Shown here: piece after piece, positions 1 through 64,000 of the stretch
Position numbering within the stretch: the first letter of the stretch is position 1
Layout: every line of letters starts with the position of its first letter
Origin: Spirochaetota bacterium
GTDB lineage: Bacteria > Spirochaetota > UBA12135 > COTS27 > CBDBHE01
Direction of reading: 5' to 3'
NCBI GenBank assembly: GCA_965205605.1
Contig: CBDBHE010000007.1
Coordinates: forward strand, 320,001 to 384,000
DNA length: 64,000 bases
Program-made: the position numbers and the translations under genes
Notes under the pieces: model-generated
What the model saw: only the letters and a program-made list of their open reading frames with translations
What the model was told of the DNA's origin: nothing
Database searches by the model: none

Positions 1-1138
1 GTAAAAATCGACTGCGATTAACTCCCCTTAACCCCTTCTGCGACAACAAGTAATCTTCACTCACGTATAAATTGTCCTTCGTTAAAAAATGAAACGATTG
101 TATCTCTTCCCTTCCTCCCTTCCCTCTCTCTTCTTCCTCTTCCTCTCCATTATTTCCTTTTCCTTTCCCATTCCCATTTCCATTCCCATTCCCATTCCCA
201 GTCCCATTCCCAGTCCCTTTAGAAAATGATTTAACAAATGACCCGCCTCCCGTTTTAGCACCAGAAAAAAAAGTCTTCTTTTCAATGAAGTACTCCCTTA
301 CCCAATGCTCCCTGCCTTTCGGATTGCAATCACACACCAGTTTCGAAACTCGCTCTTGCATCAAGTCACGTCCCCCATGAAGCCGAGTAAGCAACTTCTC
401 AAAATCTAAAAAATCAATGTCCGTAATCTCTCCAATAAAAATATCCGCCCATTCGCTTCCTAGCACCGCATCACGGTGGCGAGAGTTTTCAATCCCTCCC
501 ATCTCAATCACCGAACCATTCCTAAACACAATCTGCCTTTTCGCTTTCTCTTCTCTCCACTCTCCCCCTTCACCCCCCAACATCCGTTTTAAAACCCCAA
601 GCAACGTCTGCTCATATACCGTCTTCATCACACTCGTCACCGTCTTCCTCACCACTAGCCTCCTCGTCTGCGGCATCAAACAACTCCTAGCTACAAAAAA
701 AACACACAATAAAAAAGTCTTGCCAGCTCGACTAGCCCCATACAATAAAAAACTCTTCCCTTCTCCCCAAAGTCGTCCCCACACTTCCTTTTGACGCTCG
801 CTTAAATCTACCATCCGATATTTTAAAATCTCTCTCCCATTACCTCTCTCAAAACCTCTCCCATTACCTCTCTCAAAACTTCGTCCCTCTCCCAAACTTC
901 CTTCCTCCCCTCTTTCTCTTTCTCTTTCTCTTTCTCTTTCTCTTTCTCTTTCTTCCTTCCTTCTTTTGCCTTCAAATCGCTCCATCATCTCGACAAGCTT
1001 AATCAGCCCACGAGGGTCCTCTTTACTCTTCTCCATAAACCCTCTCACCATTTGCTCTACCCCTCTTAGTCCCTCTCCCTTTTCCCCAAACAAGTATTCG
1101 CTAATAAACCCTTCTATCTTTTCTAAAATCCTTCTCAT
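1..1138 (-). CDS. Phage terminase large subunit (PBSX-like), N-terminal ATPase half; runs off the left window edge
   Basis: Manual translation from ATG at 1138 (SD GGGGAGG upstream) is open to base 2. It shows a Q-motif LSERQ, Walker A LYGASRAGKT, RRLVVRKT, FRNGSVIEMGG, Walker B-like GSEWADIFIGE, coupling motif DCNPKGREHW and TKDNLYVSEDY...RSRFL. Not in the ORF track because there is no stop in the window. Confidence 0.85.
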   Translation of the reverse strand, partial: MRRILEKIEGFISEYLFGEKGEGLRGVEQMVRGFMEKSKEDPRGLIKLVEMMERFEGKRRKEERERERERERERERGEEGSLGEGRSFERGNGRGFERGNGREILKYRMVDLSERQKEVWGRLWGEGKSFLLYGASRAGKTFLLCVFFVARSCLMPQTRRLVVRKTVTSVMKTVYEQTLLGVLKRMLGGEGGEWREEKAKRQIVFRNGSVIEMGGIENSRHRDAVLGSEWADIFIGEITDIDFLDFEKLLTRLHGGRDLMQERVSKLVCDCNPKGREHWVREYFIEKKTFFSGAKTGGGSFVKSFSKGTGNGTGNGNGNGNGNGKGKGNNGEEEEEERGKGGREEIQSFHFLTKDNLYVSEDYLLSQKGLRGVNRSRFL

Positions 1139-1232
1139 TTCTATTTTTTTCCTCCCCTTGATACTTTTCTTTTAAACAGAGACTTATCTTCTCCTTTTTT
1201 TGTTTCGTTTCTTCTTCTTCTATCCTTCTCTT

Positions 1233-1349
1233 TATAAAATTAACCTATAAAATTAACCTATAAAATTAACCTATAAAATTAACCTATAAAATTAACCTAT
1301 AAAATTAACCTATAAAATTAACCTATAAAATTAACCTATAAAGTCAACC
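1233..1349. repeat. 13-bp tandem repeat (TATAAAATTAACC) x9
   Basis: Eight perfect copies plus one variant (TATAAAGTCAACC), upstream of the terminase gene. Confidence 0.95.
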
Positions 1350-1358
1350 TCATCTCTT

Positions 1359-1450
1359 ACAAACAAACTTCATCAAAAACAAACAAACTTCATCAAAAAA
1401 AAAAAAAACTTCATCAAAAAAAAAAAAAACTTCATCAAAAAAAAAAAAAA
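1359..1450. repeat. ~20-bp tandem repeat (AAACTTCATCAAAA core) x4, decaying into poly-A
   Basis: Read directly from the sequence. Confidence 0.85.
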
Positions 1451-1764
1451 AGTGTCGAAAATATAAAAATAAACATAAAAAAATAAAAAATATAAAAACA
1501 AAGAATGTTTATCTTTATCATAGAACGTCAAGCACATAAAAAGTTCGTTGCTAAACCTCAAACAAAGAAAATTAAAAACTTGCTTAAAAAAAAAATAAAA
1601 ATTAATCTTTGGTTTAAAAAAAAATAAAAATTTTTTTATCTCTTCTTACGCGCCTTATCATAAACACAGACTTTCTTCGCTTGGTTATTTCTTCTTTAAC
1701 TAAGAACTTAATAAAAAAAAACAAAATTAATTTCTGTTTATCGTTAAATGTCAAGCACATTTTT

Positions 1765-2049
1765 TTATGATATTCTTAACACCTTTTCTTTTCGGTGCCT
1801 CTCTTTTTCCACAAACTCTGGAAATAGCCTATCTACCTTCTCTCTAAGCTCTATCATCTGACAACGAGGACACTTCGCCCCAGCCACAAAGCCTCCCTTA
1901 AAACAAGCCCTCTTATCACAATGACACTTTAACCTCTCTAACATCTCTTCATCTCTCATCGAAATCGCTCGATTGTACACTTCCCTCTCTTCACTCGTGT
2001 ATCCCCATTCTTTCAGCCTCTTTTCCTTTAGCCTTCTCATCAAACTCAT
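1765..2049 (-). CDS. Hypothetical phage protein, Cys-rich (CxC...C...CxxC, possible Zn-binding)
   Basis: 94-aa ORF, purine-rich SD-like leader (GGGGAGAGAAGGG), motifs CHC and CPRC; co-oriented with the terminase. Confidence 0.6.
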   Translation of the reverse strand: MSLMRRLKEKRLKEWGYTSEEREVYNRAISMRDEEMLERLKCHCDKRACFKGGFVAGAKCPRCQMIELREKVDRLFPEFVEKERHRKEKVLRIS

Positions 2050-2314
2050 CCCTTCTCTCCCCTCTCATTTTTTTTTTTTTTTTCCTCAAAACTCTTTTTA
2101 AAATCAAAAAAAAAAAAAAAGTCGTTTTTAGATTACGCCAGTTTCCTCTCCTGTCAATTAATTTTCCCTCCCCTCAATGTGAAGCAGTCACTTTAAAAAC
2201 AATCCACACTCCTCCGTGCTTTTAAAACAGCAGCATTTTTTTTAATTTTTTCTTTTTTTTATGATATCCTTGACATTCGATAATAAATACATAAAAAAAT
2301 TAAAGGAGACTGCT

Positions 2315-2596
2315 ATGAGAGGATTGATTCATTTTTTTAGAGAGCTTGTCGGAGAGATTACAGAGTTGCTAATGGAGATTTTTGGGGAAAGAATGCGCTT
2401 ACTGCTCAGTGAATTGTTAAAAACTTCTTTCATTGCGATTTTACTCATCGCCTCGCTTCAAATCTTAGAAATCCCCTTTTTTAATCAAATCGATGTTTTA
2501 GGGCGGACTTTAAACCTCATTGACCGACTAGGCGACTGGGCAGGGTGGTTGGCTTTATTCACAGCTCTTTACTTTATTTCAAAACAAACCAAATGA
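2315..2596 (+). CDS. Small membrane protein with 2 predicted TM segments
   Basis: SD AAGGAG precedes ATG 2315, which is in frame with ORF 2261..2596; two hydrophobic stretches and a basic C-terminus. Confidence 0.6.
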   Translation: MRGLIHFFRELVGEITELLMEIFGERMRLLLSELLKTSFIAILLIASLQILEIPFFNQIDVLGRTLNLIDRLGDWAGWLALFTALYFISKQTK

Positions 2597-2708
2597 ACTC
2601 CATTTTACAAAAAAAAAAAAGTAAATTATTTTCTTAATTAAAAAAATAAAATTAATCTCTGTTTATCTTAAAAAGTTAAGCATCTCAAAAAAAAAAAAAA
2701 AAAAAAAG

Positions 2709-2736
2709 TTGACCAACTCTTTTTTGGTTTTACAAT
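2709..2736 (+). promoter_or_regulatory. Sigma70-like promoter for the replication initiator gene, preceded by an A21 tract
   Basis: TTGACC-16 bp-TACAAT; SD AAGGAG further downstream before ATG 2793. Confidence 0.5.
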
Positions 2737-2792
2737 TTACTTATTCTTGCCCCTTACAGCAATAAACCACCCAAAGGAGACCATCAAAGCCA

Positions 2793-3662
2793 ATGAAACC
2801 TCTCGTTAACGAGTTTTCTTTAATTTTTAGCCCAAGCCTTTCAAAACACTTGGGACTCAAACAAGCCATTTTCTTGCAACAACTTCATTACTGGATTGTT
2901 AAAAAAATCGAAAAAGACCCCGAAAATCCAAAGTCTTTTTGGGTTTACAACACCGCAAAACAGTGGTGCGAGCAACTGCCTTTTTTGTCTGAAAAATCTT
3001 TCTGGCGACTTATCTCGTCTTTGAAAAAAAAAAACCTTCTGCTTGTCTCAAACCAAAACCGACTTAAGTTTGATAAAACTAATTGGTATTCTCTCCATTA
3101 CCAAAACTTGCATTCTCTTTTTAAATGGCCTCTATCATCGGCCCCTTCATCACAACCAACTGCTTCATCACAATCCCCCAAAAGTCGTTTAAGCTCTAAC
3201 CCTCCTCCTCCATTGTTTCCCACTCCTTTAGTCCAAATTGACCCTTCCCACCTGCCCCCTTTGACCCCCCCTATACCAGAGACTAACCCTAAGACTACTC
3301 ATCCATCTATTTCTTTATCCATTCCTTCCCCATCACCTACTGATTTTTCTTTACCCCCTCAAGAGCCGTCATTAAAAAAACCCTTAGAAGAGAAAAATGT
3401 TTTTTTAAGTAAATCTCAAGTGGTCTTTTTGTTAAAAAAATATTCCAAGACCTTGCTTAGGAAGTTTATTAAAAAATTAAGCTTGTACAAGTGGTCTTCG
3501 GGAAAAAAGTACGCATGTGATTTCGCTGCAATTTTAAACTGGGTGGCCGTGGCCGTCTTGAAAGAAGAAAAAACAGCTTCGCGAAAACCTAGCTCAAGGG
3601 CTTATAAACTCCACCCCAATCAAAGGGCTCTTAAACGCTATTTGGAAATGGAAAAAAATTAA
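2793..3662 (+). CDS. Phage replication initiator / replisome organizer
   Basis: N-terminal wHTH motif LGLKQAIFLQQLHYW...WVYNT..QW..QLPF.SE; Pro/Ser linker; C-terminal GKKY.CDFAAILNW, typical of phage initiators. Confidence 0.8.
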   Translation: MKPLVNEFSLIFSPSLSKHLGLKQAIFLQQLHYWIVKKIEKDPENPKSFWVYNTAKQWCEQLPFLSEKSFWRLISSLKKKNLLLVSNQNRLKFDKTNWYSLHYQNLHSLFKWPLSSAPSSQPTASSQSPKSRLSSNPPPPLFPTPLVQIDPSHLPPLTPPIPETNPKTTHPSISLSIPSPSPTDFSLPPQEPSLKKPLEEKNVFLSKSQVVFLLKKYSKTLLRKFIKKLSLYKWSSGKKYACDFAAILNWVAVAVLKEEKTASRKPSSRAYKLHPNQRALKRYLEMEKN

Positions 3663-3876
3663 ATACTTCATTTAAAAACTACCTTTAAAAAACTCTATTT
3701 AAGAAAAAATAACCAAGGAAAAAGTATTTATATTGATGATTAAACGTTAAGAACATTTTTTTTATGTGCTTAAGTGTTCTACGATTTACACACCCTCTCT
3801 TTGCTTGGCATTTCTTCTTTAACCCCGCATATAAAAAAAAATGTTAAGCACAGGAAAGAATAAAAAAGGAGTCAAA

Positions 3877-4179
3877 ATGGACGTAGAGAAAAAGAAAGTG
3901 TTAAAAATGGTGATGAGTCTTTTTGAGTCAAAGCTCAAGCGATATAATGAAAACACTTTGGAAGTTTGGGTTGAGATGTTAAGGGGTTATGAAGAGAAAA
4001 AACTCAATGACGTATTTTTACAAGTCATTCGTAGTGGGGATGAGTTTCCTTCGGTTGGGAAAATGATTGAAATCATGGAGCACGGGGAGCTTTTAAATGA
4101 AAGCGAGCGTCAAGAAATCTACTACCGGCAAAAACGAAAAGAAGCTTTATTACTTTTAGAGGAGGCAAAGGAGGAATAA
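3877..4179 (+). CDS. Putative helicase loader/inhibitor (SPP1 G39P-like)
   Basis: SD AAGGAG before ATG 3877; pattern VW.EML.GY....L..VF...I.....FPSV; lies directly after the initiator. Confidence 0.55.
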   Translation: MDVEKKKVLKMVMSLFESKLKRYNENTLEVWVEMLRGYEEKKLNDVFLQVIRSGDEFPSVGKMIEIMEHGELLNESERQEIYYRQKRKEALLLLEEAKEE

Positions 4180-4218
4180 AAAAACAAGAAGAAATAAAAA
4201 AAAACGAGGAGGTAATCC

Positions 4219-4659
4219 GTGAAACATGGTGATAAAAAAGCAAGTGAGTTAAAAGGTTTTAGTGGTCTAAAGGGAGAAGTAAGTGTGTACTTGGAAGGGC
4301 TAAAAAAAAGACTGGGAAGGGAGGAGAAGGACAAAAGTTGTCCGCGATGTCAAGGCAAAATGGTGATGCTAGGAGGGAAGGTGTTTTGTGGGGAGTTTTG
4401 TTTTGAAGAAGAAAAGGAAGCGAAGAAAAAGAAGGACAAAAGAAGGATGAAGCTAACGATGTTTGATGAAAAGATGCAGCAACTTTTTTTGTCTAAAGGG
4501 AGGAAGGTGCCTTCGATTGAGATGGTGAAGATTTGGTGGGAGGTGGTTTGCGAAGAGCAAGAAGAAAGTTTAAGGGGTGGATTTAAAACGTATATGATGA
4601 GTCTTAGGAGTGATTTGCAAGTTTCTGTTTTATTGGATTTTGCTAGGAATAGCCGCTAA
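4219..4659 (+). CDS. Phage hypothetical protein: Zn-ribbon (CPRC...CGEFC) plus a second G39P-like helical domain
   Basis: SD GAGGAGG before GTG; CxxC/CxxxC pairs; C-terminal IWWEVV...LRGGF pattern resembles the upstream ORF. Confidence 0.55.
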   Translation: MKHGDKKASELKGFSGLKGEVSVYLEGLKKRLGREEKDKSCPRCQGKMVMLGGKVFCGEFCFEEEKEAKKKKDKRRMKLTMFDEKMQQLFLSKGRKVPSIEMVKIWWEVVCEEQEESLRGGFKTYMMSLRSDLQVSVLLDFARNSR

Positions 4660-5032
4660 GAAAAGGCTTTATTTTAGAAGGAATAATAAAGCGAAGAGTA
4701 TTTATATTTATGAAAAAAAATATCAAGCGAAGACAATTTTTGTTTGTCGTTAAATGTCAAGCTTTAACATAAAGTTTAAGAAAAAATAATAAAGCGAAGA
4801 GTATTTATATTTATCCGAAGAGTATTTATATTTATGATCAGGTGTGAAGCCGATCAAAAAAAAAAAAAAAAAAAAAAAGTGAAAAGTGTTAAGAACATAA
4901 AAAAAAAAAATCGTTAAATTTGAAGAACACAGGAAAATAAATAAGATACCGAAGACGTAGAAAAAACAATGGCTTTCATTTAAGAAAGAATAATGAACTC
5001 TATTTAAGAAGATAAAAAAAAGAAAAGAGGTA

Positions 5033-5356
5033 GTGAAAAGTATGGAAAAAATCAAAAATGAAAATAAAGAAACAGGAAGTTTTTTTGGAGAGAAGAAATT
5101 GGAAGTATTACTCAATCGAGTGAGGATGAAGATAAAATACGGCACTGACTTGACGATTGGAGAAGTGGCGGCTTACTTATCGCTGAGTGTGAGCAAAGTG
5201 AGGAACTTACTGGGGCTAGGGAAGGTTTTTTATGAAGGGAGGTGGCTTTTTTCGACTAAGAAATTAAACTTCATTCGGTTAGGACGTTCTATTCGGATAC
5301 CGACGAAATCATTTTTACTGTTTTTAAAAGAGACGGAGAACGAAAAGGATGTTTAA
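5033..5356 (+). CDS. Excisionase-like (HTH_17/MerR-type) DNA-binding protein
   Basis: LTIGEVAAYLSLSVSKVRNLL...IRLGRSIRIP motif; SD GAGG. Confidence 0.8.
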   Translation: MKSMEKIKNENKETGSFFGEKKLEVLLNRVRMKIKYGTDLTIGEVAAYLSLSVSKVRNLLGLGKVFYEGRWLFSTKKLNFIRLGRSIRIPTKSFLLFLKETENEKDV

Positions 5357-5619
5357 AAACTTGCTTAAAGAAGAAATGTGAAGGAAGATTTGACATAAAA
5401 AAAAGAAGCGAAGAGTATTGATATTTATGATTAAACGTGAAGGACAGGAAAAAAGATAACATAAAAGATATCAAGGAGATAATAAAGAAACTTGATAGAA
5501 TGGGAAAGGAATGCTAAGATGATGTTTTTGGTGATTAGAGGGGCTAAAGAAATAAAAAGGCCGTGAGAAAAAAGGGCTTTAAAGGGTTTTAAAGGGTTTT
5601 TAAAAGGAGGTGGTATGGG

Positions 5620-6009
5620 ATGAAACGAACTGAGCTGGAAAGGAAAAAGAGAGACTTAAAAAAAAGAGAGAAGAAAGAGAAGTTGCTGGCAGAAAAGATT
5701 GAGCTTAGGGAATTAGTCCGTGGTGAAGTCCACAGCGAAGATTTTTTTAAGGAAGGGGGTGGAGGAGAAAAAGGTGGTATGAGGAAAGGAGCGGGAGTTT
5801 ATATCAAGACATTAAGTGGATTATTTCGGTATGACGAGGAAGAGATTTACAATTTAAGTGACGAGAGGATTTTAAACGTGCTCATTGAGATAAAGGAGGT
5901 GGTACCGAGAACGAAATGGGACAATGTTTTGAGGAAAGCGATTAGGAGCACGAAGGTAAGGAAAAAAGAGAATGCTTTTATTGAGTTAAAATCTCTTTTG
6001 GAAGATTAA
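5620..6009 (+). CDS. Conserved hypothetical protein, probably host-derived
   Basis: Strong SD AAGGAGGT; upstream TTGATA-17-TAAGAT. The C-terminal YDEEEIYNLSD...W..VLRKAIR.T.V domain resembles, from memory, spirochaete hypotheticals. Confidence 0.65.
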   Translation: MKRTELERKKRDLKKREKKEKLLAEKIELRELVRGEVHSEDFFKEGGGGEKGGMRKGAGVYIKTLSGLFRYDEEEIYNLSDERILNVLIEIKEVVPRTKWDNVLRKAIRSTKVRKKENAFIELKSLLED

Positions 6010-6092
6010 AGGCTTGGTTTAAGGCTTGGTTTAAGGCTTGATTTAAGGCTTGATTTAAGGCTTGATTTAAGGCTTGATTTAAGGCTTGATTT
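6009..6092. repeat. 12-bp tandem repeat (AAGGCTTGRTTT) x7
   Basis: Copies start at 6009, 6021, 6033, 6045, 6057, 6069 and 6081. Confidence 0.95.
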
Positions 6093-6263
6093 AAAAACTC
6101 TATTTAAGAAAAAATAACGAAGCGAAAAAAAGTCTTTGTTTTACAAAAAATAATAAAGCAAATTATTTTCTTAATTAAAAAAACAGAATTAATTTTTGTT
6201 TGTCGTTAAATGTCAAGCATATGAAAAAAGAATCATAAGATTTTAATCAAAGGGAAGAAGGCT

Positions 6264-8858
6264 ATGAAAAAAAAGACTTTATTAATTTTATTGGTAATGT
6301 TGATGTTTTGGCTAGAGGTTTGGAGTGCTGATAGAGAGCGAGAAAGGAGCGGAGTGATATTAAAACGAGGGGATAATTTTTTTAAGGAAGTTTATTTAGA
6401 AGGTACACTTGAGGTTTTTTTAGAGAACAGGGTTGACTTTGGGACGGTTCAAAATGAGACGGTGGGGGGGCTTAGTGAGAGTGAGCGGTATGTATTTTCG
6501 CTAAGGGGAGGAGGGTATGTTTGGAATCAATTTTTTTATCAAGGCTTTAATATCACTGATAGCTTGATTAGTGGCAGTAGTTTGTATAAGCTTTTTCTTT
6601 TTGACAAGAGGTTGGAGATTAATGGGTCGAAGGGGCACTTTTCAATCGAGGACGATTTTTTGGGGGGAAGCGAATGGAGGATAGAAGGGCAGGTTTCTCC
6701 TTTTGGGGAGCGATTTTTTTTAGCGGATGCTTGGACGAGAGAGCTTGGAGGGTATTCTTCGGTGTATGAGAGGGAGGGCAATTTACTAAAGGACGAGGGG
6801 AAGAGGAGGGGACGAGTACCGTTTAGTTTTTCAGGGATGGTGAGGAAGGTGTTGAAGAGAGGTGGTGAGGAAAGGAATGAGGCAGGAGGAGGGAATGGGA
6901 GAGGGAGAGGAAATAATTCAGTAAGTGTGTTTGAAATGAGTTATCTTGAGATGAGGCGAGAGTTAAGAGAGATTGATTTTAGAGGGGAGGAGGGACGATA
7001 TGAGAGTGGGTTTAGGCGATTGGGGGGACGGTTTGAAAAGAAGTGGACTAGTGGAGTGGGGGAAGGGGCTAGTGAGTGGCACTTAGGGCAATTATTTTTG
7101 GTGAGTGAGAATGATAATTTTGATTCTTATTTAGGGCTGGATAAGAGGGAAGGGAGAAGGTTAGGAGGTGGGACGTGGAGTAGTTTTTTAAAGGGGAAGA
7201 AAGGAGGGTGGGAAGGCACTGGGGGAGTGAATGTGTCTTATAAGAGATTTGAAGGGCAAGTGGGAGGAGAAGGAGGAGTAAGTTATAATGTTTTTGATTT
7301 AGGGGGAGAGAGGGTGGGGTCTTTTTTATCTCCTTTGTATGAAGGGGTGAGTGTGTCGGTTCCTTTGAAGGTAGAGCTTGATTTAGAGGGGAAGGGATGG
7401 ATGAGGGGGACGAAAATAGTTTTAGATTCGAAGGATGATTTTATTTTCACATTTCCGGTTGTGAGGCGACGAACGCATGGGGTGTATTTTGAAACGGAAG
7501 AGGAACGTTTTTCACTTTACGCTAGGAGGGAGGTGTTGAGGGAAAGTGAGAGTTGGTTAAGTCATCGGTCTTTAGGGATAAAGGGATTTATGGATTGGTT
7601 TAAGGATAGGTTTTTTATGAGTGCGTGGGAGGTAGCGATGGAGGGGAGTGGGTTTATAATTAGAGGGGAGGAGAGATTATTTTTTATGAACGCGAGTTTT
7701 GAATTAAAAAACAGCTTTAATTTCAGCGATATTTTTGAAATTGAAATTGATATTGGGAAAAAGAACATTGGTTTAGAGAGCAAAACGATGTTATTTTTTT
7801 CCGACTCTTTTTCATCGAGTGAGAGTTATTACTGGGCGGATAAGAACGACAATCAAAGAGTAGAAGAAGGAGAAGTAAGTGAGAAGGTGTTTGATACGAG
7901 CGGAGGGAGATGGCATCGACTGAGGGAAGATTTAAGACAACCGTATTTGTTGTATTTGGAACTTCCTTTGAGGGTGAGGGCGAGTGAAGCGATTGGTTTT
8001 GAGTGGGGATTTTCTTACCGTTCGTTTAGGGACTTGTACTGGGTGAGTTACAAGGAAGATGAGAGGGAGGTAGGGTTTTTTGAAACCGATGAAGAAGGAA
8101 GGGAGTGGTATTTTTTAAAGGAAGGGGAGAAGGTCTATGAAGTGGGTAATTTTAATTTAAATGAAGGGTTGCTAAAAGAAAGGGTGAGTGAAGAAGAGTG
8201 GCCCAGGGGTCATTTTTTTTTAGAGCATCCTTTTTATTTATCGATGAGGCTTGGGCTTGATTATGAAAAGGAAGACATTAGGGCTGGGATTAGTTTCACG
8301 GCATTTTTAGTGATGATGATAAACAGCAGGGGAAATGGGGTAGGTTATCAAAGCTTGGGCTTACTTTCAGAACAAACGGCAAACCCAAACGGGTATCGAT
8401 TTTCAGCGGGCAGAGGAGATGCTGATAGGGGGTATTTTATGAAAGCGTATTATTACCATAAAATCAATTCGCATTTTTCTAGCAGCTGGACTCTCAAGTA
8501 TCGAGACGGACAACCTTTTGGGGTATCTGAGAGTCGAGTCAAAGAAACGGCTCTTGTGGGGGGAGGAAAAGGGAGGCAAGTGAGTTTTCAAAGAAGTAAT
8601 GTGCATGGAGACAATATTTTCAATGGTAAGTTTGGCAGGAGAGAAGACTCTCACTGGGATTTAAGTGGGCGCTTTAGAGTTTATTTTTTTAAAAGCAAAA
8701 AAAAGAATCTCAGTTTTTTTTTTTCTGTGGAAAACCTCCTTGACTTGGGGTCTGCTATCCTAGAAGACACGTTAAGGGAGGAGGGCAAAAAAAATCGACT
8801 TGCTCTCAAAGTAGAGCCGCCTAGGTCTGTTAGTGTGGGGTTAGAAGGGACTTTTTAA
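6264..8858 (+). CDS. Outer-membrane beta-barrel protein, TonB-dependent receptor-like
   Basis: Signal peptide; alternating beta-strand pattern; VENLLD and PPRSVSVGLEGTF C-terminus ending in Phe. Confidence 0.7.
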   Translation: MKKKTLLILLVMLMFWLEVWSADRERERSGVILKRGDNFFKEVYLEGTLEVFLENRVDFGTVQNETVGGLSESERYVFSLRGGGYVWNQFFYQGFNITDSLISGSSLYKLFLFDKRLEINGSKGHFSIEDDFLGGSEWRIEGQVSPFGERFFLADAWTRELGGYSSVYEREGNLLKDEGKRRGRVPFSFSGMVRKVLKRGGEERNEAGGGNGRGRGNNSVSVFEMSYLEMRRELREIDFRGEEGRYESGFRRLGGRFEKKWTSGVGEGASEWHLGQLFLVSENDNFDSYLGLDKREGRRLGGGTWSSFLKGKKGGWEGTGGVNVSYKRFEGQVGGEGGVSYNVFDLGGERVGSFLSPLYEGVSVSVPLKVELDLEGKGWMRGTKIVLDSKDDFIFTFPVVRRRTHGVYFETEEERFSLYARREVLRESESWLSHRSLGIKGFMDWFKDRFFMSAWEVAMEGSGFIIRGEERLFFMNASFELKNSFNFSDIFEIEIDIGKKNIGLESKTMLFFSDSFSSSESYYWADKNDNQRVEEGEVSEKVFDTSGGRWHRLREDLRQPYLLYLELPLRVRASEAIGFEWGFSYRSFRDLYWVSYKEDEREVGFFETDEEGREWYFLKEGEKVYEVGNFNLNEGLLKERVSEEEWPRGHFFLEHPFYLSMRLGLDYEKEDIRAGISFTAFLVMMINSRGNGVGYQSLGLLSEQTANPNGYRFSAGRGDADRGYFMKAYYYHKINSHFSSSWTLKYRDGQPFGVSESRVKETALVGGGKGRQVSFQRSNVHGDNIFNGKFGRREDSHWDLSGRFRVYFFKSKKKNLSFFFSVENLLDLGSAILEDTLREEGKKNRLALKVEPPRSVSVGLEGTF

Positions 8859-10051
8859 AACCCCAAGAGAAACTTTAAATCTTGGGTGTATTTTGTAAGA
8901 AGCTTTAGAGAAAGGTATTCATTTTTTTGGTGAGCTTGGCTAGGAAGGCCGAGTCCATAGTTAAGGGAGGGGATGGAGAAGTCGGTGAGTTGGGCGACGT
9001 CTGTCCAGGCTTGTTTAGGGTGAAGGGTGAGAGAGAGGTTGGTGATGGCTTTTTTGATGAAGGAGTCAAAAAAAGGCGAAGAGAGAGGGGTGGCTCCTTT
9101 AGTGTTGGAGACAATTTCAAGTTTCATGTTAGGGGGAGTTTTAATTTTTTTTAGGAAGGCTGTGAGAGAAAAAAAGGCTTGACGGGGAGTGAAAAAAGGA
9201 GCGTAGCGATAATTGACTCTCGCGGTAAACTTGTGGGGCAAGGTGGTGAAACTTTTGCCGATGCGATTAGAGTGAGCATGAGTGATTTGAAAGACTTCAA
9301 AAAAATCAAGGCCACCGACTTTAATTTTTTTAGGTTTTAGCGTTGAAAAAGCCTTTAAAAACGAAACCGCTTGATAAATCGCATTGCTTCCTTGCCAAGG
9401 CCTAGCCGAATGAGCTGACTTACCAAAAAACGTCATCTCAGCATGCAAGCTACCCAAAGCCCCTAAGTGAATCATCCCTTCGGTTGGCTCTCCCACGATG
9501 GCAAGGTTTACGCTTTTAAAAAAAGCTCGATGATTTCTCAGCATCGAATACAGCCCGTTGTCTTCTAATTTGGTGCCTTCTTCACGACTATAAAGCACCA
9601 CAGAAAGGCGGTAAGAAAGATGACGATACCTATTTTTTTGACACAAAAGCTCTAGCAAATGAAGGTACACCCCCACACTGCCTTTCATATCACTGGCCCC
9701 CCTGCCATGTAAAAAATCTCCTTTTACATACGACTTAAACCATTCTCCTACCACGTCCACATGCCCCACTAAAATCACATGCGGTTTCTTTTTCTTATCT
9801 TCCCTCTCACTTTCTTTAAACTCAACAATAAGACCATCGATTTCATTGCCCGTTAAAATCAGTTTTTCAAACACCTTTGCCTTCGACTTAAGTCGATTTT
9901 TTATAAACGTATAAAAAGGCTTTTCTTTATAAGTAGGGCTTTCAATATCCAACACTTGCTTGATGAGCTCCCCTAAAGCTTTTTCTTCTTTTCTCTCTAA
10001 AAGCGGTAATGGTTTTCCATTTTTTGTTTTTAAAGCTTGATAAACGGACAC
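8855..10051 (-). CDS. dapE: Succinyl-diaminopimelate desuccinylase (M20 family)
   Basis: GHVDVV, HGRGASDMKG, REE, HSARPWQGSNAI, AWTDVAQ and AHQKNE motifs; dapB is nearby. Confidence 0.8.
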   Translation of the reverse strand: MSVYQALKTKNGKPLPLLERKEEKALGELIKQVLDIESPTYKEKPFYTFIKNRLKSKAKVFEKLILTGNEIDGLIVEFKESEREDKKKKPHVILVGHVDVVGEWFKSYVKGDFLHGRGASDMKGSVGVYLHLLELLCQKNRYRHLSYRLSVVLYSREEGTKLEDNGLYSMLRNHRAFFKSVNLAIVGEPTEGMIHLGALGSLHAEMTFFGKSAHSARPWQGSNAIYQAVSFLKAFSTLKPKKIKVGGLDFFEVFQITHAHSNRIGKSFTTLPHKFTARVNYRYAPFFTPRQAFFSLTAFLKKIKTPPNMKLEIVSNTKGATPLSSPFFDSFIKKAITNLSLTLHPKQAWTDVAQLTDFSIPSLNYGLGLPSQAHQKNEYLSLKLLTKYTQDLKFLLGF

Positions 10052-10057
10052 GGTTTC

Positions 10058-12499
10058 TTAATCTTTACCTAAACGGTCTTTTTTGGTTTCTTTCCCCTCA
10101 GAACTTCTTCTCTCGGAACTCCTTCCTTCAGAGTTTCTTCCTCGATCGGAACTTCTTTTTCCTTCTGAGCTCCACGTTTTAAAGCCTCGTCCCTCGGAAC
10201 TTCCTGTTTTAAATCTTCTTCCTTCAGAACTTCGTCCCTCAGAACTTCTTCTCTCGGAACTCCTTCCTTCAGAGTTTCTTCCTCGATCGGAACTTCTTTT
10301 TCCTTCTGAGCTCCACGTTTTAAAGCCTCGTCCCTCGGAACTTCCTGTTTTAAATCTTCTTCCTTCAGAACTTCGTCCCTCAGAACTTCTTCTCTCGGAA
10401 CTCCTTCCTTCAGAGTTTCTTCCTCGATCGGAACTTCTTTTTCCTTCTGAGCTCCACGTTTTAAAGCCTCGTCCCTCGGAACTTCCTGTTTTAAATCTTC
10501 TTCCTTCAGAACTTCGTCCCTCAGAACTTCTTCTCTCGGAACTCCTTCCTTCAGAGTTTCTTCCTCGATCGGAACTTCTTTTTCCTTCTGAGCTCCACGT
10601 TTTAAAGCCTCGTCCCTCGGAACTTCCTGTTTTAAATCTTCTTCCTTCAGAACTTCGTCCCTCAGAACTTCTTCTCTCGGAACTCCTTCCTTCAGAGTTT
10701 CTTCCTCGATCGGAACTTCTTTTTCCTTCTGAGCTCCACGTTTTAAAGCCTCGTCCCTCGGAACTTCCTGTTTTAAATCTTCTTCCTTCAGAACTTCGTC
10801 CCTCAGAACTTCTTCTCTCGGAACTCCTTCCTTCAGAGTTTCTTCCTCGATCGGAACTTCTTTTTCCTTCTGAGCTCCACGTTTTAAAGCCTCGTCCCTC
10901 GGAACTTCCTGTTTTAAATCTTCTTCCTTCAGAACTTCGTCCCTCAGAACTTCTTCTCTCGGAACTCCTTCCTTCAGAGTTTCTTCCTCGATCGGAACTT
11001 CTTTTTCCTTCTGAGCTCCACGTTTTAAAGCCTCGTCCCTCGGAACTTCCTGTTTTAAATCTTCTTCCTTCAGAACTTCGTCCCTCAGAACTTCTTCTCT
11101 CGGAACTCCTTCCTTCAGAGTTTCTTCCTCGATCGGAACTTCTTTTTCCTTCTGAGCTCCACGTTTTAAAGCCTCGTCCCTCGGAACTTCCTGTTTTAAA
11201 TCTTCTTCCTTCAGAACTTCGTCCCTCAGAACTTCTTCTCTCGGAACTCCTTCCTTCAGAGTTTCTTCCTCGATCGGAACTTCTTTTTCCTTCTGAGCTC
11301 CACGTTTTAAAGCCTCGTCCCTCGGAACTTCCTGTTTTAAATCTTCTTCCTTCAGAACTTCGTCCCTCAGAACTTCTTCTCTCGGAACTCCTTCCTTCAG
11401 AGTTTCTTCCTCGATCGGAACTTCTTTTTCCTTCTGAGCTCCACGTTTTAAAGCCTCGTCCCTCGGAACTTCCTGTTTTAAATCTTCTTCCTTCAGAACT
11501 TCGTCCCTCAGAACTTCTTCTCTCGGAACTCCTTCCTTCAGAGTTTCTTCCTCGATCGGAACTTCTTTTTCCTTCTGAGCTCCACGTTTTAAAGCCTCGT
11601 CCCTCGGAACTTCCTGTTTTAAATCTTCTTCCTTCAGAACTTCGTCCCTCAGAACTTCTTCTCTCGGAACTCCTTCCTTCAGAGTTTCTTCCTCGATCGG
11701 AACTTCTTTTTCCTTCTGAGCTCCACGTTTTAAAGCCTCGTCCCTCGGAACTTCCTGTTTTAAATCTTCTTCCTTCAGAACTTCGTCCCTCAGAACTTCT
11801 TCTCTCGGAACTCCTTCCTTCAGAGTTTCTTCCTCGATCGGAACTTCTTTTTCCTTCTGAGCTCCACGTTTTAAAGCCTCGTCCTTCAAACTCTTTTCCG
11901 CCTAAATCTTTTTCTTCTAAATCTTGTCCTTCTAAATCATCCCGATTTAAATCTTCGTCCCTCAGAACTTCTTCCTTCGGAACTTCTTCCTTCAAAGCTC
12001 CACGTTTTAAATCTTCGTCCCTCAGAACTTCTTCCTTCGGAACTTCTTCCTTCAAAGCTCCACGTTTTAAATCTTCGTCCCTCAGAACTTCTTCCTTCGG
12101 AACTTCTTCCTTCAAAGCTCCACGTTTTAAATCTTCTTCCTTCAGAACTTCTTCCTTCGGAACTTCTTCCTTCAAAGCTCCACGTTTTAAAACCTCGTCC
12201 CTCAGAACTTCTTCCTTCAGAGTTTCTTCCTCGATCGGAACTTCTTCCTTCAAAGCTCCACGTTTTAAATCTTCGTCTCTCAGAACTTCTTCCTTCAGAG
12301 TTTCTTCCTCGATCGGAACTTCTTTTTCCTTCTGAGCTCCACGTTTTAAACCTTCTTTCTTTACTTTCTCTAAGCTTTCTTTAGGTGAGTTTCTGGGGGT
12401 AGATGAATCATCTTTTGAAAAAAAAGAAGAATCCTTTTCACTAGATTCATTTGAAGATTCTCTTGAAAGTTCGTTTGAATCTGCTTTATTAAAGGTCAC
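10058..12499 (-). CDS. Intrinsically disordered repeat protein: acidic repeat block followed by an Arg/Ser/Gly repeat block
   Basis: 813-aa ORF with unique N- and C-termini, ending 6 bp before the dapE start; weak GTG start with no clear SD. Confidence 0.65.
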   Translation of the reverse strand: MTFNKADSNELSRESSNESSEKDSSFFSKDDSSTPRNSPKESLEKVKKEGLKRGAQKEKEVPIEEETLKEEVLRDEDLKRGALKEEVPIEEETLKEEVLRDEVLKRGALKEEVPKEEVLKEEDLKRGALKEEVPKEEVLRDEDLKRGALKEEVPKEEVLRDEDLKRGALKEEVPKEEVLRDEDLNRDDLEGQDLEEKDLGGKEFEGRGFKTWSSEGKRSSDRGRNSEGRSSERRSSEGRSSEGRRFKTGSSEGRGFKTWSSEGKRSSDRGRNSEGRSSERRSSEGRSSEGRRFKTGSSEGRGFKTWSSEGKRSSDRGRNSEGRSSERRSSEGRSSEGRRFKTGSSEGRGFKTWSSEGKRSSDRGRNSEGRSSERRSSEGRSSEGRRFKTGSSEGRGFKTWSSEGKRSSDRGRNSEGRSSERRSSEGRSSEGRRFKTGSSEGRGFKTWSSEGKRSSDRGRNSEGRSSERRSSEGRSSEGRRFKTGSSEGRGFKTWSSEGKRSSDRGRNSEGRSSERRSSEGRSSEGRRFKTGSSEGRGFKTWSSEGKRSSDRGRNSEGRSSERRSSEGRSSEGRRFKTGSSEGRGFKTWSSEGKRSSDRGRNSEGRSSERRSSEGRSSEGRRFKTGSSEGRGFKTWSSEGKRSSDRGRNSEGRSSERRSSEGRSSEGRRFKTGSSEGRGFKTWSSEGKRSSDRGRNSEGRSSERRSSEGRSSEGRRFKTGSSEGRGFKTWSSEGKRSSDRGRNSEGRSSERRSSEGRSSEGRRFKTGSSEGRGFKTWSSEGKRSSDRGRNSEGRSSERRSSEGKETKKDRLGKD
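10095..11885. repeat. 141-bp tandem repeat, ~12.7 apparently identical copies
   Basis: Marker GAGCTCCACG recurs at 10167, 10308 ... 11859 (period 141); encodes a 47-aa unit. Confidence 0.97.
11946..12350. repeat. 60-bp tandem repeat (~4 copies) plus longer variants, built from the same 15-bp subunit as the 141-bp array
   Basis: Sequence lines 11941-12180 repeat with period 60; subunit approximately CTTCTTCCTTCAGAA. Confidence 0.9.
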
Positions 12500-12717
12500 G
12501 GGAGTATTGGTTTTTATTGATAATCGGTTTAAAGTTTTATTAGTTTTAGGCTTTATTAATGACGATTTTTTTTTAATTGATTTTTTTCAAAAAAAGATTA
12601 TTTTACTTACTTTTTTACTTACTTTATAAGATTATTTAAAATTATTTAAGATTATTTTATTTATTAAAACTTTATAAGAAAAAAAATACTTTTAAAAAGA
12701 AAGGTTCCACTTTACAA

Positions 12718-12754
12718 TTAAACACTTAAACACTTAAACACTTAAACACTTAAA
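12718..12754. repeat. 8-bp tandem repeat (TTAAACAC) x4 in the divergent promoter region upstream of htpG
   Basis: Read directly from the sequence. Confidence 0.85.
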
Positions 12755-12828
12755 AAAAAAACAACTTGATTTTAACAAAAAAATAAGTTTACCATCAATT
12801 TTGATAATAAGTTAAGGAGTCAAAAAAA

Positions 12829-14772
12829 ATGAGCCAAGAAAACGAAAAACAAACAAAAACCATCAAAGCAGAAAAAGGACAAATTAGTGTCGACACTGAA
12901 AATCTCTTCCCCATTATTAAAAAATGGCTCTATAGCGAAGAAGATATCTTTTTAAGAGAATTGATTTCCAATAGTTTTGATGCCATCACCAAGCTAAATC
13001 AACTCAGTGATATGGGTGAATACAAAGGCAAGCTTCCAAACCCTCTCATCAACATTATCATCGACAAATCTAAAAAAAGCATTAGCATCATTGACACCGG
13101 TCTTGGCATGACTGGAGACGAAATTAAAAAGTACATCAATCAAATTGCTTTTTCAGGTGCTAAAGAGTTTATGAAAAAATACGAACAAACCAATAAAGAC
13201 ATGATCGGTCATTTTGGTCTAGGTTTCTTTTCATCCTTTATGGTCGCTGACAAAGTAGAAATTGAAACTTTATCTTATCAGAAAAATGCCACCGGAGTCC
13301 TTTGGCAGTGTGATGGGAGTACTTCCTTTACCATTGAGCCTCTGAACAAAAAGACCGATATCGGCACAGTCGTTCGCCTTCACCTAAACCCCCAAGCGGC
13401 AAAAATCTACCTTGAAGAACAAAAAATAAAAGACCTCGTTAAAAAGCATTCTAATTTCCTTCCCGTCACCATCCAAGTCAACGGTAAAAAAGAAAACGAA
13501 ATGCTAGGATTATGGGCAAAAAAACCTTCTTCCTTAAAAAAAGAAGATTATCAAGCTTTTTATAAAAAACTCTTTCCTCTTGAAGAAGAATCTCTTTTTC
13601 ACATTCACCTCAATGTTGACTACCCATTTAATTTAAAAGGTATCTTGTATTTCCCAAAGATTAAAACAGAAATCGATTTACAAACCAAAGGACGCATCAA
13701 GCTATTTTGTAATCACGTGTTTGTTTCTGACAACATTATTGATATCATTCCCCCTTATCTAAACCTCTTAAGGGGAGCTTTAGATAGCCCCGACATTCCG
13801 CTAAACGTTTCGCGTTCGTTTCTGAAAAAAGACCTAAAAGTCGAAAAAATTGGAAAGCACATCATTAAAAAAATTGCCGACAAGCTAAACGAACTTTTCA
13901 CTAAAGAAAGAAAAAAATATGAAGGCTATTTTAATAATATTCATCCTTTCATCAAGTTTACCATTTTAAGTGACACCGATTTCTTCGATAAAATTCAAAA
14001 AAGTTTCCTTTTTAAAACCATCAAAGACCAATTTTTAACCCTTGACGAACTCAAAGAAAAAAATCAAACTCAAAAAACTTTTAAAGACATCCTCATCTAC
14101 ACTTCCCATCAAGACAAGCAGCTCCCCTACATCACTCGCTACCAAGACCAAGTCTCTGATATCCTCGTCTTAGACAGCCCCTTGGACAATCACCTCATCG
14201 GGCAATTAGAAGCCAAACTTTCTCCTATCAAGTTTATGCGAGTTGACTCCAACTTTCACGAAGGAGCCCCTAGCCCTAAAGACAAAAAAAAAGAAGACCC
14301 CCAAGAGGAAAAAACCTTAAAAGAAGCTTTTAAACTCGCTCTTGAAAATGACAACCTAAACATTGAAATCAAAACAGACCCCAAGGGGACTTTTGCCCTT
14401 ACCTTTGTCCAGTCTGAGCAAATGAGACGATTTAGCGATATGTCTAGTTTAATGGGAAACAGCTCTTCTACCAGCTTCCCTTTACCAAAAACCTTAGTCA
14501 TAAACGACCATCACCCCATGATTAAAAAGCTTTCCCAAACTCTAAAAACAACCCCCTCTCAAACAAACAAAACAGAAAAAACAATCCCTAATAAAAAAGA
14601 AAGTGAAAAAAAAGAAGCAGAAAAAAAACCCTCTCTTTCTCTTTCTCCTTCCTTTAAACAAGCCGTCCTCACTCTTTATGACATTGCTTTACTCGAGCAA
14701 AATGACCTTAAAGGACAAAACTTAGAAAACTTCACCAAGCGTATCCTAGGGGGACTTGAAAAAACGTTTTAA
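12829..14772 (+). CDS. htpG: Molecular chaperone HtpG (Hsp90)
   Basis: IFLRELISNSFDA, DTGLGMT, IGHFGLGFFS and DIPLNVSRS motifs; SD AAGGAG. Confidence 0.97.
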   Translation: MSQENEKQTKTIKAEKGQISVDTENLFPIIKKWLYSEEDIFLRELISNSFDAITKLNQLSDMGEYKGKLPNPLINIIIDKSKKSISIIDTGLGMTGDEIKKYINQIAFSGAKEFMKKYEQTNKDMIGHFGLGFFSSFMVADKVEIETLSYQKNATGVLWQCDGSTSFTIEPLNKKTDIGTVVRLHLNPQAAKIYLEEQKIKDLVKKHSNFLPVTIQVNGKKENEMLGLWAKKPSSLKKEDYQAFYKKLFPLEEESLFHIHLNVDYPFNLKGILYFPKIKTEIDLQTKGRIKLFCNHVFVSDNIIDIIPPYLNLLRGALDSPDIPLNVSRSFLKKDLKVEKIGKHIIKKIADKLNELFTKERKKYEGYFNNIHPFIKFTILSDTDFFDKIQKSFLFKTIKDQFLTLDELKEKNQTQKTFKDILIYTSHQDKQLPYITRYQDQVSDILVLDSPLDNHLIGQLEAKLSPIKFMRVDSNFHEGAPSPKDKKKEDPQEEKTLKEAFKLALENDNLNIEIKTDPKGTFALTFVQSEQMRRFSDMSSLMGNSSSTSFPLPKTLVINDHHPMIKKLSQTLKTTPSQTNKTEKTIPNKKESEKKEAEKKPSLSLSPSFKQAVLTLYDIALLEQNDLKGQNLENFTKRILGGLEKTF

Positions 14773-14800
14773 TTTCTTTTTTGTGCAAAGCTCTCTTAAT

Positions 14801-16294
14801 TTAGAGATGCTTTTTTTTAGAAGGGAGTGTTTTTTCTTTTTCTAAAAGAGGAGATGACGGTTTCAAAAAAAAACGAGCTAAATTGAGTAGGGTTTGTTTT
14901 TCATTGAGAGAGGGTTCGTCGAGGACTTTTTCAAGGAGATGGTTTAAAATAAAGCCAATGGTTTTAGAAGGCTTTAAAGAAAAAGTCTTGATAAGGTCGT
15001 GACCACTCAAGTCTAAATCAGTAATTTTAAGAGCATTTTCTTCCAAGAGGCATTTAGCAATTCGTTTTTTAAACGCTTCGATTTGGGGGCAAGTTTTTAA
15101 ACGCAAGCCATTGCCCATGCGATCAGCTTGCCTGAGTAAAAACAAAGACTCAAGGTTTTCTTCGCCCACTCGTTTTAAAAATCGTCTCACCGCCCCGTCA
15201 CTCCATTGCTCGGTGTAATGAAACATGTGATTTGCAATGAGGTGAGAGGTTTTTCGGATTTGGTCTTTTGAAAAACAAAGGCGCCTCATCACCTTAGTCG
15301 CTACTTTTGCCCCGATGATTTCGTGATTGTAAAAAGTGCATTCGGCTTCGGTTTTCCCTGGTGAAATGCGTTTACAACTTGGCTTGGCAATGTCATGAAA
15401 AAGAGCACTGAAACGCAAAACTAAATCATTTTCACTAGGTAAAAAACTTTTAAGGACATGGAGCGTATGATGATACACGTCATATTTGTGATATTTATTT
15501 TGCCTCACCCCAATGGTTTTATCAAGCTCAGGGAGGATTTTCTTTAGTAAGCGAGTATCACGCATCACCTCAATCCCCAAGTCAGGGTAAGGAGCGGTCA
15601 GCATTTTGATTAACTCATCCCTTAGGCGTTCTTTAGAAATCATCTCGAGTAAAAACCCTTTTTCTCTCATCGCTTCTAACGTCTTTTTTTCAATCTCAAA
15701 GCCTAGCTTTGAAGCAAACCGACATGCTCTCATCATTCTTAATGCATCTTCTTCAAAACGTTTTTTCGGCTCCCCAATGGCTTTAATTTGTTGCTTGACT
15801 AAATCTTCCTTCCCTTTGAAATAATCCAACACCACCCCCTCAGTGATATCATAAGCAAAGGCGTTAATCGTAAAATCACGCCTTCTCAAGTCTTCGCTAA
15901 GGGTGCGGGAAAAAGTGACCCGATCAGGATGACGGTGATTTTTAAAAGCCGATTCACAACGATAAGTCGTCACCTCGTAAGATTGTTTTTCAATCAAAAT
16001 CGTCACCGTCCCATGCTTGACACCCGTGGGAATCGTCCGTTGAAAAAGACCCATCATTTGCTCTGGTAGTGCGCTAGTGGCAAAATCAAAGTCTCCTCTT
16101 AGATTGCCTTTCTTTTTTCCAACCCCTTCACCAACCCTTAAAGAAGAAGATGTACCCTCCTTGCTTCTTCCAAGTAAAAAATCTCGAACACTCCCCCCCA
16201 CAAGGTACAACTCAAAACCTCTTTTTTTAAAATTAGAATACAAAGTGTAAACTTCTTTAGGAAGAGGAATTTTAATCGATTCTTTTAATAACAT
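14801..16294 (-). CDS. cca: CCA tRNA nucleotidyltransferase with HD domain
   Basis: LVGGSVRD, DFDFAT, DLRRRDFTINA, EDALRMMRACRF, ERLRDE and HDIAK motifs. Confidence 0.9.
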   Translation of the reverse strand: MLLKESIKIPLPKEVYTLYSNFKKRGFELYLVGGSVRDFLLGRSKEGTSSSLRVGEGVGKKKGNLRGDFDFATSALPEQMMGLFQRTIPTGVKHGTVTILIEKQSYEVTTYRCESAFKNHRHPDRVTFSRTLSEDLRRRDFTINAFAYDITEGVVLDYFKGKEDLVKQQIKAIGEPKKRFEEDALRMMRACRFASKLGFEIEKKTLEAMREKGFLLEMISKERLRDELIKMLTAPYPDLGIEVMRDTRLLKKILPELDKTIGVRQNKYHKYDVYHHTLHVLKSFLPSENDLVLRFSALFHDIAKPSCKRISPGKTEAECTFYNHEIIGAKVATKVMRRLCFSKDQIRKTSHLIANHMFHYTEQWSDGAVRRFLKRVGEENLESLFLLRQADRMGNGLRLKTCPQIEAFKKRIAKCLLEENALKITDLDLSGHDLIKTFSLKPSKTIGFILNHLLEKVLDEPSLNEKQTLLNLARFFLKPSSPLLEKEKTLPSKKKHL

Positions 16295-16332
16295 TTCTTT
16301 TGCTTAAAAAGAAAAAAAAAAAAATTTGCCGT

Positions 16333-16731
16333 TTATCGTTTTGAAAATTGAAAAGATTTTCTGGCTTTTTTATGACCATACATTTTTCTTTGTGTTTTTC
16401 TAGAATCTCGAGTAAGAAGACCATTTTTTCTAAGAAGAGGCCTTAGATTGATTTTACTCTGCAGTAAAGCCCTAGAAATCGCTAAACTTAAAGCCTCTGC
16501 TTGAGCGCTCAAACCTCCTCCATCAACCCTCACAATCATATCAAATCTCGCTTGTTCCCCTGTCACTTCAAAAGGACGATTGATTTTAAAAATCAAGCTT
16601 TTTCGCATAAAGTAAACCTCTAAAGACTTTCCATTACAAAGTATTTGCCCAGTGCCTTGTTTAAACCGAAGGCGAACAACCGCTGTTTTTCTACGACCAG
16701 TCGTTGTTTGATAAGGAGATTTTTTTTTCAT
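16333..16731 (-). CDS. rpsI: 30S ribosomal protein S9
   Basis: GRRKTAV, GGGLSAQAEA, C-terminal QFSKR. Confidence 0.97.
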   Translation of the reverse strand: MKKKSPYQTTTGRRKTAVVRLRFKQGTGQILCNGKSLEVYFMRKSLIFKINRPFEVTGEQARFDMIVRVDGGGLSAQAEALSLAISRALLQSKINLRPLLRKNGLLTRDSRKTQRKMYGHKKARKSFQFSKR

Positions 16732-17219
16732 GACGATGACTTACGCTTTTCTTTTTTTTTTAAGGCCTTTTTTCTAAAAGGAACTATCTCCATTTTTTTA
16801 ACACCCTGAACCTCCCCCCCATGAGGGTGAACACTACTAGGATAAACTTTCAAGTTCTTCTTAAAAATTCGCCTCCCTAAACGATTTTTAGGCAACATCC
16901 CCCTAATCGCCTTTTCTACAATAAAGGTTGGTTTTTTTGCATGCAAATCTTCATATACCGTTTCTTTTAGCCCCCCCACATATAAAGAATGCTTAAAATA
17001 TATTTTTTGTTGCCATTTTTTGCCCGTTAAACGAATGTCTTTAGCATTAATCACCACCACTTTATCTCCATTATTAGTATGAAAATCAAAACTCGCCTTA
17101 TGCTTACCCATTAAATAGCCACTCGCTTCACTCGCCAGCCGCCCTAAAGGCAAACGAGAAGCATCTATTAACAACCACTCTTGTTTAATCTCTTTTTGTT
17201 TTAAAAAAAATGTCTTCAT
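16728..17219 (-). CDS. rplM: 50S ribosomal protein L13
   Basis: WLLIDA, LGRLAS, GDKVVVINA and RGMLPKNRLGR motifs; upstream of rpsI. Confidence 0.97.
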   Translation of the reverse strand: MKTFFLKQKEIKQEWLLIDASRLPLGRLASEASGYLMGKHKASFDFHTNNGDKVVVINAKDIRLTGKKWQQKIYFKHSLYVGGLKETVYEDLHAKKPTFIVEKAIRGMLPKNRLGRRIFKKNLKVYPSSVHPHGGEVQGVKKMEIVPFRKKALKKKEKRKSSS

Positions 17220-17313
17220 GTTGATTTGATTAAGTCGTTTTTTTAGATTAATTTTTATTTTAAACAGATTACGAGCTGTCTTTATAAAAAAAGTATTATA
17301 ACATCATTTTAAA

Positions 17314-18033
17314 TCATTTTTTTCTCGTTATTTTTTTAATTTTTTTTTTTGAAGAAGTTCGTAAAGGTGATGTTAAGGGTGATTTTTGAGAAAAGAAAAA
17401 GTCGTTTAATGTTTTTCTTTCTTTCAAATAAAGCTTTTGTAAAGAAATAGCTTTAGAGAGGTAGGCTTTATTTTTTTTGGGATTTTGAAAATAATGGATG
17501 TAATGAGTGATGGCAACTTGTAAAAGTTGGTGTTTGGTTCCAATCAAGTCGTTGGTAAAAGGCAAAGAAGCCACTTGCGAATGCATAAAATGAAGCCTAG
17601 GCAAAACAAACAAACGAAGGTCTTTTGGGGTATTGAGATTGGTTTTAAGACCAAATGCAATGGGGGAAACTTTTGACAGCTTAAAGAGATTGGTGTAAAT
17701 GGCAAAATGAAGGTAAGAGAGAGGATGCTCTTTGGGGAGGTTTGGGGGGGGGAAAGATTGAGCAAGAGCTTGACTCAAAGGGGGGGGAGTGGCAGCCATT
17801 AAATGGCTGACTTTAAACTTAAAAGAAAGGAGACTAAAAAAAAGAGGACTAAAAGAAAAGACACAAAGGGCAGGAAGGGCAGAAAGGGCAGAAAGGGCAA
17901 AAGTGTTTTCATCCGACAAACCCCCTGGTGAGGGTGCTTTTCTAAGCCTTTCACTAAGCATTTCATTAATAAAGACATTTACAAAAAAATAAACAGCGAG
18001 GTAAAAAGATTTTTTTTTAAAAACCAAACACAT
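17314..18033 (-). CDS. Hypothetical protein, start uncertain
   Basis: 239-aa ORF filling the gap between dapB and rplM in the same orientation; low-complexity N-terminus; no recognised motif. Confidence 0.45.
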   Translation of the reverse strand: MCLVFKKKSFYLAVYFFVNVFINEMLSERLRKAPSPGGLSDENTFALSALSALPALCVFSFSPLFFSLLSFKFKVSHLMAATPPPLSQALAQSFPPPNLPKEHPLSYLHFAIYTNLFKLSKVSPIAFGLKTNLNTPKDLRLFVLPRLHFMHSQVASLPFTNDLIGTKHQLLQVAITHYIHYFQNPKKNKAYLSKAISLQKLYLKERKTLNDFFFSQKSPLTSPLRTSSKKKIKKITRKK

Positions 18034-18886
18034 CTTTTAAGCTATATAACCCAGGAGAAAATCCATAAAATCTCTTGACAGATTGCAAGACTCCTTTACA
18101 AAAAGCATCACGGGTAATGGCGGTGTGTTTAAGGGAAAGGACTTCTTGTTCACTTGCTAAAAAAACCGTATGCTCACCGATAGTCCCCCCTAGTCTAAGT
18201 GAAAAAAGACCAACTTCATTTTCTCTTCGTTTTTGATTCTTTTCAGTCCTTTTAGAAACAAGCCTCAGCTTATTTTTATTTCTGCCTTGTTGGCAAGCGT
18301 CATAGAGCATCAATGCCGTTTTAGAAGGAGCGTCAATTTTTTGATGGTGGTGGTTTTCAATGATATCAATATCCCATTCTTTTAGCTGCTGACTCAATTG
18401 TTTCACCACCCCTTTTAAGGCATGAACCCCAATAGAAAAATTGCCCGATTTTAAAATAGGAATCCTCCAAGCATACTTTTCAATCTTCTTTTCTTGCTCA
18501 TCACTAAAACCTGTCGTGCCAATCACATACCCTAAAAACTTCTTTTCTTTCTTTAAAGACCCACCAGCTCCCTCTTCTTTTTTTTTGATAAACGCCTCTA
18601 CTCGCTCCAAATGCTCCATCGTCCCCTCCGGTAAAGAAAAATCAATCATCACCTCACTCTCTTCTAAACAGCTTTCTACCAACCTATCTCTCACCAGTAA
18701 CCCAAGCGGAGCAAGCGATAATAAAACCCCATAGTCTTCATTGATAAAACGACTTTTTTTACAATCCACCGCCCCAACTAATTCAAACTCTTTTTGAAGT
18801 GACAAAATTAATCGTCCATTGACTCGCCCCATTCTCCCATTAGAGCCAATTAAACTTACTTTTAGGGGGTTTTTATTCGTCTTCAT
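18017..18886 (-). CDS. dapB: 4-hydroxy-tetrahydrodipicolinate reductase
   Basis: GSNGRMG, IDFS, IGTTG, NFSIG and HHHQKIDAPS motifs. Confidence 0.95.
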   Translation of the reverse strand: MKTNKNPLKVSLIGSNGRMGRVNGRLILSLQKEFELVGAVDCKKSRFINEDYGVLLSLAPLGLLVRDRLVESCLEESEVMIDFSLPEGTMEHLERVEAFIKKKEEGAGGSLKKEKKFLGYVIGTTGFSDEQEKKIEKYAWRIPILKSGNFSIGVHALKGVVKQLSQQLKEWDIDIIENHHHQKIDAPSKTALMLYDACQQGRNKNKLRLVSKRTEKNQKRRENEVGLFSLRLGGTIGEHTVFLASEQEVLSLKHTAITRDAFCKGVLQSVKRFYGFSPGLYSLKDVFGF

Positions 18887-18890
18887 TTCG

Positions 18891-18965
18891 CAACCTTCCT
18901 AAGAGCAACCTTCCTAAGAGCAACCTTCCTAAGAGCAAACTTCCTAAGAGCAAACTTCCCAAGGG
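18891..18965. repeat. 15-bp tandem repeat (CAACCTTCCTAAGAG) x5 containing the dapB SD-like sequence
   Basis: Copies at 18891, 18906, 18921, 18936 and 18951; the minus strand reads CTCTTAGGAAGGTTG. Confidence 0.9.
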
Positions 18966-19039
18966 TTTGAGACCATAAAAAAATAACCCCCGCCAAACAC
19001 CTTCCACCAAACGCCTTCCACCAAACGCCCGTCTTTAGC

Positions 19040-19651
19040 TCAATCACCAATGACCGTTTTTAAATAAGGTAAAACACGCTTGCAATAACGAATCAAGTAC
19101 GCAAGCTTTTTTTCTTCCTGACTCATCGCAAGCATTTCTTTTTTTGACCCAAAGCCCATTCCCATAAAATTAATCATATCGTAGTAAAAAAGGTCTTCTC
19201 CTAAAGGCGACTCTTCACCTAATTCACTTTCAAACAAAAATCGGATTTCTTTAAACTCTTTAGAGAGTAAAACTTTGAGACTTTCGATTTTTTTAGGATC
19301 GGATTTTTTTTCTTTTAAAACTTGAACCTTTCCCATTAAGTAAGGTTTGGGTTTTGTTTTTGACTGGGGGTAAACATCCCTTAACTTAAAGACTTGTTTG
19401 CCAACAATATCCACTTGGATATTACCATTAAAATGCCTTTTAGAAATCTTATAAACCGACGCCATCGTGCCGTAAATACTCCTGTCTAAAAGAGGCGCTT
19501 TGTTTTCACGTACCGAAAGTAAGCCAAAAGGTTTCTCAGTTTCTTCACATTCTCTAATGAGCTGTAAGTATCTTTTTTCAAAAACATAAAGCCTCTCTTC
19601 TTCTCCAGGAAAAAGAATCATCTCTAAAGGATAAAGGGGAACTTTTTTCAT
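19040..19651 (-). CDS. LON peptidase substrate-binding domain protein
   Basis: PLYPL.MILFPGE..RLYVFEKRYLQLI...PFG motif. Confidence 0.85.
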   Translation of the reverse strand: MKKVPLYPLEMILFPGEEERLYVFEKRYLQLIRECEETEKPFGLLSVRENKAPLLDRSIYGTMASVYKISKRHFNGNIQVDIVGKQVFKLRDVYPQSKTKPKPYLMGKVQVLKEKKSDPKKIESLKVLLSKEFKEIRFLFESELGEESPLGEDLFYYDMINFMGMGFGSKKEMLAMSQEEKKLAYLIRYCKRVLPYLKTVIGD

Positions 19652-19783
19652 AAAGGCTTTATTTTTACTTTATTTTTATCTAATTGAAGAGTACCATGAG
19701 GCCAAAAAACTTTCAATCATGATTTTTAAAAAAAAAAACAAGTTTGATTTTTTTTCCATTAAAAGTTTTTTTAAAGATTATCT

Positions 19784-20731
19784 ATGTTTACAATCCTTCA
19801 ATACTTCTTATATACTCACAAAATTCAAATTATCATTAAAAAAATAATTAAAAAAACACCAAAAAAGCTTCAAAAAGAGTTTTTTTTCTTAAATCGAGGT
19901 AAAAAACTAAGACCTCGACTCATGTATCAAGTCGCAAAATCCTTTAACATCCCCCCTAAAAAAATTATCTTTCAAGCAGCCATTTTAGAAATCATCCACT
20001 CTGTTACCCTCTTACATGACGACATCATCGACAAAGAAAGCAAGCGGCGTGGTAAAAAAACGCTCTATCATCAAAAAAAAAATCAAGCCTCAATTCTCTT
20101 AGGAGATTACCTGCTCTCTCTTTGTCTTGAAACCTTGTCTAAAACTTCCCCCCCTTGGCTCCAAAAAGAGTTTTACCAAAAAATTAAAGAAGTCTGCCTA
20201 GGTGAAATCAAACAAGACATGGAAAATCAATTTGAAAAAAAACTCTCTAAGCAAGATTGCCTCCTCATCGCTAAAAAAAAAACCGGTGCCCTCTTTGCTC
20301 TTTGCTTTAAAACCCCCCCTTTACTAGCCGGTATGCCAAAGCCTATCACTCGCTTCGCCGAAGAATGTGGCTACGCCTACGGGACTATCTACCAACTACT
20401 CGATGATTTAAAAGACATTAAAAAAGATAACGCTCTATCAAAAAATCTTAAAAACTTTAAACATTGGACTCTTCCTAGCGTCCTTTGGGTAAAAAAAAGC
20501 CCCTCTACCTTTAAAAAATTTCTCCTAAGCCCTTCTAAAACCATCCCCCCTGTCCAAAAAAACTTTTACACTCAAGGCATTTTAAAAGAAATCAATGCCC
20601 TCCTCCAGCCCCTTGAACGCCAAAAAAAAGAAAATCCTCTCTTTACGCAACTGCTTTACCTAGCTAAAACAGACTTCAATTCCTTCCTTAAAACAATTCC
20701 TTTTTTTTCTTCTTCTATTTTTTCTTTTTAA
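19784..20731 (+). CDS. Polyprenyl diphosphate synthase
   Basis: GKKLRP, LLHDDIID..RRG, KKTGALF and QLLDD motifs. Confidence 0.9.
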   Translation: MFTILQYFLYTHKIQIIIKKIIKKTPKKLQKEFFFLNRGKKLRPRLMYQVAKSFNIPPKKIIFQAAILEIIHSVTLLHDDIIDKESKRRGKKTLYHQKKNQASILLGDYLLSLCLETLSKTSPPWLQKEFYQKIKEVCLGEIKQDMENQFEKKLSKQDCLLIAKKKTGALFALCFKTPPLLAGMPKPITRFAEECGYAYGTIYQLLDDLKDIKKDNALSKNLKNFKHWTLPSVLWVKKSPSTFKKFLLSPSKTIPPVQKNFYTQGILKEINALLQPLERQKKENPLFTQLLYLAKTDFNSFLKTIPFFSSSIFSF

Positions 20732-20842
20732 TGGATTTATTTTTTTTAAAAAAAAAGAAAGGGTAAATCTTAGGTTAAAGAAGGTTTAAATAAAGAAGGG
20801 TTAATTTTGAGTGAGAAGAAATGGATTGTATAATTTAAAAGA

Positions 20843-21754
20843 GTGATGACGATGATTAAAAAATGGTTTTTATTTTTAAAAAAGATTTTTAAGGCTTACT
20901 GGGTCTTATCAAAAGGAGGGATTGTCTTTTTAGTGGTGATTTCAGCGGCCATGGGGTATTTTGTACAAGGGGGTCGATTTACAGAAAAGCTGTTTTTATC
21001 TGTGATGATTTCTACCTCTTTGGTGTGTGCTGGAGCGGGTGCGTTTAATCACTTGCTTGAAACGAGTGTTGATAAAACCATGAAACGCACTCAAAATAGA
21101 CCTTTAGTGATGGGCCATATTTCTAAGTGGCATGGCTTTATATTTGCCCTAGTGGTTTCAGTCCTTGGGCTTTGGATGATGTGGGAAAAAGTTTCTATTT
21201 TAATGATGGTAGGCGGAGCGACAACGATGGGACTGTATTTATTTATGTACACCCCTCTAAAGCAAAAAACAAAATACAACACCTTAATTGGAGCTATCCC
21301 CGGGGCACTACCTGTTTTAGGAGGAGGGGTTGCTAGTGCCACCACCCTCAATGAAATGAAAATCAGTGGGAGTGTTTGGTTGTTATTTGCTTTAGTGTAT
21401 TGCTGGCAACACCCTCATTTTCATGCCATCGCTTGGCTTTGTCAAAAAGATTATCAAAACAGCCGCTTTAAAATGCTTTCTAATGACGATGAAAAACTAA
21501 TGTTTTTTCATATGATTTTCTTTACTTTCTGTACTTTTTTATTATCAATGTTACTTTTTTTAACAGAACAACTCAGCTTTTTTTATTTCATTCTTGCCTT
21601 TATTTTAGGGGTTTATTTTTTATACATTACCCTCAAAGTTATCGAAAAAAGGCATAAAAAAGAAAATGCTAAGAAGGTTTTATGGGCTTCTATTGTGTAC
21701 ATTCCCTTACTCTTTGCTTTCCTTGTTTTAGATCAAGTCTATCTTTCTCTTTAA
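20843..21754 (+). CDS. cyoE: Protoheme IX farnesyltransferase (heme O synthase)
   Basis: D..MKRTQNRPL, YTPLK, IGAIPGALP and WQHPHF motifs. Confidence 0.93.
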   Translation: MMTMIKKWFLFLKKIFKAYWVLSKGGIVFLVVISAAMGYFVQGGRFTEKLFLSVMISTSLVCAGAGAFNHLLETSVDKTMKRTQNRPLVMGHISKWHGFIFALVVSVLGLWMMWEKVSILMMVGGATTMGLYLFMYTPLKQKTKYNTLIGAIPGALPVLGGGVASATTLNEMKISGSVWLLFALVYCWQHPHFHAIAWLCQKDYQNSRFKMLSNDDEKLMFFHMIFFTFCTFLLSMLLFLTEQLSFFYFILAFILGVYFLYITLKVIEKRHKKENAKKVLWASIVYIPLLFAFLVLDQVYLSL

Positions 21755-21804
21755 CTTTAACTTTAACTTTAATTTTAGCTTTGCCCCACCGATAAAATAA
21801 CCTT

Positions 21805-22377
21805 ATGAAAAAAACCTCTCAAAGTTTCAAAAAAAAAAAACAGCGTTTTGCCTTTTCTTTTAAAATAAGAATGAGCCTTATTTTTACTCTAATCTTTTTT
21901 CTGGGCCTTTGTTTTTTTTATTTTATTTTCACCCCAAAGACTTCACAAAGCCCAAATATTTTAAAGACTCTTTCGTCTTATTTTCCAAAAATTAATGTTT
22001 CTTTAAACGCTCTGACAACTCTTTTCATCACTTTGGGGCTTATTAGTATTTACAAAAAACATAAAACGCTTCATCAGGCATCGATGATAATGGCGATGGT
22101 GTTATCGACTTTGTTTTTAGGAACGTATGTGATATATCATTTTTATCATGGGAGTGTTACTTACCAGGGGCAGGGAATGGGGCGTTATTTTTATTACACG
22201 ATTTTAATCACGCATATTATTTTATCGATGTTTATTTTACCGCTTGTTTGTATGACGGTATTTTTTGCCATCAGCCGACGTTTTACTTTGCATAAAAAAA
22301 TGGCAAAAATCACTTACCCTATTTGGCTGTATATTTCAATCACAGGGATGGTGATTTATTGGATGCTCTATCAATAA
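21805..22377 (+). CDS. DUF420 (YozB/CtaM-like) membrane protein
   Basis: LFLGTYVIYH, YYTILITHIILS and HKKMAKITYPIWLYISITG; adjacent to cyoE. Confidence 0.85.
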   Translation: MKKTSQSFKKKKQRFAFSFKIRMSLIFTLIFFLGLCFFYFIFTPKTSQSPNILKTLSSYFPKINVSLNALTTLFITLGLISIYKKHKTLHQASMIMAMVLSTLFLGTYVIYHFYHGSVTYQGQGMGRYFYYTILITHIILSMFILPLVCMTVFFAISRRFTLHKKMAKITYPIWLYISITGMVIYWMLYQ

Positions 22378-22458
22378 AGGAAGAATAAAGAGAGATAGAA
22401 TGAATGTGAGGTTTGTGTTAAAGTTTTTTGTAAATCGCTATTATTTAAACCGTTATCG

Positions 22459-23148
22459 ATGCTAGCTAGTCATCAAGGGCGGCCTATCAAGCTTGAAAAA
22501 AGTTGGCTACGTCTTGTCCAAGACGAGTTTAACAAACCATCGATGAAAGCTTTAAAAGCGTTTTTGTTAGAAGAAAAAAAAAAGTTTGTCGTCTACCCAA
22601 AAGGAAGTCAAATCTTCGAAGCCTTTAATCTCACTCCCTTTGATCAGGTAAAAGTGGTCATCCTAGGTCAAGACCCCTACCACGGGCCAAATCAAGCCCA
22701 TGGGCTTTCGTTTTCTGTCAGCCAAGGCGTCAAACCTCCTCCCAGTCTCATCAATATTTTTAACGAACTAAAAGACGACCTCCATCTGCCCCTTCCCAAA
22801 ACAGCTCACCTCGCCAGCTGGGCCAAACAAGGCGTCTTTTTACTCAACACCGTCCTAACCGTCAGAGCCAAAAGCCCCTCCAGCCATCAAAACAGAGGCT
22901 GGGAACCCTTTACCGACCAAGTCATTACTCTTTTAAACCAAAAAAAAACCAATCTCGTCTTTATCTTATGGGGCCGCCAAGCCGCTTCTAAAAAACCCCT
23001 CATCAATGAAAAAAATCATTTAGTTTTATCTTCTCCTCATCCCAGTCCCTATTCCGCTAGAAACGGTTTTTTTGGCTCCAAACCGTTTTCTAAAACCAAC
23101 CACTACTTGTCACAAACTAAACAAACTCCTATTGACTGGTCTTTATAA
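22459..23148 (+). CDS. ung: Uracil-DNA glycosylase (family 1)
   Basis: GQDPYH, PPSL.NI, LLNTVLTV and HPSP motifs. Confidence 0.97.
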   Translation: MLASHQGRPIKLEKSWLRLVQDEFNKPSMKALKAFLLEEKKKFVVYPKGSQIFEAFNLTPFDQVKVVILGQDPYHGPNQAHGLSFSVSQGVKPPPSLINIFNELKDDLHLPLPKTAHLASWAKQGVFLLNTVLTVRAKSPSSHQNRGWEPFTDQVITLLNQKKTNLVFILWGRQAASKKPLINEKNHLVLSSPHPSPYSARNGFFGSKPFSKTNHYLSQTKQTPIDWSL

Positions 23149-23174
23149 AACCAAGGTCTCTTTTTTTACCTAAA

Positions 23175-23448
23175 TCTTGCAGAAGCCCTTTCCAGCGAAT
23201 TTTCGGTTGACGTTGACCACAAGGGTGATTTATTTTGCTTATCTCAACATTCCCGTTCTTTTGGACTGACAGCAGGCTTTCAAATCGATGAATCGGTAGA
23301 CATTTTTGCCACCTTAGAGGGAGGTCTTAGCTTTCTCAACTTGCTTTACCCTGAAGAGACTGTTGTCAAAGTTAATCAAGAAGTTACATTGCAACATCAC
23401 CTAGGGCAGGTTGCTCTTTTAAAATTTGGAGTGGGGTTTCTTTTTTAG
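23175..23448 (+). pseudogene. Degraded 3' fragment paralogous to the beta-barrel gene at 28341-29115
   Basis: Aligns to 28637-28847 and 29050-29115; has small indels and a deletion between ATCAAGAA microhomologies; keeps the LLKFGVGFLF* terminus. Confidence 0.9.
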
Positions 23449-23475
23449 TTTTTTTTAAAAAAAAACACCCATCAC

Positions 23476-23530
23476 TGACCCTCAAATTGACCCTCATTGA
23501 CCCTCAAATTGACCCTCAAATTGACCCTCA
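23476..23530. repeat. ~12-bp tandem repeat (TGACCCTCAAAT) x5
   Basis: Read directly from the sequence. Confidence 0.9.
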
Positions 23531-23973
23531 AAAAGGGGTTTTTAAGGAGCGGCCTTGATAATAATATTCTCTTCTTTTTTTTTGTCTTCGCTCCAAACGT
23601 AATCGATCACCTTATAAGTAGGGTAACTAAAAATAAAAGTTTTTGATACATCAATAAACTTCTCTTTAAATTAAAATCATCTTATCTTGTTTTTTCTTTT
23701 TTTATTCACTTAATTTTCCAAAAAAAACCCCCTTCAACCGCAAAACAATGAAGGTTTGAAACATTCTCCGAAATATCTTCCTAATGCTATTTAATTATTT
23801 AATGCTATTTTTTATGTTTAACCCAGTTGGTCTTAGGTGATAACAAAAAAAAGGGTTGAGTTTTTTCAGGTAAAAAAAAGAAAATGGGTTCACTGGTGAT
23901 AAAAAATGTCATTGAAAAAAAAATAAAACATAAAACATTTCATCTCAATTAATCTTCAAATTGTAAGCGAAAG

Positions 23974-25080
23974 CTAATAAAAAAACACCAAGCCAGCAAA
24001 AATAGATTGGCTAAAGGCATTTTGGTTAAAGGCATTTAAAGCAAAATGGTAAGTCGTTTTTACAGCCAAATGGTCTTTGTAAAAATAGGTGCTAAGCCCT
24101 ACTTTAGCGATGATGCTATCATAAAAACGACCTTCACTTTTACCAAAGAGGTGATTTAAGATTTCTCCACTAAGAGCGTATTGCCAGTTGGCAAGCCGCA
24201 GCGACAAAAGACTCACTCCCCCAAAGAGAACTTCGCTCGAAAAGCCATCCGAATTACTTTCAAGTGTGTTAAAAAACGTTTTCACAAAGACTTCACTAAG
24301 CCACCTTAATTGTTGTTTTTTTGAACGCTTATGTCTAAGCTCAAAAGACAAACTTTGATTGATTTTCGCCTGTGAATTATTCTCTTTTTTCGCATAAAGA
24401 GAATAATGAAACAAGGTCCTCAGTGGCTGAGACCACTTTTGACGAAGGCCTATCTGGGTGAAAATATCAATTTTATTTTCAAGATTGATTAGAGGTTCTA
24501 AAGCTTCAAAAGAACCATCCCCATTAAAAATACCCCCTTTTATCTCAAAAATCGATAGCAGCCTTCTAGCAGAATATAACACCCCAACCCCCCTACCTGG
24601 AGTAAACTCTCGGCTCACTTTTGAATGATAAAGAAAGGCTCTCTCTTCTAAATTAAACGAACGTTCTCTCCCATAAGGAATCTTAAATTGCCCTAGACGA
24701 AGGGAGTGGTCTTTAAAAAACATCAGCTGTAAAAACGCATTTTTTAAATACGCCTTCTCATTGTCTCCATCAATAGGGTCAAAAGAAACATGGTACCTCA
24801 CTTGTTTCCCCGCCAAATCTCCCTTAAGACCAAGCCGCACACTTTGAATGGCAAATCCAGCTAAGTTTTGTTTTTCAATATGTTCAAAAAAATGAAATGA
24901 AAATCGCCCATAGGTTTTTAAAGAAAACTTGTTAGGTTTTTTTGTCTTTTTGTCTTTTTTTTCTAAACCCTCAGTAACATTAAGGTTTTTTTTAATGGGT
25001 GCGTTGTCCTTAGCCACTAGGGCAAAAGAAAAAAAGAAAGCAAAAATAATTAATTTAATTGAGTTTGAGCGTGTTGCCAT
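23974..25080 (-). CDS. Porin, OprO/OprP (phosphate-selective)-like
   Basis: Signal peptide; RLGLKG, LKNAF, LGQFKIPYGRE, GRGVG and GIFNGDG motifs; aromatic C-terminus. Confidence 0.7.
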   Translation of the reverse strand: MATRSNSIKLIIFAFFFSFALVAKDNAPIKKNLNVTEGLEKKDKKTKKPNKFSLKTYGRFSFHFFEHIEKQNLAGFAIQSVRLGLKGDLAGKQVRYHVSFDPIDGDNEKAYLKNAFLQLMFFKDHSLRLGQFKIPYGRERSFNLEERAFLYHSKVSREFTPGRGVGVLYSARRLLSIFEIKGGIFNGDGSFEALEPLINLENKIDIFTQIGLRQKWSQPLRTLFHYSLYAKKENNSQAKINQSLSFELRHKRSKKQQLRWLSEVFVKTFFNTLESNSDGFSSEVLFGGVSLLSLRLANWQYALSGEILNHLFGKSEGRFYDSIIAKVGLSTYFYKDHLAVKTTYHFALNAFNQNAFSQSIFAGLVFFY

Positions 25081-26312
25081 CTTTCTTTAATCCAAGTTTT
25101 AATCCATTGGATTTCATTTTCAAAGTTTCTAGCTTGAGCTTGAGCTTGAGTGACGTTAAAGTATTGTTGTAGATGTTGTTGCCACTTTTCTTCATCTTTT
25201 TTGGCAAGGTCTTCAATCTCAAAAACCCACCGATCGATTTGATTTTGTATTTTTACTAGCTCCCACTCATTTTTAATCAGCTCACGAGCCCTTTGATAAA
25301 GACGATCTCGAGTGATGGGGTTGTCTAAAAATACTTTGAAAAAAAGATTTTTATCTGCAAACAATCTCGGTAAGTTGTCAGGCCTTGAAGAAGTCAAGTT
25401 GCCTTTAGCAGGTCCTCCAAAAGATTGTCCAAAAGAAGCATTAAAATCCCACGGCAAGTACCGCCACTTGCCTCCTTTTTCATGATACAAATAGGCATTC
25501 TTCCAAGCCGAATCACTGGCATGAATCAAACTGGCAAACACCCACCAATCTTCAAAATCAGCCCTCCTAGCCACCTTCTCAAAATGATGAGAAAAAGCTT
25601 CTTTTGACGGTCGGATAAATAAATCCATCAATTTAATCATTTCATCAAAACCCCCGATTGGATTTTTTAAACCCGAAGACTTAATTTCCATCGAAGTTCT
25701 AATTTCATTAATCTCATCCCCATCAGCTCCCTGGTGGCCTATAATTTTAAAAAGCGTCCCTTTAAAAGGATTGAGCCCTTGAGAAGCAAGAAGGGATTCA
25801 TTAACGTGATCAATCGCTGTGTAGAGCCCGTGAAAGTGACCTTGTAAAAATAACTCCACAAAAAAAGTTTCTATCTTAAGGTGGTTTTTCGCATCAAACC
25901 ACCCCCATAATGTAAAAGCAAGACGGCTTCTAATATAAGAAGTGTCATCAAAATTAGACGTTAAAACAAGGTTCCCATCATTAGATAGTTTCCCAAAAGT
26001 ATTTGGAAAACGACGTTTTAAACTCGCAAAGCTTTGTTTTGAAAAACGCAATGTATAACTTTTTTTAGGGTAATTAAAACTAACCGCCCCTCGCTGTTTT
26101 GAATCCACTGAGTACAATTCATCTCCTATTTTTACCATACTCGTTTGGTAGCTTTTACTTTTAGCAGCAGACTGTAAATCTATTTTAAGCACCCTACTAA
26201 GGTCTATCGACTCATTAAAAGGCTCAAAAAAAGCACAACTAGAAAACAACCAACAAAACAACAAAAAAGGTCTGAGAGAAAAAAGAGATAAAAACACTTT
26301 ATTTTTTTTCAT
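25050..26312 (-). CDS. CotH family kinase, lipoprotein
   Basis: Lipobox LFSSC; QRGAVS..YPKKSY, GLYT, D...KNAYLY...W.YLPWDFNASFG. Confidence 0.88.
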   Translation of the reverse strand: MKKNKVFLSLFSLRPFLLFCWLFSSCAFFEPFNESIDLSRVLKIDLQSAAKSKSYQTSMVKIGDELYSVDSKQRGAVSFNYPKKSYTLRFSKQSFASLKRRFPNTFGKLSNDGNLVLTSNFDDTSYIRSRLAFTLWGWFDAKNHLKIETFFVELFLQGHFHGLYTAIDHVNESLLASQGLNPFKGTLFKIIGHQGADGDEINEIRTSMEIKSSGLKNPIGGFDEMIKLMDLFIRPSKEAFSHHFEKVARRADFEDWWVFASLIHASDSAWKNAYLYHEKGGKWRYLPWDFNASFGQSFGGPAKGNLTSSRPDNLPRLFADKNLFFKVFLDNPITRDRLYQRARELIKNEWELVKIQNQIDRWVFEIEDLAKKDEEKWQQHLQQYFNVTQAQAQARNFENEIQWIKTWIKERWQHAQTQLN

Positions 26313-26555
26313 TTAAATCTTTCTTGATAACAGTCTCTCACCATTAATTGTAACATATCTCGTTTTGAAAACAGAGCATGACAGACTTGGATGCCTTGAG
26401 TCAATTCAAATCAAGCGGGCAATCTTAAGCGCCCTCCAAAGAAAATTAACTAAAAAAAGTGACCTCATTCCTTGTAACCTATCCATCATAGACATAAAGT
26501 AAAATGAAGCTTTAATCAGGAGAAGAATCGATTAATTTGCGATAAAAAAATATCA

Positions 26556-27188
26556 TTAAAAGCGACCTTCATCTCTAAAACAAGGATTTAAAGAAGAGAG
26601 AGACTTACAAACATCTGCCCAAGTTTTTCCTTTTTGAAGAGAAACTAAAAACGTCGCTGAAGTGCTATTTTTATCAGCTCGAATCCCCCTAAGCTTTATT
26701 TTAGAAAACAGTTTGACAAACTTAGGGTCTTTTTGGGAGTCATAGGGATTAAACTGATGGTCTCCAAAACAATCTAATAAAAAAGTAGTTTCATCTTCAT
26801 TTTGTTTTAACCATTGATTCATGACCCAAATCACAAAAGGCGAGATAAACGTCATTAAGATTCCTAAGGAAAAATAACCCACCCCACTTGAAAACCCAAT
26901 AATCATCGCAATAAAAATCATCACCAAATCTCTAGAATTAGAAAAATTAGTCCGAAATCTCACCATGGCAATGGTCACAAAAAGACCAATAGCCCTTGCC
27001 ATGTTGTCACCTATCACCACGATAATCACTGAAAAACTCATCGTCAGTAACACCATCGATTGGATGACTTCTGCACTTGGTTTTTTTTCAGAAGCAAAAT
27101 AATACAAAAATGCCAAACAAATCCCTAAAACAAGTGCAACGAGCATGTTGTCAACAAAAACAAACTGGCTATGGGTAAAAAAATCCAT
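26556..27188 (-). CDS. DUF4956 membrane protein
   Basis: IGDNMARAIGL...VRFRT...RDL..IF.A...G...G.G motif; downstream of the VTC gene. Confidence 0.85.
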   Translation of the reverse strand: MDFFTHSQFVFVDNMLVALVLGICLAFLYYFASEKKPSAEVIQSMVLLTMSFSVIIVVIGDNMARAIGLFVTIAMVRFRTNFSNSRDLVMIFIAMIIGFSSGVGYFSLGILMTFISPFVIWVMNQWLKQNEDETTFLLDCFGDHQFNPYDSQKDPKFVKLFSKIKLRGIRADKNSTSATFLVSLQKGKTWADVCKSLSSLNPCFRDEGRF

Positions 27189-27236
27189 TAAAAATAAGTT
27201 TTCTTTATCAATGCTTTAAATGAAATAAAAAAAAAA

Positions 27237-27965
27237 TCATCTTTTTAAAGCGACCCTTTTTGAAGCCATCAAAGCTCTCATCGATCTTTCATATTTAGAA
27301 AATTGCAAACGAGGCAAATGAAAAGCAACCACTAACTGTTTAGCCCAAAAAGGAGCTTGAGCTTCTTTTTTAATTTTAATTTCAAGAATAGCAGCATTTT
27401 TTGAAGGGAGCATTTTATTTTCAAACGAATGCGTTTTGGGAAGGGCTATTTGAGAAGTAAGGGGTTGGTTTAAAATATTTTGATCTAAAGTGACACGTAG
27501 CGTTTTGTCTTGAGAAACCCAGCTACGCCTTAAATAATGAATCAAAATCACCGGCTGAAACGAAGAAGAAGAAGAAAAAAAACGATCCTTTTGATGGATG
27601 GTTAAACTTTTTGCCCAATTTAAAAAATCACTTAAAGAAGTTTTAGGAAATGATGTTAAAACCAGTCTGTCTTTTGCTGACACTTTACCCCATTTTTTCT
27701 TTTTTTCAAGCCAAACTTTCTTTGGCATCTCCTCGAGCAAATTGGTATACATCCTAAGACGCAATTTAAACCGAATCGGATCTCGCCTCCTATGCGCCTG
27801 TAAACAACTAAACAATGCGTCTTCAAAATAAACAGACGTATACCTCACCCCATCTCGACGAGAGTACGAGTCCATCGGTAAATAAGAAGAAAAATACTTG
27901 ATAAAACTTGTCACCATCTCTGGATACACCAAGTATTTTTTTTCAATTCTTTGGTCCATCTTCAT
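27237..27965 (-). CDS. VTC-domain (polyphosphate polymerase-like, CYTH fold) protein
   Basis: RIEKKY, SVYFED, RFKLRLRMY, WLEKK, YLR, RVTLD, ILEIK and FSKY motifs. Confidence 0.88.
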   Translation of the reverse strand: MKMDQRIEKKYLVYPEMVTSFIKYFSSYLPMDSYSRRDGVRYTSVYFEDALFSCLQAHRRRDPIRFKLRLRMYTNLLEEMPKKVWLEKKKKWGKVSAKDRLVLTSFPKTSLSDFLNWAKSLTIHQKDRFFSSSSSFQPVILIHYLRRSWVSQDKTLRVTLDQNILNQPLTSQIALPKTHSFENKMLPSKNAAILEIKIKKEAQAPFWAKQLVVAFHLPRLQFSKYERSMRALMASKRVALKR

Positions 27966-28340
27966 GGTTGCTTTTCCTCTGAAATTTAATAAAAAAAATC
28001 AATCGATTTATTATAGCATTAAGTATTTAAAATAAAAAAATTAATGCTGCCAAGCCTCCGTTTCGATTTCTATCATCAGCTAAACCCAAATGATTTTCGA
28101 CTTGCTCTTACTCTTGTTCTTGTTCTTTCTTTTACAAAATTTAACCCCCATTTTACAATCTTCAAAAAAACACAACGCCCTATTAAAGCAATAAAAGCAT
28201 TTTAAGGCATCATTCAAAATTAAACAAGGCAGGATTTTAAGTGATGGCAATGTCACCGAAGATATTTTTTTTGAGGAAATAAAGAATGTTATAATAAAAA
28301 AATAATTATTTTTAATTAATCATTGCAAAGGAAAAAAACA

Positions 28341-29115
28341 ATGAAAAAAATTTTAATGTTCCTATGGTTTCATTTTTTATGTGTTAGTTTTATTTATAGC
28401 CAAGACTCTAGTGAGAAGAAACATCATTTACTGCTCAAAGCAGGTGGATCGTTTCCAACGGTAGGGACTTTTTCAGATGAAGAAGGGTTAGTAGACCCCT
28501 TAGATATCTTGACGGGATTTAATATTGGCATCCGGTATCAATATTTACTCACCCCAATGAAACCTGAAAAAGCTTATTTTTTGATTAATCTTGGAGCTGA
28601 CTATATCTTAAACCCCGAAGAAAATTCTGAAGATCGTCTTGCAGAAGGCCTTTCCAGCGAATTTTCGGTTGACGTTGACGTTGACCACAAGGGTGATTTT
28701 ACTTATCTCAACATTCCCGTTCTTTTTGGACTGACAGCAGGCTTTCAAATCGATGAATCGGTAGACGTTTTTGCCACCTTAGAAGGAGGACTTAGCTTTT
28801 TTAACTTGCTTTATCCAGAAGAGACTGTTGTCAAAGTTAATCAAGAAAGGTCTTTTATCATTACCCCTAATGAAGTAGAGGGTCTTATAAAGCCGTGTTT
28901 ATCCATCCATAGGGGGAGGCATTAAAATTGCCAAGCGATTTATTGTGTATGGGGAATATTTTACGCTTATCAATTCTGAAGATACGATTGAAAGTGAGGT
29001 TGGGTTTCAATTCTTAGGGGAGATTAGAGAGATTGTTTCAGATCAAGAAGTTGCATTGCAACATAACCTAGGACAGGTTGCTCTTTTAAAATTTGGAGTG
29101 GGGTTTCTTTTTTAG
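28341..29115 (+). pseudogene. Outer-membrane beta-barrel protein, frameshifted by a 4-bp duplication
   Basis: Signal peptide MKKILMF... Removing one ATCC at 28901-28908 joins the 200-aa ORF to IGGGIKIAKRF...LLKFGVGFLF* (stop at 29115; terminal-Phe beta signal). Confidence 0.85.
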
Positions 29116-29133
29116 TTTTTTTTTTTAAAAGAA

Positions 29134-30015
29134 TTATTTTAAACAAGAGAGAAACTCGATAAGTTTATCGATGCGTTTTAAGGCTGGTGTTTTAGTGTGA
29201 GCTAAATAATCAGCTGCTTGCTCAAATGTTTGGATAAACTGTTTTTCATTTTTTTGATGAATGGAGCGAAAGAGTTTTTTTTGGACTCTTAGATACTCTT
29301 TTAAAACTGGGCCAACAAACTTGTTTTTCATTGAGATACTGGCGTAAAGAGAAGGGTCTTGAGCTAAGATACGAGTGGCCAGATCGATTTGGATTTTATA
29401 AAGAGGCGAAGAGAATGTTTTGATTTGGTTTTGGTCGATACCAAGAGAGGCTAAAGTCCCAATCAAATTGATCGCTGTAAAATGAATCAAACCCTGCACC
29501 ACACTCATCATTTGATCATGAAATAAAGGCGTACTAAGGGTGACTAAAGCGCCTTCTTTTTTTAAAAAAGTGGTTATAAACGAAAGCCAAGGACTATTTT
29601 TTTCACTAGGGCAAAGGACCACGACTTGGTTTTTAAGAGTTTTAAGATGAGGGCCAAAAACAGGGTGGGCACCAATGACTTGGCAGTGAGCATGCTGCTT
29701 CATCAGCTCAAAAGGTTTTTGTTTGATGGAAATAAGGTCCATGAGCAGGCCATGTTTTCCGACAAGAGGAGCGAGGTCTTTAATGACCCGCTCACACCCA
29801 CTGATAGGCACAGAAAGGATGAGAATATCACTTTTTTTAGCACACTCTTTCATTGAAAGTGACGTCGAACGAGAAGCAATGAGGGTTTTATGGCCTTTTT
29901 TTTCAAACAGCTTCTTAAACAACTGTCCCATGTTACCCTTGCCTCCAATGATGCCAATGACATACGGAGGCTTGGGAAGCTTTGGAAGCTTTTTTTTAAT
30001 CGATTTTATGATCAC
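29134..30015 (-). CDS. tyrA: Prephenate dehydrogenase
   Basis: IIGGKGNMG, DLISIK, HPVFGP and HDQMMSVVQGLIH motifs. Confidence 0.9.
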   Translation of the reverse strand: MIIKSIKKKLPKLPKPPYVIGIIGGKGNMGQLFKKLFEKKGHKTLIASRSTSLSMKECAKKSDILILSVPISGCERVIKDLAPLVGKHGLLMDLISIKQKPFELMKQHAHCQVIGAHPVFGPHLKTLKNQVVVLCPSEKNSPWLSFITTFLKKEGALVTLSTPLFHDQMMSVVQGLIHFTAINLIGTLASLGIDQNQIKTFSSPLYKIQIDLATRILAQDPSLYASISMKNKFVGPVLKEYLRVQKKLFRSIHQKNEKQFIQTFEQAADYLAHTKTPALKRIDKLIEFLSCLK

Positions 30016-30145
30016 AAAAAGGCTCTTAAACTCTTTCTTAGACTCTTAAAAGTCGATTTTATTTCATCGTTTTTTTTTGCCCTTGCCTGCTCTAAAAAAG
30101 AAATTTTCTCAAAATATAAACTCAAGTACTCACTCATTAAATGAC

Positions 30146-31948
<1,803 letters not shown>

Positions 31949-31989
31949 TTAAAGAGAGATTTTTTAATTTTATTATAAAATATCCTTTC

Positions 31990-33588
31990 ATGATATTCTT
32001 TTTAAGAGTAAAAAAAATCTTGAAGCATCAAGTCCTTTCTTTTTTTAAAAAACCACTTTTCTTTGATTTAATCGTTTTAAATGCTTTGGTGGGTTTATCG
32101 ATCCTCTTTCGGTTTTACACCTTTGAGAAAAGCGTCATCGATTGGGATGAATCAACCTATATTCTCATAGGCAAAGCTCTGCTAGAAGGAAAACAACTCT
32201 ATCTAGATGTCTGGGATATTAAAACACCGGGGATTTTTTGGATCTATGCCTTGATTGGAGGAGCCTTTAAAAATATGATTTATGGCTCTAGGCTCATCAC
32301 AAGTATCACCCTTGGTTTTTCTAGCTTTATGATTTATCAAATCATCAAACTCTTTTATAAAAAAGAATCTTTTCCAGCCCTCTTGGCTCTTTTAGGAGCT
32401 GTTTTTTATCTAAGCATCCTCAGTGCTCAAAACCCCCTTATCCTCATAAAACAGTTTCCCGAGCGAAAACTTTTATTTCATTTGTTTGGTCCTAACACAG
32501 AAATTTTTTTTAATTTTTTTACTTTAATGGGGTTTTGGGTTTTTTTTCGTTTTTTTTCCAAAAAGCGATTCCTTTTTCTTTCGGGATGTTTGCTGAGCAT
32601 TGGGTTTTTCATTAAATACATTATTATTTTAGAAATGGGATTTTTGTTAGTCGCTTTAGGCCTCCTCTTAAAACAACAAACCAATCAAACTCTTTTTAGT
32701 AAAAAATTTGTCATGTTATTTTCGAAAAAAAGTGCTTATCTCATTTTAGGCTATGCTTTACCTACCTTTATTTGGGTAGGTCTCTTTTGGTATCAAAATA
32801 ATGGTGACCTGTTTTTAAACCATTTAGTTGACCTAAAAACTTACTTGCTAAAAAATGAAAGCTCTTCCCTAGCTTCAAAGGCATCCTTACATTTCAAAAC
32901 CTATTTGATCTACACCCCTATTTTGATATTTCCTATTTCATTTTTTTGTCTAACAAGCCTTTTAATGATTGCTAAAAAGATTTTCTTGGATCGAAAACCT
33001 CCCTTGATTTTTGAACAAATCACCCTTTTATGGTGTGGGCTTTATCCAATCGTAATGATCATTGGAAAGCAATATATTCATTATACTTATCAACTTTTTC
33101 CTGCATTTTCATGTTTAGCTGTACTAACATTTTCAAAATCCAATTTTAAAAAAAAATCCTTTCGACTCACCGCTATCAGCGTTTACTTGATTTTGACCTG
33201 CTTAGTGATGCTCCTTCCCATTCAAAAACAACACCAAAAAAAATATCCCTATCAAAGCGACTTTCCAAGACAAATCGCCGATTTTATCTCAAAAGATGCT
33301 CCCACAAAAGATTTCACTCTTTTTTGCGAAAACTCTTCCCACATTATTTATTATCTTCTAGACAAAACCCCCCTCACAAAATACATTCATCCTTCTCTCC
33401 TTTATAATTCAAAACGATTTGCCTTCGATGCAAAAAAAGAATACAATCACATCTATGCTCAAAAGCCAACTTACGTCATCTTTAATCCTAAAAAACCAAG
33501 CTCAAAAAAAATTACCGGAAGAAATTACTTAAAAGAATATCAAACCATCCGTTCTTTTGGAAGTATCCAAGTCTTAAAAAGAAAGTAA
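31990..33588 (+). CDS. ArnT/PMT-like (GT-C fold) membrane glycosyltransferase
   Basis: DWDESTY and WDIKTPG loops; many TM segments; ATG 31990 avoids overlap with thiC. Confidence 0.8.
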   Translation: MIFFLRVKKILKHQVLSFFKKPLFFDLIVLNALVGLSILFRFYTFEKSVIDWDESTYILIGKALLEGKQLYLDVWDIKTPGIFWIYALIGGAFKNMIYGSRLITSITLGFSSFMIYQIIKLFYKKESFPALLALLGAVFYLSILSAQNPLILIKQFPERKLLFHLFGPNTEIFFNFFTLMGFWVFFRFFSKKRFLFLSGCLLSIGFFIKYIIILEMGFLLVALGLLLKQQTNQTLFSKKFVMLFSKKSAYLILGYALPTFIWVGLFWYQNNGDLFLNHLVDLKTYLLKNESSSLASKASLHFKTYLIYTPILIFPISFFCLTSLLMIAKKIFLDRKPPLIFEQITLLWCGLYPIVMIIGKQYIHYTYQLFPAFSCLAVLTFSKSNFKKKSFRLTAISVYLILTCLVMLLPIQKQHQKKYPYQSDFPRQIADFISKDAPTKDFTLFCENSSHIIYYLLDKTPLTKYIHPSLLYNSKRFAFDAKKEYNHIYAQKPTYVIFNPKKPSSKKITGRNYLKEYQTIRSFGSIQVLKRK

Positions 33589-33675
33589 GTTTTTTTCTTG
33601 AGTTTTATTTTGCTTTTTTTAAATCAAATTTTACATCAAACTTACGCTCAAACTAGCCAAAAGCGAATACATTTT

Positions 33676-34188
33676 TTACCAAAATCCATAAAAATGAAAA
33701 TCTCCATGGGTTTGATTGGAAGAATTATACCAATGTTGAAAGGATTTTTTCTTCCCCTTTGGCATGACGGGAATGAGTTTCCAATCATAATCATCGGATC
33801 CAATGCTAGGATCATAAAAATAATTACATAAAATCATTTTTTGACTTCCTTTCATCAGTCCCACATACTGCACTCTTAAATAAGGAAAGTACTTTAACAC
33901 TTGCTTGAGTTTCTTTTGCTGCTCTTTTGAAAAGCTTTTTGAAGAAGTCATTAATTGATGAAGATGGGCTTGAGTTTTTTTACTAAGATTTTTTGTGTCT
34001 TCTTTTTTAAGATTCCAAAAATGAACATTTGATTGCCTTAAAAAAAATTCGAATCCACTTTGATCTTTTAAAATCACTTCTCGATCTTTCGAAAGCCCTT
34101 TTGAAAAGTTTCTTGTAGTGCTGACACAAGTCACTAAAAAAAATGCCATTACAAATAGATTGAAAAACTTTAAAGCCTCTTTTTTCAT
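33676..34188 (-). CDS. Hypothetical protein, probable lipoprotein
   Basis: MKK, hydrophobic segment, LVTC; 170 aa. Confidence 0.6.
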   Translation of the reverse strand: MKKEALKFFNLFVMAFFLVTCVSTTRNFSKGLSKDREVILKDQSGFEFFLRQSNVHFWNLKKEDTKNLSKKTQAHLHQLMTSSKSFSKEQQKKLKQVLKYFPYLRVQYVGLMKGSQKMILCNYFYDPSIGSDDYDWKLIPVMPKGKKKSFQHWYNSSNQTHGDFHFYGFW

Positions 34189-34260
34189 AATACTAATTTC
34201 GACAACAAAGTGCCAATAAATTAAAAAGTAAACTATTTTTTTAAAAAAGAAAGAAAAAAT

Positions 34261-34440
34261 TTATTTTTTACAGTTAGCTTCTTTTTTAATTGGACAAAAA
34301 AAACATTTAATTTTCTCACCCTTATTTCCAAGCAAAACTTGGTTGCCACAACTTGAAAATGCTTTACCTGCAACCAAAAAGCCTATCATCATTAAAAAAA
34401 GTGAAAGCACCATCACTAAAAAAGTTAAAATAAAAACCAT
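34261..34440 (-). CDS. nqrM: Na+-NQR maturation protein NqrM (DUF539)
   Basis: Manual translation MVFILTFLVMVLSLFLMMIGFLVAGKAFSSCGNQVLLGNKGEKIKCFFCPIKKEANCKK (59 aa): TM helix, SCG, CxxC and a fourth Cys. SD TAAGGAG; directly after apbE. Confidence 0.8.
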   Translation of the reverse strand: MVFILTFLVMVLSLFLMMIGFLVAGKAFSSCGNQVLLGNKGEKIKCFFCPIKKEANCKK

Positions 34441-34454
34441 CTTAATAACACTCC

Positions 34455-35579
34455 TTATTTAGTTTTTTTAGGCTCCATCGCCTTTGGGTTTCTTTGTAAA
34501 ACTTGTTTCATTAAAGGGGTTACTTGATAAACAAACGATTTTTTATTATTTCTATAAACAAAAAAAGCTTTGATATGATGCCGAACGGCCCAGCGATAAG
34601 CTTGTTTTTCTCCCATCACAAAAAAAGCAGTCGCCAAACCATCCGCTAAAGCACACGTTTGGGCGATGACGCTCACCGAGCTTAATAAGCTTTCTACCGG
34701 TTTTTTTGTCTTGGGATCAATCAAATGCGAGTACTTTTTATCATCAAGTATAAAGTAATTTTGATAATCTCCAGAAGTAGCAATCGCTTCATCTTTTAAA
34801 AAAACAACTTGTAAAGGACGCTTGTCTTCTTTTTTAGGCGACTGGATCCCAACAGACCACAAGTGATCTTTTTTTTTTCCTCTGACCTTAATCTCTCCTC
34901 CAATTTCAACAAAGTAATTATTAATTCCCATCAAAGTAAGCTCCTTACAAACTTGATCAACCCCATATCCTTTGGCAATGGCAGAAAGATTGATAGAAAG
35001 ATTTTTAATTTTTTTAATGAACATTCGATTTTTTTTTTGCAAAATCAAATTAGTATAACCCAAAGGGTCAACCAAAGAAGAAGCTATTTTAAAATCATTT
35101 TGAGACAATTTTTTTTTCTTATGTCCAAAACCAAAATGGTCGATTAAAGGGGCAAGAGTGATATCAAAAGCACCTCTGGTTTGCTTACTTAGGTCAAGAG
35201 ACATTTGGACAAGATCAAATAAAGCAGGGCTGACATGAAAAGGTTTTGTAGAAAGATGAGCGTTAAATAAAGACACTTCCGAATTTTTTTTATAAGTCGA
35301 AAAAACATGATTTAATTCATCGAGTTTGTTTTTGATGCGATGGGTAAGCTTTTGTTTTGAGAAAGAAGAAAAACATAAAACCGTATAAGTCGTGCCCATT
35401 GTTTTCCCTTTAATAGAAAGCAAAGACGAAGCTTCAGTTTTAACAGAAGAGGGAAAAAAGCAACCTTTTTGAAAGTAAAGAAAGCAAAGAAAAAAAACAA
35501 AAGCCCCCAAAAAAAATTTAGAGGAAAAAGTTAAGTTTTTAAATCCCAAAGTCATCGAGGAGAATATTTTCTTCTTCAA
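34455..35579 (-). CDS. apbE: FAD:protein FMN transferase
   Basis: [30 protein letters not shown] and ADGLATA motifs. Confidence 0.95.
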
Positions 35580-36774
35580 CCCCTAAAACATTGCGCAACA
35601 AATTAAGGACGGCTTCATTCATCACCGGAGGCCCACAAATATAATATTCACAATCTTCTGGAGCAGGGTGATTTTTTAAATAATGCTCATACAACACTTG
35701 GTGAATAAACCCAACATACCCCCTCCATTTATCTTTTTTAAAAGGTTCTGAAAGAGCGATATTCCAAGTAAAATTAGAATGTTTTTTAGCGAGCTCATCA
35801 AAATCTCGTTGATAAAAAACTTCTCGACTGCTTCTAGCCCCATACCAAAAACTTATTTTTCGCTTTGAATTTATTCGCTTTAATTGATCAAAAATATGCG
35901 ATCTCATTGGAGCCATTCCAGCCCCTCCTCCAATAAAAACCATTTCTGCCTTTGTTTTTTTGGCAAAAAATTCTCCATAAGGGCCTGAAATAGTCACTTT
36001 GTCTCCTTTTTTAAGGTTAAAAATATACGAAGACATTTTTCCAGGAGGAGCCGATGGTTTATTATAAGGAGCAACCGCAATACGCACATTTAACATAATC
36101 ATTCCTTTTTCTTCGGGATAGCTTGCCATCGAATACGCTCTTTCTACTGGTTCATCGACATTAGAAACATAGTTCCAAAAATGATATTTATCCCATTCAT
36201 CTCGATATTGTTTTTCGACTTCAAAATTTTTAAAAGAGGCTTTGTAAGGAGGCGATTCGATTTGAATATACCCCCCTGCTTTAAAATCAACATCTTCTCC
36301 TTTAGGGAGAGTTAAGACGAGTTCTTTAATAAAAGTAGCCACATTACGGTTAGACTTAACGGTACATTCCCATTTTTTAACTGAAAAAACCGTTGGGTCA
36401 AGTTCGATTTTCATATCATTTTTTACTTTAAGCTGGCAAGATAAACGCACTTTTTCTTGTTGTTCTCTTTTATTAAGATGCCCCACTTCTGTTTGGAGTA
36501 AGTCTCCACCTCCTTCTACGACTTTAACCTTACACTGAGCACAAGTGCCCCCGCCTCCGCAAGCAGATGAAATAAAAATCTTACTATTTGCCAGTGTCGT
36601 CAAAAGAGACGACCCAACTGAGGTTTTAATGGGTTTATCCCCCTCATCATTAATAATAATATTGACATCCCCACTGGCAACGAGCTTTGATTTAGCCAAT
36701 AAAATCAAACTGACTAACACTAAAACAACTCCCGTAAAAGCACTAATGCCGATGCTAATAATCATGATTTCCAT
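35539..36774 (-). CDS. nqrF: Na+-translocating NADH:quinone reductase subunit F
   Basis: [30 protein letters not shown] and CGPP motifs. Confidence 0.97.
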
Positions 36775-36793
36775 CGTGTTATTTCCTTTTTTT

Positions 36794-37411
36794 TTAAAAC
36801 TGTATCCCAGCAAAAGCCATAAAAGCAATCGCCATTAACCCTGTAATAATAAAGGTAATCCCCAGTCCTCTTAAAGCAGGAGGGATCTTATGATACGACA
36901 GTTTTTCTCGTATCCCCGCAAGCGCCACTAGTGCAAGTGCCCAACCAGTCCCCGAACCAAAGCCATAAACAAGACTTTCATTTAAATTATAATCCCTTTC
37001 AACCATAAAAAGAGTGCCCCCTAAAATCGCACAATTGACTGTAATGAGAGGAAGAAAAATCCCCAACATATTATAAAGAGCTGGAAAAAATTTTTCTAAA
37101 AACATTTCTAAGATTTGCACCATCGCTGCAATCACCCCAATATAGCAAATGAGGCCTATAAAAGTCAAATTAATTTCTGAAAACCCAACCCCTAAAAAAG
37201 ATAAGGCTCCCTCTTTTAAAATAAGATTAAAAATCAAATTATTCACCGGTACCGTAATCACTTGCACAACAATCACGGCGATTCCAAGTCCTATCGCCGC
37301 ACTTATTTTCTTTGAACACGCCAAAAATGTACACATTCCAAGAAAAAAAGCCAGTGCCATATTTTCAATAAAGGCTGATTTAATAAAAATACTTAAATAA
37401 TGTTCTATCAT
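36794..37411 (-). CDS. nqrE: Na+-NQR subunit E
   Basis: [16 protein letters not shown] and [11 protein letters not shown] motifs. Confidence 0.97.
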
Positions 37412-37439
37412 TTTCCGTCATTCCTTTTTTTAATAAACA

Positions 37440-38153
37440 TTAATTTTCTTCCCTTTGATCTTTTTTAAAAGAACGTAAAATCCAAATGAAAATCCCAATG
37501 AGAAAAAAAGCACTCGGAGGCAATAAAAGCAGTCCATTAGGAACATACCATCCCCCGTCACTTGCTTTAGTTAGCAGTACTTTTCCAAAAAAAGTACCTG
37601 AACCAAATACTTCTCTTATCGCTCCCACCACCATCAAAATGAGAGCATACCCCAGTCCATTACCAAGCCCATCAAAAAAACTTTTAATCGGTTTATTTTT
37701 CATCGCGTACCCTTCGGCTCGCCCCATCACAATACAATTGGTGATGATGAGCCCCACAAACACTGAAAGTTGTTTGCTCACATCATAAACAAAAGCTTTT
37801 AAAATCTGATCCACAATAATCACAAGTGAGGCAATAATCGTCATCTGCACAATAATTCGAATGCTATTTGGAACCACATTTCGAATCAACGAAACAAAAA
37901 AACTAGAAAAACTAATCACCGCTACTAAAGCCATCGACATCACCATTGATGTTTCCATTTTTGTTGTCACTGCCAGTGCCGAACAAACCCCCAAAACTTG
38001 AAGTGCAATGGGATTATTATTAAAAAGAGGGTCTAAAACATTTTTTTTAATTTCTTTTAAATATTTTTTTCGATCTGCTTTGACTCTAGTGGCATCTTTT
38101 TTCATCTCCAAGGCAACATTCGCTTCACTTACAGTTAATGTTTTACTACTCAT
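37440..38153 (-). CDS. nqrD: Na+-NQR subunit D
   Basis: [18 protein letters not shown] and [15 protein letters not shown] motifs. Confidence 0.97.
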
Positions 38154-38219
38154 TTTTACTTTTTTTTTAATTCTCCTTATTCTTCTCTTTTATAAAATTA
38201 CAAAAAAATCTTTTTGATG

Positions 38220-38984
38220 TTACAACTTTTTTTTTAAAAACTTCCCATACGCTTTATCAGAAAACCAAAAAGCAATCATATCACTGACCCCTTTACTGGT
38301 AATCGTTGCCCCTGAAAGACCATCGACTTGGTAAACATTATCCTTTGCTGCCGGTCCTTTAATGACTTTGAGTAAGACTTGTTTTTGATCGTCATAGACT
38401 CTTTTATCGACCCAAATCTTTTTCCATTTTGGGTTATCAACTTCACCCCCTAGTCCAGGAGTTTCGGCATGCTGGTAATAGGTAATGTTTTTAACAACAC
38501 TGGCATTTTTATCAACTGCCAAAAAACCATATAAAGTTGACCAAAGACCATACCCTCTGATGGGAATAATAAACGCTTGTAACTCATTGTTTTCATTCAC
38601 CACTTCATACAAAAGCCCATACCGAGCCCTACGCCTCACTTGAGCGAGATCTTCTTTTTGACTTAACGCAATACTATTTTTAGGATCTTTTGCCATTTGT
38701 AATTGATCATACGTAAAAGGATCAACAGCATCTGTTTTCACCCCCTCTTCAAAATCAATCACTTGGGGACGAATGAGTCGATAAAGTCGATCGATGTCTT
38801 CTTCACCAATCACTTGCCCACTTTCATACAAGCCTGCGGCTAGAAGAATATTTTTCTTTTTATCAAGGGCTTGATTTTTTTCTTGCCTCTCTTTTAAGAG
38901 CACCGCTGCTACAGAAACAAACGTCGAGCAAATCACACATAAAAGAAAGGCAACCAATAAAGTTTTAAAATTACTATCTTTCAA
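38220..38984 (-). CDS. nqrC: Na+-NQR subunit C
   Basis: GYGLWST, ETPGLGGE and FMN-attachment site SGATITS. Confidence 0.96.
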   Translation of the reverse strand: MKDSNFKTLLVAFLLCVICSTFVSVAAVLLKERQEKNQALDKKKNILLAAGLYESGQVIGEEDIDRLYRLIRPQVIDFEEGVKTDAVDPFTYDQLQMAKDPKNSIALSQKEDLAQVRRRARYGLLYEVVNENNELQAFIIPIRGYGLWSTLYGFLAVDKNASVVKNITYYQHAETPGLGGEVDNPKWKKIWVDKRVYDDQKQVLLKVIKGPAAKDNVYQVDGLSGATITSKGVSDMIAFWFSDKAYGKFLKKKL

Positions 38985-40222
38985 TTTAAGTCTCCCTTAC
39001 CATAACGATTCATTCGTTTTTTAATATTACTCTCTATAAAAAAATGATCAATAACAGGTGCAAAGACATTCACCAATAAAATCGCAAGCATAATCCCTTC
39101 TGGAAAAGCTGGATTAATCACTCGAATCACCATCGCCAAGATCCCAATGAGAAACCCATAAATATTTTTTCCTTTTTCTGTCATCGAAGCGGAAACAGGA
39201 TCGGTTGCCATAAATACCATCCCAAAACCAAATCCCCCCAAAACAAAATGCCACCAAGGCGGAAGGGTAAACATTGGATTTTCAATCAAGCCTGTCTCAT
39301 TTAAAACATTAAAAAGATAACTCGAAAATACCATCCCTAAAAAAACAAACAACATAATCCTCCATGACCCAATGCCCGTCATGATTAAATAACACGCCCC
39401 TAGCAAACATAGTAAAGTCGACGTTTCTCCCATTGACCCTGGTATCAAACCTAAAAAAGCTTGCTGCCAAGTAAACCCTGCAGCTAAAATTTTCTCAATG
39501 CCTCCTTCTGCCCCTAGTGCCAAAGGAGTCGCTTTTGTGTATCCATCGATTGCAACCCAAACTTGATCACCACTAATATCAGCTGGATAAGCAAAAAATA
39601 AAAAAACTCTTGCTGTTAAAGCTGGATTTAAAAAATTAAACCCAACCCCTCCAAAAATCTCTTTTCCAATCACGACCCCAAAGCTTGTTCCTAAACAAAC
39701 TTGCCATAGAGGAATGTTTGGCGGTAAAATAAGTGCAATTAATGTCCCTGTTACTAAAAAGGCTTCCGTTACTTCGTGTTTTCTAACTACAGCAAACAGT
39801 ACTTCCCAAAAACCACCCGTTAACATGACCACTAAATAAACCGGTAAAAAATATAAAAGCCCATGCACAAAACAGTCTAACACTTCATTCGCTGATGTCC
39901 CAAACCCTAAAAACTTGATCAACCCTATTTGCCACCCCTTTTCTGAAAAAGTCCCCATTTCTTCAAGCGCTAAGTTTGCTTGATAACCCACATTGTAAAT
40001 CGCCATTAAAATACAAGGGGTTAAAGCAAAAACAACCGTAATCATCACTCGCTTTAAATCAAGCCCATCTCTGACATGAGGAGCTCGTTTGGTCACCGTC
40101 CCTGGAGTAAATAAAATCGTGTCAAACATTTCATACACCGGAAATAAAACTTTTAATTTCCCCTTTTTTGAATCAAATAAAGGCTCTACATAACGATCAA
40201 TAAAAACTCTAAAAAACTTCAT
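38981..40222 (-). CDS. nqrB: Na+-NQR subunit B
   Basis: HVRDGLDLKRVM, FAYPADISGD, ATPL and FMATDPVS motifs. Confidence 0.97.
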   Translation of the reverse strand: MKFFRVFIDRYVEPLFDSKKGKLKVLFPVYEMFDTILFTPGTVTKRAPHVRDGLDLKRVMITVVFALTPCILMAIYNVGYQANLALEEMGTFSEKGWQIGLIKFLGFGTSANEVLDCFVHGLLYFLPVYLVVMLTGGFWEVLFAVVRKHEVTEAFLVTGTLIALILPPNIPLWQVCLGTSFGVVIGKEIFGGVGFNFLNPALTARVFLFFAYPADISGDQVWVAIDGYTKATPLALGAEGGIEKILAAGFTWQQAFLGLIPGSMGETSTLLCLLGACYLIMTGIGSWRIMLFVFLGMVFSSYLFNVLNETGLIENPMFTLPPWWHFVLGGFGFGMVFMATDPVSASMTEKGKNIYGFLIGILAMVIRVINPAFPEGIMLAILLVNVFAPVIDHFFIESNIKKRMNRYGKGDLN

Positions 40223-41595
40223 TCTAATTCTTTTAAAACCCGCTCATGCATTTTCTTAAGCTGACCCCCATAATCTTGTTTACTCTGACACACAAAACTA
40301 CAAAGACTGAGATCTTCAGCGTCTAGCTCTAAAGCTCCTAATTTCTCAGATTTTTCATCATCTTTAGCTAAAAGTGCCCGTAAAAGAAACGTCGGTAAAA
40401 CTCGAAGTGGCATCACTTTTTCATACGAACCAATTGGGACCATATCTCTTTTTGAGCCTTCGTTTGAAGACGTAAAATTAAACTTTTTAAAAGGCTTTAA
40501 AAAAGCAGCCACAAAAACTCGTTTAAGTGAAAACGCGTTTAAACCTGGTTTTAAAAACCCTTGAAAAATACGATCTCGATTTTCTTCAATCGCTGAAATA
40601 ATTTGATGATACCTACCTAAATAATTAAAAGCTCCCTTCGCTTCTCGTCCACAAAGCACCGAGCCAGAAATCAATCGATAATCTCCTGATTTCACATTGC
40701 CCCTTGTCAAGTCTTCAATACACGCTCCTTGCCTCGTTTCAATAAGCCCTACTTCTTTAAACCCAACCCCCCCTAAGGCAACTACTCTATCTAAAAATAG
40801 TTTGCCAGTTACAAAAAGTTTGCCAGTGGCAATCACGTCTTGATAGTCCACATGCCACACCTTATGCCCCAAATTGACCGGGTCAATAAAATGAATATGT
40901 GTGCCAACTAATCCCGCAGGATGGGGTCCTTTAAAAAAATGTTTTTCCACTTGCTTGTTAAGTAAAAGCGATACATCTTCTTCTAAACAAAGATGCACCT
41001 TTGATCGAGTGAGTTTTGAAAGCACTTCAATCCCATCTTCAAATGCTTTTTTATGTTTTTCAATAATAAGACTGGGCTTTGGAGCAAAGGGTCGCGAATC
41101 ACTGGCTGTAATAAACAAAGACTCTCCTATCTCTTTGGGACTAGCAACTTTCCCAAAAGGCCTTACTCGAACCGATGTCCAAAGTCCCGAAGTTAATAAT
41201 AACGACTTAACTTCTTCTGTTTTAATTTTTTTAAGCTCACTTGATGTGTGTTTTTTAAAAACTCTTTCTTGTTCTTGTCTATCTAATTTAATCACCACCG
41301 ATTGTAACACTCGCTTGTCGCCTCGATTGACCTCGATGACTCTTCCACCTCCACTGGCAGTATAACAAACCTCTTCTTGCTTCTTATCGGTAAAAAGAAG
41401 ATCTCCTATTTTAACCTCATCTCCTTCTTTAACCTTCATCGTTGGCTTCATTGCAAAATAGTCATCGCCAACAATAGCAACGGTTTTTACTTTTTGGCCT
41501 TTTCTAATCACTTGACTAGGTTTCCCTAAAATAGGTAAATCAAGTCCTCGTTTAATCCTATATTGATTCATTTTCATTGAGTCGCCATTATACAA
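40219..41595 (-). CDS. nqrA: Na+-NQR subunit A
   Basis: IKRGLDLP, GPHPAGLVGTHIH and EDLSLCSFVC motifs. Confidence 0.96.
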   Translation of the reverse strand: MYNGDSMKMNQYRIKRGLDLPILGKPSQVIRKGQKVKTVAIVGDDYFAMKPTMKVKEGDEVKIGDLLFTDKKQEEVCYTASGGGRVIEVNRGDKRVLQSVVIKLDRQEQERVFKKHTSSELKKIKTEEVKSLLLTSGLWTSVRVRPFGKVASPKEIGESLFITASDSRPFAPKPSLIIEKHKKAFEDGIEVLSKLTRSKVHLCLEEDVSLLLNKQVEKHFFKGPHPAGLVGTHIHFIDPVNLGHKVWHVDYQDVIATGKLFVTGKLFLDRVVALGGVGFKEVGLIETRQGACIEDLTRGNVKSGDYRLISGSVLCGREAKGAFNYLGRYHQIISAIEENRDRIFQGFLKPGLNAFSLKRVFVAAFLKPFKKFNFTSSNEGSKRDMVPIGSYEKVMPLRVLPTFLLRALLAKDDEKSEKLGALELDAEDLSLCSFVCQSKQDYGGQLKKMHERVLKELE

Positions 41596-41683
41596 TAATT
41601 CAAATTCTTTCTTTTCTCTATTTTAGTTTTTTTTTTACTTTTTTGCGTTTTTTTTCAAATACGAACATGGTAACGTAAATAAA

Positions 41684-43675
41684 ATGACGCCAAAAGAAAC
41701 AAAAAAAAAATTTGACTTAAAAAATAATCAAGAAAAAAAGCTCTTACTAGCGATGAGCCTTTTAACAATCTTGTGTCTAATTTTTACTTTAAGTGCTTGG
41801 GTACTAGAAGCTACCTATGAAAAAACAGATGCTTTAAAACAAAATCTTATTTGGTTTTTTTATTGTTTTGCTTATATTTCAGGAGGGTATTATTCAGCTC
41901 AAGAAGTTTGGATCTCTTTAAGCAAAAAAAAAATTGATGTCAATTTACTGATGATCCTCTCCGCTTTAGGAGCGGCCTACATTGATGAGCTCAAAGAAGG
42001 AGCCACGTTAATGTTTCTTTTCAGCCTCTCTAATACCCTAGAGCATTACACTATCAATAAAACCAAAGAAGGCGTTCATGCTCTCTTAAAAATGACGCCA
42101 AAAACAGCGAGACTCCTCATTAAAAACAAAAGTAAAGTTATCGAAAAAGAAGTCCCTATTGAAAAGGTAAAAAAAAATGATGTGGTGATCATTAAAGCTG
42201 GAGAAATGATTTGTGTCGATGGGGTGATTCTTGAGGGTCTCTCGTTTATTGACGAATCAAGCATTACAGGTGAATCATTCCCGGTCAAAAAAAAAAAGCA
42301 AGACAACGTATTTGCCGGCACCATGAATCAAGAAGGAATGCTAAAAATTCAAGTTAATTTAGAAGCCAAAGATTTTATGATTGCTCAAATGATCAAGCTC
42401 GTCAAACAAGCAAGAAGTAAAAAAGCAAATGCCCAACATTTTACAGATCGTATTATTGGCCAGTATTACACTATCAGTGTCTTAGGACTCACTTTATGTG
42501 TGATACTAACAACATTTTTATTTTTAAAATGGGATTTTGAAAAAAGTTTTTACAGATCTATTATGTTTATGGTGGTTGCTTCTCCGTGTGCGTTAGTGAT
42601 TTCGATCCCTTCGGCGATTCTTTCTGCCTTAGCCAATGCCACCAAACAAGGAGTGCTTTTTAAAGGAGGAATGTATTTAGAAAAAACCGCTCAAATTACA
42701 AGCATTGCTCTTGATAAAACAGGCACTCTCACTAAAGGAAACCCAAGTGTTACTCGTCTTTTACCTCTTAATCGTCCTTATTTACAAAGCCTTTCTTTGT
42801 TACCAAAAACCTTTACCCATGCCTCTCTTTCTAAAGAAGAAGCCTTACTCTACTCTCTTTTTGGATCCATCGAACAATTTTCCACTCACCCTATTGCCAA
42901 ATGCATTACTAAGCAAACCAAAAAAAACGCCTTGCCTTTTTTAGAGGTCAAAGGCTTTAAATCCATCACTGGAAAAGGAGTGGAAGGTAGCATTGAAAAT
43001 AAACTCTTTCAAATTGGTAACCCCAAAGCCTTTTGCAAACTCACCCCTGCCTTAAAACAACAAATCAAAGACTTAGAAGAAAAAAATCAAACCGTCATTG
43101 TTCTTTCTCATCAAAAAATATCCCTTGGAATCTTAACGATTAGTGACCCGATTAGAGATGAAGCTAGTAAACTTATCACTGATCTTAAAAAAATAGGGAT
43201 TAAAAAAATTATTTTACTCACCGGAGACAATCATTCTGTCGCTCAAAACCTTGCAAAAACCCTTAAAATTGACGAGTTTTACGCTGAATGTTCTCCAAAA
43301 GATAAAATCAACAAAATCAAACAACTCAAAAAAAAAGGCTTCGTTGCCATGATAGGAGACGGCACTAATGATGCCCCTTCTTTATCAGCGGCTTCCATTG
43401 GCATCGCCATGGGTGTCGCCGGCACTGACATCGCCATTGAAAGTGCCGATATTTTACTCATGAAAGACAATTTAAACCTCATCCCTAAAATGATTACCCT
43501 TTCTAAAAAAACGACCCGTATTATCAAACAAAATATGACCTTCGCTTTTTTAGTGATGATTGCTTTAGTCATTCTTTCTTTTAGCGGGAATGTTAATCTA
43601 CCTTTAAGTGTTTTGGGTCACGAAGGTAGCACCATCTTAGTCATTTTAAACGCTCTAAGACTCCTTAAAAATTAA
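41684..43675 (+). CDS. Heavy-metal P1B-type ATPase, P1B-4 subclass
   Basis: TGES, SPC, DKTGT, GDGTNDAP and HEGST; SPC plus HEGST is the P1B-4 signature. Confidence 0.92.
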   Translation: MTPKETKKKFDLKNNQEKKLLLAMSLLTILCLIFTLSAWVLEATYEKTDALKQNLIWFFYCFAYISGGYYSAQEVWISLSKKKIDVNLLMILSALGAAYIDELKEGATLMFLFSLSNTLEHYTINKTKEGVHALLKMTPKTARLLIKNKSKVIEKEVPIEKVKKNDVVIIKAGEMICVDGVILEGLSFIDESSITGESFPVKKKKQDNVFAGTMNQEGMLKIQVNLEAKDFMIAQMIKLVKQARSKKANAQHFTDRIIGQYYTISVLGLTLCVILTTFLFLKWDFEKSFYRSIMFMVVASPCALVISIPSAILSALANATKQGVLFKGGMYLEKTAQITSIALDKTGTLTKGNPSVTRLLPLNRPYLQSLSLLPKTFTHASLSKEEALLYSLFGSIEQFSTHPIAKCITKQTKKNALPFLEVKGFKSITGKGVEGSIENKLFQIGNPKAFCKLTPALKQQIKDLEEKNQTVIVLSHQKISLGILTISDPIRDEASKLITDLKKIGIKKIILLTGDNHSVAQNLAKTLKIDEFYAECSPKDKINKIKQLKKKGFVAMIGDGTNDAPSLSAASIGIAMGVAGTDIAIESADILLMKDNLNLIPKMITLSKKTTRIIKQNMTFAFLVMIALVILSFSGNVNLPLSVLGHEGSTILVILNALRLLKN

Positions 43676-43960
43676 CCGATTTTTTTTAAAAAAAAACAAA
43701 GATAAAGAAGATGTAATAAAAAACTTTTGTCCTACCTTCCTCTATATAAAAGAAAAAAATGGAACAAAAGAGTTTTAAAATAGCATCCTCTTAAAAGAAT
43801 CAAAAAAAAAGTACTTCCTCCCAAGATACAACCTTGTATTTTTTCTAAAACATCATTCTTTTCTTCATATTTTAAACAAAAAAAAGATTTTTTCATTCTC
43901 TCTTAAGAAGAATAAAAAAGTAGCATTAAAAAATTCTTTGTACAAGGAGATTTTATGAAA

Positions 43961-44770
43961 TTACTTTTTTTCTTCTAAAAAAAACTTAGGAACCTGTATT
44001 TTTAAAAGAGATTTTGTTTTTTCAAAATAATTTCTTGCTTGCTCAAAGGTTTTTTTAAGGTGTGTTTGAGATCTACTCGTCATACTAACCATTGCCAAAT
44101 AAGGCTTATCAACAAAAGGGTACGAACCAATAACAACTCGCTGATTTTTTTCTTGAAGAACTTTTAAAAAAGAAGCAAAGATGGATTCATCAGTGGAGAG
44201 GTAGAGAAAAGCTCTAAAAAAAGATTGGAAAGAGGGTAAATAATCTAAAACTTGAGGAAGTTTTTTTTTAAGGGCCCGGGGCAACCCAGGCAAAATGATC
44301 ACCTTGTTAACGACCACTAAAGGCCAAGAAGAATCCTCGGATGAATAAACAAGTTTGGTATTAGCTGGTAAAGTACTCATTTTATCAGCGGCTTTGATGA
44401 CTTCTTGATCTAAAGGCAGTTTAGCTGTCTTTAAAAACAATTCTCGATAAGCGGGGAAGGATTTCATCGACACACCAAAAGCTTTGGCAATACCTTGGTA
44501 AGTCACATCATCGTGAGTAGGCCCTACTCCCCCGGTAGTAATCACATACTCATATTGCTTGATTAGTGAGTTAAGGGTACTGGCAATTAAAGAAACCTGA
44601 TCGCCTACTAAGCGCATTTGTCCAACAGAAAGCCCTTTATCATCAAGCGCTTTTAAAATCAAAAAACTATTGGTTTCTTGGATCTGAGCACTTAAGAGTT
44701 CATCACCTATGATTAAAATAGCAATCATTTCATTAACTTTTTTTCTATTTTTTAACATGAGTTTAGTCAT
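43961..44770 (-). CDS. CinA N-terminal-like / molybdopterin-binding-fold protein
   Basis: IIGDELL, TTGGVGPTHDDVT, LPGLP and IGSYP motifs. Confidence 0.88.
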   Translation of the reverse strand: MTKLMLKNRKKVNEMIAILIIGDELLSAQIQETNSFLILKALDDKGLSVGQMRLVGDQVSLIASTLNSLIKQYEYVITTGGVGPTHDDVTYQGIAKAFGVSMKSFPAYRELFLKTAKLPLDQEVIKAADKMSTLPANTKLVYSSEDSSWPLVVVNKVIILPGLPRALKKKLPQVLDYLPSFQSFFRAFLYLSTDESIFASFLKVLQEKNQRVVIGSYPFVDKPYLAMVSMTSRSQTHLKKTFEQARNYFEKTKSLLKIQVPKFFLEEKK

Positions 44771-44848
44771 TTTTTAATCTAAACCTTCAAAAGAAAAAAC
44801 TAAAGAATATAAAAAGTTTGCCAATAAATATAAAAAGGTCTTTTTTTT

Positions 44849-45232
44849 ATGACTTATAAAGTATACCTTCTAAAACAATGCGGGACTTGTAAAAAAGCCA
44901 TTCGTTTTTTAGAAGCTCATCAAATCAATTATCAAACTCTTGCTATTAGACAAACCCCTCCAAACGAAGAAGAGCTTTCAGTTGCTTATCAAACGTATTG
45001 GCCTCAAATTAAAAAAATCATCAACACCTCGAGTATTGATTATCGTAGCAGTTCATTAAAAGACACGATCTTGGGAATGAAAAAAAAAGATTTAATCACA
45101 CTACTAAAAAACAATGGCAATTTGATCAAACGTCCTTTTGTCGTTGTCGTTGGTAAAAAAAAAGTGCTGGTCGGATTTAAAGAAGAGATTTGGAGAGATT
45201 TTTTTCTAAAAAACACCCAAGAAATTGACTAA
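44849..45232 (+). CDS. ArsC/Spx (YffB-like) family protein
   Basis: CGTCKKA, LIKRPF and VGFKEE.W motifs. Confidence 0.88.
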   Translation: MTYKVYLLKQCGTCKKAIRFLEAHQINYQTLAIRQTPPNEEELSVAYQTYWPQIKKIINTSSIDYRSSSLKDTILGMKKKDLITLLKNNGNLIKRPFVVVVGKKKVLVGFKEEIWRDFFLKNTQEID

Positions 45233-45264
45233 TCTTTTAATAGGAGTTAGAAAAGTAAATAAAA

Positions 45265-47100
45265 ATGAAAAAAAAATCTAGAATCATCATAACGTGTTGT
45301 TGGGTTTTAAGCTTGCTAATAGGGGGACTTTTAAACGCATCACTTTGGAGTCAAAATTGGCCTATTTATAAAGGGAATGTTTTTTTTACAGGTAACAATG
45401 ATGCCATTAGCCCAATAGGAAAAGACATTGTTTGGAAAGTAAAAACAGATGGCATGGCCAATAGCCCTATTGTTTCAGAAGGGAGAGTTTATTTTTCTAC
45501 CAGAGGGGGATTTTTATATGCCGCCAAAGAATCAAGTGGAAAAGTGATTTTTAAAACAAAACTGTATTCATCTGCTTTTAGGCCTTTAGTGCTATCGGGA
45601 GAATATTTAATTGCTTCTGATTTTCAATGGCTTTACTGTTTTGATAAAAAAACAGGTCAAATTATTTGGGCAAGAAAAGATAAAGATCATGGTCTCTACG
45701 CTTCTCCTACGATTTACAATCAAAACATTTATTACGGCAGTCGCAAGCAATTTTTTGCCAAAAACATCCAAAATGGACACGAGCTTTGGAGTCAAAAAAA
45801 AATTACTTCGTGGGGGGGATTTCCATATATTTATGGGGATAAGCTGATTTATTTGTCTAAAAACATTCAAAGCAAAAAAAATAATTTGTTTTTTTTAAAA
45901 ACAAGCACCGGAAAGATTTTATGGGAAAAACCACTGCCGTACGCGATTAAGATTATTTCTCCTGTGGTGTATCAAAAAAGGATTTATGCCGTCATTGCTT
46001 CCAATTGTTTTCAACTAGACAGTCAAACGGGAGATATTTTAACACAACAAGATTATGAAGATTATATTATAGGACAAGTTGCTTTTTCAGAAAAAAACAT
46101 TATTTTACCAATGCGTAATGGCAATTTAGCGATTTCAGATGTTTTTTCTCTTAAAAGACAAAAAACGATCAAAACGGGTTTTTCAAGTGCCCCTCATTTT
46201 ATTTTAATTGGAAACGAAATCTACACAGCAGGGATCATTAAAACAAAAGAAGGAAACTTAAACTATATTAAAGGATTTGATTTTAAAACAGGTGAGATGA
46301 TTTATCAGTTAAGCATCCCTAAAAAAAAGTCAATATCGGGCTTAATTGCTTCTAACGGACGACTTTTTGTTTCAACAGAAGACTCTGTTTTGGCCATTGG
46401 CAAAAACAACAAAATCATTGTGGACGCCAAGCCCCCTCTAAACAAACAAAAAAAAGATATGGATGGGGATGGAAAAGTGAAAATCATCCTTGTTTTAAAA
46501 GACCAAAAAACAGGAGAAAATCTTTCGGGAAAGTTTGAAATCCTCACTCGAAATCAAAACGGAGAAGTGATTGACAAGCAAACACTTGATTTTAAAAAAG
46601 AAGAGCAATCAAAAGTAATTTCTGTTCCTGAAAATGGGACGACAGAAATCATTGGTTCTTCAGATGATTATCTCGCCAATAAAACCGTTTTAAATGAAAA
46701 ACAAAAAAAACAAAAAACAGAAAAAAAAGGTAAAGTCAATCTTGGAAAAATAAAAGATGGACAAATTATCCAAGTCAACCACATTGGTTTTGCTTACAAT
46801 AAAAGTACTTTAACCACGCAGTCGTTTAATATTTTAAATAAAATTAAAGATTCTCTTTTGCAAAAACCCCATTTAAAAATCGAGATTGTAGGACATACCG
46901 ATAACATCGGAAGTGAAAATTACAACTTAAAATTATCTGAAAATCGCGCTGATACCGTCAAAGAATATCTCGTCAAACAAGGAATCTTTCAAGAACGTAT
47001 TATCACCAAAGGCTACGGAGAATCTAAACCTATCGCCAGTAACAATTTAGAAGAAGGAAGAGAAAAAAATAGACGCACTGAGTTTCGTATTTTTAAATAA
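45265..47100 (+). CDS. PQQ-like beta-propeller fused to an OmpA-like peptidoglycan-binding domain
   Basis: Signal peptide; repeated A/D..TG..IW motifs; GHTDNIG...N.KLSENRA and NRRTEF. Confidence 0.88.
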   Translation: MKKKSRIIITCCWVLSLLIGGLLNASLWSQNWPIYKGNVFFTGNNDAISPIGKDIVWKVKTDGMANSPIVSEGRVYFSTRGGFLYAAKESSGKVIFKTKLYSSAFRPLVLSGEYLIASDFQWLYCFDKKTGQIIWARKDKDHGLYASPTIYNQNIYYGSRKQFFAKNIQNGHELWSQKKITSWGGFPYIYGDKLIYLSKNIQSKKNNLFFLKTSTGKILWEKPLPYAIKIISPVVYQKRIYAVIASNCFQLDSQTGDILTQQDYEDYIIGQVAFSEKNIILPMRNGNLAISDVFSLKRQKTIKTGFSSAPHFILIGNEIYTAGIIKTKEGNLNYIKGFDFKTGEMIYQLSIPKKKSISGLIASNGRLFVSTEDSVLAIGKNNKIIVDAKPPLNKQKKDMDGDGKVKIILVLKDQKTGENLSGKFEILTRNQNGEVIDKQTLDFKKEEQSKVISVPENGTTEIIGSSDDYLANKTVLNEKQKKQKTEKKGKVNLGKIKDGQIIQVNHIGFAYNKSTLTTQSFNILNKIKDSLLQKPHLKIEIVGHTDNIGSENYNLKLSENRADTVKEYLVKQGIFQERIITKGYGESKPIASNNLEEGREKNRRTEFRIFK

Positions 47101-47120
47101 ATTGACAAAGAATTAAAGGT

Positions 47121-47585
47121 ATGGTTTTATTAAAGAAAATTTTTTTTAATAAACAAGAGTCATTTAGCGTGAATTTATTTTTTATCTTCCAAATCAGTTT
47201 TCTTTTTTTTCATTTAATTTTTGCAGGAATCTATTTAGGTAGTTTAATTTTTGTACAAAGACAAGTCAAAGACAAAAAATTTTTGGACTTGATTAAAAAA
47301 AGCAAATCTTTTTTTAATTGGATGACTGTTTTATTACTTGTAAGTGGAGTCGGTCTTTTTTTCAGTCGATTTTCACAGATTATTTTTTCTAAACAAAAAA
47401 TAGGCCCTGCGTTGCACATTATTGAGTTTAAGCTTTTATTATTACTAGGGATTGGAGCGGTAAGTGGAATTTATAGCCGTAAAGTGAAAAAAGGCGACTT
47501 AAAATACCTTGGTTTATTTAGATGGATCAATGTTTTACTCCTTTGTCTAGGGATGCTTAGCGGGATTTTACTTCGCTATTATTAA
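47121..47585 (+). CDS. Hypothetical 4-TM membrane protein (CopD-like pattern)
   Basis: FFHLIFAGIYLGSLIF, LLLVSG and KLLL helices. Confidence 0.55.
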   Translation: MVLLKKIFFNKQESFSVNLFFIFQISFLFFHLIFAGIYLGSLIFVQRQVKDKKFLDLIKKSKSFFNWMTVLLLVSGVGLFFSRFSQIIFSKQKIGPALHIIEFKLLLLLGIGAVSGIYSRKVKKGDLKYLGLFRWINVLLLCLGMLSGILLRYY

Positions 47586-47640
47586 TTTTTATTAATTTTT
47601 TTTTCTTCTCAAAAAGAAGTTTTATTTTTAATTTTTGTTT

Positions 47641-48639
47641 TCATTTTTTAAAATGATCAAACCCTCCAAGCTTTTTTTCGTCTAAAACATTAAAGCGTCC
47701 ATCAGGAAAAACGAGAATGACTTCTTTAGTATCATGGAGGATTTCACCGATTTCATAACCAAAAGACTTGTCAGCATACTTGCTAGAGGTGGTGTATAAA
47801 AGCTCATAATCTTCTCCTCCGTAAAGAGCCATATGAGTGGGGGTGGGATTTTGTTTAAGTTTTTTAGCCGCTTTGACAAGCAGGGGACTAATGGGAAGTT
47901 TGTTTAGAAAAATTTTGGCTCCTTTATTGCTTTGTTTACAAAGATGGGCCAAGTCTCCTAAGAGTCCATCAGAAATATCAATGAGAGCATTGGCATAAGG
48001 CAAAACTTGGTTTAAAATATCAAACCTTGCTTTAGGTTTTTTTTGAGCGGCTTTAAGGGAAGCAAAACCTTTAATATTTTCAGTCAAGAGCAGTAAACCA
48101 CATTTAGCATTTCCAAGTGAACCGGTGACTTTAATACGGTCATGGGCTTTTGCTTGAGAACGAAGAAAGGTTCTTGAGGTCAATTTTTTACCAATAAGAG
48201 TGATAGAAATATGGATTTTATCAGAAAGGGTTGTATCCCCTCCTAAAATATCAAAAGCATATTGCTTACAACTGACTCTAATTCCTTGATACAAGCTTTT
48301 GACCCACTGTACAGAGGTGTGTTTGCTTATCGCCAAAGAGACCAAAGCGTATAAAGGCCATGCTCCCATAGCGGCTAAATCAGAAAGATTGGTTTGGATG
48401 GCTTTGATGCCAACTTCTTTAGGGGTAAAGGTTTTTACAGAAAAATGTCTATCTTCAACGAGCATGTCTGTGACTAAAACGTAGGGTCCTTCTTTAAAAT
48501 TGACAATGGCCCCATCATCGCCAATCCCTTTAATGACTTGGGGATTGGTTGATTTTTGAGTAATGAGATCAATGAGTTTAAACTCACCCCCCAGTTGTTC
48601 AATCGTTTTAAGCTTTTGTTTTTTTTTTTTCATTAGCAC
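47641..48639 (-). CDS. thiL: Thiamine-monophosphate kinase
   Basis: GIGDDGA, NLSDLAAMGA, GGDT, DISDGL and GGEDYEL motifs. Confidence 0.95.
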   Translation of the reverse strand: MLMKKKKQKLKTIEQLGGEFKLIDLITQKSTNPQVIKGIGDDGAIVNFKEGPYVLVTDMLVEDRHFSVKTFTPKEVGIKAIQTNLSDLAAMGAWPLYALVSLAISKHTSVQWVKSLYQGIRVSCKQYAFDILGGDTTLSDKIHISITLIGKKLTSRTFLRSQAKAHDRIKVTGSLGNAKCGLLLLTENIKGFASLKAAQKKPKARFDILNQVLPYANALIDISDGLLGDLAHLCKQSNKGAKIFLNKLPISPLLVKAAKKLKQNPTPTHMALYGGEDYELLYTTSSKYADKSFGYEIGEILHDTKEVILVFPDGRFNVLDEKKLGGFDHFKK

Positions 48640-48715
48640 GTTTATTTTTATAAAAAATTTTTTTTTTCTACTTTATTTAAAATCACTAACGGAGTATGGT
48701 ATATTTTTTTAAAAG

Positions 48716-49762
48716 ATGCGTTTAAATTATTTTTCAAAGTTGAAACTATTTTATCAAAAAAATAAATATGTTTTTAAGATTTTACTAATTTTTTTATTTT
48801 TTCTTCTTCTATGGATAAAAATTGATTTTTCAAAAATTACAGCGATTAAAATGGAATGGTTGGTGTATGGGCTCATTATGGTGCTTATCAGTCATGGGTT
48901 TGGCAACTTGTCGTGGTATTTTATTTTAAATGCTCTTAGAAAAAAGGCACCGATGAGAAAAAAGGCACCGATGATTTCTTTTAAAAAAATGATTATCCCC
49001 TATTGGTTGGGACTTTTTTTTAATAATTTTATGCCAACGAGTATTGGAGGGGATGTGATCAAAGGATTTTCGATACATCGAGTGTTAAAAAACCCATTAA
49101 AGATTACGCTTTCGATTGGGATAGATCGTTTGTTTGGGGTGGTGATTTTAATGGGGATTGGGATTCATAGTTGGCTATTATTTTTTTACAAGGGAAAGGT
49201 TTTGTTGTTATTTTGTATCGCCGAAGGGATGATAATTGGGTTATTATTTTTATTTTCAAAACATTTTTTTTGGATTTTAAAAAAAGGGTTTAAGTCGTTT
49301 GATTGGTTTGAAGATAAACGTCAATTGATCTTAAAAATCACTTCATCTTTAAAAGAGATATATAAGCAAAAGAAATTGTTTTTACTCATGACCTGTGGGA
49401 TGGTGTTGTCTCAATTGTTCAAGATTTTAATGAATGGATGTATTGTTTTAGGACTTGAGAAGAGAGGCAGTAGCCTCTTACCAGCAGAATATGTTTTTTT
49501 TCTTGTCCCTATTTATGGGATTTTGGCATTGATTAGTTTAACGCCCGGGGGACTAGGAGTTAAGGAATATTTATGTGTGTTATTATTTAAAAACGTTCCC
49601 TTTTTAATCCAAGGAGAAGACAGGGGAAGCTTTTCTGAAAGTTATATTGTCGAAATTACATTATTAAGTTTACTCAGTCATTTATTAGTGATGATTTCGA
49701 GTTTAGGAGGGGGGATTTTTTTTTTATTTGAAAAAAAAACCTTAAAAAGCACTTTTAGCTAA
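48716..49762 (+). CDS. Lysylphosphatidylglycerol synthase TM-domain (UPF0104) flippase-like protein
   Basis: GLFFNNFMPTSIGGD, DRLFG and TPGGLGVKE motifs; 18-bp internal duplication (RKKAPM x2). Confidence 0.85.
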   Translation: MRLNYFSKLKLFYQKNKYVFKILLIFLFFLLLWIKIDFSKITAIKMEWLVYGLIMVLISHGFGNLSWYFILNALRKKAPMRKKAPMISFKKMIIPYWLGLFFNNFMPTSIGGDVIKGFSIHRVLKNPLKITLSIGIDRLFGVVILMGIGIHSWLLFFYKGKVLLLFCIAEGMIIGLLFLFSKHFFWILKKGFKSFDWFEDKRQLILKITSSLKEIYKQKKLFLLMTCGMVLSQLFKILMNGCIVLGLEKRGSSLLPAEYVFFLVPIYGILALISLTPGGLGVKEYLCVLLFKNVPFLIQGEDRGSFSESYIVEITLLSLLSHLLVMISSLGGGIFFLFEKKTLKSTFS

Positions 49763-50326
49763 AGCATCAACATAATCATTCCACTTATTATGAGAATGAG
49801 CTTTAACTTTTTCAAAATGATAGTTAATAGGACGAGAGTGAAGAAATAAGACATAGTCTTTTGCGATTTGGCTTTTGGCTTTCCAAGTCCCATCAGCCCA
49901 CCTAGCGATGCCTTCATAATCGTGGACTAAAGTGACATGGTGGTGATGTTTTTGAGCCCAGAGGATAGCTTGCTTTACGGCTTCAAGTTCGCCGTCGATA
50001 TTACGACTAAGGGCATTGTGGAGAGTTAATCCTTTATCAAAAGCAAGAATGCCTTCAAGTGTGGTTGCTACCCATGCCCAAGCTGATTTTTTACAAAGGC
50101 CATTAAATGACCCATCGACATAGATTCGAATAGAAGTTTTTGTTTTATTTTTTGTAAAAAAAGGCTTTGAAAGAATGTTTAAATAATTTTGAGCTTCTTT
50201 TTTATTAGTAAAGGCTCGATATTTAACATTTGAAACTCCTTTGATGATGGATTGACACTCTGACCAGCTGTCTAAAAGATGTGTTTTTTCAGCAGAAATA
50301 AAAATAGCGTAATACTTTTTAGGCAT
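49742..50326 (-). CDS. rnhA: Ribonuclease HI with N-terminal viroplasmin-like hybrid-binding domain
   Basis: KYYA...WSEC...KG..YRAF; YVDGS, GELEA, HDYEGI and KVKAHS...NDYVD.LAK motifs. Confidence 0.88.
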   Translation of the reverse strand: MPKKYYAIFISAEKTHLLDSWSECQSIIKGVSNVKYRAFTNKKEAQNYLNILSKPFFTKNKTKTSIRIYVDGSFNGLCKKSAWAWVATTLEGILAFDKGLTLHNALSRNIDGELEAVKQAILWAQKHHHHVTLVHDYEGIARWADGTWKAKSQIAKDYVLFLHSRPINYHFEKVKAHSHNKWNDYVDALAKSAF

Positions 50327-50426
50327 TTTTTTTTTATTTTAAAATGTTCTTAAAAATATTTATATAATGCTAAACTTTGAAACTTAAAATAAAGATTTAT
50401 AAAAAAAACTATTATAACTGTTATTT

Positions 50427-52865
50427 ATGGAAAAAACCCTTATTATTACTGAAAAACCAAGTGTTGCCGCTGATGTGGTAAAAGCTTTAAAAGAAAATTT
50501 TGACAAACAAAAAACACATTATGAAAATGAACGTTATCTTGTTTCATTTGCTTTAGGACATTTACTGACCATTTGTGAGCCTCAAGAAATGGATGAAAAA
50601 TATAAATCTTGGTCATTTAAAGCACTGCCGATCTTACCTAAAAAATATTTATTAAAACCGATTCCCACTAGTAGAGGGCAATTAAAAATTTTAGCCAGTT
50701 TAATTAAGAAAAAAGAAGTAACGCACATTATTAATGCCTGTGATGCGGGAAGAGAAGGTGAGCTGATTTTTAGATACATCATGGAATATGTCCCCAAGAA
50801 ATCAATAGAAGGTAAAAAACTCAGTCGTCTTTGGCTACAAAGTATGACTCAAGAGGCTATTAAGGAAGGCCTTGAAAACTTAAAAGAAGATAAAGAACTG
50901 ATCGCCTTATCGAATGCAGCGAAAAGTCGATCGGAAGCAGATTGGTTAATTGGGATTAATGGCTCCAGAGGGCTGACGAGCTATATTTCCAAATATGGAG
51001 GATTTTTTATTACTCCTTGTGGGCGAGTACAAACACCGACGCTTTCGATTATTGTTAAAAGAGAAAATGAAAGAAAAAATTTTGTTAATCAAAATTATTG
51101 GAATATTTTTGCTCAATTTGAAAGCGGAAAGCAAACGTATGAAGGGAAGTGGTTTGATGCTAAGTTTAAAAAAAAGAAGCAAGAAGAAGCTCAAAATCCT
51201 GAAAGACTATGGGATAAAAAAAAAGTCGAAAGAATCATTGAAAATTGTGATAACAAACAAGGCCATGTCGATGAAAAAATAAGAACCTCTTTTCAAAAAA
51301 GTCCTTTACTCTATGATTTAACCACGCTACAAAGAGAAGCCAATAGTCGTTTTGGGTTTTCGGCAAAGCAAACGCTTTCGATTGCGCAGGCCTTGTATGA
51401 AAGACATAAGGTGTTAACGTATCCTAGAACCAGTAGTCGGTATTTGCCAGAAGATTATTTGGGGGTCATCAAGCAACTGTTTTTAGGATTAAAAGACAGG
51501 GGTCGCACTGGAAAGTTTGCGAAAATTGCTTTAGAGAAAGGTTATGTTAAATTTGACAAAAGAGTGTTTAATAATCAAAAAGTCTCAGATCACCATGCGA
51601 TTATTCCAACAAATAAAATTCCTGGAAAGCTCAAGGAAGGAGAGCAAAAAATTCACCAAATGGTCATCCAAAGAACACTGGCAATTTTTTATCCTCCTGC
51701 TAAATACTTATTAACGACTCGCATTTCCACCATTAATGAACACACGTTTAAAACAGAAGGAAAGATTTTAAAAGAAGCTGCTTGGAAAGCCATCTACGGG
51801 AGTACTAAAGCCAATACGCTCTTACAACCTTTACAAGAAACGACAACACTCGCAAAAAAAGTGACTTACGAACAAAATCAAACAAAACCCCCGGGAAGAT
51901 TTACAGAGTCTTCATTGCTTTCTGCTATGGAAGGGGCTGGGAAGTTCGTTGAAAATGAAGAACTTAAAGAAGCTTTAAAAGAAAGAGGCATCGGCACCCC
52001 AGCGACTCGTGCTCAAGTCATTGAAAAATTGATTAGTGATAAATATATCGTAAGAGAAGATAGAGCTTTAATCCCAACCACCAAAGCTTTCGAGCTCATT
52101 TCTCTTTTACAAGCGATGCATCTTCAAAACTTGCAATCTGCTGAATTAACGGGAAAATGGGAATATAAATTAACTTTGATTGAAAAAAATCAGCTTTCAA
52201 GAGAAACTTTTATGGATAGCATTAATGAAGAAGCCAAAAATATGATCGAAAAAATTAAGTCGTTTGATGAAGACACTACTAAAAAAGAAGCAACGTTTAG
52301 CCCAATTGACGGGGTGAAATATTATGAAACGATTATGCGTTATTTTTCAGAAGATAAATCACTTGTGATTCGAAAAATGATGGGAGGAAGAATTTTTTCT
52401 AATGAAGAAGTTTGCACTCTGATTAAAAAAGGAAAAATAGGTCCTTTGGAAGGGTTTCGTAGCAAGAGAGGCAATGCTTTTACCGCTTCGATTGTTTTAG
52501 AAAACAAAAAAGCCAAGTTTGTTTTTTCTAATAATCAAGTAGAAGACACCATTGATTTAAAAGAAGCTACTTTAGTGGGGCATTCTCCTATAGATAATAC
52601 AGAAGTCTATCAGACATTAAATGTCTATATTTCTAAATCTGCCATTGAAAAAAAAAATACCGGACTTAAAATTAATCGCATTATTTTAGGAAAAGAAATT
52701 ACAATTGAAAACATGAACAAAATTTTGAATAAAGAAAAAACAGAGCTCATTACAGGATTTAGATCTTCAAAAACCAAACGCCTTTTTGATGCGTACTTGC
52801 AACTCGATGAAAAAGGTAAAATCAAGTTTTCTTTTCCAGAAAAAAAAAAGAAAACTAAAAAATAA
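50427..52865 (+). CDS. topB: DNA topoisomerase III (type IA) with C-terminal repeats
   Basis: EKPSVA, NACDAGREGE, GRVQTPT, TYPRT, GTPATRA and C-terminal GFRS..FDA repeats. Confidence 0.9.
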   Translation: MEKTLIITEKPSVAADVVKALKENFDKQKTHYENERYLVSFALGHLLTICEPQEMDEKYKSWSFKALPILPKKYLLKPIPTSRGQLKILASLIKKKEVTHIINACDAGREGELIFRYIMEYVPKKSIEGKKLSRLWLQSMTQEAIKEGLENLKEDKELIALSNAAKSRSEADWLIGINGSRGLTSYISKYGGFFITPCGRVQTPTLSIIVKRENERKNFVNQNYWNIFAQFESGKQTYEGKWFDAKFKKKKQEEAQNPERLWDKKKVERIIENCDNKQGHVDEKIRTSFQKSPLLYDLTTLQREANSRFGFSAKQTLSIAQALYERHKVLTYPRTSSRYLPEDYLGVIKQLFLGLKDRGRTGKFAKIALEKGYVKFDKRVFNNQKVSDHHAIIPTNKIPGKLKEGEQKIHQMVIQRTLAIFYPPAKYLLTTRISTINEHTFKTEGKILKEAAWKAIYGSTKANTLLQPLQETTTLAKKVTYEQNQTKPPGRFTESSLLSAMEGAGKFVENEELKEALKERGIGTPATRAQVIEKLISDKYIVREDRALIPTTKAFELISLLQAMHLQNLQSAELTGKWEYKLTLIEKNQLSRETFMDSINEEAKNMIEKIKSFDEDTTKKEATFSPIDGVKYYETIMRYFSEDKSLVIRKMMGGRIFSNEEVCTLIKKGKIGPLEGFRSKRGNAFTASIVLENKKAKFVFSNNQVEDTIDLKEATLVGHSPIDNTEVYQTLNVYISKSAIEKKNTGLKINRIILGKEITIENMNKILNKEKTELITGFRSSKTKRLFDAYLQLDEKGKIKFSFPEKKKKTKK

Positions 52866-54356
52866 ATGATTTCTAAACAAACTTTTAAACAACCTAAGAT
52901 AATTGTCTTAATGGCTTTTTTATTAGGTTGTCTTGTTTTATTAGCGTTCATTTTAAAAGGTCTATTTTCACTTGAAAATGGCAATTATTATGATACGGTG
53001 ATTATTAACGGGCGAGTGATTGATCCAGAGAAAAAAATCAATACAATTTTAAATATAGGCGTTCGTCAAGGGATGATTAAAACCATTACGACCAATCATA
53101 TTAATGGAAAAAAAGTCATTAATGCCAGTGGTTTGGTAGTGGCTCCTGGGTTTATTAATTTGCATGTGCATACGATGGATAATGAAACCTTTAGGCTTTT
53201 AGCTCATGACGGGGTTTCTAGTGCTTTAGAATTAGAAGGTGGCCATTATAATATTGATCAGTTTTATCAATCAAGAAATGGCAAGTCGTATCTTAACTAT
53301 GGCACTAGTGTCGGCCACATGCCAACCCGAATGCACCTCTATGAAGATCCAGGGGATATGATTGCAAGTGGTCCTGCAGCCATTCAAAAAGCAACCAAAC
53401 AAGAGCTTCTTTTTATTTTAAAAGCAATTGAAAAAGGACTCTCAAAAGGAGCTTTAGGGATTGGGTTTGCCTTAGCCTATACGCCGGGAGCTTCTGAATA
53501 TGAAATCTTAGAAGCTTTTCGTTTATCCGCAAGATATCAAGCCCCTGCTTTTGTACACACAAGATTTTCAGGTAGCAATAGTTTACGAGGACTGATGGAA
53601 GTCATCGCATACTCATCGATCACTCGTGCTCCTTTACATATTCATCATATTACTAGCACAGGGGGAAAATATTCTCTTGGTCTTTTAAAAATCATTGAAG
53701 AAGTAAACGCCAAAAGCCAGCTAAATATCACCACTGAAGTTTATCCTTATACCAAAGGAATGACGAGTATTCAAGCCAATTTTTTTAAACAAGAACATTT
53801 TCTAAATAAAAAAATCTTTAAATACAAAGAATTTCTTTACGTTAAAACAGGTGAACTCTTAAACGAAACCAACTTTGATGCTTATCAAAAACAAGGTGGA
53901 TGGGTGGTCTTTGGCAACATTCCAAAACAAGTCGTTGATAAAGCCGTTTTACACCCGATGGTGATGATAGCAAGTGATACAATTTTAGTAGATGGGAAGG
54001 GGCATCCAAGAAATGCAGGTAGTTTTTCAAAAATACTACGATATTATGTAAGGGAGAAAAAATGGTTAAATCTTAGTGAAGCCATTGAGAAAATGACATT
54101 GATGCCGGCAAAAAGACTGGAGACAAGAGCTCCTATCATGAAACGCAAAGGACGCATTCAAATAGGTGCTCATGCTGACATTACAATCTTTAACCCCGAG
54201 CTCATTAGTGATCAGTCAACGTATCAAAATCCATCTTCCCCATCAAAAGGAGTTGAGTACCTTCTTATTATGGGGGAGCTTCTTATTGACAAGGGAAACT
54301 TTAACCCCAATGTTTATCCTGGAAAAGCCATTAGAGCCCCTAGACAAAAAATGTGA
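52866..54356 (+). CDS. Amidohydrolase (D-aminoacylase / N-acyl-D-glutamate deacylase-like), N-terminal membrane anchor
   Basis: APGFINLHVH, ASD, GHPRNAGSF and GRIQIGAHAD motifs. Confidence 0.85.
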   Translation: MISKQTFKQPKIIVLMAFLLGCLVLLAFILKGLFSLENGNYYDTVIINGRVIDPEKKINTILNIGVRQGMIKTITTNHINGKKVINASGLVVAPGFINLHVHTMDNETFRLLAHDGVSSALELEGGHYNIDQFYQSRNGKSYLNYGTSVGHMPTRMHLYEDPGDMIASGPAAIQKATKQELLFILKAIEKGLSKGALGIGFALAYTPGASEYEILEAFRLSARYQAPAFVHTRFSGSNSLRGLMEVIAYSSITRAPLHIHHITSTGGKYSLGLLKIIEEVNAKSQLNITTEVYPYTKGMTSIQANFFKQEHFLNKKIFKYKEFLYVKTGELLNETNFDAYQKQGGWVVFGNIPKQVVDKAVLHPMVMIASDTILVDGKGHPRNAGSFSKILRYYVREKKWLNLSEAIEKMTLMPAKRLETRAPIMKRKGRIQIGAHADITIFNPELISDQSTYQNPSSPSKGVEYLLIMGELLIDKGNFNPNVYPGKAIRAPRQKM

Positions 54357-54389
54357 TTTTTTTAAAAAATAAATAATGATAGAGGTTTA

Positions 54390-55673
54390 ATGATGAGTTG
54401 TGATGTCGTGCTAGGCGGTCAGTGGGGAGATGAAGGAAAAGCAAAAATTATTGATGCGATTTGTAAAAATTACCAAGTCGTTAGCCGTTATCAAGGAGGA
54501 GCTAATGCAGGGCATACGGTTTATAATGCAGAAAATAAAAAATATGTTTTCCATCTTTTTCCTTCTGGGATTTTAAATGACAATACAATTTGCGTCATTG
54601 CCAATGGTGCTGTCTTAGAAATTGAAGCCTTTTTAGAAGAAGCAACTTTACTTCGAAAAAATAAGATTCGTTTTGAAAATAAAATTAAAATTAGTTCTCA
54701 ATGTTTTTTAGTCTTACCTTTTCATAAAATTCTCGATGAAGCCAAAGAAAAAAAAAGAAAAAAACAATTTTTTATTGGGACCACTAAAAAAGGAATTGGC
54801 CCCGCCTATATTGATAAATATAGTCGTATCGGGATACGCGTTTCTGACTTAAAATACCCAAACCAACTTAAAGAAAAACTAGAAGAAAATGTAAAGGAAA
54901 AAAATATAATGTTAAAACATTATCACAACGAAAAAGAAATTGATATCAAGCCCATCTTTAACACTCTCATAAAACAATATGAACTTATCAAACCCTTTGT
55001 CATTGAAAGTCCTTTTTACTTTAACCAAATCCTCAAAGAAGGTAAAAAAATCCTACTTGAAGGAGCTCAAGGGAGTGGATTGGACATTGATTTTGGAACG
55101 TATCCGTATGTGACAAGCTCTTCACCCACTTCTGCTGGAGCTTGTACTGGGACAGGAATTGGGGTTAAAAAAATTAATGAAATTATAGGAGTTTTTAAAG
55201 CTTATATTACTCGAGTGGGCCAAGGGCCTTTACCCACTAAATTGCCAGAAGATCGTATTGAACAACTACGAAAATATGGATGTGAATTTGGGGCCACAAC
55301 AGGTAGAGCCAGAGAATGTGGTTGGTTTGACACCATTCAAGCAAAATACAGCATTATCATCAATAACATCACCTCCATTGCTTTAACAAAGCTAGATGTT
55401 TTAGATCATTATGAAGTGATTAAAGTTTGTACTCATTATCTTTTAGGTGAGAAAAAAATAGAAAACTTCCCCTTAAACACCAACCTCTTAAAAAAAGTAA
55501 AACCTGTTTATGAAGAATTACCCGGTTGGCAAGAAAAAACAAGCCATATTAAAGACTTTGATGCTCTTCCTAAAAACGCTAAAAACTATATTCTTTGTAT
55601 TGAAAAGCACCTCGATTGTCCCATCAAGTTTATTTCTAATGGACCAAATCGTTTATCGCTTATTTACCGATAA
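54390..55673 (+). CDS. purA: Adenylosuccinate synthetase
   Basis: QWGDEGKAK, GGANAGHT, GIGPAY, EGAQG and GATTGRAR motifs. Confidence 0.98.
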   Translation: MMSCDVVLGGQWGDEGKAKIIDAICKNYQVVSRYQGGANAGHTVYNAENKKYVFHLFPSGILNDNTICVIANGAVLEIEAFLEEATLLRKNKIRFENKIKISSQCFLVLPFHKILDEAKEKKRKKQFFIGTTKKGIGPAYIDKYSRIGIRVSDLKYPNQLKEKLEENVKEKNIMLKHYHNEKEIDIKPIFNTLIKQYELIKPFVIESPFYFNQILKEGKKILLEGAQGSGLDIDFGTYPYVTSSSPTSAGACTGTGIGVKKINEIIGVFKAYITRVGQGPLPTKLPEDRIEQLRKYGCEFGATTGRARECGWFDTIQAKYSIIINNITSIALTKLDVLDHYEVIKVCTHYLLGEKKIENFPLNTNLLKKVKPVYEELPGWQEKTSHIKDFDALPKNAKNYILCIEKHLDCPIKFISNGPNRLSLIYR

Positions 55674-56333
55674 AGACACCGTTATCACATAAAGGACATA
55701 CACAGCACCTTTACTAAGATCAATCGTTTGTAAACGATACGTTATTTTTCTACCATCCCTGCGATCGGTATACAACTTATCTTCTTTTAAATTAGCTAAA
55801 TGCTCATAAATGCTTTTAGAAAAAAGAGCAAAATAGTCTTCTTTTTCTTCAGTAAATTGAGTTTTGAATTCTTCAGCTTTTCGGTTTACATAAACCACTG
55901 CCAATTTAGAATTAAAAATAAAAATAGGTAATTTTAAAAAATCAAAAATGGTTTTATATTCTCCCAGACCAAGATTTAGAACAGGTCTAAAAGTAAGATT
56001 AAACTCTTCTTCTGAGTAAAGGTAAATACTTAAATCAAGTGAATTAACCGTTGGAATAATCACTGGTTCTTCAAGTTTATCGACTTTTTGAAAAAAATCC
56101 TCTAGTTGAAGATTTTCTAAAATACGACTTAGATTAGCCGTAAGAGGTTTTTTAAAAAACTCAACATGATTGGCTTGACGAAGGGTTTTCCCTTTTGAAA
56201 TATACCCTTTGATTTCATGATTTCGAATCACCGGGATACTATCTAAAGAATATTTAAAAAAAAGATTAAAAATATCTTCAGGAGTAATTTTTTTTGAAAA
56301 AAGAGAAGTTTGTTCTTTTGGACGATCTTTCAA
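55653..56333 (-). CDS. Hypothetical protein, possible CBS-like N-terminus and PAS-like C-terminus
   Basis: IPVI...GYISK; LPIFIFN..L..VYVNRKAE. Confidence 0.55.
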   Translation of the reverse strand: MKDRPKEQTSLFSKKITPEDIFNLFFKYSLDSIPVIRNHEIKGYISKGKTLRQANHVEFFKKPLTANLSRILENLQLEDFFQKVDKLEEPVIIPTVNSLDLSIYLYSEEEFNLTFRPVLNLGLGEYKTIFDFLKLPIFIFNSKLAVVYVNRKAEEFKTQFTEEKEDYFALFSKSIYEHLANLKEDKLYTDRRDGRKITYRLQTIDLSKGAVYVLYVITVSLSVNKR

Positions 56334-56364
56334 AATAAAGGACTTTTATTAAAAATCATGGATG

Positions 56365-56682
56365 CTATTTTTTTATTTTTTTCCCTTGAGAAAGCTCAAA
56401 TAAAAAAAGAGGCCAAGAAATTAACACCGGAACCGTAAAAATTGAAGCTGAAATAATGATTTCATTTTGATATTCTCCCGTTCTGTTCACTTGTACCAGC
56501 GTTAATAAAGGTAGCAATGTAATGATACCAAGCTCAAACAAGTTAGAAGAAGTTCGCTCTTTATCAATAGAAAGAATTTTATAAGGGAGGGTGTTTGATT
56601 TTTGAGTAAAAGCAAAGCTTAAACAACTTAAAAAAATTAAAACAATTATTTTCTCTTTCATGGATAAAAAATCATTCCTCAC
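56365..56682 (-). CDS. Small hypothetical membrane protein
   Basis: Signal-like N-terminus and two hydrophobic segments. Confidence 0.45.
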   Translation of the reverse strand: MRNDFLSMKEKIIVLIFLSCLSFAFTQKSNTLPYKILSIDKERTSSNLFELGIITLLPLLTLVQVNRTGEYQNEIIISASIFTVPVLISWPLFLFELSQGKKIKK

Positions 56683-56782
56683 TCACTACCCTCTATTATA
56701 GTATCGAAAGAAAAAGAAATTAACCAAAACAACGATATAAATTCACACAAAAGTTATAAGTTTACAAAAAATTTTTATGATA

Positions 56783-57505
56783 TTAATGAGATCGCCATAA
56801 AGCATTAATTTTATCTTCTATTTTTTTCCCCATGGCTTTAATGAGCTGTTTGCTGCCTTCGATGAGTTTTTCTTCGACTTCGAGTTCCCCAACGATTTTG
56901 GTTTGCTCTTCTAAAGGAAGAATAGGTAGAAATAATTGTTTTAGTTCTTTAAACCCACTTTTTACACATACCTCTTTTTTAATACTACTATTAAAGGGAC
57001 CTCTTAATAAATCAATAACATCATCAAATTTTTTAAGTGGGTATTTAAAAGGTTTGGATTTTTCTTCACTGAGAAGTTTTAAAAATAAAACATTCGCAAA
57101 TTCATTAAATGGATCAAGCCCAGCTCGTAACCCTTCCCCTCTTAAAATATTATTAATTTCATCAAAAAGTGTGATTAAATCACCTCTATTTTTAATGCTC
57201 TCTTTATCGATGGTAAAAGCTTCATGCCTTCTCGTTTTTAAAAACTCTAAAGCTTCACGATGTCGTAACAATTCTTTGACTTCTTTATTATTAAGTTTTA
57301 AACGCTCGCCATGATATAAATATCTTGTTTCACAGTGTGATCCATTAGAGGCAAATATCAAAGGAACACCTAAAGCTTTAGCATAGCCTACTGCTTTTTT
57401 TTCACTACTAGGGTCTAAAGTCCAACCTTTGTTTTTTAGATTTTAATCGATGATATATCTAACAGTTGTTTCTTGAAAAGCAGAGTCAATATTAATGATT
57501 TCAAA
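56783..57505 (-). pseudogene. Collapsed remnant of a fused restriction-modification (R-M-S) gene
   Basis: One frame with an internal TAA at 57443-57445: ETTVRYIID*NLKNKGW and AVGYAKALGVPLIFASNG (HsdR-N), NNILRGEG...FNEFANVLFLKL (HsdM-N), RGPFNSSIKK and LPLEEQTKIV (HsdS). The methylase core is absent. Confidence 0.8.
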
Positions 57506-57634
57506 GAAAAATTTGAATCACAAAAAAAATAGAAGATGATGACATCCTTACCACTTCACAATTCAAAATAAGTCTCTAAAACAAATAAGTTTTTTTACTT
57601 TTTTTGGATCAACTTGTATCTAGTAATAGCTACC

Positions 57635-58708
57635 TTAATAAACATTAAGTAGTAATTCTCCTATCATTTCCACTTGTTCATTAGTTAAAGTAGGATACAG
57701 AGGCAAACAAAGTGTTTTTCTTTGTAAAAAGCTGGCCTGAGGTAAGGAAGATTGAAAATGGTTTTCATCTTCAAAAAAAGGGGTTTTAAAAATAGCCTTT
57801 AAGCCAATCCGGTAAGACTGAAAAAAATCAATCATGATTTTCTGAGATCCTTCTACTTTAATGGGGAAAAAGCCAAAATGATACTCTGCTTGCTTATTTA
57901 AAGAGAAGGTTTGATGGGCACTTTTACTAAGGGCTTTAAAATAAAACTCTGTGATTTCTTGTCTTCTTTTAATAAATCGCTCAATGAGAGAAAGCTCTGA
58001 TAAACCAATGGCCGCATGAATATCGGTTGTAGAAAAATTGAGCCTTGCTTTAAGAGATTTATTTTCTTTGAAAGCCAACAAAGCTTTAAAATGATCTGAG
58101 CGTTTAGCAGATAAAGCTCCCCCTTGAGCCATGGTAATCATTCGTTTTGGGCTAAAAGAAAAAAATGAAAAATCTCCCTTTAAACCCAATTTTTGACCTT
58201 TAAGCCCGCATCCCAAAGCGTTGGAGCAATCTTCAATAATCACAGGAGCTGTTGTGTTTTGCTTTAAAGGCAACTGGTCTAAATCAAAAGGATAGCCTAA
58301 GTGATGGGTAATAATGATGGCTTTTGTATTTTCAGTTTGTTTTTTCAGGAGATCGTCCCGATTGATTTCAAGGGAATCTGGATGGACATCGACTAAAATT
58401 GGGGTAACTTGAAATAAGTAAAGAATTTCTAAGATGAAAGATTCTCCTAGAGCACTTAAAAGAACTTCATCTCCTTTTTTTAAGTTAATCGTTTTGCAAA
58501 TCAAATACAAAGCAGAAGAAGCATGATTGACAAGAAGGATTTTTTTAGTTCCTAAATATCGAGCTAATTGTTTTTCTAATTTTTTAGTTAATGACCCTTC
58601 TGAGATGTGATCGGTCAACATACATTCTAAAACACCAATGAGATCTTTTTTGGAAATAGTTGGTTTCGAATAAGGAATGGCAGATTTTTGATTTTTTATA
58701 GCTAACAT
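57635..58708 (-). CDS. DegT/DnrJ/EryC1/StrS family aminotransferase-like protein
   Basis: IPYSKP, GDEV, IIEDCSNALG, FSFSPKRMITMAQGG and LPLYPTL motifs. Confidence 0.85.
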   Translation of the reverse strand: MLAIKNQKSAIPYSKPTISKKDLIGVLECMLTDHISEGSLTKKLEKQLARYLGTKKILLVNHASSALYLICKTINLKKGDEVLLSALGESFILEILYLFQVTPILVDVHPDSLEINRDDLLKKQTENTKAIIITHHLGYPFDLDQLPLKQNTTAPVIIEDCSNALGCGLKGQKLGLKGDFSFFSFSPKRMITMAQGGALSAKRSDHFKALLAFKENKSLKARLNFSTTDIHAAIGLSELSLIERFIKRRQEITEFYFKALSKSAHQTFSLNKQAEYHFGFFPIKVEGSQKIMIDFFQSYRIGLKAIFKTPFFEDENHFQSSLPQASFLQRKTLCLPLYPTLTNEQVEMIGELLLNVY

Positions 58709-58711
58709 GAT

Positions 58712-61312
58712 CTAAACCGAATTACGACTTGCATTAATATTAGCTGCAAGAGATTTAATGATCATTTTTTCATAAATACCAAGTAATTGTTTATCCCCTG
58801 TTTCTTTTTTACTCTTAATTAGAGCATACTGTTGAATGACTAAAAGAGGTAAAACAATTTTTTCTCTTAATTCGATTGATTCTCGAATGACTTCATTTTG
58901 TTCTAATAATTTTTTCATCGAAGAAATTTTTTTAAGATTTTTTTTTGAAAGCATACTTTCTGCAAAAATTTTTTCCCAAAAAGCATGAAAGATTTTATCA
59001 TTTTTTAAGTAAGCAGTAAGAGGAAAAAAAGTTTTCTTCAAAGATTGCATACTATTTTCAACTAAAGTTTTAAAAAAAAGAGATTTTTGATAGAGATTTT
59101 TAAGTAAATCAAAAAGACCTTCTTTTTCAATGGCTTCAATCCCCCAGCCAAACCCAAAAAATCCAGGAATGTTTTGTTTCATTTGACTCCAAGCTCCTAC
59201 AAAAGGGATCGCTCTTAAATGTTCGAAATTCAGCTTTTTACTTTGTTGACGACTTGCTGGGCGACTGGCGATGTTTAACTTGCTATAATACGAAAGCGGT
59301 GTTTTTTGTTCTAAATAATCAACAAAAAGAGGGTCGCCTCTAAAAGAAAGATAATGCTTTAAACAATGATTAGAAAGTTGTGTCATGATTTTTTTTTCCT
59401 TCTCATTAAAAGCTTTTTTGTCTTTATCAAATAAACGATTTTCCAGTCCAGCACAAAGTAGTTGCTCTAAATTAAAATAACAAGAACTAAACGATCCAAA
59501 ATTAGAGCTAATAGTTTGCCCTTGTATGGTAAGCTGGATTTGTTTGTCTTCGATTTGATCCCCAAAAGCACGATAAAACTTATACGTATTGCCTCCTCCT
59601 CTAGCTGGAGGCCCCCCCCTGCCATCAAAAAAAATAATTTTAATCCCATACGTTCTAGAAAGATTGGTTAGATTTTCTTTAGCTTGAAAAATAGACCAAT
59701 TAGCGGCAACATACCCCCCATCTTTCGTACCATCAGAAAAACCAACCATGATTGTTTGACAATGATCCCTAAACTCAAGATGTTTTTTATAAAACTCATT
59801 TTGATACAAGTTTTCCATAATTTTTGGAGCATTCTTAAGATCGTCAATCGTTTCAAAAAGAGGCACAATATCTAATAAAATACCCTTTGATTCTTTTTCT
59901 TTACAAAAGTGTAAAAGAAATAACACTTCAAAAAGATCTAAATCACTTTGCGTGTTACTGATAATATAACGATTTAGCCCTCTTAATCCATTTTGATTTT
60001 GAATATAAAAGGCTTCTTTCATTGAAAGCAGTGTTTCTTCTGTGAGCTCATAACCATAGTCTATTTTTTTTACAAAAAGACCTCCTTTAAAAGATTTAAG
60101 TAAATCAATTAAAAAAAACTTTTTCTTTTTTTCATCTAAAGCATGGTATTCCAACAAAATATTCTCTCCAAAAGCATGTTTTAAAACATCTTCCAAAACC
60201 TTTTCAAGGACCCGACTATCTTGCCTTAAATCAATAGAAGCAAAATAAAAACCAAAAATAGATACTTTGATAATAAGCTCATCGACAAAATTTAAAAAAA
60301 GACTATTGTGTTCTTTTTTCAAAAGAGAACGCACTCGTTTGAGATCACTTAAAAAGTCATCCACTTTTTTATAAGCAGTTTTTTGATTTAATAAAGCAAA
60401 CAGTTTTAACTGGATTTCTTTTAATAAATCAAAAACACCTTCAAAAGTCAAACGACGCATTAAAACATTTAAATCTTTAAGATAGAGTTTGATAATACTT
60501 TTTTTTAAAAGAAAGGCAACCCTTTGAGTGGTTTTAAAAGTAACGAAAGGATTGCCATCTCTGTCTCCTCCAGGCCAAAAGCCAAATTCAATAATAGGGC
60601 TTGAAAAAGATTCGATGCCTTGATTGCTTTCCATTAAAAGATTTTTGTGTAATCTTGGGACCACTTGATAAAAAATATTTTTTAAATACCAAATTAATGT
60701 TTGAGCTTCATTAATCGGGGTTGGTTTTTGCTTGTTTCTAAAAGACGTTTTTCCCATTTGAAGTAAAAGATTATAAATCATTCCCAAGTCGTTTTTATTG
60801 ATTGCTTTACTCAAATCTTTAATAATACTTAAAATATTTTTTGAATAAAATTGAGTAGGATGAGCTGTTAAAACAACTCGGACTTTAAAATCATTTAAGA
60901 CTTTTTTAAGCTCTGCTTCTTTTTTACCCAAGCGTACTTGTAATAAAAAAGCCTGCATCGTCCCTTCCCCCAAGCGATCATTAATTTGATTAAAAGCAGC
61001 GTCTTCTAAAGAATCAAAAAGCACAATTTGTCTTTCAACAAACTGCAAAAACTTAAAAAGTAAATTGTTTTTTTTATTTTGAATCTGGCCGTGATCTTGA
61101 AAAAAAGCATCGACAATCTCTTCAGGGCTTTGATTATTTTTAAGACCTTCTTCACAAGCTTTAGAAAAAAGAGGGAGTAAAATCCCTGCATTATCAACGC
61201 CTTCAAAAGGAAGTGTTAAAAAAAGACTATTATAAAGCTCGTACTTTATTTTGACTTGTTGTTTAAAAGCGGTAAGAAATTGATTCATAAAAAAACTATT
61301 AATTTTTAGCAA
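58712..61312 (-). CDS. ppc: Phosphoenolpyruvate carboxylase (ATG 61288 is an alternative start)
   Basis: VLTAHPT, GGDRDGNP, MVGFSDGTKDGG, GRGGPPARGGG and LRAIPF motifs. Confidence 0.96.
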   Translation of the reverse strand: MLKINSFFMNQFLTAFKQQVKIKYELYNSLFLTLPFEGVDNAGILLPLFSKACEEGLKNNQSPEEIVDAFFQDHGQIQNKKNNLLFKFLQFVERQIVLFDSLEDAAFNQINDRLGEGTMQAFLLQVRLGKKEAELKKVLNDFKVRVVLTAHPTQFYSKNILSIIKDLSKAINKNDLGMIYNLLLQMGKTSFRNKQKPTPINEAQTLIWYLKNIFYQVVPRLHKNLLMESNQGIESFSSPIIEFGFWPGGDRDGNPFVTFKTTQRVAFLLKKSIIKLYLKDLNVLMRRLTFEGVFDLLKEIQLKLFALLNQKTAYKKVDDFLSDLKRVRSLLKKEHNSLFLNFVDELIIKVSIFGFYFASIDLRQDSRVLEKVLEDVLKHAFGENILLEYHALDEKKKKFFLIDLLKSFKGGLFVKKIDYGYELTEETLLSMKEAFYIQNQNGLRGLNRYIISNTQSDLDLFEVLFLLHFCKEKESKGILLDIVPLFETIDDLKNAPKIMENLYQNEFYKKHLEFRDHCQTIMVGFSDGTKDGGYVAANWSIFQAKENLTNLSRTYGIKIIFFDGRGGPPARGGGNTYKFYRAFGDQIEDKQIQLTIQGQTISSNFGSFSSCYFNLEQLLCAGLENRLFDKDKKAFNEKEKKIMTQLSNHCLKHYLSFRGDPLFVDYLEQKTPLSYYSKLNIASRPASRQQSKKLNFEHLRAIPFVGAWSQMKQNIPGFFGFGWGIEAIEKEGLFDLLKNLYQKSLFFKTLVENSMQSLKKTFFPLTAYLKNDKIFHAFWEKIFAESMLSKKNLKKISSMKKLLEQNEVIRESIELREKIVLPLLVIQQYALIKSKKETGDKQLLGIYEKMIIKSLAANINASRNSV

Positions 61313-61469
61313 AAAAAAATATAAACGACATTACTTATATTTATAGATTATTTTTACATTTAAATAAGTTATTATAATATAAGCTTGTCTTTTAATAAAA
61401 AAGGATTACAAGTGCTTTTAATAAAAAAAAGATTTTTTTTGAGAGCATGCCTTGAACATTCCTTTTTAG

Positions 61470-61678
61470 AGCTTACAATCTCATCCCTAGTGATTTCTAA
61501 TGGTTTATTTTCTTTCTTAAACAAACTTTACCATGACATCGCCTTCTCTATAAAAAGATTTTTTTTCTATATCTCTATTTATTTTTGTAGAATTAAAATA
61601 AATTCAATATTTCATTTTGTTCCATCATCAAATTCGATAAATAATTTAAACACGCCTCATCACTTTTATAAGATTCAT
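61470..61678 (-). pseudogene. Possible DUF2442-like antitoxin remnant
   Basis: Broken frames give MNLIKV, KLFIEFDDGTK, KAMSW and EITRDEI; the resemblance is by eye only. Confidence 0.3.
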
Positions 61679-61829
61679 TTTCTCATCTAGTTAAATAATA
61701 AATGGTCATTGATTGATGCCAATTTAAAGGAGTTTTTTGCTTTAAATTGTTTTTTTTTATATTAAATAACCAAATGGAAATTGTTATATGTTATAAATAG
61801 AGATAGTATTATAGAGGAGAAATAAGGCA

Positions 61830-63377
61830 ATGAAGACAAAAAAAGAATCATTAAGAATGATATTTAGCTTTATATTAGTAGGGTTATTGACGTCGAATGT
61901 ACTACTTGCGTCAAAAGAGTTTTCTAAAGATGATCAAAAAGATGTTCCATTTAGTTTGGTAGGTGAGAGTCCAAAAGAAAAAGAAGCTCGCTTACAGTGG
62001 TGGGCAGACGCACGATTTGGATTATTTATCCATTGGGGACTTTATTCTCTTTTAGAAGGGTATTGGGAAGGGGAAGAAACCAAGCGTCTTGGTGAATGGA
62101 TTATGAAGAGTAGGGAAATTAAGAAGAGCGAATATTCCAAACTTGTTAATGACTTTAATCCGGTTAAATACAACCCTGAACAATGGATGAAGCTAGCAAA
62201 AGAAGCCGGCATGAAATATGTGGTGATTACAAGTAAGCATCACGATGGATTTAGCTTATGGAATAGTAAGTATAGAGATTTTAATATTGGATCTACACCT
62301 TATAAAAAAGATTTACTAGGCCCCTTAGCGGCTGCAGCTAAAAAAAATGACATTCACTTTGGGTTGTATTACTCCATTCTTGATTGGACCCATCCAAATT
62401 ATAAGCCTATACTAAATTTTGATAAAAAAGATCCAACTCGAAAGCCTAATTATCCGCTTTATTATGAGTATTTAAAAAATCAAACAAAAGAGCTATTAAG
62501 CAACTATAAAGATTTAAAACTTTTATGGTTTGATGGGGGGTGGGAAAAAACTTGGAAGGTAGATAACTATCGTATGGGAAAAGACATCTATAGAAAACTT
62601 AGAAAAATCAAGCCTTCTTTGATCATCAATGAGCGTTTTTACGGAAAGAGAAATCAAAAATTTGCTGACTACTGGACACCAGAGCAACGCATTCCTAAAA
62701 AAGCGAACAAGGGATTGTATTACTGGGAAACTTGCATGACCATGAATGACACTTGGGGATACAAACGAGATGATAAAAATTGGAAACCTACGAAATGGTT
62801 AATTCATAATTTAATTGACATTGCCTCTAAAGGTGGCAACTTTCTTCTAAACATTGGTCCTAAAGCAGATGGGACGATTCCTAGCCCTAGCGTTAAAATT
62901 TTAAAATCAATGGGAAAATGGCTAAAGATCAATGGAGAGGCTATTTACGGGACAATGGGAAATCCTTCTTCTAATCCAAAAGAAACATTTGCTTATGGAG
63001 ATATTACAACGAAGGTTAAAGAAAATAAAATTTATCTTCATCTTACTAAGTGGCCTTATAAAAAAGAATATAAACCTTACAAAGTAATAGAAAACCCTAA
63101 AGAAAGATCAGAATGGAGAAAAAAATATAAAATCTATGAGACATCTTTTCGTAAAAAATTACTGAGATTTATTAAAAAAGGTTCTAAACATAAAAAGATT
63201 GTGTTAAACGGATTTGAAAATAAAATCAAACGCATTTATGCTTTGGAAGATAAAACTAAATCCATCGAATGGAAAGCTAATAACAATACCATTGAGGTTT
63301 TATCCAAAAACATTCCTAAAGGCAAAATGGTGACTGTGTTGGCAATTGAATATGAGGGAGATTTACAGCTAAAGTAA
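61830..63377 (+). CDS. Alpha-L-fucosidase (GH29), secreted
   Basis: Signal peptide; ARFGLFIHWGLYS, TSKHHDGF, LWFDG, WETCMT and GGNFLLNIGP motifs; SD GAGGAG. Confidence 0.93.
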   Translation: MKTKKESLRMIFSFILVGLLTSNVLLASKEFSKDDQKDVPFSLVGESPKEKEARLQWWADARFGLFIHWGLYSLLEGYWEGEETKRLGEWIMKSREIKKSEYSKLVNDFNPVKYNPEQWMKLAKEAGMKYVVITSKHHDGFSLWNSKYRDFNIGSTPYKKDLLGPLAAAAKKNDIHFGLYYSILDWTHPNYKPILNFDKKDPTRKPNYPLYYEYLKNQTKELLSNYKDLKLLWFDGGWEKTWKVDNYRMGKDIYRKLRKIKPSLIINERFYGKRNQKFADYWTPEQRIPKKANKGLYYWETCMTMNDTWGYKRDDKNWKPTKWLIHNLIDIASKGGNFLLNIGPKADGTIPSPSVKILKSMGKWLKINGEAIYGTMGNPSSNPKETFAYGDITTKVKENKIYLHLTKWPYKKEYKPYKVIENPKERSEWRKKYKIYETSFRKKLLRFIKKGSKHKKIVLNGFENKIKRIYALEDKTKSIEWKANNNTIEVLSKNIPKGKMVTVLAIEYEGDLQLK

Positions 63378-63415
63378 ATCAGACATCTATTTTTTTTTTA
63401 TAGCACAAAAATCAA

Positions 63416-63459
63416 ATAAGAACACTACTCACTTATTAATGAATGGGTAGTGTTCTTAT
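63416..63459 (+). terminator. Inverted repeat downstream of the fucosidase, probable terminator
   Basis: ATAAGAACACTAC...GTAGTGTTCTTAT; 13-bp perfect arms. Confidence 0.6.
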
Positions 63460-63479
63460 AATTCTTAATTTTTTTCTAC

Positions 63480-63990
63480 ACTTATCATCACAGGCATTAG
63501 GATGGACGAATTAGCAACTATCGAGCCTCAATCAGCACATTCCAAAAAGAATAGCGAGGTCTTGGGAATCCTGAATTATCGCTAAAACCTAAAAGCCAAA
63601 AGCCAAAAACAACACTAAACCACCTCTTAAGACCATTCTATGATGAAGTAAAATAAGAAGGCTTCACATCAAAGTTTGTGAATGAGCCCTTCTTACAACA
63701 CGAGCAAAACAAGAGAAAAAAGACAGTTGCTAGTAGATGGTTAGTCTTTTAAAGACAGCTCACTTAACAGCTTATTATTAGAAGCAACAAGCTATCAAGG
63801 TTAGATAATCGTTTTTTATAATCGCAGGCTATTAATTCACGATTTTAGAGAGATTTTTTTGCCAGCTTACTCAAAGAAAATCGATGAAGCCCTCTTCTTC
63901 AAAACGTGTTAATTGTTATTTAGAAACACCTCTAGGTCTAGGCGGACTATCGTGGTGAGTAATAAATAATTTACTTAAATATAGAGTCGA
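63480..63990 (+). mobile_element. Possible heavily decayed IS5-family transposase remnant
   Basis: Fragments in broken frames (ITG..., KRQLLVD, AD-YRG) occur in the order expected for IS5 DDE motifs; no intact ORF. Confidence 0.3.
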
Positions 63991-64000
63991 TGATCTCACT

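Follow-up and report, generated by a model that had tools for sequence, protein, structure and literature searches.

The first 5378 nucleotides of the window, meaning the whole 64,000-nucleotide stretch analysed here, are the right end of a 20.5-kb integrase-less phage element resembling an SPP1-like siphovirus (contig C7:304,828-325,378 of G000, a single metagenome-assembled genome of 91% completeness). The host genes around the element form a hill of raised G+C content that is centred on it, and the strand skew changes sign within its replication module. Judged from the sequence, the element would best be explained as a long-resident, non-excising ("locked-in") prophage derivative, with its replication module still firing in place and its flanks being over-replicated and exchanged, a reading to which we assign a probability of about 0.42. 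The features at the left of the window are:

2-1138, minus strand: large terminase gene terL, 5' part with 379 of its 587 codons (PF04466, 3e-9; phrog_979, 2.5e-18; PBSX-family model TIGR01547, 2.8e-15, under the cut-off of that model)
1139-1764, no strand: non-coding leader that contains a 23-nt motif twice, besides tandem repeats (13 nt x 8.5, 21 nt x 4.1)
1765-2049, minus strand: 94-aa zinc-ribbon ORF upstream of terL (coding skew 0.59)
2261-2596, plus strand: 111-aa ORF with no assigned function, in which C exceeds G at four-fold sites despite the plus strand
2793-3662, plus strand: replication initiator (phrog_6493, 4e-29; phrog_11233, 8e-16; phrog_13246, 5e-11)
3663-3840, no strand: AT-rich spacer and candidate origin region, where the strand skew reverses sign
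3841-4179, plus strand: candidate G39P-like helicase loader, 112 aa (PF11417, 0.035 for the protein alone)
4219-4659, plus strand: 146-aa CxxC...C zinc-ribbon protein (no family above cut-off)
5033-5356, plus strand: excisionase-family/HTH_17 DNA-binding protein (PF12728, 2.2e-7; TIGR01764, 8.3e-7)
5353-5378, plus strand: right copy of a 26-nt direct repeat that matches C7:304,828-304,853 at 25 of 26 positions, candidate attR or right end of the element
5620-6009, plus strand: host gene of the LB_289 family (NF047642, 1e-28)
6191-6224, plus strand: strong copy of the 23-nt motif, beyond the repeat-bounded element and 45 nt ahead of the OMP gene
6264-8858, plus strand: host gene for an 864-aa outer-membrane beta-barrel (OMP), with homologues in the order and TonB-receptor-like barrels as Atlas neighbours
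8855-10051, minus strand: host gene dapE (M20 peptidase; PF01546/PF07687)

The leftward genes encode head, tail, and lysis functions and continue past the left edge of the window. The terL gene extends beyond the window to C7:319,375; its full-length protein of 587 aa matches phrog_2 (1e-22) and contains low-complexity (ER)n and (GN)n inserts. Further to the left are an SPP1-type portal (PF05133 in 28 of the 30 nearest named Atlas clusters), the major capsid protein (phrog_247, 7e-55; PF20036), a short tape-measure-like protein of 344 aa, and a GH108 endolysin. The 94-aa ORF is near the curated cut-off of no family (single listed match TIGR02443, E 0.0054, 16.6 bits versus 49.45), and to call it the small terminase would be a guess based on position alone. 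The rightward genes encode the replication proteins and the HTH protein. The initiator is preceded by a predicted sigma-70-like promoter (2709-2736) and combines a DnaD-like N-terminal domain, a Pro/Ser-rich linker, and a replisome-organizer-like C-terminus; its residues 2-111 share 40-44% identity with replication proteins from Bacillus and Staphylococcus phages. Among the 29 homologues of the 112-aa protein 10 match PF11417 (best 2e-5), and the sole PDB match of their profile is 1no1 (E 0.029). Of the two loader-like genes that had been proposed before, this one is G39P-like, but the 146-aa protein matches the G39P-like profile just weakly with its C-terminal half (hhalign E 0.013, probability 3%). 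The HTH protein reaches 29.3 bits against the "excise" model TIGR01764 (cut-off 28.8), and the true start of its gene may be the ATG at 5042. Helicase and exonuclease genes are absent from the element. The 16 structural and lysis ORFs are all open, as are the replication ORFs, and AGGAG-type sites precede the starts of the window genes, in agreement with the intact ORFs and good SD sites described in the earlier note; the family matches likewise bear out its gene orientations, with terL pointing left and the initiator and the Xis-like HTH gene pointing right.

The element is inserted immediately upstream of the conserved host gene pair LB_289-dapE, about 140 kb from oriC. The LB_289 family is present as a single copy in eight of nine genomes of the order and adjoins dapE in all four relatives examined, and dapE is intact and aligns full-length with its relatives. 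OMP homologues of 832-949 aa are encoded at other loci in seven of eight genomes of the order. The genes following the element are host genes, as had been supposed, and the locus is conserved. The absence of an integrase and of a tRNA at this boundary also holds: in the whole genome PF00589 has two matches, Xer-like tyrosine recombinases both located on contig C6, PF00239 has a single match, a 103-aa resolvase fragment at C7:183 kb (122 kb from the element), and PF07508 and PF00665 have none, and no tRNA was found in C7:280-384 kb. No recombinase of the searched families is encoded within 120 kb of the element and no transposase near it. An integrase together with a complete prophage to the left had been named as evidence against a domesticated module; the head-tail-lysis module is there and the integrase is absent. 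The supposed lack of att sites was not confirmed, as the 26-nt direct repeat, whose left copy at C7:304,828-304,853 is the left edge of the element, is a candidate att. Further related copies of this repeat are found inside the element. The element-specific 23-nt motif has two copies in the leader (1507-1539 and 1729-1761), a diverged copy at 3726-3756, and a weak copy at 5421-5446 ahead of the LB_289-family gene. The element does not share the microsatellites and poly-A tracts of its host, as had been claimed, but is richer in both: tandem repeats make up 6.4% of the element but 0.89% of the whole genome, and it has 1.06 A/T runs of at least 10 per kb, compared with 0.48.

The strongest minus-to-plus change of the skew within the first 13.5 kb of the window is located just after the initiator gene, where the earlier note had placed it. 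The skew goes from -0.56 (3001-3400) to +0.63 (4201-4600) and changes sign at about 3.84 kb. Plus-strand genes to the left of this point have 18 G and 39 C at four-fold sites, and those to the right have far more G than C. Because plus-strand genes flanking the switch carry opposite skews, the skew is a property of the strand and not of the coding sense. In the leftward terL the four-fold sites contain 59 G and 7 C. The G-rich right arm extends into host genes, as had been observed. The OMP gene has 124 G and 18 C at four-fold sites (30 and 1 in one fifth of the gene), and its coding skew of 0.75 is the highest of the 83 plus-strand genes in C7:0-440 kb (mean -0.27, sd 0.30). The arm then crosses the convergent junction, extends over the 3'-terminal 500 nt or so of dapE, and flips at about 9300-9450; in coding sense, the 3' quarter of dapE has 2 G and 24 C at four-fold sites and the 5' half 29 G and 11 C. 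The spacer between initiator and loader genes contains a 12-nt perfect inverted repeat (3752-3763/3834-3845) and, at 3800-3822 on the minus strand, an exact 23-nt inverted copy of the left-end sequence of the element; an iteron array was sought in this spacer and not found. The 111-aa and initiator genes beside the proposed origin show background-level skew only, and the tail and lysis genes are free of extreme skew. In addition, the skew of the tsaD cluster, on the plus strand at C7:296.9-299.5 kb, is positive although this cluster lies on the "wrong" side of the proposed origin. A pair of strong divergent transcription units would account for the arms about equally well.

The hill was measured as the four-fold-site G+C of host genes, excluding the genes of the element itself. 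The 60-kb running value reaches its summit of 0.416 at the centre of the element (C7:315 kb), compared with a genome-wide median of 0.259 and at most 0.296 anywhere outside C7:200-480 kb. The hill is single and smooth and decays over about 80 kb on each side. In steps of 20 kb, the values to the left are 0.397, 0.376, 0.349, 0.337, 0.289, 0.293, and 0.268, and to the right 0.420, 0.394, 0.351, 0.308, 0.306, 0.319, and 0.321 (Spearman -0.58, n = 95, p = 7e-10, and -0.50, n = 102, p = 9e-8, respectively). The remaining contigs are flat (0.18-0.27), and two complete genomes of the order show nothing unusual at LB_289-dapE. Compared to its local neighbourhood the element is indeed ameliorated, as had been noted, but not compared to the genome, as the neighbourhood itself is anomalous. 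The hill is likened to the Bartonella run-off replication (ROR) region because Guy et al. 2013 (PMC3610622), as far as the consulted part of that paper goes, reported the same signature, a gradual rise of GC3 that includes core genes and peaks at the ROR.

If the prophage is locked in, replication forks would originate in the spacer that follows the initiator gene and proceed outward into the chromosome, and about 80 kb to either side of the element would be over-replicated and swapped between cells more often. The late transcription unit may likewise still work. Headful packaging would be the likely route because the element has a portal, a capsid, and a terminase of SPP1/PBSX type. With time, recombination might have raised the synonymous G+C around the element, and a local origin-like skew might have developed. 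The completeness of the module (terL, portal, capsid, tape-measure-like protein, endolysin, initiator, and loader) favours this reading, as do the missing integrase, the strand-level skew, the hill with its Bartonella parallel, and purifying selection on the capsid. Compared with a sister variant of 86% capsid identity, this copy is richer in G/C at 18 sites versus 7 (p = 0.043). We also count for it that the host OMP protein has been reshaped beside the element, to judge from its content of Gly (12.3%), Glu (10.8%), and Arg (8.7%), which is 7.3-7.8%, 5.0-6.2%, and 3.0-5.9% in three orthologues. However, everything cited for it is compositional and drawn from a single metagenome-assembled genome. 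The right arm stops within about 600 nt inside dapE, although run-off forks would be expected to fade gradually, and the skew of the tsaD cluster, the background-level skew of the 111-aa and initiator genes, the lack of iterons, the element's retention of its own repeated regulatory motifs, the surface-protein genes in the flanks, and the occurrence of the closest relative on an unrelated contig, by which the lineage has moved between hosts, also speak against it. The read depth per Logan contig is flat, but these are whole-contig figures, which are too coarse to decide on over-replication.

The element could instead be an inert, cryptic prophage that has lost its integrase, which we regard as rather unlikely. 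The hill would then mark a region recombining often for other reasons, such as diversifying selection on surface-protein genes or spread and loss of the element via flanking homology, and the skew arms would result from transcription-associated mutation or phage mosaicism. Surface-protein genes are in fact located on both sides (three MORN lipoproteins, the OMP, and an 813-aa repeat protein), and through selection they could make the region recombination-hot with no need for the element. The arms fit two divergent transcription units with the background-skew 111-aa and initiator genes in between, the missing extreme skew of the tail and lysis genes is what mosaic modules would show, and a terminator or a recombination end-point accounts for the sudden stop of the right arm more readily than run-off forks do; the flat contig depths agree weakly. 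However, the transcription of an inert prophage should not be strong enough to deplete four-fold sites of C over evolutionary time to the extent seen in the OMP gene, and neither the reshaping of a host protein nor a summit lying, within window resolution, on the element would be expected. The open reading frames and the capsid are not those of an inert remnant either: the capsid has a dN/dS of 0.11 over 73 codons against the 86% identical sister variant and is under purifying selection.

This sister variant, the closest capsid relative, is located together with a 69% identical loader on an unrelated contig of 64,494 nt, on which no close homologue of the flanking host genes was found. Because a close capsid relative sits without the flanking genes of this host, the comparison argues for horizontal movement of the element lineage in the past; among 5.8 billion proteins, the best relatives reach no more than 49% identity for the flanking tsaD and 44% for dapE. 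Present mobility as a temperate phage, using the 26-nt repeats, an unrecognised recombinase or host enzyme, and the HTH_17 protein as excisionase, with the composition of the host flanks being unrelated, is improbable. The best direct repeat between the 10.5-kb flanks does fall into both end spacers (365 nt left, 264 nt right), next to an excisionase-family gene at the right end, and the element has its own regulatory motifs. But apart from the missing recombinase (the genome has just the two Xer-like genes), the repeat belongs to a motif family with more copies inside the element, copies of the 23-nt motif lie just beyond both repeat copies, which an att core should not allow, and, when only length is considered, 8 of 196 random pairs of 10.5-kb regions give a repeat reaching 19 nt. 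Excision or circle junctions were not seen among the assembled contigs, which is weak evidence as contigs drop rare forms. Least probable to us is a strict gene transfer agent (GTA), vertically inherited, host-controlled, and packing random host pieces shorter than the 20.5-kb locus, although the presence of phage-derived genes for head, tail, and lysis functions but not for integration, the selection on the capsid, the short tape-measure-like protein, and the hill in host genes would suit it. Against it, the replication module and element-specific motifs are retained, the close capsid relative has a different genomic context, and the capsid gene has no match in 60 relatives from the phylum, none of which is of the same genus or family. 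The interpretation of the earlier note is therefore partly supported overall: the lacking integrase, the conserved locus, the skew into host genes, and the hill are in favour of a long-resident, host-maintained module, but the phage-type replication module, the element's own motifs, and the 86% identical capsid elsewhere are not. Experimental criteria for GTAs are set out in Kogay et al. 2022 (PMC9662315).

Among known systems, Bacillus phage SPP1 (G38P/G39P, gp13 capsid) shares the Gp13-like capsid family (PF20036), the PF05133 portal neighbours, the G39P-like loader, and the DnaD-like initiator, and the terminase matches Terminase_3 and the PBSX-family model as in the defective prophage PBSX. 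SPP1 packages by the headful mechanism, and PBSX packs host DNA. In contrast to SPP1, the element has no G40P-type helicase gene and its host is a spirochaete, and identities are low, the capsid sharing no more than 30% with that of any recorded phage. Brachyspira VSH-1/BhGTA is a similar phage-like head-tail-lysis cluster in a spirochaete chromosome, and is not known to have an associated replication module. A sequence relation to it was not seen, the capsid matching none of the 60 phylum genomes searched, which perhaps did not include Brachyspira. Kogay et al. 2022 (PMC9662315) name no other spirochaete GTA.

The Bartonella ROR and BaGTA (Berglund et al. 2009, PMC2697382; Guy et al. 2013, PMC3610622) are alike in having an integrase-less phage-derived initiator/loader module in the chromosome, a third-position G+C of host genes, core genes included, that climbs to a peak at the module, and surface or host-interaction genes nearby. 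The Bartonella system differs in being a six-gene remnant with a separate GTA cluster instead of one contiguous 20.5-kb element, and in a hill of several hundred kb compared to about 150 kb here; here there is no helicase or exonuclease gene, the phylum is Spirochaetota, and amplification and packaging are putative. What is new is the GC hill; such marks in host DNA have, in the portions of the literature consulted, so far been described only around the phage-derived, GTA-feeding origin of Bartonella. Prophages of the 80-alpha type in S. aureus and P22 in Salmonella, in the consulted parts of the reports on them (PMC8575938, PMC8575950), replicate in place, package before excision, and move flanking host DNA often. 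According to these parts they have integrases and finally excise, and their transfer is one-way from pac, whereas the hill here is approximately symmetrical. An element unable to excise would perform such lateral transduction by necessity.

The genome from which this stretch derives comprises 1.69 Mb in 8 contigs, with ~30% G+C and 91% completeness. Named matches to its tsaD gene (Spirochaet-, Treponem-) and an NCBIfam family with a Leptospira name are consistent with a spirochaete host. The window corresponds to C7:320,001-384,000. On contig C7 (CBDBHE010000007.1), the terminase and replication genes at the start of the window are the right third of a 20.5-kb element at C7:304,828-325,378, whose other genes lie to the left of the window. 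Based on its gene content the element is an SPP1-like siphovirus. It encodes an SPP1-type portal, a gp13-like capsid protein, and a G38P/G39P-type replication module, where the portal call is based on Atlas features only and the PF11417 match is indirect, via homologues.

Genes of the element and of its right flank (window coordinates where given)
2-1138, minus strand: large terminase terL, start of a 587-aa protein running past the window edge
Left of terL, minus strand: SPP1-type portal-like protein, 485 aa (28 of the 30 nearest named Atlas clusters are SPP1-type portals)
Left of terL, minus strand: scaffold-like protein, 259 aa, Glu-rich
Left of terL, minus strand: major capsid protein (MCP; phrog_247, 7e-55; PF20036, 2.4e-7)
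Left of terL, minus strand: four ORFs, small or unknown
Left of terL, minus strand: tape-measure-like protein, 344 aa (phrog_3336, 4e-7)
Left of terL, minus strand: three tail-region ORFs and one 173-aa ORF
Left of terL, beyond the tail-region ORFs, minus strand: endolysin (GH108 and PG_binding_3)
1765-2049, minus strand: zinc-ribbon ORF, 94 aa
2261-2596, plus strand: 111-aa ORF
2793-3662, plus strand: DnaD-like / replisome-organizer initiator (phrog_6493, 4e-29)
3841-4179, plus strand: 112-aa G39P-like family protein (PF11417 matched by 10 of 29 homologues)
4219-4659, plus strand: zinc-ribbon protein, 146 aa (weak match to the G39P-like profile)
5033-5356, plus strand: excisionase-family HTH (PF12728, 2e-7; TIGR01764, 8e-7)
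5620-6009, plus strand: LB_289-family gene (NF047642, 1e-28)
6264-8858, plus strand: outer-membrane barrel gene (OMP), 864 aa (7 of 8 genomes of the order encode homologues of like length, each at a locus other than this)
8855-10051, minus strand: dapE, intact

The earlier note, made from the window alone, had described a rightward initiator, two loader-like genes, and an Xis-like HTH gene, and this observation is largely right. The initiator and the excisionase-family gene are both recognized by their families. A PDB match was not found for the initiator, and the profile of the 112-aa family has 1no1 as its sole PDB match (E 0.029). Of the two proposed loaders, the 112-aa protein is the G39P-like candidate; the case for the 146-aa protein as a second loader is weak. 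The contig to the left, where the rest of a phage had been suggested to be looked for, contains the portal-like, capsid, tail-region, and endolysin genes, and no integrase. An ordinary temperate prophage would carry an integrase or transposase, and a six-frame search of the whole genome with PF00589, PF00239, PF07508, and PF00665 placed none within the element, as had been noted for its right boundary. This search yielded two tyrosine recombinases, which have Xer-like lengths and are both encoded on contig C6, and neither a large serine recombinase nor an rve transposase anywhere in the genome. A lone 103-aa ORF at C7:182,992-183,249 (minus strand) aligns only to resolvase-domain positions 1-80 and is probably a remnant. 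Similarly, the statement that the boundary lacks a tRNA holds for the whole of C7:280-384 kb, which is devoid of tRNA genes.

On both sides the element is followed by host genes, as had been proposed for the right side based on the window. LB_289 is a single-copy gene in eight of nine genomes of the order, is found among housekeeping genes in Leptospira, and immediately precedes dapE, in the same orientation, in all four relatives examined (loci L017-L020). Here, dapE is inverted with respect to the relatives, and the OMP gene, which is found elsewhere in those, is placed between LB_289 and dapE. OMP and LB_289 were considered as phage cargo, which was rejected because each is a conserved gene of the order and present in single copy. 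To the left of the endolysin, three MORN-repeat lipoprotein genes, paralogues of one another and of genes at C7:691-693 kb, are followed by the housekeeping genes for a 2-hydroxyacid dehydrogenase, a HisA-like protein, and tsaD. The MORN_2-repeat lipoprotein family forms two clusters, C7:301,363-304,680 and C7:690,960-693,191, the first of which abuts the left end of the element. Because the flanks are host genes, the right end must be within window 5356-5620 and the left end within C7:304,680-305,045. The best direct repeat between the flanks (25 of 26 nt, C7:304,828-304,853 and window 5353-5378) falls into both of these gaps and bounds the 20.5 kb. Thus, the absence of att sites cannot be upheld as stated, but the repeat is only a candidate att site because 8 of 196 randomly drawn region pairs share a 19-nt exact match, related copies occur within the element, and copies of a second element-specific motif sit just outside both repeats.

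Unexpected support, although purely compositional, was obtained for an element that acts in place and shapes its host. At four-fold sites of host genes alone the G+C content is 0.23-0.27 at C7:0-200 kb, reaches 0.41 at 280-360 kb, and declines to 0.31 and then to 0.24-0.29. In a 60-kb running window the summit of this hill is at C7:315 kb, which is the centre of the element, and the hill decays monotonically on both sides. A comparable hill was not found on the other contigs, and two complete genomes of the order, used as control, do not show a rise at the LB_289-dapE locus. The rise in intergenic G+C is weak and noisy. A compositionally foreign and hence recent element is rejected because G+C is also raised in the neighbouring host genes, where it follows a smooth gradient. 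A sharp-edged imported island is rejected given the gradual change from gene to gene, and an effect of oriC is rejected because four-fold G+C is only 0.31 at dnaA (C7:464 kb). From ~0.31 near oriC, four-fold G+C drops to ~0.20 on other contigs. The characterization of the element as ameliorated is appropriate only in that its raised G+C is common to the neighbouring host genes, while the region itself stands above the level of C7:0-200 kb. Such a gradual rise, in which the third-position G+C of host genes is highest at the origin module, is the pattern of the Bartonella run-off replication (ROR) locus. Guy et al. 2013 (PMC3610622) describe the same pattern around the Bartonella ROR and ascribe it to recombination. 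ROR itself is described by Berglund et al. 2009 (PMC2697382), and Lassalle et al. 2015 (PMC4450053) argue that recombination and G+C are linked in bacteria.

Strand skew is the other compositional anomaly. The host replication skew at four-fold sites (plus-strand reference) is about -0.25 at C7:0-440 kb and +0.3 beyond 470 kb, and changes sign at dnaA. Genome-wide the replication-strand bias at these sites is very strong, averaging about +/-0.3 and reaching 0.9 in single genes. Coding skews of 0.61-0.89 are reached in the head and packaging genes, with C at 3-11% of the four-fold sites (3-8% except in the MCP). As had been noticed, the skew switches right behind the initiator: to the right of 3.84 kb the sign reverses, and the 146-aa, HTH, LB_289, and OMP genes have far more G than C on the plus strand. 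OMP has the most extreme skew among 83 plus-strand genes of its replichore. The extension of the G-rich arm into host genes is also borne out and can be followed into dapE on the minus strand, whose 3' quarter has a coding G of 2 against a C of 24, with a flip at ~9300-9450. The skew is not merely that of purine-rich coding strands, because two boundaries of the arms miss the gene-orientation changes, with C exceeding G in the plus-strand 111-aa and initiator genes (G = 18, C = 39) and the 3' quarter of dapE being G-rich on the plus strand. That the interval 3.84-9.4 kb was recently inverted is rejected, since dapE at its right boundary is intact and conserved over its full length. The skew could be caused by replication forks leaving the spacer behind the initiator, or by two strong divergent transcripts. 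Forks account poorly for the abrupt end of the right arm and for the positive skew in the tsaD cluster. In this cluster (C7:296,922-299,482, plus strand) the 165-aa ORF, tsaD, and the HisA-like gene have coding skews of 0.71, 0.48, and 0.30, opposite to the sign of the replichore. Compared to three orthologues, the OMP protein contains more Gly, Glu, and Arg, and less Pro, Thr, Ala, and Gln.

The element-specific motif located just outside both direct repeats is a 23-nt quasi-palindrome (consensus TGTTTRTCGTTAAATGTCAAGCA), which might be an operator-like site. At up to 5 mismatches it has nine copies in the genome, all within C7:304,793-326,197, and in a profile search 13 of the 14 best matches (E <= 0.38) are in the same interval. 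On the right arm, copies are present upstream of each of the initiator, loader, HTH, LB_289, and OMP genes, in the last case 45 nt before the start. Neither strand of the motif could be interpreted as a promoter, and a sigma-70 promoter scan, with 11 sites versus 11.3 expected, was uninformative overall. Iterons were not found near the initiator. At the skew flip, window 3800-3822 repeats 23 nt of the left-end sequence exactly, in inverted orientation. Tandem repeats cover 6.4% of the element versus 0.89% of the genome. Those in the spacers at window 1233-1450 and 6004-6094 have units of 13 nt (8.5 copies), 21 nt (4.1), and 12 nt (7.6), and the two most repeat-rich 20-kb stretches of the genome start at C7:320,001 and C7:330,001. 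Beyond dapE, an 813-aa ORF (window 10058-12499, minus strand) consists mostly of 12.7 copies of a 141-nt unit and also contains 60- and 78-nt repeats. The predicted protein is highly charged, overlapping frames are also open, and the ORF has neither a family match nor a paralogue in the genome.

A search of 5.8 billion proteins yielded a single relative for the capsid, P0002, which shares 86% identity and is encoded on a contig of 64,494 nt. A loader with 69% identity comes from a contig of equal length. Further capsid relatives were found neither in IMG/VR, GTDB species genomes, and JGI metagenomes nor in any of 60 relatives of the host, none of which is of the same genus or family. For tsaD and dapE there is no relative above 49% and 44%, respectively, among the 5.8 billion proteins. 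Therefore, the sister element does not reside in a syntenic sister genome, and the lineage has probably been mobile. That the one close relative is on a contig lacking close homologues of tsaD and dapE leans against vertical descent of the element. Sequencing run X1 of the source sample contains a second variant of the element with ~85% DNA identity (L003:5466-6334 and 8152-9159, corresponding to C7:315.5-319.2 kb) at a per-contig depth of 2.9 versus 4-7. The capsid stretch of this variant equals P0002 over 73 of 73 residues, and the capsid of the element differs from it with a dN/dS of 0.11 at a dS of 0.77. At 18 sites G/C here corresponds to A/T in the variant, and the reverse is found at 7. 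The Logan depths in X1 are 4.2-6.7 for the element and 6.2 for the flank, per-contig values that cannot show a gradient, and depth is flat over the contigs of four runs. Apart from joints explained by repeated motifs, excision or circle joints are absent from those contigs; an apparent joint from 6664 to 11730 is left-end spacer aligning to motif copies. RNA runs are not among the listed sequencing runs.

By the criteria of Kogay et al. 2022 (PMC9662315), gene transfer agents (GTAs) build particles from tailed-phage-derived proteins and fill them with largely random host DNA, in fragments that cannot accommodate their own locus; they are mostly vertically inherited, co-diversify with their hosts, and can no longer replicate as viruses. 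Tailed-phage-derived particle proteins are present here as far as genes alone can tell (terL, portal, capsid, tape-measure-like protein, endolysin). Concerning viral replication, the integrase is absent, but initiator and loader are kept intact. As in Bartonella ROR, a phage-derived initiator/loader module is fixed in the chromosome; the Bartonella ROR is also characterized by bidirectional amplification of the flanking chromosome and by conservation across the host genus. Taking the sequence features together, we assign a probability of roughly 0.3 to the Bartonella principle having a second, independent instance in a spirochaete, in which a non-excising SPP1-like element would be a secondary origin and a packaging machine. 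Unable to excise, the element would serve as a phage-derived origin from which ~80 kb of host chromosome on each side might be over-replicated and exported, including the surface-protein genes gathered beside it. This process would have lasted long enough to raise synonymous G+C by 0.16, and the same process would reverse the local replication skew and alter the amino-acid make-up of the host's outer-membrane protein.

In the literature searched, run-off replication tied to gene transfer with a GC3 footprint is described for Bartonella only, and a spirochaete case for prophage, GTA, or run-off replication is not found besides VSH-1. If the footprint around an integrase-less prophage in this unrelated phylum is real, such systems could be recognized from sequence alone by a GC hill together with a reversed local skew, both centred on a phage replication module. 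Gene exchange targeted to a locus by locked-in prophages may then be more common than thought, and the locus offers a concrete, testable case for how a prophage becomes a tool of its host.

What the first reader, a model, noticed from the sequence alone, without database searches (positions are those of the whole stretch)
1..50000. Kilobase-scale oscillating G/C strand skew that ignores gene direction and reshapes proteins
Seen (boundaries by eye): the + strand is C-rich at 1-3.4 kb, G-rich 3.8-9.3, C-rich 9.3-14.8, G-rich 14.8-15.5, C-rich 15.5-17.2, G-rich 17.3-18.1, C-rich 18.3-20.7, G-rich 20.8-21.3, C-rich 22.6-23.1, G-rich 29.1-29.9, C-rich 31-31.9 and G-rich 47.8-49.7. Two + strand genes show opposite bias (initiator vs receptor). 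C-to-G flips fall mostly in intergenic A/T tracts, while G-to-C flips fall mid-gene (dapE, cca, thiC). Loops become Gly/Glu/Arg-rich or Pro/Ser/Leu-rich accordingly. Amplitude fades rightwards. Neither single-origin replication nor transcription explains this. Inference: a local bidirectional mutational process (multiple priming sites, or repair/recombination tracts) starting at fixed intergenic sites.
Basis: partly seen in the sequence, partly recalled or inferred. Interest (0 to 1): 0.72.

Follow-up and report, generated by a model that had tools for sequence, protein, structure and literature searches.

The report
Compositional scar around a phage-derived element
The strand-skew oscillation is real: it is the right half of a unique zone, centred on an integrase-less phage-derived element, where G+C at silent sites rises, strand skew becomes extreme and flips between and inside genes, and short tandem repeats pile up, which points to a local DNA-synthesis-linked mutation process that has not been identified.

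Summary
Observation confirmed: all 12 stated intervals have the claimed sign. The amplitude is exceptional only in window 1-20 kb and in the 40 kb upstream of the window; beyond 20 kb it is within the genome's usual scatter. Three layers overlap. (1) A strong replication-strand bias: oriC and dnaA lie at C7:460-465k, so the + strand here is C-rich whatever the gene direction. (2) Window 1-9.3 kb is the end of a roughly 24-kb phage-derived element (terminase, head protein, endolysin, DnaD-like initiator, no integrase). Its two arms are compositional mirror images. (3) A zone-specific pattern peaks at the element. Silent-site G+C falls with distance for more than 100 kb on each side. C-to-G jumps occur at real spacers for every gene arrangement, and G-to-C switches occur inside genes at synonymous sites. 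Tandem repeats are about ten times the median. Logan contigs bridge both main flips. Best reading (inferred): element-driven local DNA synthesis or recombination, resembling Bartonella run-off replication. The sharp switch inside dapE is unexplained. A word look-up found no similar case earlier in this scan.

The parts
1..1138 (-). 5' two-thirds of the large terminase gene. The whole gene is C7:319375-321138 (587 aa), with coding-strand skew +0.59 and third-position skew +0.77.
   Evidence: Pfam PF04466 E 3e-9; phrog_2; skew.
1233..1450 (.). Iteron-like tandem arrays in the non-coding stretch between the terminase gene and the rightward genes: a 13-nt unit x8.5 and a 21-nt unit x4.1 carrying a CTTCATCA box and A runs.
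   Evidence: The same CTTCATCA box occurs twice inside the initiator gene, at 3145 and 3163.
1741..1757 (+). One of 10 good copies of an element-specific motif; the 17-nt core lies inside a block of about 37 nt. Other copies lie at window 1518, 2666, 4747, 4911 and 6203 (+), and upstream of the window at -15201 and -15064 (+) and -3313 and -2373 (-).
   Evidence: Copies sharing the flanking block occur only between window -15.2k and 6.2k.
2793..3662 (+). DnaD-like / O-like phage replication initiator. Its coding strand is C-rich (-0.30; second position -0.53), chiefly in a Pro/Ser/Thr linker at 3100-3400.
   Evidence: phrog_6493 E 4e-29; also phrog_678 'O-like' and phrog_13246 'replisome organizer'. 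Skew.
3400..3826 (.). Main C-to-G switch (plateau of the cumulative-skew minimum). It covers the 3' third of the initiator gene and a spacer holding an inverted pair of motif cores at about 3735-3775.
   Evidence: sequence read.
3841..6009 (+). Right-arm small genes of the element (112, 146, 107 and 129 aa; the gene at 5033-5356 is an HTH_17 excisionase-type protein). Coding skew is +0.42 to +0.62.
6004..6094 (.). 12-nt tandem array, x7.6.
6264..8858 (+). 864-aa secreted outer-membrane-type protein of a family conserved in the order, strongly reshaped towards G. Skew is +0.56; third-position skew is +0.83 before codon 475 and +0.36 after it.
   Evidence: Homologous frames of 832-949 aa in 7 of the 8 other genomes. 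Shift against 5 homologues +0.28 per codon. Switch z 6.6. No Pfam or PHROG match.
8855..10051 (-). M20 peptidase (DapE-type) with the sharpest synonymous-site switch in the genome, at codon about 237-246 (nt about 9293-9340). Coding third-position skew is +0.46 before the switch and -0.73 after it.
   Evidence: Pfam PF01546 and PF07687..
10058..12499 (-). 813-aa tandem-repeat protein gene (141-nt unit x12.7, 60-nt unit x4.6). It accounts for the C-rich, T-rich + strand at 10-12.4 kb.
   Evidence: No Pfam match.
12829..14772 (+). htpG (Hsp90), a + strand gene with a C-rich coding strand throughout (third position -0.41 to -0.63). This is the replichore baseline acting against the gene direction.
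14801..16294 (-). CCA-adding enzyme gene with a within-gene switch at codon 264 (third position +0.35 to -0.26).
20843..21754 (+). UbiA prenyltransferase gene with a switch at codon 135 (+0.54 to -0.27).
30146..31933 (-). thiC with a switch at codon 470 (+0.39 to -0.38).
41684..47100 (+). P-type ATPase gene (41684-43675; switch at codon 330, -0.08 to -0.64) and OmpA/BamB-like gene (45265-47100; switch at codon 459, -0.02 to -0.68).
1..50000 (.). Right flank of the compositional zone. Mean GC3 of host genes is 0.35 within 25 kb of the element centre, 0.305 at 25-50 kb and 0.25-0.27 beyond. The rest of the genome has 0.207.

Best explanation
Three things are overlaid.

(1) Shown. The genome has a strong replication-strand bias. 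The window lies 76-140 kb to the left of oriC/dnaA, so its + strand is C-rich at silent sites whatever the gene direction.

(2) Shown. Window 1-9.3 kb, together with about 15 kb upstream of the window, is a phage-derived element without a recognisable integrase. It carries head, tail-like and lysis genes plus a DnaD/O-like initiator with iteron-like arrays. Its two arms have the same extreme composition on opposite strands. The right-hand G-rich domain also covers a gene of a family conserved in the order (which may be host DNA or element cargo) and the last third of dapE.

(3) Pattern shown, mechanism inferred. Around this element a local, position-dependent mutation process acts. It adds G to one strand (C to the other), raises silent-site G+C, produces tandem duplications, and fades over more than 100 kb on each side. 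Its polarity resets (C to G) at real intergenic spacers and reverses (G to C) inside genes or operons.

The most likely source is DNA synthesis tied to the element: repeated in-situ ('run-off') replication from its origin, with the accompanying restart, repair and recombination tracts, and possibly re-import of that DNA by the element's own particles. In that synthesis the newly made strand would gain G.
For: Replication baseline. The cumulative skew minimum is at C7:~460k and dnaA lies at 463.8-465.1k. Third-position skew is +0.30 in 675 leading-strand genes and -0.24 in 576 lagging-strand genes. Within 10 kb of oriC, 4-fold skew is -0.66 / +0.70 regardless of gene strand.

Element. Terminase, major head protein (phrog_247, E 7e-55), GH108 endolysin and initiator are present. 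PF00589 matched only on contig C6, PF00239 only at C7:183k, no RVT_1 was found, and there is no tRNA from window -40k to 64k.

Mirror arms. Read on the G-rich strand, the arms are A .34 C .09 G .30 T .27 and A .33 C .10 G .30 T .27.

Not gene-direction driven. The + strand genes at 2261-3662 lie left of the switch and are not G-rich. The 3' third of dapE is G-rich on the non-coding strand. Convergent gene boundaries jump +0.27 in the zone.

Mutational rather than selective. The pattern holds at 4-fold sites and in non-coding DNA (G 4 % at 1001-1500).

Lineage-specific drift towards G. Against a related element (head protein 86 % identical, terminase 65 %) the substitutions are lopsided: K to R 12 against 1, I to V 6 against 0, L to V 4 against 0.

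Features that coincide at the element. GC3 falls with distance: rho -0.68 (n 87) on the left and -0.66 (n 91) on the right. Of 86 genes with GC3 above 0.32, 61 lie in C7:250-400k. The within-gene fall is +0.26 in 48 zone genes against +0.005 in 834 others, and the top 4 of 44 90-kb zones all surround the element. Of 200 tandem-repeat arrays, 51 lie in C7:270-360k, with 29 in the central 30-kb bin against a median of 3.

Control. A terminase-bearing region in relative G003 shows none of these features.
Against: No direct evidence of in-situ replication. Only contig-level depths could be seen, and the origin is inferred, not shown.

The most conspicuous iteron arrays lie at 1.23-1.45 kb, about 2 kb left of the skew switch.

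A fork-based process does not predict the sharp end of the G-rich domain at about 9293 inside dapE, nor the gene-scale sawtooth.

The skew on the two flanks is not a simple bipolar function of distance.

Extra copies made by run-off replication are inherited only if they recombine back or are transferred, and this is assumed.

The arms are also co-oriented with their genes, so transcription cannot be separated from position for most of the element.

The genome is a single assembly at low word depth (about 4-7), and no close relative is available to polarise substitutions.
Confidence: 0.42

Rival explanations
1. Transcription-linked asymmetry. In the zone each transcription unit is G-rich on the coding strand near its start and C-rich near its end, for instance through R-loop or non-template-strand damage near promoters plus antisense or read-through transcripts entering 3' ends from A/T-rich spacers. 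The element arms are simply two long divergent units.
For: The sawtooth resets at real spacers but not at operon-tight junctions: 0.00 for 13 pairs with a spacer of 20 nt or less. The coding-strand third-position skew falls from 5' to 3' in 38 of 48 zone genes of both orientations. Both element arms are G-rich on their coding strands. The G-rich domain runs from the + strand genes into the convergent dapE with no spacer or terminator-like site in between.
Against: Outside the zone there is no 5'-to-3' trend at all (+0.005, n 834), so a zone-limited cause would still be needed. Convergent spacers, where promoters are not expected, jump +0.27. htpG is C-rich over its whole length, yet the 3' end of the convergent CCA gene is G-rich on the + strand. 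The + strand genes at 2261-3662 are not G-rich. Genome-wide, gene direction adds only about +0.03 to third-position skew. This reading does not predict the tandem-repeat excess.
Confidence: 0.2
2. Imported DNA. The element and its flanks were brought in repeatedly by recombination from G+C-richer relatives in which these segments faced the other way relative to replication. This would leave a mosaic whose density falls with distance from a selected locus (the element or the surface protein), with sharp tract ends such as the one inside dapE.
For: The step inside an intact, collinear dapE is sharp, about 150-200 nt wide. The C-terminal third of dapE is unusually diverged (C/N identity ratio 0.84, rank 2 of 126) and its best matches differ from those of the N-terminal part. 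Five homologous surface-protein genes in relatives have G+C of 0.35-0.46. A related element exists elsewhere.
Against: G+C in the zone is raised smoothly rather than in two classes of segments. Alleles differing enough to reverse third-position skew from -0.5 to +0.8 would be poor substrates for homologous recombination (inference). This reading does not predict C-to-G at spacers and G-to-C within genes in 8 of 8 switches, nor the tandem-repeat excess. No donor-like sequence was found; the best dapE relative is 44 % identical.
Confidence: 0.17
3. A recently integrated phage-plasmid. The extreme arms reflect the element's own past as a separate bidirectionally replicating circle under the same strand bias. 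The junction at about 9.3 kb is the element/host joint, with the element supplying a replacement 3' end of dapE and carrying the surface-protein gene as cargo. The rest is ordinary scatter.
For: The arms mirror each other around the initiator gene, with an amplitude like that next to oriC. The element-specific motif sits directly upstream of the surface-protein gene. The composition is continuous across the gene boundary at 8855 and ends abruptly. It is established that some temperate phages carry a replacement 3' end for their target gene (phage 21 and e14 in icd; recalled, not read here).
Against: No integrase, no att repeat of 12 nt or more at 9.25-9.35 kb, and no displaced dapE 3' end anywhere in the genome. 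The left 6 kb of the element is not G-rich on the + strand, as a circle with that origin would predict. This reading does not explain the GC3 decline over more than 100 kb in core genes, the sawtooth in host genes, or the repeat excess outside the element.
Confidence: 0.13
4. Nothing special: gene strand, amino-acid content and the replication bias suffice, or the sequence is an assembly artefact.
For: Beyond window 20 kb the amplitude is within the genome's usual range. The 10-12.4 kb stretch is explained by a repeat gene. The C-rich background is explained by replication.
Against: The three most variable of 81 blocks lie together here. The effects hold at 4-fold sites of host genes. 19 of 739 genes show within-gene switches against about 1.8 expected, and 8 of them lie in 57 kb. 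Independent contigs bridge the switches with 0 differences.
Confidence: 0.03

Closest known systems
Bartonella gene transfer agent with phage-derived run-off replication (ROR). Guy et al. 2013, PMC3610622, passages read. Berglund et al. 2009, PMC2697382, seen only in the search listing.
   Same: A chromosomal, phage-derived replication module of the lambda O-like initiator type, with the origin thought to lie in the initiator gene. It sits near a conserved phage-particle gene cluster and affects several hundred kb of flanking chromosome with an intensity that peaks at the module.
   Different: In Bartonella the effect is a measured DNA amplification; here only a compositional footprint is seen and amplification is untested. 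The words 'skew' and 'GC3' do not occur in the main text of PMC3610622. The genes are unrelated, the host is a different phylum, and here the particle genes and the initiator are contiguous. No conservation across relatives could be shown: the head protein matched in 0 of the 8 other genomes of the order.
Composition bias of RcGTA-like clusters in Alphaproteobacteria. Kogay et al. 2020, PMC7360931, passages read. Koppenhofer et al. 2022, PMC9836097, abstract and sections 15-16 read.
   Same: Phage-derived particle gene clusters that are richer in G+C than their genome, sit in GC-skew peaks, and prefer G-containing over C-containing codons.
   Different: In that case GC3 of the cluster and of its neighbours does not differ from the genome (P 0.62 in 212 genomes). 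The rise is at codon positions 1-2 and is ascribed to selection on amino acids. Here GC3 and GC4 double and the neighbours are affected for more than 100 kb. The skew values given there are small (deviations above 0.03 are mentioned) against 0.6-0.8 here.
Replication-strand compositional bias of spirochaetes such as Borrelia, which reshapes codon and amino-acid usage (McInerney 1998; Lafay et al. 1999; recalled, not read here).
   Same: The leading strand is G-rich at silent sites irrespective of gene direction, with visible effects on proteins. The sign switches at oriC next to dnaA.
   Different: That bias has one switch at the origin and one at the terminus. It does not give kilobase switches, a GC3 tent or a repeat hotspot. 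Assignment of this genome to the spirochaetes rests on earlier notes of this scan and was not checked here.
Local skew anomalies caused by prophages, islands and inversions in cumulative skew diagrams (Grigoriev 1998, recalled; PhiSpy uses GC skew as a prophage feature, PMC3439882, search listing only).
   Same: The largest excursion coincides with a phage-derived element.
   Different: An inversion cannot explain the switch inside a collinear, intact dapE. Insertion of foreign DNA does not explain the graded effect on core genes.

Membership tests
Tailed-phage-derived element (prophage or remnant) | Large terminase and major head protein genes in one cluster | tested here: met
   PF04466 E 3e-9; phrog_2; phrog_247 E 7e-55.
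Tailed-phage-derived element (prophage or remnant) | Lysis and tail genes downstream of the head genes | tested here: inconclusive
   A GH108 endolysin with a PG_binding_3 domain is present at window -14955..-13954. There is only a weak tape-measure match (E 4e-7). The 485-aa protein next to the terminase and five other proteins had no family match.
Integrated temperate prophage | Integrase and flanking attachment repeats, often at a tRNA gene | tested here: not met
   PF00589 matched only on C6 and PF00239 only at C7:183k. No tRNA lies between window -40k and 64k. The only direct repeat found is a 16-nt A-rich one at -15387 / 12674 (E 0.018 in that small search).
Gene transfer agent | Particle genes kept without means of self-transfer, and packaging of host DNA | not testable with these tools
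   Absence of an integrase and intact frames under extreme mutation pressure fit this family. However, a replication module is present and packaging cannot be seen from sequence.
Gene transfer agent | Vertical conservation among related hosts | tested here: inconclusive
   The head protein was found in 0 of the 8 other genomes of the order. One relative with 86 % identity lies on an unnamed 64.5-kb contig of unknown context.
Run-off replication region (Bartonella type) | Phage-type initiator with an origin inside or beside its gene, resident in the chromosome | tested here: inconclusive
   The initiator family match is met. Iteron-like arrays and box copies inside the gene are present. The skew switch lies in the 3' third of the gene. 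Origin activity has not been shown.
Run-off replication region (Bartonella type) | Tent-shaped amplification of flanking DNA | not testable with these tools
   Only contigs with one depth figure each were on hand (word depth about 4-7), and only window 1-10050 could be laid.
Replication-strand bias (single origin) | Silent-site skew follows the replichore, not the gene strand, and switches at oriC | tested here: met
   This explains the C-rich background of the window.
Replication-strand bias (single origin) | Accounts for all switches in the region | tested here: not met
   G-rich domains and 8 within-gene switches lie 90-150 kb from oriC.
RcGTA-type composition bias | G+C raised at codon positions 1-2 only, with GC3 of the cluster and its neighbours equal to the genome | tested here: not met
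   GC4 is 0.52 in the element and 0.37-0.42 in its neighbours, against 0.22-0.28 elsewhere on the contig. GC3 falls with distance, rho about -0.67.
Transcription-coupled skew | The sign follows gene direction: upward jump at divergent boundaries and downward jump at convergent ones | tested here: not met
   The rest of the genome behaves this way (+0.076 and -0.115), but in the zone convergent pairs jump +0.27 (7 of 8).

The most novel reading that the evidence does not exclude
A domesticated phage origin and particle module acts as a long-lived local mutator of its chromosomal neighbourhood. Repeated origin firing, and the repair, recombination or particle-mediated re-import of that DNA, would have rewritten more than 200 kb of a bacterial chromosome: doubling silent-site G+C, driving strand skew to 0.6-0.8, seeding tandem repeats, reshaping core proteins such as DapE, and leaving a gene-scale sawtooth that marks where synthesis tracts start (spacers) and meet (inside genes). 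If this is right, run-off replication or gene-transfer-agent activity could be recognised from sequence alone.
Probability: 0.25. Interest if true: 0.88.

Novelty: new variant of a known kind. Interest (0 to 1): 0.74.

Why it matters
If the footprint is caused by the element, it shows that a resident phage origin can set the local mutation regime of core genes over hundreds of kilobases. That regime would be strong enough to change the amino-acid make-up of essential enzymes in opposite directions within one gene. It would also give a sequence-only marker for run-off replication or particle-mediated exchange, which at present need marker-frequency or transduction experiments. The gene-scale sawtooth offers a rare natural record of where strand-asymmetric DNA synthesis or transcription tracts begin and end in a bacterium. 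The finding bears as well on whether G+C-raising processes (biased repair or biased incorporation) act locally in A+T-rich genomes. Even if the cause is different, the zone is a clean natural experiment: the same genome, the same replichore and the same kinds of genes under two very different substitution regimes.

Tried and rejected
Assembly join at the switches: rejected. Contigs assembled from two runs of one sample bridge 1505-4846 and 6065-10050 with 0 differences.

Read depth as a test of amplification: not possible. Only contigs were on hand, one depth figure each, and only 1-10050 could be laid.

Inversion ending in dapE: rejected. The protein is collinear with 6 relatives and 119 further homologues over its whole length.

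Phage-supplied dapE 3' end: no support. tblastn with the C-terminal parts of G000 and of 6 relatives found no second copy (E up to 10). No repeat of 12 nt or more joins 9.25-9.35 kb to the left border.

Integrase, reverse transcriptase and tRNA at the borders: none found.

Terminator-like site at 9.3 kb: none. The scan found 11 sites in 18.5 kb against 22 expected from shuffles.

Close relatives of the element. Head protein: none in genome contigs or metagenome contigs, none in the 8 other genomes of the order, and known phages below 30 % identity. Terminase: none in viral contigs. One protein-level relative was found, without accessible DNA.

Close relative of dapE for polarising substitutions: none; the best is 44 % identical.

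Shared motif at host spacers with large jumps: none seen by eye among 19 spacers. No formal motif search was run.

G-run (dislocation) signature: weak. The GG dinucleotide ratio is 1.04-1.13, and G runs of 3 or more make up 0.117 of runs against 0.09 expected.

Literature. Searches turned up no paper linking a prophage or run-off origin to a silent-site G+C gradient or a gene-scale skew sawtooth. The library is partial and supplements are closed, so this is not proof of absence.

Structure and complex prediction were not used; they do not bear on the question.

Full report
WHERE THE WINDOW LIES. The window is G000:C7:320001-384000 of a 1,686,894-base assembly in 8 contigs with G+C of 0.27-0.32. 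Earlier notes of this scan call the organism a spirochaete; I did not check this. It is the only member of its family among the 9 genomes of its order that are held. Whole contigs have skews of about plus or minus 0.11-0.14. On C7 the cumulative skew falls to a minimum near 460k and rises afterwards. The only Bac_DnaA match is at C7:464295-464768. The window therefore lies 76-140 kb to the left of the chromosomal origin, on the replichore whose + strand is C-rich.

THE OBSERVATION.
- One-kb windows reach -0.72 and +0.67, and 500-bp windows reach -0.82 and +0.71.
- Of 3360 one-kb windows in the genome, 26 exceed |0.5|, and about 20 of these lie in C7:288-329k.
- The two large switches are at 3400-3826 (a plateau) and at 9293.
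- The SD of 500-bp skew within 20-kb blocks is highest, of 81 blocks, in window 1-20 kb (0.40). The next two are the two blocks just upstream (0.24, 0.23). The genome median is 0.14. Window 20-40 kb (0.165) and 40-60 kb (0.149) are ordinary.
- The sequence is not an assembly join. Contigs built independently from two runs of one sample match with no difference and span 1505-4846 and 6065-10050. Word depth is only about 4-7.

LAYER 1, REPLICATION. With a simple ORF-based gene set, 675 leading-strand genes outside the zone have a mean coding-strand third-position skew of +0.30 (SD 0.21), and 576 lagging-strand genes have -0.24 (SD 0.21). Replication direction therefore dominates and gene direction adds only about +0.03. 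Next to oriC the 4-fold skew is -0.66 and +0.70 in the two adjacent 10-kb bins whatever the gene strand, and it drops to about 0.3 within 15 kb. This explains the C-rich background of the window. It also explains why + strand genes such as htpG (third position -0.41 to -0.63 along its length) are C-rich on their coding strand.

LAYER 2, A PHAGE-DERIVED ELEMENT.
- Gene content. The gene running off the left end of the window is a large terminase (587 aa). Upstream, on the same strand, lie a major head protein (phrog_247, E 7e-55), several unassigned proteins, a weak tape-measure match and a GH108 endolysin. In the window there are iteron-like arrays (13 nt x8.5 and 21 nt x4.1), a DnaD/O-like initiator (2793-3662; phrog_6493, E 4e-29) and small + strand genes including an HTH_17 protein.
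- Element-specific motif. It has 10 good copies only between window -15.2k and 6.2k, co-oriented with nearby genes.
- What was not found. No tyrosine or serine recombinase lies near the element, no reverse transcriptase in the genome, no tRNA within 40 kb to the left or 64 kb to the right, and no convincing att repeat.
- Mirror arms. The left arm (- strand genes) and the right arm (+ strand genes), read on their G-rich strands, have the same composition: A .33-.34, C .09-.10, G .30, T .27. Ordinary leading strands have C .14, G .17, T .36-.37. At 4-fold sites the left arm has G .46 and C .07.
- Comparison with a related element. It is known only as proteins on an unnamed 64.5-kb contig (head protein 86 % identical, terminase 65 %). 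This copy has drifted towards G-coded residues: K to R 12 against 1, I to V 6 against 0, L to V 4 against 0. It has also gained Gly/Glu/Arg-rich inserts.
- Repeat gene. The stretch 10058-12499 is a separate tandem-repeat gene.

THE G-RICH DOMAIN IS NOT CONFINED TO PHAGE GENES.
- The 864-aa secreted protein at 6264-8858 has homologous open frames of 832-949 aa in 7 of the 8 other genomes of the order. Five of these have coding skews of -0.01 to +0.23 against +0.56 here. Its first two codon positions are shifted towards G by 0.28 per codon (p 1e-14).
- The convergent dapE-type gene overlaps it by 4 nt. Its last 148 codons are G-rich on the + strand, which is C-rich on its own coding strand.
- In dapE the third-position skew on the coding strand changes from +0.46 to -0.73 at about codon 237. 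This is the strongest within-gene switch of 739 genes tested (z 11.0).
- Against 125 homologues, only the last third of dapE is shifted towards C at positions 1-2 (-0.45 per codon, p 3e-8; first 250 codons +0.04). That third is also unusually diverged (rank 2 of 126).
- The protein is collinear with its homologues, so an inversion end is excluded.
- The + strand genes at 2261-3662 lie left of the main switch and are not G-rich.
- Position, not gene direction, therefore sets the sign at these places.

LAYER 3, A ZONE AROUND THE ELEMENT. Four features peak at the element and fade with distance.
- (a) Silent-site G+C. GC4 is 0.22-0.28 along most of C7. It rises from 230k to 0.52 at 310-320k and returns to 0.29-0.31 by 390k. 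Of 86 genes with GC3 above 0.32, 61 lie in C7:250-400k. Among host genes only, GC3 falls with distance on both sides (Spearman -0.68, n 87; -0.66, n 91), from 0.35 to 0.25, against 0.207 in the rest of the genome. The genes concerned are ordinary core genes: purN-type formyltransferase, dus, tsaD, htpG, rplM, dapB, thiC and others.
- (b) Skew variance, as described above.
- (c) A sawtooth. The coding-strand third-position skew falls from the first to the last third of genes by +0.26 in 48 zone genes (38 positive, p 1e-6) against +0.005 in 834 genes elsewhere. With 4-fold sites only and host genes only the fall is +0.26 (20 of 27 positive, p 0.004). Of 44 overlapping 90-kb zones, the top four all surround the element. 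19 of 739 genes have a significant within-gene switch against about 1.8 expected by chance. Eight of them lie in C7:310-367k, and all eight have the more G-rich part at the 5' end. Across gene boundaries the + strand skew jumps upward in 42 of 53 zone pairs (mean +0.17, p 4e-5) against -0.026 in 983 pairs elsewhere. The jump occurs for tandem, divergent and convergent pairs alike, but not where the spacer is 20 nt or less (0.00, n 13).
- (d) Tandem repeats. Of 200 arrays in the genome, the three richest of 52 30-kb bins are C7:300-330k (29), 330-360k (12) and 270-300k (10), against a median of 3.
- A terminase-bearing region of relative G003 shows none of these features.

READING THE SAWTOOTH. 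'C to G between units, G to C inside units' is the same statement on either strand. For that reason it appears to ignore gene direction. For the same reason, sequence alone cannot tell two readings apart: tracts that start in spacers and run outward on both strands, or a fall of coding-strand skew along each transcription unit. The absence of a reset at operon-tight junctions fits both. Elsewhere in the genome the boundary jumps follow the ordinary transcription rule (divergent +0.076, convergent -0.115), so the zone obeys a different rule.

MECHANISM (INFERRED). The process adds G to one strand at the expense of A, T and C. It raises G+C in an A+T-rich genome, acts in non-coding DNA, comes with duplications, and is centred on a phage replication module. 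I take it to be linked to DNA synthesis. The closest described system is the phage-derived run-off replication origin of Bartonella, which amplifies several hundred kb around itself and feeds a gene transfer agent (PMC3610622, passages read). No compositional footprint is mentioned in that main text. The known composition bias of alphaproteobacterial gene transfer agents is a different effect: there GC3 of the cluster and of its neighbours equals that of the genome (PMC7360931), although the clusters do sit in skew peaks (PMC9836097).

WEAK POINTS OF THIS READING.
- Origin activity and amplification are untested.
- The clearest iterons lie 2 kb from the switch.
- A fork-based process predicts neither the sharp end at 9293 nor the sawtooth.
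- Inheritance of over-replicated DNA has to be assumed.
- The transcription, imported-mosaic and recent phage-plasmid rivals each explain part of the data and fail on other parts, as set out under rival explanations.

VERDICT. I class it as a new variant of known kinds (phage-linked skew anomalies, run-off replication regions). It rests on one low-depth assembly without close relatives.

Noticed in passing
L025 + L026:1-13403 (G005:C1:about 1706000-1739400, + strand): A relative in the same order holds one open frame of at least 11,133 codons (still open at the 5' end of what I fetched). It is rich in Ser/Thr/Asn/Pro. Coding-strand skew is -0.68 at position 2 and -0.88 at position 3, and the 500-bp skew is almost constant (SD 0.05). 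Extreme silent-site skew therefore also occurs elsewhere in this order.
   Followed up: partly
window 10058-12499 (-): An 813-aa protein built from tandem units of 141 nt (x12.7) and 60 nt (x4.6), rich in Arg/Ser/Glu/Gly, with no Pfam match. Three long ORFs overlap here only because the composition removes stop codons.
   Followed up: partly
window 1518, 1741, 2666, 4747, 4911, 6203 (+); upstream of the window at -15201 and -15064 (+) and -3313 and -2373 (-): An element-specific block of about 37 nt ending in a conserved 17-nt core, always oriented like the nearby genes, with an inverted pair of cores at about 3735-3775. It may be a promoter or operator of the element. In the G-rich arms the C's of the core are replaced by G, A or T.
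   Followed up: partly
window about 23385-23470 and about 29050-29130: A nearly identical segment of about 75 nt ending in a T run occurs in two spacers 5.6 kb apart.
   Followed up: no
L001:15900-15960 and L001:16712-16790 (C7:295.9k and 296.7k): A promoter-like segment of about 60 nt (TTGACT, 17 nt, TATACAAT) is duplicated on both sides of a small - strand gene. A C-to-G skew switch lies at the second copy.
   Followed up: no
C7:458906-460543 and C7:463764-465089: The chromosomal origin switch falls inside a + strand gene (third-position skew -0.55 to +0.57 at codon 460). dnaA lies 3 kb to the right on the - strand, that is in lagging orientation, with third-position skew -0.68.
   Followed up: partly
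C6:25878-27656 (+): The second strongest within-gene synonymous switch in the genome (z 6.8), of the opposite, C-to-G kind (-0.54 to +0.60 at codon 137).
   Followed up: no
window 40000-64000: Skew is near zero here (4-fold skew 0.00, -0.04, +0.08 in three 10-kb bins), although the replichore baseline is about -0.25. This could reflect an old rearrangement or the outer part of the zone.
   Followed up: no
window 2068-2120: A perfect T15 / A15 inverted repeat separated by 23 nt lies at the point where leftward and rightward genes of the element diverge.
   Followed up: no

Follow-up and report, generated by a model that had tools for sequence, protein, structure and literature searches.

Background

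Disease frameshifts are known inside the coding repeats of the MUC1 VNTR and of DSPP. Bacterial contingency loci undergo slipped-strand phase variation and are defined by a non-triplet unit or a homopolymer tract; the tandem-repeat effectors of the obligate intracellular Ehrlichia and Anaplasma, which carry a type 1 secretion signal, include TRP32, TRP47 and TRP120; and the Plasmodium falciparum S-antigen reportedly varies between alleles in the reading frame of its repeats. Osmanli et al. (2025; PMC12871928) describe shifted tandem repeats as keeping the periodicity encoded in the DNA while turning arginine-rich with Arg-Ser and Arg-Gly motifs, place the arginine enrichment of shifted repeats at about seven-fold more in prokaryotes, propose that shifts can yield new disordered or functional segments, and mention the acidic tail of HMGB1, turned arginine-rich by a frameshift. 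Mutually compensatory frameshift pairs, in which the segment between two indels lies in the other frame and its flanks stay in frame, are treated in a further study (PMC8935012).

The locus analysed here lies on the minus strand of a 64,000-nucleotide window (positions 320,001 to 384,000 of contig CBDBHE010000007.1) of the small genome of a Spirochaetota bacterium (GCA_965205605.1). Osmanli et al. (PMC12871928) set annotated against hypothetical shifted frames across proteomes, whereas here both registers of identical DNA occur in one natural bacterial ORF; and the internal evidence here leans to the arginine-rich register as a selected one. As in compensatory frameshift pairs, the N-terminal region, linker and tail of the ORF are in frame 0 and the lattice of the long array is one base off; unlike in those pairs (PMC8935012), only the 5' shift is demonstrable, and the shifted segment spans about 600 codons. 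The 5' register shift is evident against homologous DNA of the same gene (a 62-nt tract at phases 2 and 0); a compensating 3' shift is not demonstrable, since the tail resembles the repeat unit no better than shuffled sequence does, 371 of 500 shuffles reaching the observed similarity score.

The likeness to MUC1, DSPP and HMGB1 is that one indel would put a long basic neo-sequence in place of a long repeat or an acidic tract, the new frame being stop-free; the difference is that those are pathological eukaryotic alleles with a known native frame, whereas here the native frame is the question. The locus resembles contingency loci in that a repeat lies within the coding region and a change of frame alters the product, but its units are 15, 18, 60, 78 and 141 nt long and the longest homopolymer of its linker is 5, so that the defining feature is lacking. 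Unlike an SR protein or RS domain of eukaryotic type, which joins an RNA-recognition motif to runs of RS/SR dipeptides, the product has no Pfam domain, and its GRSS, RRSS and KRSS motifs are broken by E and G instead of forming runs of RS dipeptides. No sequence relationship to TRP32, TRP47 or TRP120 emerged from a search of representatives, in which the 8 top-ranking of 91 matches, those inspected, were compositional look-alikes. Like the S-antigen, the locus uses related repeat DNA in different frames, within one polypeptide here but between alleles of a eukaryotic antigen there. Set against overlapping dual-coding genes, its second frame has a possible start at a TTG (11889) with no promoter-like site nearby, and the purifying-type signal found in both registers is explicable by two arrays.

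Organization of the locus

The ORF listing gives an 813-aa ORF at 10058-12499 on the minus strand with a GTG start. It begins with a unique N-terminal region rich in Ser, Asp and Glu (about aa 1-50; 12350-12499, minus strand), in which frame 0 is the sole open frame (no stops, whereas the remaining frames contain 3 and 7) and the CAI is 0.654 with the genome as reference; upstream, at 12769-12798 on the same strand, is a sigma-70-like promoter match, a match to consensus only (TTGATG, 18-nt spacer, TAAAAT; 9 of 12 matches, with TG). The N-terminal array follows (11957-12349, minus strand), with units of 78 and 60 bp that are translated in an acidic K/E/L register (KRGAL KEEVP KEEVL RDEDL). TRF reports period 78 at 12133-12350 (2.8 copies, 90% matches) and period 60 at 11946-12231 (4.8 copies, 96% matches), and in-frame TTG codons occur inside the array at 12253, 12175, 12115, 12055 and 11995. 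The linker (11885-11956, minus strand) consists of degenerate pentads (NRDDL EGQDL EEKDL GGKEF) and is again open in frame 0 alone, the two other frames having 4 and 2 stops; aligning it to the repeat units requires several gaps and locates no unique indel. The earlier note was right to place a linker after the acidic array, but its length is about 24 codons rather than about 20. By reading of the sequence, the register moves by one base in a 16-nt junction unit, one longer than the expected 15 nt (11887-11902, minus strand), in which the homopolymers are one A4 and one T3.

Beyond the junction lies a perfect array of 141-bp units (10095-11884, minus strand; TRF period 141, 12.7 copies, 100% matches), the largest tandem array of the genome. 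Each unit comprises seven 15-mers and two 18-mers and is translated in frame 0 in a basic register (EGRGF KTWSS EGKRSS DRGRNS EGRSS ERRSS EGRSS EGRRF KTGSS). The ORF closes with a unique C-terminal tail, GKETKKDRLGKD, and a TAA stop (10058-10096, minus strand), assigned to frame 0 by codon log-likelihood. Six nucleotides past the TAA, in the same frame, starts a dapE-like M20 deacylase gene (8855-10051, minus strand; Pfam Peptidase_M20, 1.7e-15), which scores 247.5 bits against TIGR01900, under the cut-off of 304.2 for that model. K-mer contigs of sequencing runs X1 and X2, from one sample, and X3, from another, reproduce the 141-bp unit free of variants, in a cover that excludes the linker at 11888-11971; the copy number implied by depth is about 11.5-13.4 in X1 and 16.0-18.3 in X2.

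TRF detects a 15-nt period beneath the longer periods, and the 60/78-bp array and the 141-bp array belong to one 15-nt repeat lineage. A 62-nt stretch at 12289-12350 (minus strand) is identical to 11814-11875 and to every unit of the long array, yet stands in the other register, at ORF phase 2 in the first array and phase 0 in the second, where it is translated as LKRGAQKEKEVPIEEETLKE and FKTWSSEGKRSSDRGRNSEG, respectively. These observations and the ORF listing bear out the claim, made in the earlier note, of one repeat lineage read in two registers within one 813-aa ORF, acidic and then basic with Arg and Ser. The net charge is -14 for the N-terminal array, -8 for the linker and +76 for the 141-bp block. 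The acidic frame also stays open over the long array, as had been noted before, in a 606-aa ORF from TTG 11889 (10069-11889, minus strand) that shares a 20-residue identity with the N-terminal block, has a charge of -70 and is closed on its upstream side by a TAG at 11904-11902. The third sense frame is indeed closed, though by both TGA and TAA rather than by TGA alone. Absent from the earlier note is a 750-aa open frame on the plus strand (10083-12335), made of repeat DNA only and without unique flanks; three of the six frames are open across the repeat DNA. When the unit was shuffled by mononucleotides, 7 of 5000 shuffles kept at least two sense frames open, a figure that overstates the surprise because the unit amounts to a single 15-mer present in about nine copies that have diverged. 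The start codons of frame 0 are GTG 12499 and the five TTG codons of the N-terminal array, with none inside the 141-bp array; therefore, the basic block can be made only as a continuation of the acidic part.

Evidence on the translated frame

For the long array, the annotated basic reading is favoured as a translated frame by several internal tests. Over about 260 nt outside the repeats (N-terminal region, linker and tail), frame 0 stays open and the other frames are closed. In the tail, the log-likelihood ratio of frame 0 to the acidic frame is +5.12 nats, a value that a wrong -1 frame reaches at 2 of the 736 real gene ends scored in this genome; with local parameters the ratio is +5.42, reached by 1 of 21. 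The stop codon is TAA for frame 0 and TAG for the acidic frame; of 918 stops in the genome, 662 are TAA, 150 TGA and 106 TAG. There are 13 distinct 15-mers, and joining them in a minimum spanning tree takes 25 substitutions. Counted by codon position (1:2:3), these are distributed 9:3:13 in the basic register, the order usual for coding sequence, 3:13:9 in the acidic register and 3:9:13 in the plus-strand frame. In the basic register the 13 sequences yield 8 different peptides, compared with 11 in the acidic one. The internal 30-nt duplicates EGRGF-KTWSS and EGRRF-KTGSS differ at nine sites, and the difference is synonymous at five of them in the basic register and at one in the acidic. The tests of codon position, peptide redundancy and duplicates are weaker than they appear because the acidic register varies synonymously or conservatively too: CTG AAG, TTG AAG and TTA AAA all encode Leu-Lys, and changes that are synonymous in the basic register are often conservative in the acidic one (K/R, E/D, V/A).

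Codon adaptation was considered as strong support for the basic register and was dropped. With the genome-wide reference, CAI is 0.597 for the basic register and 0.464 for the acidic one, whereas with the genes of the surrounding 50 kb as reference (GC3 0.38; CAI of local genes 0.718 +/- 0.032) the registers are equal, at 0.690 and 0.722, and codon usage no longer discriminates between them. When amino-acid usage is included, the mean log codon frequency of the acidic register (-4.039) is slightly above that of the basic one (-4.126).

For the two open registers, the ratio of non-synonymous to synonymous differences per site (pN/pS) is 0.45 and 0.34, and for the closed register it is 1.33; a simulation with selection on both registers gives the similar values 0.45, 0.45 and 1.30. 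Of the 25 sub-repeat substitutions, only 2.8 change the amino acid in both registers, whereas 40-52% would be expected to (P <= 0.003 for kappa, the transition/transversion rate ratio, from 1 to 4). This dual signal of purifying type can equally be explained by two arrays that are each read in their own register and exchange sequence.

Homologues and relatives

A protein homologue search found no homologous protein for the 813-aa ORF and no candidate for a 60-aa peptide across the junction, and the protein has no Pfam, NCBIfam or PHROG match. A HMMER search of representatives returned 91 matches, of which the 8 top-ranking, those inspected, are low-complexity, compositional look-alikes (WD40, QDVIK, LKEQQ, SSEVP and similar). 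Metagenome scans gave 0 matches for the junction and 0 for the 141-bp unit, and the best score in the ESM Atlas was 0.86, below lead level. Eight candidate products (the three ORFs and five TTG-start variants) are all absent from the protein collection, in which both neighbours are present, and the pair formed by the M20 gene and the repeat gene is absent from the HtpG loci of all 6 relatives examined. A scan with HtpG itself returned 80 loci of mixed phyla at 38-54% identity, none of them from a close relative. In a non-exhaustive literature search, no bacterial protein was found to be described as translating one and the same repeat DNA in two registers.

Likenesses occur in two genomes of the same order, one (G006) encoding an M23 peptidase in which the pentad IESRN recurs about 22 times and the other (G003) a SpoU rRNA methylase with ESRGY pentads; in both, the enzyme domain fixes the frame of the repeat. 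As in the 813-aa ORF, purine-rich 15-nt units encode pentads of E, S, R and G and a second frame is open (AEILR..., LEVMNPE...). The basic block matches the peptidase repeat in its true frame, whereas the acidic reading matches only the off-frame of that repeat, which contains TGA; in the basic register, 11 of 15 positions of the two 15-mers are alike, as counted by eye. Unlike the 813-aa ORF, these repeats are short N-terminal extensions of recognisable enzymes, each in one register and in different genes, and the likeness is one of repeats without demonstrated common descent.

Interpretation

The explanation that we consider best, with about an even chance of being correct, is a real two-register gene whose product is a disordered block polyampholyte. 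Translation would start at GTG 12499 and run through the acidic K/E/L pentads of the N-terminal array and the degenerate pentads of the linker; the ribosome would then pass the 16-nt junction unit into the 141-bp array, read as an Arg/Ser/Gly/Glu block, and the product would end in the short unique tail at TAA 10058. The arrangement may have originated in an out-of-register event, either an indel or a recombination joint, in a repeat that is stop-free in two frames, and amplification of the 141-bp unit would have followed the register change very recently, since all copies are identical. On this explanation the basic register would be the one translated and selected. The product would be soluble and disordered: it has no hydrophobic segment (maximum 19-aa hydropathy -0.47), and AlphaFold run without an alignment predicts almost no secondary structure at a mean pLDDT of 47, a result compatible with disorder and otherwise uninformative. 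We suggest, with low confidence, that the cationic Arg/Ser/Gly block might bind RNA or another polyanion, with the acidic block moderating its action. A fuller account is possible but rather doubtful: a stop-free, purine-rich 15-nt repeat would serve as two-register material, exchanged between the arrays under purifying selection in both registers, so as to give acidic K/E/L and cationic Arg/Ser/Gly blocks, a polyampholyte made by overprinting within one gene.

A serious rival, on the doubtful side of possible, is that the gene natively or ancestrally encodes an acidic protein of about 810 aa, made of K/E/L pentad repeats throughout, and that one extra base in the junction unit, due to misassembly or to a mutation of very recent date, shifts the 141-bp array into a stop-free frame. 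Removal of one base from the 16-nt unit restores the 15-nt pentad lattice and gives an unbroken acidic protein with leucine at every fifth residue, and the off-frame reading of the array equals the N-terminal block over 20 residues. The same assembly has at least one 1-nt frameshift in a conserved gene, hisG, which is split at an A8 run, and the k-mer depth of the flanks is about 5 in the only runs that contain the locus. Shifted repeats are, moreover, typically arginine-rich (PMC12871928), so the prior favours the acidic register as native and Arg/Ser as shifted, and the mean log codon frequency that includes amino-acid usage falls slightly on the acidic side. Against this, the tail sides with frame 0 by both the genome and the local comparison; the acidic register would make codon position 2 the most variable and only 1 of 9 duplicate differences synonymous; and the homopolymers of the junction reach 4 at most (A4, T3), compared with A8 at the verified frameshift in hisG. 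A satellite-like array expanding fast in a decaying or never-functional orphan ORF, with no maintained protein gene and with open frames as a by-product of a stop-poor purine-rich repeat, would suit the lack of any homologue or family match in the searches above, the openness of three of six frames and the absence of the gene from the protein collection. It is improbable, as it leaves unexplained why frame 0 alone stays open through the non-repeat DNA, why so few substitutions are non-synonymous in both registers and why pN/pS is low in the two open registers and high in the closed one.

The earlier note went further and proposed a charge switch, in which a 1-nt slip or an internal start would flip the long block from basic to acidic. 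That cells toggle between basic and acidic products by expressing both registers of the array, whether from the TTG 11889 start, by frameshifting on the ribosome or by a 1-nt slip that can be reversed, gains something from the openness of both registers over 1.8 kb and from substitutions that fit two-register purifying selection better than one-register selection. Every repeat unit is divisible by three, however, so that slippage in copy number cannot alter the frame; the junction has no long homopolymer or dinucleotide tract; and, where a programmed ribosomal frameshift would call for a slippery sequence with a stimulatory element, kept in relatives, reading of 11880-11910 revealed neither a canonical X XXY YYZ heptamer nor a stop-codon-assisted +1 site. 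No promoter-like site lies near the linker or TTG 11889, the purine-rich run stops one base ahead of that TTG in a genome where use of Shine-Dalgarno sequences is weak (124 of 631 genes), and the dual-register signal may equally reflect exchange between the two arrays. The switch is accordingly very improbable; of the interpretation that the note offered, the two-register core stands, with the basic reading favoured by several internal tests, and the switch is not supported. It is more improbable still, to the point of being barely credible, that the true gene is the 750-aa ORF of the plus strand (SELLPSEFLPRSELL...). That ORF is open over 2.25 kb, and 5 of 10 differences are synonymous in its duplicate comparison, a count that arises because the plus-strand frame and the basic register have the third codon position in common. 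Both of its ends lie inside repeat DNA with no unique flanks, it has one TTG start only, its substitutions are more frequent at position 2 than at position 1, its CAI is 0.515, and the unique flanks of the locus code on the minus strand.

Conclusions

That the gene encodes a working two-register protein is about as likely as not, with a one-base frameshift as the main rival. If an error or a recent one-base frameshift accounts for the locus, repeat genes can conceal frameshifts fully from ORF-based annotation. If the two-register block polyampholyte is real, the locus would be a clean natural case in which a repeat open in two frames has yielded a long segment of opposite charge by one register shift, with no pseudogene stage and with the old and the new reading both kept side by side in one gene, and the proposal that novelty can spring from frameshifted repeats would become directly testable in a bacterium.

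Architecture of the repeat gene

The source genome (1.69 Mb in 8 contigs, 91% complete) is the sole member of its own family among the reference genomes searched. Its largest tandem array, by far, lies within an 813-aa ORF on the minus strand (GTG 12499 to TAA 10058), which comprises an N-terminal unique region rich in Ser, Asp and Glu; an N-array of 78- and 60-bp units with 90-96% matches (11946-12350); a linker of about 24 codons; the large array itself, 12.7 copies of a 141-bp unit at 100% identity (10095-11884); and a unique C-terminal tail of 12 residues. The 141-bp unit consists of two 18-mers and seven 15-mers of the GAAGGAAGAAGTTCT lineage. A 62-nt tract has the same letters at 12350-12289, in phase 2 of the ORF, and at 11875-11814, in phase 0; thus, the same DNA gives LKRGAQKEKEVPIEEETLKE and FKTWSSEGKRSSDRGRNSEG. 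Together with net charges of -14 for the N-array and +76 for the 141-bp block (-8 for the linker between them), this tract bears out the earlier note's claim that one repeat lineage is read in two registers of one ORF, and its identity shows that sequence still passes between the two arrays.

The acidic reading of the 141-bp array is likewise open (606 aa from TTG 11889), as is one frame of the plus strand (750 aa); the remaining sense frame is shut by TGA and TAA. Frame 0, the frame of the ORF, has no start codon in the 141-bp array; its start codons are limited to 12499 and five N-array TTGs, and frame 0 is the only open frame in the N-terminal region and linker; therefore, the basic block, if made at all, is a continuation of the acidic part.

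Which register is translated

A minimum spanning tree that links the 13 distinct 15-mers contains 25 substitutions, which fall on codon positions 1:2:3 as 9:3:13 in the basic register and as 3:13:9 in the acidic register, where position 2 would be the most variable. The 13 DNA variants encode 8 peptides in the basic register versus 11 in the acidic, and of the 9 differences between the 30-nt segments encoding EGRGF-KTWSS and EGRRF-KTGSS, 5 are synonymous when read in the basic register and 1 when read in the acidic. As counter-evidence, the acidic register has synonymous-type variation too (CTG AAG, TTG AAG and TTA AAA are all Leu-Lys), and changes that are synonymous in the basic register are often conservative in it (K/R, E/D, V/A). 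Non-synonymous over synonymous differences per site (pN/pS), taken over all pairs, are 0.45 in the acidic, 0.34 in the basic and 1.33 in the closed register; when simulated simply, selection acting on a single register alone gives approximately 1.4 in the other, and selection on both gives 0.45/0.45/1.30. Only 2.8 of the 25 tree substitutions are non-synonymous in both registers (40-52% expected), a deficit with P of 0.00003 to 0.003 for transition/transversion rate ratios (kappa) of 1 to 4. The simplest reading of these exploratory tests, which draw on few events and a star-like model with every replacement weighted alike, is that both registers of the repeat lineage have been translated, as in the present gene.

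The unique tail favours frame 0 over the acidic frame by 5.12 nats under a codon, stop and background model, a score that the wrong -1 frame attains at 2 of 736 real gene ends; with local parameters the score is +5.42, attained in 1 of 21. Codon adaptation was dropped as support for the basic register and given zero weight: with a genome-wide reference, CAI is 0.597 (basic) versus 0.464 (acidic), a ratio at which the true frame is beaten by the -1 frame in 0.32% of real 47-codon windows, but the 50 kb around the gene are GC-richer (local GC3 0.38 versus 0.22 genome-wide), and a local-gene reference levels the registers at 0.690 (basic) and 0.722 (acidic; local genes 0.718 +/- 0.032).

In relatives of the same order, comparable repeats have their frame fixed by an enzyme domain. 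An M23 peptidase gene of G006 (L003:1470-2705, contig C1) has at its start some 22 tandem units of 15 nt (ATTGAGAGCAGAAAT), translated as IESRN/IEGRS, and, like the repeat gene, a second open frame across them (86 aa, AEILR/AEVLR); a SpoU rRNA methylase of G003 (L118:172-1944, contig C297) has N-terminal 15-nt units read as ESRGY/ESRGS, with two additional open frames across the repeat (111 and 86 aa). The match between the basic block and the G006 repeat is in the true frame of the latter, whereas the acidic reading matches only a TGA-containing off-frame. Tail, codon positions, redundancy and relatives are thus four lines that favour the basic register. Genes of G006 and another relative, G005 (L116:956-2119, L117:2648-6292), contain more long arrays of short units: about 25 NNTEG units in a putative lipoprotein, and several different repeat arrays in a protein with a Kdo-transferase domain. 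Tandem repeats within genes seem to be frequent in the order.

Alternative readings of the register change

Before the array, frame 0 is read as pentads ending in Leu (...KEEVL RDEDL NRDDL EGQDL EEKDL), and KDEAL, the array's first acidic-register pentad, starts 16 nt past EEKDL, not 15. The intervening unit (11902-11887) contains an A4 and a T3 run, and removal of one base from it would yield an acidic protein of some 810 aa without a break. A one-base indel in such an acidic repeat protein is a tentative alternative of appreciable weight: an artefact or recent mutation is kept in play by hisG of the same assembly, the long form of which (L103:1238-2106, contig C8) is split exactly at an A8 run into ORFs of 211 and 82 aa in different frames, and shifted tandem repeats are Arg-rich in general, about seven-fold more so in prokaryotes (PMC12871928). 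However, no homopolymer at the junction exceeds 4. The acidic frame upstream of TTG 11889 is stopped by TAG 11904-11902 and two further TAGs in the linker, and alignment of linker to unit requires several gaps and gives no unique indel position. We prefer a real two-register gene and judge its chances about even.

An expanding repeat ORF that has no function is an unlikely reading. The earlier note's proposal that a slip or an internal start switches the charge of the long block is not supported: copy-number slippage cannot alter the frame because all units have lengths divisible by three, neither a slippery tract nor a long homopolymer was seen at the junction, and there is no sign of an independent start, nor a promoter-like site near TTG 11889. 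Such a switch, or dual coding, is accordingly very improbable, and a gene in the open plus-strand frame is the least probable reading.

Recovery, homologues and genomic setting

The 141-bp unit is recovered without variant letters in contigs, all outside the linker (11888-11971), from three sequencing runs, X1 and X2 of one sample and X3 of another; no RNA run is among those listed as containing the sequence. Its copies estimated from k-mer depth are approximately 11.5-13.4 (X1) and 16.0-18.3 (X2), compared with 12.7 in the assembly; the difference between two runs of one sample reflects copy-number heterogeneity or depth noise. The gene is absent from the HtpG loci of relatives, sequence searches return no orthologue, the hits inspected being compositional look-alikes, and two metagenome scans give 0 matches. 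None of 8 candidate products is present in the protein collection, yet the neighbouring HtpG and M20 gene are.

A dapE-like M20 deacylase gene follows 6 nt after the repeat gene in the same frame, with no terminator-like site in the gap; upstream of the repeat gene there is one promoter-like site (12798-12769). The divergent intergenic region towards htpG (12500-12828) is filled by small AT-rich tandem repeats (ACACTTAA x5, TAAGATTATT x3, TTAC x5.5). An 864-aa ORF (6264-8858, plus strand), for which Pfam, NCBIfam and PHROG give no match, runs convergently into the M20 gene and overlaps it by 4 nt. Phage-like genes at 1-4000, one for the large subunit of a terminase (2-1138, minus strand) and one for a DnaD-like replication initiator (2793-3662), and strong GC-skew swings across the first 8 kb of the window indicate that 1-4000 is probably a prophage remnant. 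GC is 34-44% over approximately 1-25000 and the 20 kb upstream on contig C7, versus about 30% for the genome, and core genes there (HtpG, CCA-adding enzyme, L13, DapB) have a GC3 of 0.34-0.38 versus 0.22 genome-wide; therefore, codon usage is strongly heterogeneous along the genome.

Place among known cases and predicted product

The repeat gene is akin to frameshift-derived novelty in tandem repeats (PMC12871928) and to compensated frameshifts (PMC8935012). No described case of this arrangement was found in the literature searched, and the supplements of PMC12871928, outside the search, may list comparable proteins; what sets the gene apart is the occurrence of two registers of identical DNA inside one bacterial polypeptide. 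The 813-aa product has no hydrophobic segment and no domain, and structure prediction without an alignment gives no confident fold; it is predicted to be a soluble, disordered block polyampholyte. Its composition, and the R/S/G pentads on a relative's rRNA methylase, suggest that it may bind RNA or another polyanion.

Follow-up and report, generated by a model that had tools for sequence, protein, structure and literature searches.

Genes for a CotH protein, a polyphosphate polymerase and a DUF4956 protein have been described as accessory genes of Gram-positive pel loci, where, according to Whitfield et al. 2020, this trio directly adjoins pelDEADAFG in streptococci, clostridia and bifidobacteria (PMC7112168). 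In the descriptions of the pel-linked trio, CotH is predicted to be secreted, and DUF4956 is presented as an MgtC-like transmembrane domain combined with an ACT domain (PMC7112168, PMC12345266). In Streptococcus intermedius, the trio corresponds to SIR_1592-1594; knockouts of cotH and of the DUF4956 gene altered the Pel level and aggregation, the phenotypes being weak, and the same 2025 paper does not mention such a change of aggregation or Pel for deletion of the VTC gene SIR_1593 (PMC12345266). The statement of the original prediction that such neighbourhoods had no functional characterization is therefore slightly outdated. No biochemistry for the VTC-DUF4956-CotH trio, and no biochemical activity for any bacterial VTC-domain protein, was found in the literature searched.

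A cluster of four genes located in the stretch of 64,000 nucleotides analysed here (the window) is a diderm version of this module. The host is a low-GC, two-membrane bacterium. Examination of the open reading frames and Pfam searches confirmed that the VTC, DUF4956, cotH and porin genes all lie on the minus strand, with the coordinates and family assignments originally predicted, and the predicted locations of the products (hydropathy, signals) bore out their spread from the cytoplasm to the outer membrane. In contrast to the Gram-positive pel trio, the window cluster is found in a diderm host without nearby pel or glycan genes, lacks the DUF4832 and glycoside hydrolase genes that accompany that trio and includes a porin gene overlapping cotH. 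Its immediate flanks are thiC and the genes for prephenate dehydrogenase, uracil-DNA glycosylase and haem O synthase; neither pst nor pho genes were seen near the cluster in the window. We tentatively read the cluster, with somewhat less than even confidence, as an envelope module of two adjacent units, one for polyphosphate synthesis and export and the other comprising CotH and the porin.

The VTC-domain protein (27237..27965, minus strand, 242 aa) gave a full-length match to Pfam VTC PF09359 (E 8.8e-34). When a profile of its family (73 sequences) was compared with the PDB, Vtc4 (3g3q) was retrieved with E 2.8e-30 and Vtc2/Vtc3 with E 1e-17 to 1e-18; besides Vtc proteins, only a DUF3472 protein (three chains, E 0.13-0.15) was found at E<=1, and no hydrolase, cyclase or other tunnel enzyme. 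In the profile alignment with 3g3q, R69, R71 and E195 were placed on Vtc4 R264, R266 and E426, and K10 and K224 on K200 and K458. The former three residues of Vtc4 are those mutated for the catalytically impaired yeast VTC complex (PMC9911596). The window protein has every one of the 10 invariant and 16 nearly invariant residues of the family. Judging from these alignments, the predicted likeness to Vtc4 stands, and the protein looks like a Vtc4-type enzyme with intact catalytic residues. It is devoid of hydrophobic segments and strongly basic (47 K+R versus 20 D+E, net charge of approximately +27), and it may be regarded as a cytoplasmic triphosphate-tunnel enzyme and candidate polyphosphate polymerase. 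Unlike the yeast VTC complex, which shares its catalytic-domain family and key tunnel residues, it has neither an SPX sensor nor a Vtc1/DUF202-type transmembrane domain.

These residues would also be compatible with a hydrolase of the tunnel-enzyme type. The classic tunnel-enzyme motif is ExExK, and the bacterial VTC family has an invariant Glu (E8) at the position of Thr in Vtc4, which is closer to this motif. Hydrolases and cyclases also belong to the tunnel-enzyme superfamily (PMC4641920), and two-component systems flank VTC in 3 of the 17 related loci described below. These observations would suit an enzyme without polymerase activity, either a triphosphatase or a producer of a small phospho-messenger, and this enzyme would control DUF4956 and the envelope genes downstream of it. 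However, the PDB match was by far the best to Vtc4, with hydrolase and cyclase tunnel enzymes missing at E<=1, and we consider such a signalling or hydrolytic role very unlikely.

The second gene (26556..27188, minus strand, 210 aa) encodes a DUF4956 protein (Pfam PF16316, E 2.5e-10, 40.8 bits with a cutoff of 30.6); in a protein-language-model look-up, 28 of its 30 nearest Atlas clusters were DUF4956. Hydropathy indicated approximately five hydrophobic, predicted transmembrane helices, and R77, within an R-F/Y-R motif, was invariant. No match to solved structures was obtained, Foldseek with the model of this protein gave no matches at E<=0.001, and the protein did not resemble the channel of yeast VTC; the membrane partner is a separate protein, unrelated to the Vtc1/Vtc3 channel. 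The C-terminal domain is predicted, in an AF2 model of low confidence (pLDDT 62.6), to adopt a beta-alpha-beta-beta-alpha, ACT-like fold and weakly resembles the C-terminal domain of Mycobacterium tuberculosis MgtC, 2lqj (E 0.11). Relatives of the protein matched MgtC in Pfam weakly (E 7.3e-5, 0.013, 0.034 and 2.2e-5), and the window protein itself did not match it. MgtC is known as a regulator, not a channel, and we know of no MgtC paired with a VTC enzyme.

Seventeen VTC-anchored loci from other bacteria were surveyed; this sample was small and biased, as it was drawn with a single peptide pattern and from a collection of plasmids, and it included near-duplicates (L007/8/9, L011/12, L003/10 and L001/2). 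Of the 15 loci that could be assessed, 13 had DUF4956 next to VTC, assigned by Pfam or annotation in eight, by a strong local HMM match in three and weakly (E ~1e-10) in two (L011 and L012); VTC occurred without DUF4956 in L002 and L003. The distance from the VTC stop to the DUF4956 start was measured at 12 related loci, and 10 of them showed at most 13 nt or an overlap, compared with 48 nt in the window. The presence of DUF4956 beside VTC in 13 of 15 loci indicates that this pair is the conserved core. Of the VTC-DUF4956-CotH neighbourhoods originally stated to recur in bacteria, the first two members recurred, whereas CotH adjoined VTC in only four loci (L001, L013, L014 and L018) and was absent from the other 13. 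Cthe_2159 lipoproteins were partners in 4 of the 17 loci and HlyD-type periplasmic adaptors in 3 (L004, L005 and L006, from three diderm phyla). Because CotH is one of several alternative partners, the proposal that VTC serves to fuel CotH cannot be a general rule.

All recurrent third partners of the pair were predicted to be extracytoplasmic: an N-terminal hydrophobic anchor was found in CotH of L001 and L014, lipoprotein signals in Cthe_2159 of L008 and L015 and one TM anchor in each of the three HlyD-type adaptors. In L005, genes for OEP (TolC-like), VTC, DUF4956, HlyD and then a large outer-membrane barrel lie on a single strand, VTC, DUF4956 and HlyD being separated by 1-3 nt and the distances to OEP and the barrel being ~130-170 nt; the order in L004 and L006 is VTC-DUF4956-HlyD. 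The VTCs of these three loci formed one well-supported clade (SH-aLRT 99). Since no ABC, RND or MFS pump was detected among the open reading frames scanned there, DUF4956 occupies the position that the inner-membrane translocase of a tripartite exporter would take. The predicted export role gains support from this arrangement, and the nature of the partners at related loci favours synthesis coupled to export.

The CotH protein of the window (25050..26312, minus strand, 420 aa) matched Pfam CotH PF08757 (E 3.8e-43). A four-sequence CotH profile retrieved Spore coat protein H (5jd9, E 2.3e-23) from the PDB, which a search with the window sequence alone missed. D267, N272 and D289 fit the D-x4-N...W-D motif of 5jd9, so that the catalytic Asp/Asn/Asp are kept; by spacing, the two Asp correspond to D228 and D251 of Bacillus subtilis, mutants of both of which are inactive. 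Bacillus CotH, the spore-coat Ser kinase (5jd9/5jda) of the same Pfam family, works in the mother-cell cytoplasm, uses ATP and has the coat proteins CotB and CotG as substrates. Unlike it, the window protein carries an export signal of the lipoprotein type, and its context is not one of sporulation. It contains one N-terminal hydrophobic segment, K2, K3 and K5, and Cys26 in an L-F-S-S-C context, which we take to conform to the lipobox rule, and is predicted from these features to be an extracytoplasmic protein of the lipoprotein type. An extracytoplasmic CotH need not have a co-encoded VTC, since in L017 (Hymenobacter) a CotH with a T9SS sorting tail, predicted to be secreted, has no VTC or DUF4956 within 9 kb.

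The original prediction of a single four-gene operon is doubtful. The VTC and DUF4956 genes are separated by 48 nt, whereas a spacer of 243 nt (26313..26555) precedes cotH. A search for TGNTAYAAT revealed two extended -10 motifs, both being consensus matches only: TGTTACAAT in this spacer (26347-26355, minus strand), 35 nt before the cotH ATG, and TGCTATAAT (28010..28018, minus strand), 45 nt before the VTC start. The spacer also contains a weak terminator-like hairpin (26434-26417); its RNA structure was not unusual (z = +0.75), and no Rfam family matched it. On account of this gap and the two motifs, two transcription units appear as likely as one. As predicted, cotH and the start of the porin gene overlap: the former ends with its stop codon at 25050-25052 and the latter begins with its ATG at 25080, so that 31 nt are shared. 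This indicates co-transcription of the two genes.

The cluster might accordingly consist of two unrelated neighbours, VTC-DUF4956 serving cytoplasm-facing phosphate or energy homeostasis, with polyphosphate kept inside and DUF4956 acting as an MgtC-like membrane regulator or anchor, and cotH-porin being an independent pair for the envelope, driven by a promoter of its own. The spacer and its motif, the weak MgtC matches of DUF4956 relatives, the ACT-like fold, the 13 of 17 VTC loci without CotH and the CotH without VTC in L017 are consistent with this explanation, which we nevertheless judge improbable. CotH lies beside VTC-DUF4956 in several phyla, in the order DUF-CotH-VTC in L001, CotH-VTC-DUF in L013 and VTC-DUF-CotH in L014, L018 and the window; chance is an unlikely cause, and adjacency maintained while gene order is shuffled argues for functional coupling. 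Moreover, passage of some substance across the envelope is implied by the HlyD/OEP partners of three phyla. In a quick tree, the window VTC was placed apart from the other CotH-linked VTCs, where the resolution was poor.

Alternatively, the trio might modify or regulate a glycan that the cell secretes, for instance through phosphorylation of the polymer or of its synthase machinery; such a role is suspected for the copies linked to pel. The module would then have moved away from its glycan genes, and the porin would be an unrelated passenger or an outer-membrane route for glycan or phosphate. This agrees with the contiguity of the Gram-positive trio with pel genes (PMC7112168) and the Pel and aggregation changes after cotH and DUF4956 deletions (PMC12345266). 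In addition, L013 is part of a cluster of genes for glycosyltransferase, acyltransferase and pyruvyl-transferase, a GT2 gene is located upstream in L014, a chitin-synthase-like GT2 gene is located downstream in L018 in the same order as in C. perfringens NELoc-2, and protein P0102 is a membrane GT2 fused to a VTC domain. However, a scan of 46 window open reading frames revealed neither glycosyltransferases nor pel-like genes, L001 is likewise without glycan genes, and no glycosyltransferase was found at the HlyD-, Cthe_2159- or two-component-partnered loci; a role in glycan modification is therefore, in our estimation, unlikely. The trio without pel in the window, L001 and L018 provides counter-examples to the statement in the 2025 paper that it was not found outside pel loci (PMC12345266).

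The fourth gene (23974..25080, minus strand, 368 aa) encodes an outer-membrane beta-barrel that, like the phosphate- and pyrophosphate-selective Pseudomonas porins OprP/OprO, scored above the gathering cutoff for Porin_O_P (PF07396, E 4.8e-9, 36.4 bits with a cutoff of 20.9), although only its N-terminal third (residues 69-170) matched the model; 21 of its 30 nearest Atlas clusters in the language-model look-up were Porin_O_P. The sequence begins with MATRSNSIKLIIFAFFFSFALVA|KD and has a signal peptide with one hydrophobic segment, the mature N-terminus is rich in Lys (10 K within residues 25-56), 17 amphipathic segments follow from the sequence, and the C-terminus (...FAGLVFFY) resembles an outer-membrane beta-signal. 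No alignment to OprP/OprO was obtained, and the arginine-ladder residues of OprP, which define selectivity, were not placed. OprO, of the same Pfam family, is reported to prefer pyro- and polyphosphate. The neighbourhood survey did not bear out the predicted co-occurrence of all four genes: a Porin_O_P gene was found by phmmer in none of the 16 other loci, and none was present among 181 open reading frames of related loci run against Pfam. The overlap with cotH is the one observation suggesting that the porin belongs to the system. It might also reflect matched stoichiometry of a lipoprotein-barrel complex, of a kind that other lipoprotein-barrel pairs form, the barrel being the partner by which CotH is anchored or displayed on the outer membrane and not a phosphate pore; the Porin_O_P match over ~100 of 368 residues and the unaligned arginine ladder would agree with this. 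We regard it as a remote explanation considering the Atlas clusters, the lack of such a barrel at the other CotH loci examined and the small size of ~16 strands, as we estimate, for accommodating a 45-kDa protein.

Under the favoured two-unit reading, VTC and DUF4956 would form the first unit and the overlapping cotH and porin genes the second. The polymerase activity, export by DUF4956, the donor and substrate of CotH and the selectivity and membership of the porin are inferred as follows. Cytoplasmic VTC would use ATP to build polyphosphate or a short oligophosphate, and multi-pass DUF4956 would take this product and move it across the inner membrane. In function, the pair would be the prokaryotic counterpart of the VTC synthase-translocase of yeast, its membrane part being unrelated. 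As in yeast, a VTC gene product would be matched with a multi-pass membrane protein, here encoded by the adjacent gene, and synthesis would be coupled to membrane transit, with the periplasm or exterior as the proposed target instead of the vacuole. Lipoprotein-type CotH would have the periplasm or the outer membrane as its site of action, either using the exported phosphoanhydride as a phosphoryl donor onto an envelope protein or glycan or binding and processing the polymer. The Porin_O_P barrel would pass phosphate, pyrophosphate or oligophosphate through the outer membrane; compared with the tripartite-exporter-like loci, a general porin-type barrel, if part of the system, would replace HlyD and OEP, whose genes are absent from the window. 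This little-studied gene combination may carry a phosphate polymer or phosphoryl groups from the cytoplasm outward.

On the minus strand of the window, positions 27965 to 23974 contain four consecutive open reading frames (ORFs) arranged head to tail. They encode a 242-aa VTC protein (27965..27237; Pfam PF09359, E 8.8e-34), a 210-aa DUF4956 protein (27188..26556; Pfam DUF4956, E 2.5e-10), a 420-aa CotH protein (26312..25050; PF08757, E 3.8e-43) and a 368-aa Porin_O_P protein (25080..23974; Pfam E 4.8e-9, residues 69-170 only). Pfam, a language-model look-up and hydropathy-type features showed that the original prediction had named the four families and their predicted locations correctly. The genes had also been proposed to form one operon, and this held for parts of the cluster. 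VTC and DUF4956 are 48 nt apart, and the 3' end of cotH overlaps the start of the porin gene by 31 nt; however, DUF4956 and cotH are separated by 243 nt, with a promoter-like motif ahead of cotH. This motif, TGNTAYAAT, was located 45 nt upstream of the VTC start and 35 nt upstream of the cotH start. The window has 8 occurrences of it where 3.65 would be expected (at least 8 in 6 of 100 shuffles), and four of the eight sites lay 28-76 nt upstream of start codons, namely those of rplM, cotH, VTC and a 200-aa ORF. A sigma-70 -35/-10 scan of the window was uninformative (18 sites against 13.4 expected). The 243-nt spacer folded no better than its shuffles and matched no Rfam family. Because of the 243-nt gap and the presence of TGNTAYAAT ahead of both VTC and cotH, the cluster was interpreted as two neighbouring units, VTC-DUF4956 and cotH-porin, between which transcription may read through; the interpretation relies on matches to a promoter consensus. 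Separately, the host organism may rely on extended -10 promoters.

The GC content of the cluster was the same as that of its flanks. The immediate flanks are housekeeping genes (thiC and genes for prephenate dehydrogenase, uracil-DNA glycosylase and haem O synthase), and the more distant surroundings include nqr genes, htpG, ppc and an OmpA-family gene, a content consistent with a diderm host. The Pfam scan of the window covered 46 ORFs (11 + 35), which outside 19-33 kb were those of at least 150 aa. Among these 46 ORFs, no pel, glycosyltransferase, ppk, ppx or pst families, no sporulation genes and, in the flanks, no HlyD adaptor or OEP genes were detected. NCBIfam contained no family for any of five proteins (the cluster proteins and the 200-aa ORF). 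PADLOC gave no match either, so nothing pointed to a defence system.

Several other features of the window were recorded. The 200-aa ORF (28323-28925, plus strand, divergent) encodes an acidic protein with a signal peptide and without a Pfam, NCBIfam or PADLOC match, and the extended -10 motif precedes it by 28 nt; the outer membrane or the periplasm is a conceivable location for this small protein. The uracil-DNA glycosylase and porin genes converge on an 825-nt stretch (23149-23973) that contains no ORF of at least 80 aa (the largest is 49 aa) and no Rfam match, and a hairpin with a T-run on the minus strand near 23720-23770 looks like a terminator of the porin transcript. No Rfam family was found at gathering score anywhere in the 64-kb window, and this included a TPP riboswitch in the thiC region (30146-31933) and upstream of it. 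The ORF running off the window start (2-1138, minus strand) matched a phage terminase large subunit (Terminase_3, E 3e-9), and the edge of the window may harbour a prophage or the remains of one. Three long ORFs of 813, 606 and 750 aa overlap in different frames and strands at 10058-12499; the 813-aa ORF belongs to no Pfam family, and this segment may be compositionally odd or repetitive.

The Pfam match of the VTC protein covered the full VTC domain (residues 5-232 against model positions 1-234 of 235); the protein is strongly basic and has no hydrophobic segment. When it was used as a HMMER query against 1.84 billion representative proteins, 1172 relatives were obtained at E<=0.001. In length, most of the top 150 corresponded to a domain standing alone; the full-length relatives that scored best shared about 31% identity with the window protein. 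Word-based searches returned only the protein itself and one 140-aa fragment (73% identity) for VTC, and only itself for the porin; such near-self matches indicate that the window proteins are very divergent. An alignment search revealed no longer fused VTC forms at 539-2000 aa, a VTC+DUF4956 fusion of about 460 aa falling below this range. All 10 positions invariant in a 73-sequence VTC alignment were present in the window protein. Against the PDB, the 73-sequence profile matched yeast Vtc4 (3g3q; E 2.8e-30) and, less strongly, Vtc2/3; apart from these, E<=1 was reached only by three chains of one DUF3472 protein, and no tunnel enzymes other than the Vtc family were found at this threshold. 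Profiles were required, since single-sequence PDB searches with VTC and CotH gave chance-level matches only. In the profile alignment with 3g3q (numbering offset 185, checked on R264/R266/E426), window K10/K224 aligned with Vtc4 K200/K458, which we take to be catalytic tunnel residues, and R69/R71/E195 aligned with R264/R266/E426. According to PMC9911596, the latter three are the residues that were mutated to disable the yeast complex. The VTC protein thus looks catalytically active and is a predicted polymerase. Yeast Vtc4 is fused to or associated with a Vtc1-type (DUF202) transmembrane channel and an SPX regulatory domain, whereas the 242-aa window protein consists of the VTC domain alone, and its membrane neighbour is DUF4956, not DUF202.

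Two VTC-domain library proteins from outside the window had other layouts. In P0102 (718 aa), a membrane GT2 glycosyltransferase is fused to a C-terminal VTC domain. In P0098 (480 aa), the VTC domain is followed by a multi-helix hydrophobic C-terminus unrecognised by the local DUF4956 HMM, a layout that resembles the Vtc4 architecture.

The language-model look-up placed the window DUF4956 protein among DUF4956 clusters (28 of the 30 nearest). In this protein a small beta-alpha-beta-beta-alpha domain comes after approximately five hydrophobic helices. An AF2 model built from 9 sequences had a pLDDT of 62.6; in a Foldseek search against the PDB it gave 0 matches at E<=0.001, with weak ACT/MgtC look-alikes of the C-terminal part only, and the DUF4956 profile matched nothing among PDB sequences. 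An MgtC Pfam domain was absent from the window protein at E<=0.01, and relatives scored 14.9-25.2 bits for MgtC, below the cutoff of 31.4. The lack of resemblance to the yeast channel and the weak MgtC-like signals in relatives count against the trans-envelope model proposed for the cluster. Prediction of a VTC-DUF4956 complex gave a score of 0.00 in both runs, with the controls also unfolded, and speaks neither for nor against binding.

The CotH assignment was extended by a 4-sequence profile, which matched the structure of Bacillus Spore coat protein H (5jd9) at E 2.3e-23. The window protein contains D267-x4-N272 and W288-D289, candidates for the catalytic Asp and the metal-binding Asn/Asp of the family, with an Asp-to-Asp spacing of 22, compared with 23 in 5jd9 and in B. 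subtilis CotH (251-228). The B. subtilis D228Q and D251A mutants are described as inactive in PMC7821199. Judged by motif and spacing rather than structure, D267/D289 would correspond to D228/D251, and CotH looks catalytically active and is a predicted kinase. Its N-terminus carries an export signal in which the surroundings of Cys26 resemble a lipobox. Bacillus CotH acts in a spore-coat setting, in an ATP-containing compartment, whereas the window CotH carries an export signal and no sporulation genes accompany it among the 46 ORFs.

The porin scored 36.4 bits for Porin_O_P against a cutoff of 20.9, the match being limited to model positions 20-129 of 370, and 21 of its 30 nearest clusters in the language-model look-up were Porin_O_P. 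It has a signal peptide, a Lys-rich mature N-terminus and an aromatic C-terminal beta-signal. No PDB sequence match to OprP/OprO was found at E<=10, and the single-sequence AF2 model was mostly helical with a pLDDT of 35.8. In OprO/OprP, an arginine ladder and a lysine cluster line the pore; the Lys-rich N-terminus of the window porin is not this defining ladder. Phosphate selectivity is therefore only a candidate trait suggested by the family match.

Gene neighbourhoods were surveyed with a 4-sequence VTC alignment and the single peptide pattern RFKLRLR[TMQ]Y in a genome collection, which gave 12 loci; five further VTC loci came from a plasmid collection, for a total of 17, although near-duplicate loci make the independent sample smaller than this. 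In the plasmid collection the window VTC had no match, while other VTC queries gave 5 and 6 records; an Enterococcus record (H5/H10) was left out. The ORFs were classed by Pfam and local HMMs. DUF4956 adjoined VTC in 13 of the 15 loci with sufficient flank, a count based on 8 Pfam or annotation assignments, 3 strong local-HMM matches and 2 weak ones (L011 and L012). The two genes usually overlapped or were no more than 13 nt apart. Loci L002 and L003 contained VTC without DUF4956. The expected recurrence of VTC with DUF4956 was thus confirmed.

The other partners varied. CotH stood beside VTC-DUF4956 in 4/17 loci (L001, L013, L014, L018), and elsewhere the place was taken by Cthe_2159 lipoproteins (L007, L008, L009 and L015, from two lineages; 4/17) or by HlyD-type adaptors (L004 of Verrucomicrobiota, L005 of Acidobacteriota and L006 of Planctomycetota; 3/17), so that the anticipated co-occurrence with CotH applies to part of the family. 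Two-component systems were present in L008, L015 and L016 (3/17). A local 3-sequence CotH HMM missed the L014 CotH, which was found by Pfam, and CotH negatives from that HMM are therefore weak. Partners that could be checked carried export signals or membrane anchors. Co-occurrence with the porin was not found: a relative of the window porin was found in 0/16 related loci, and its tie to VTC-DUF4956-CotH consists of the cotH overlap and the family name only.

HlyD/OEP genes of a tripartite exporter occurred only in the relatives L004, L005 and L006, and not in the window. L005 has, all on one strand, a TolC-like OEP gene ahead of VTC and a gene for a large outer-membrane barrel after HlyD. In all three loci DUF4956 occupies the position expected for the inner-membrane translocase of such an exporter, and no classical pump was recognised among the ORFs scanned there. 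A quick tree joined the HlyD-linked VTCs in one supported clade; the window VTC took no resolved position and did not group with the other CotH-linked VTCs.

The MAG contigs of L001 (5769-10075) and L002 (9758-11212) share 84-88% DNA identity on both sides and have sister VTCs; DUF4956-CotH lies upstream of VTC in L001, and VTC stands alone in L002, which represents a recent gain or loss of DUF4956-CotH. The titles of the two records name different phyla (Rifleibacteriota and Methylomirabilis), hinting at a problem in binning or labelling. L018 (4470-12824, a Planococcus maritimus plasmid) contains genes for VTC, DUF4956, CotH, a 689-aa unknown protein, a HEAT-repeat protein and a chitin-synthase-like GT2, in the same order as C. 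perfringens NELoc-2; a larger conserved Firmicute cluster may exist.

A CotH locus from a Hymenobacter volaticus plasmid (L017, 6867-10296) had no VTC or DUF4956 nearby. Its CotH carries a T9SS C-terminal sorting domain and is divergent from an adjoining metallophosphoesterase that also has a T9SS sorting domain; the two could be a secreted kinase/phosphoesterase pair.

The VTC-DUF4956-CotH trio has been described before. PMC7112168 lists it as accessory genes contiguous with Gram-positive pel operons, and PMC2879425 places it in C. perfringens NELoc-2, with the gene at the DUF4956 position annotated as 'tubulin/FtsZ'. In S. intermedius, deletions of cotH and DUF4956 shifted the Pel level and aggregation; for deletion of the VTC gene no phenotype is reported in the available text of PMC12345266, whose authors state there that the trio was not found outside pel loci. 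L001, L018 and the window are nevertheless cases of the trio outside pel loci. In the window the three genes adjoin one another as they do in the pel-linked module; however, that module adjoins a pelDEADAFG/glycan cluster, whereas the window has none among the 46 scanned ORFs. Reviews assign bacterial polyphosphate (polyP) synthesis to PPK enzymes and regard VTC as a eukaryote-type polymerase, and no biochemistry of bacterial VTC proteins was found in the literature searched.

It may be concluded that VTC-DUF4956 is the conserved core and that its recurrent companions are all extracytoplasmic. The window cluster is a diderm version of the known but functionally unexplained VTC-DUF4956-CotH module, one in which the porin gene overlaps cotH and glycan genes are missing. 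CotH appears as an optional consumer or handler of the VTC product rather than the module's reason for existing. In the proposed mechanism, a Vtc4-like enzyme would dock on DUF4956 and extrude polyP from the cytoplasm, the exported polymer would serve the periplasmic CotH kinase-fold lipoprotein as phosphoryl donor or substrate, and polyP would cross the outer membrane via a dedicated oligophosphate porin. The HlyD/OEP contexts are the best available support for synthesis inside and passage outside; against the proposed mechanism stand the VTC-only loci, the T9SS-tailed CotH without VTC and the VTC deletion without a reported phenotype. The trans-envelope polyP idea is still plausible and its VTC-DUF4956 core somewhat strengthened, but its porin step is unsupported, and the complete scheme, from a VTC-type synthase-translocase through CotH to exit by the porin, is considered improbable.

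If that scheme were true, it would constitute an ATP-independent extracytoplasmic phosphorylation system and a prokaryotic counterpart of an enzyme seen as eukaryote-type, of which it might even be the ancestor. Because the diderm variants spell out the envelope-crossing path, by a porin in the window and by HlyD/TolC-like components in Acidobacteriota, Planctomycetota and Verrucomicrobiota, they are natural test cases. Should VTC-DUF4956 make and export polyP, it would become clear how CotH-like kinase-fold proteins can function in the ATP-poor surroundings outside the cytoplasm, accessory genes of streptococcal and clostridial Pel biofilm loci would gain a function, a route for extracellular polyP would be identified, and the result would be relevant to how the eukaryotic VTC complex arose.
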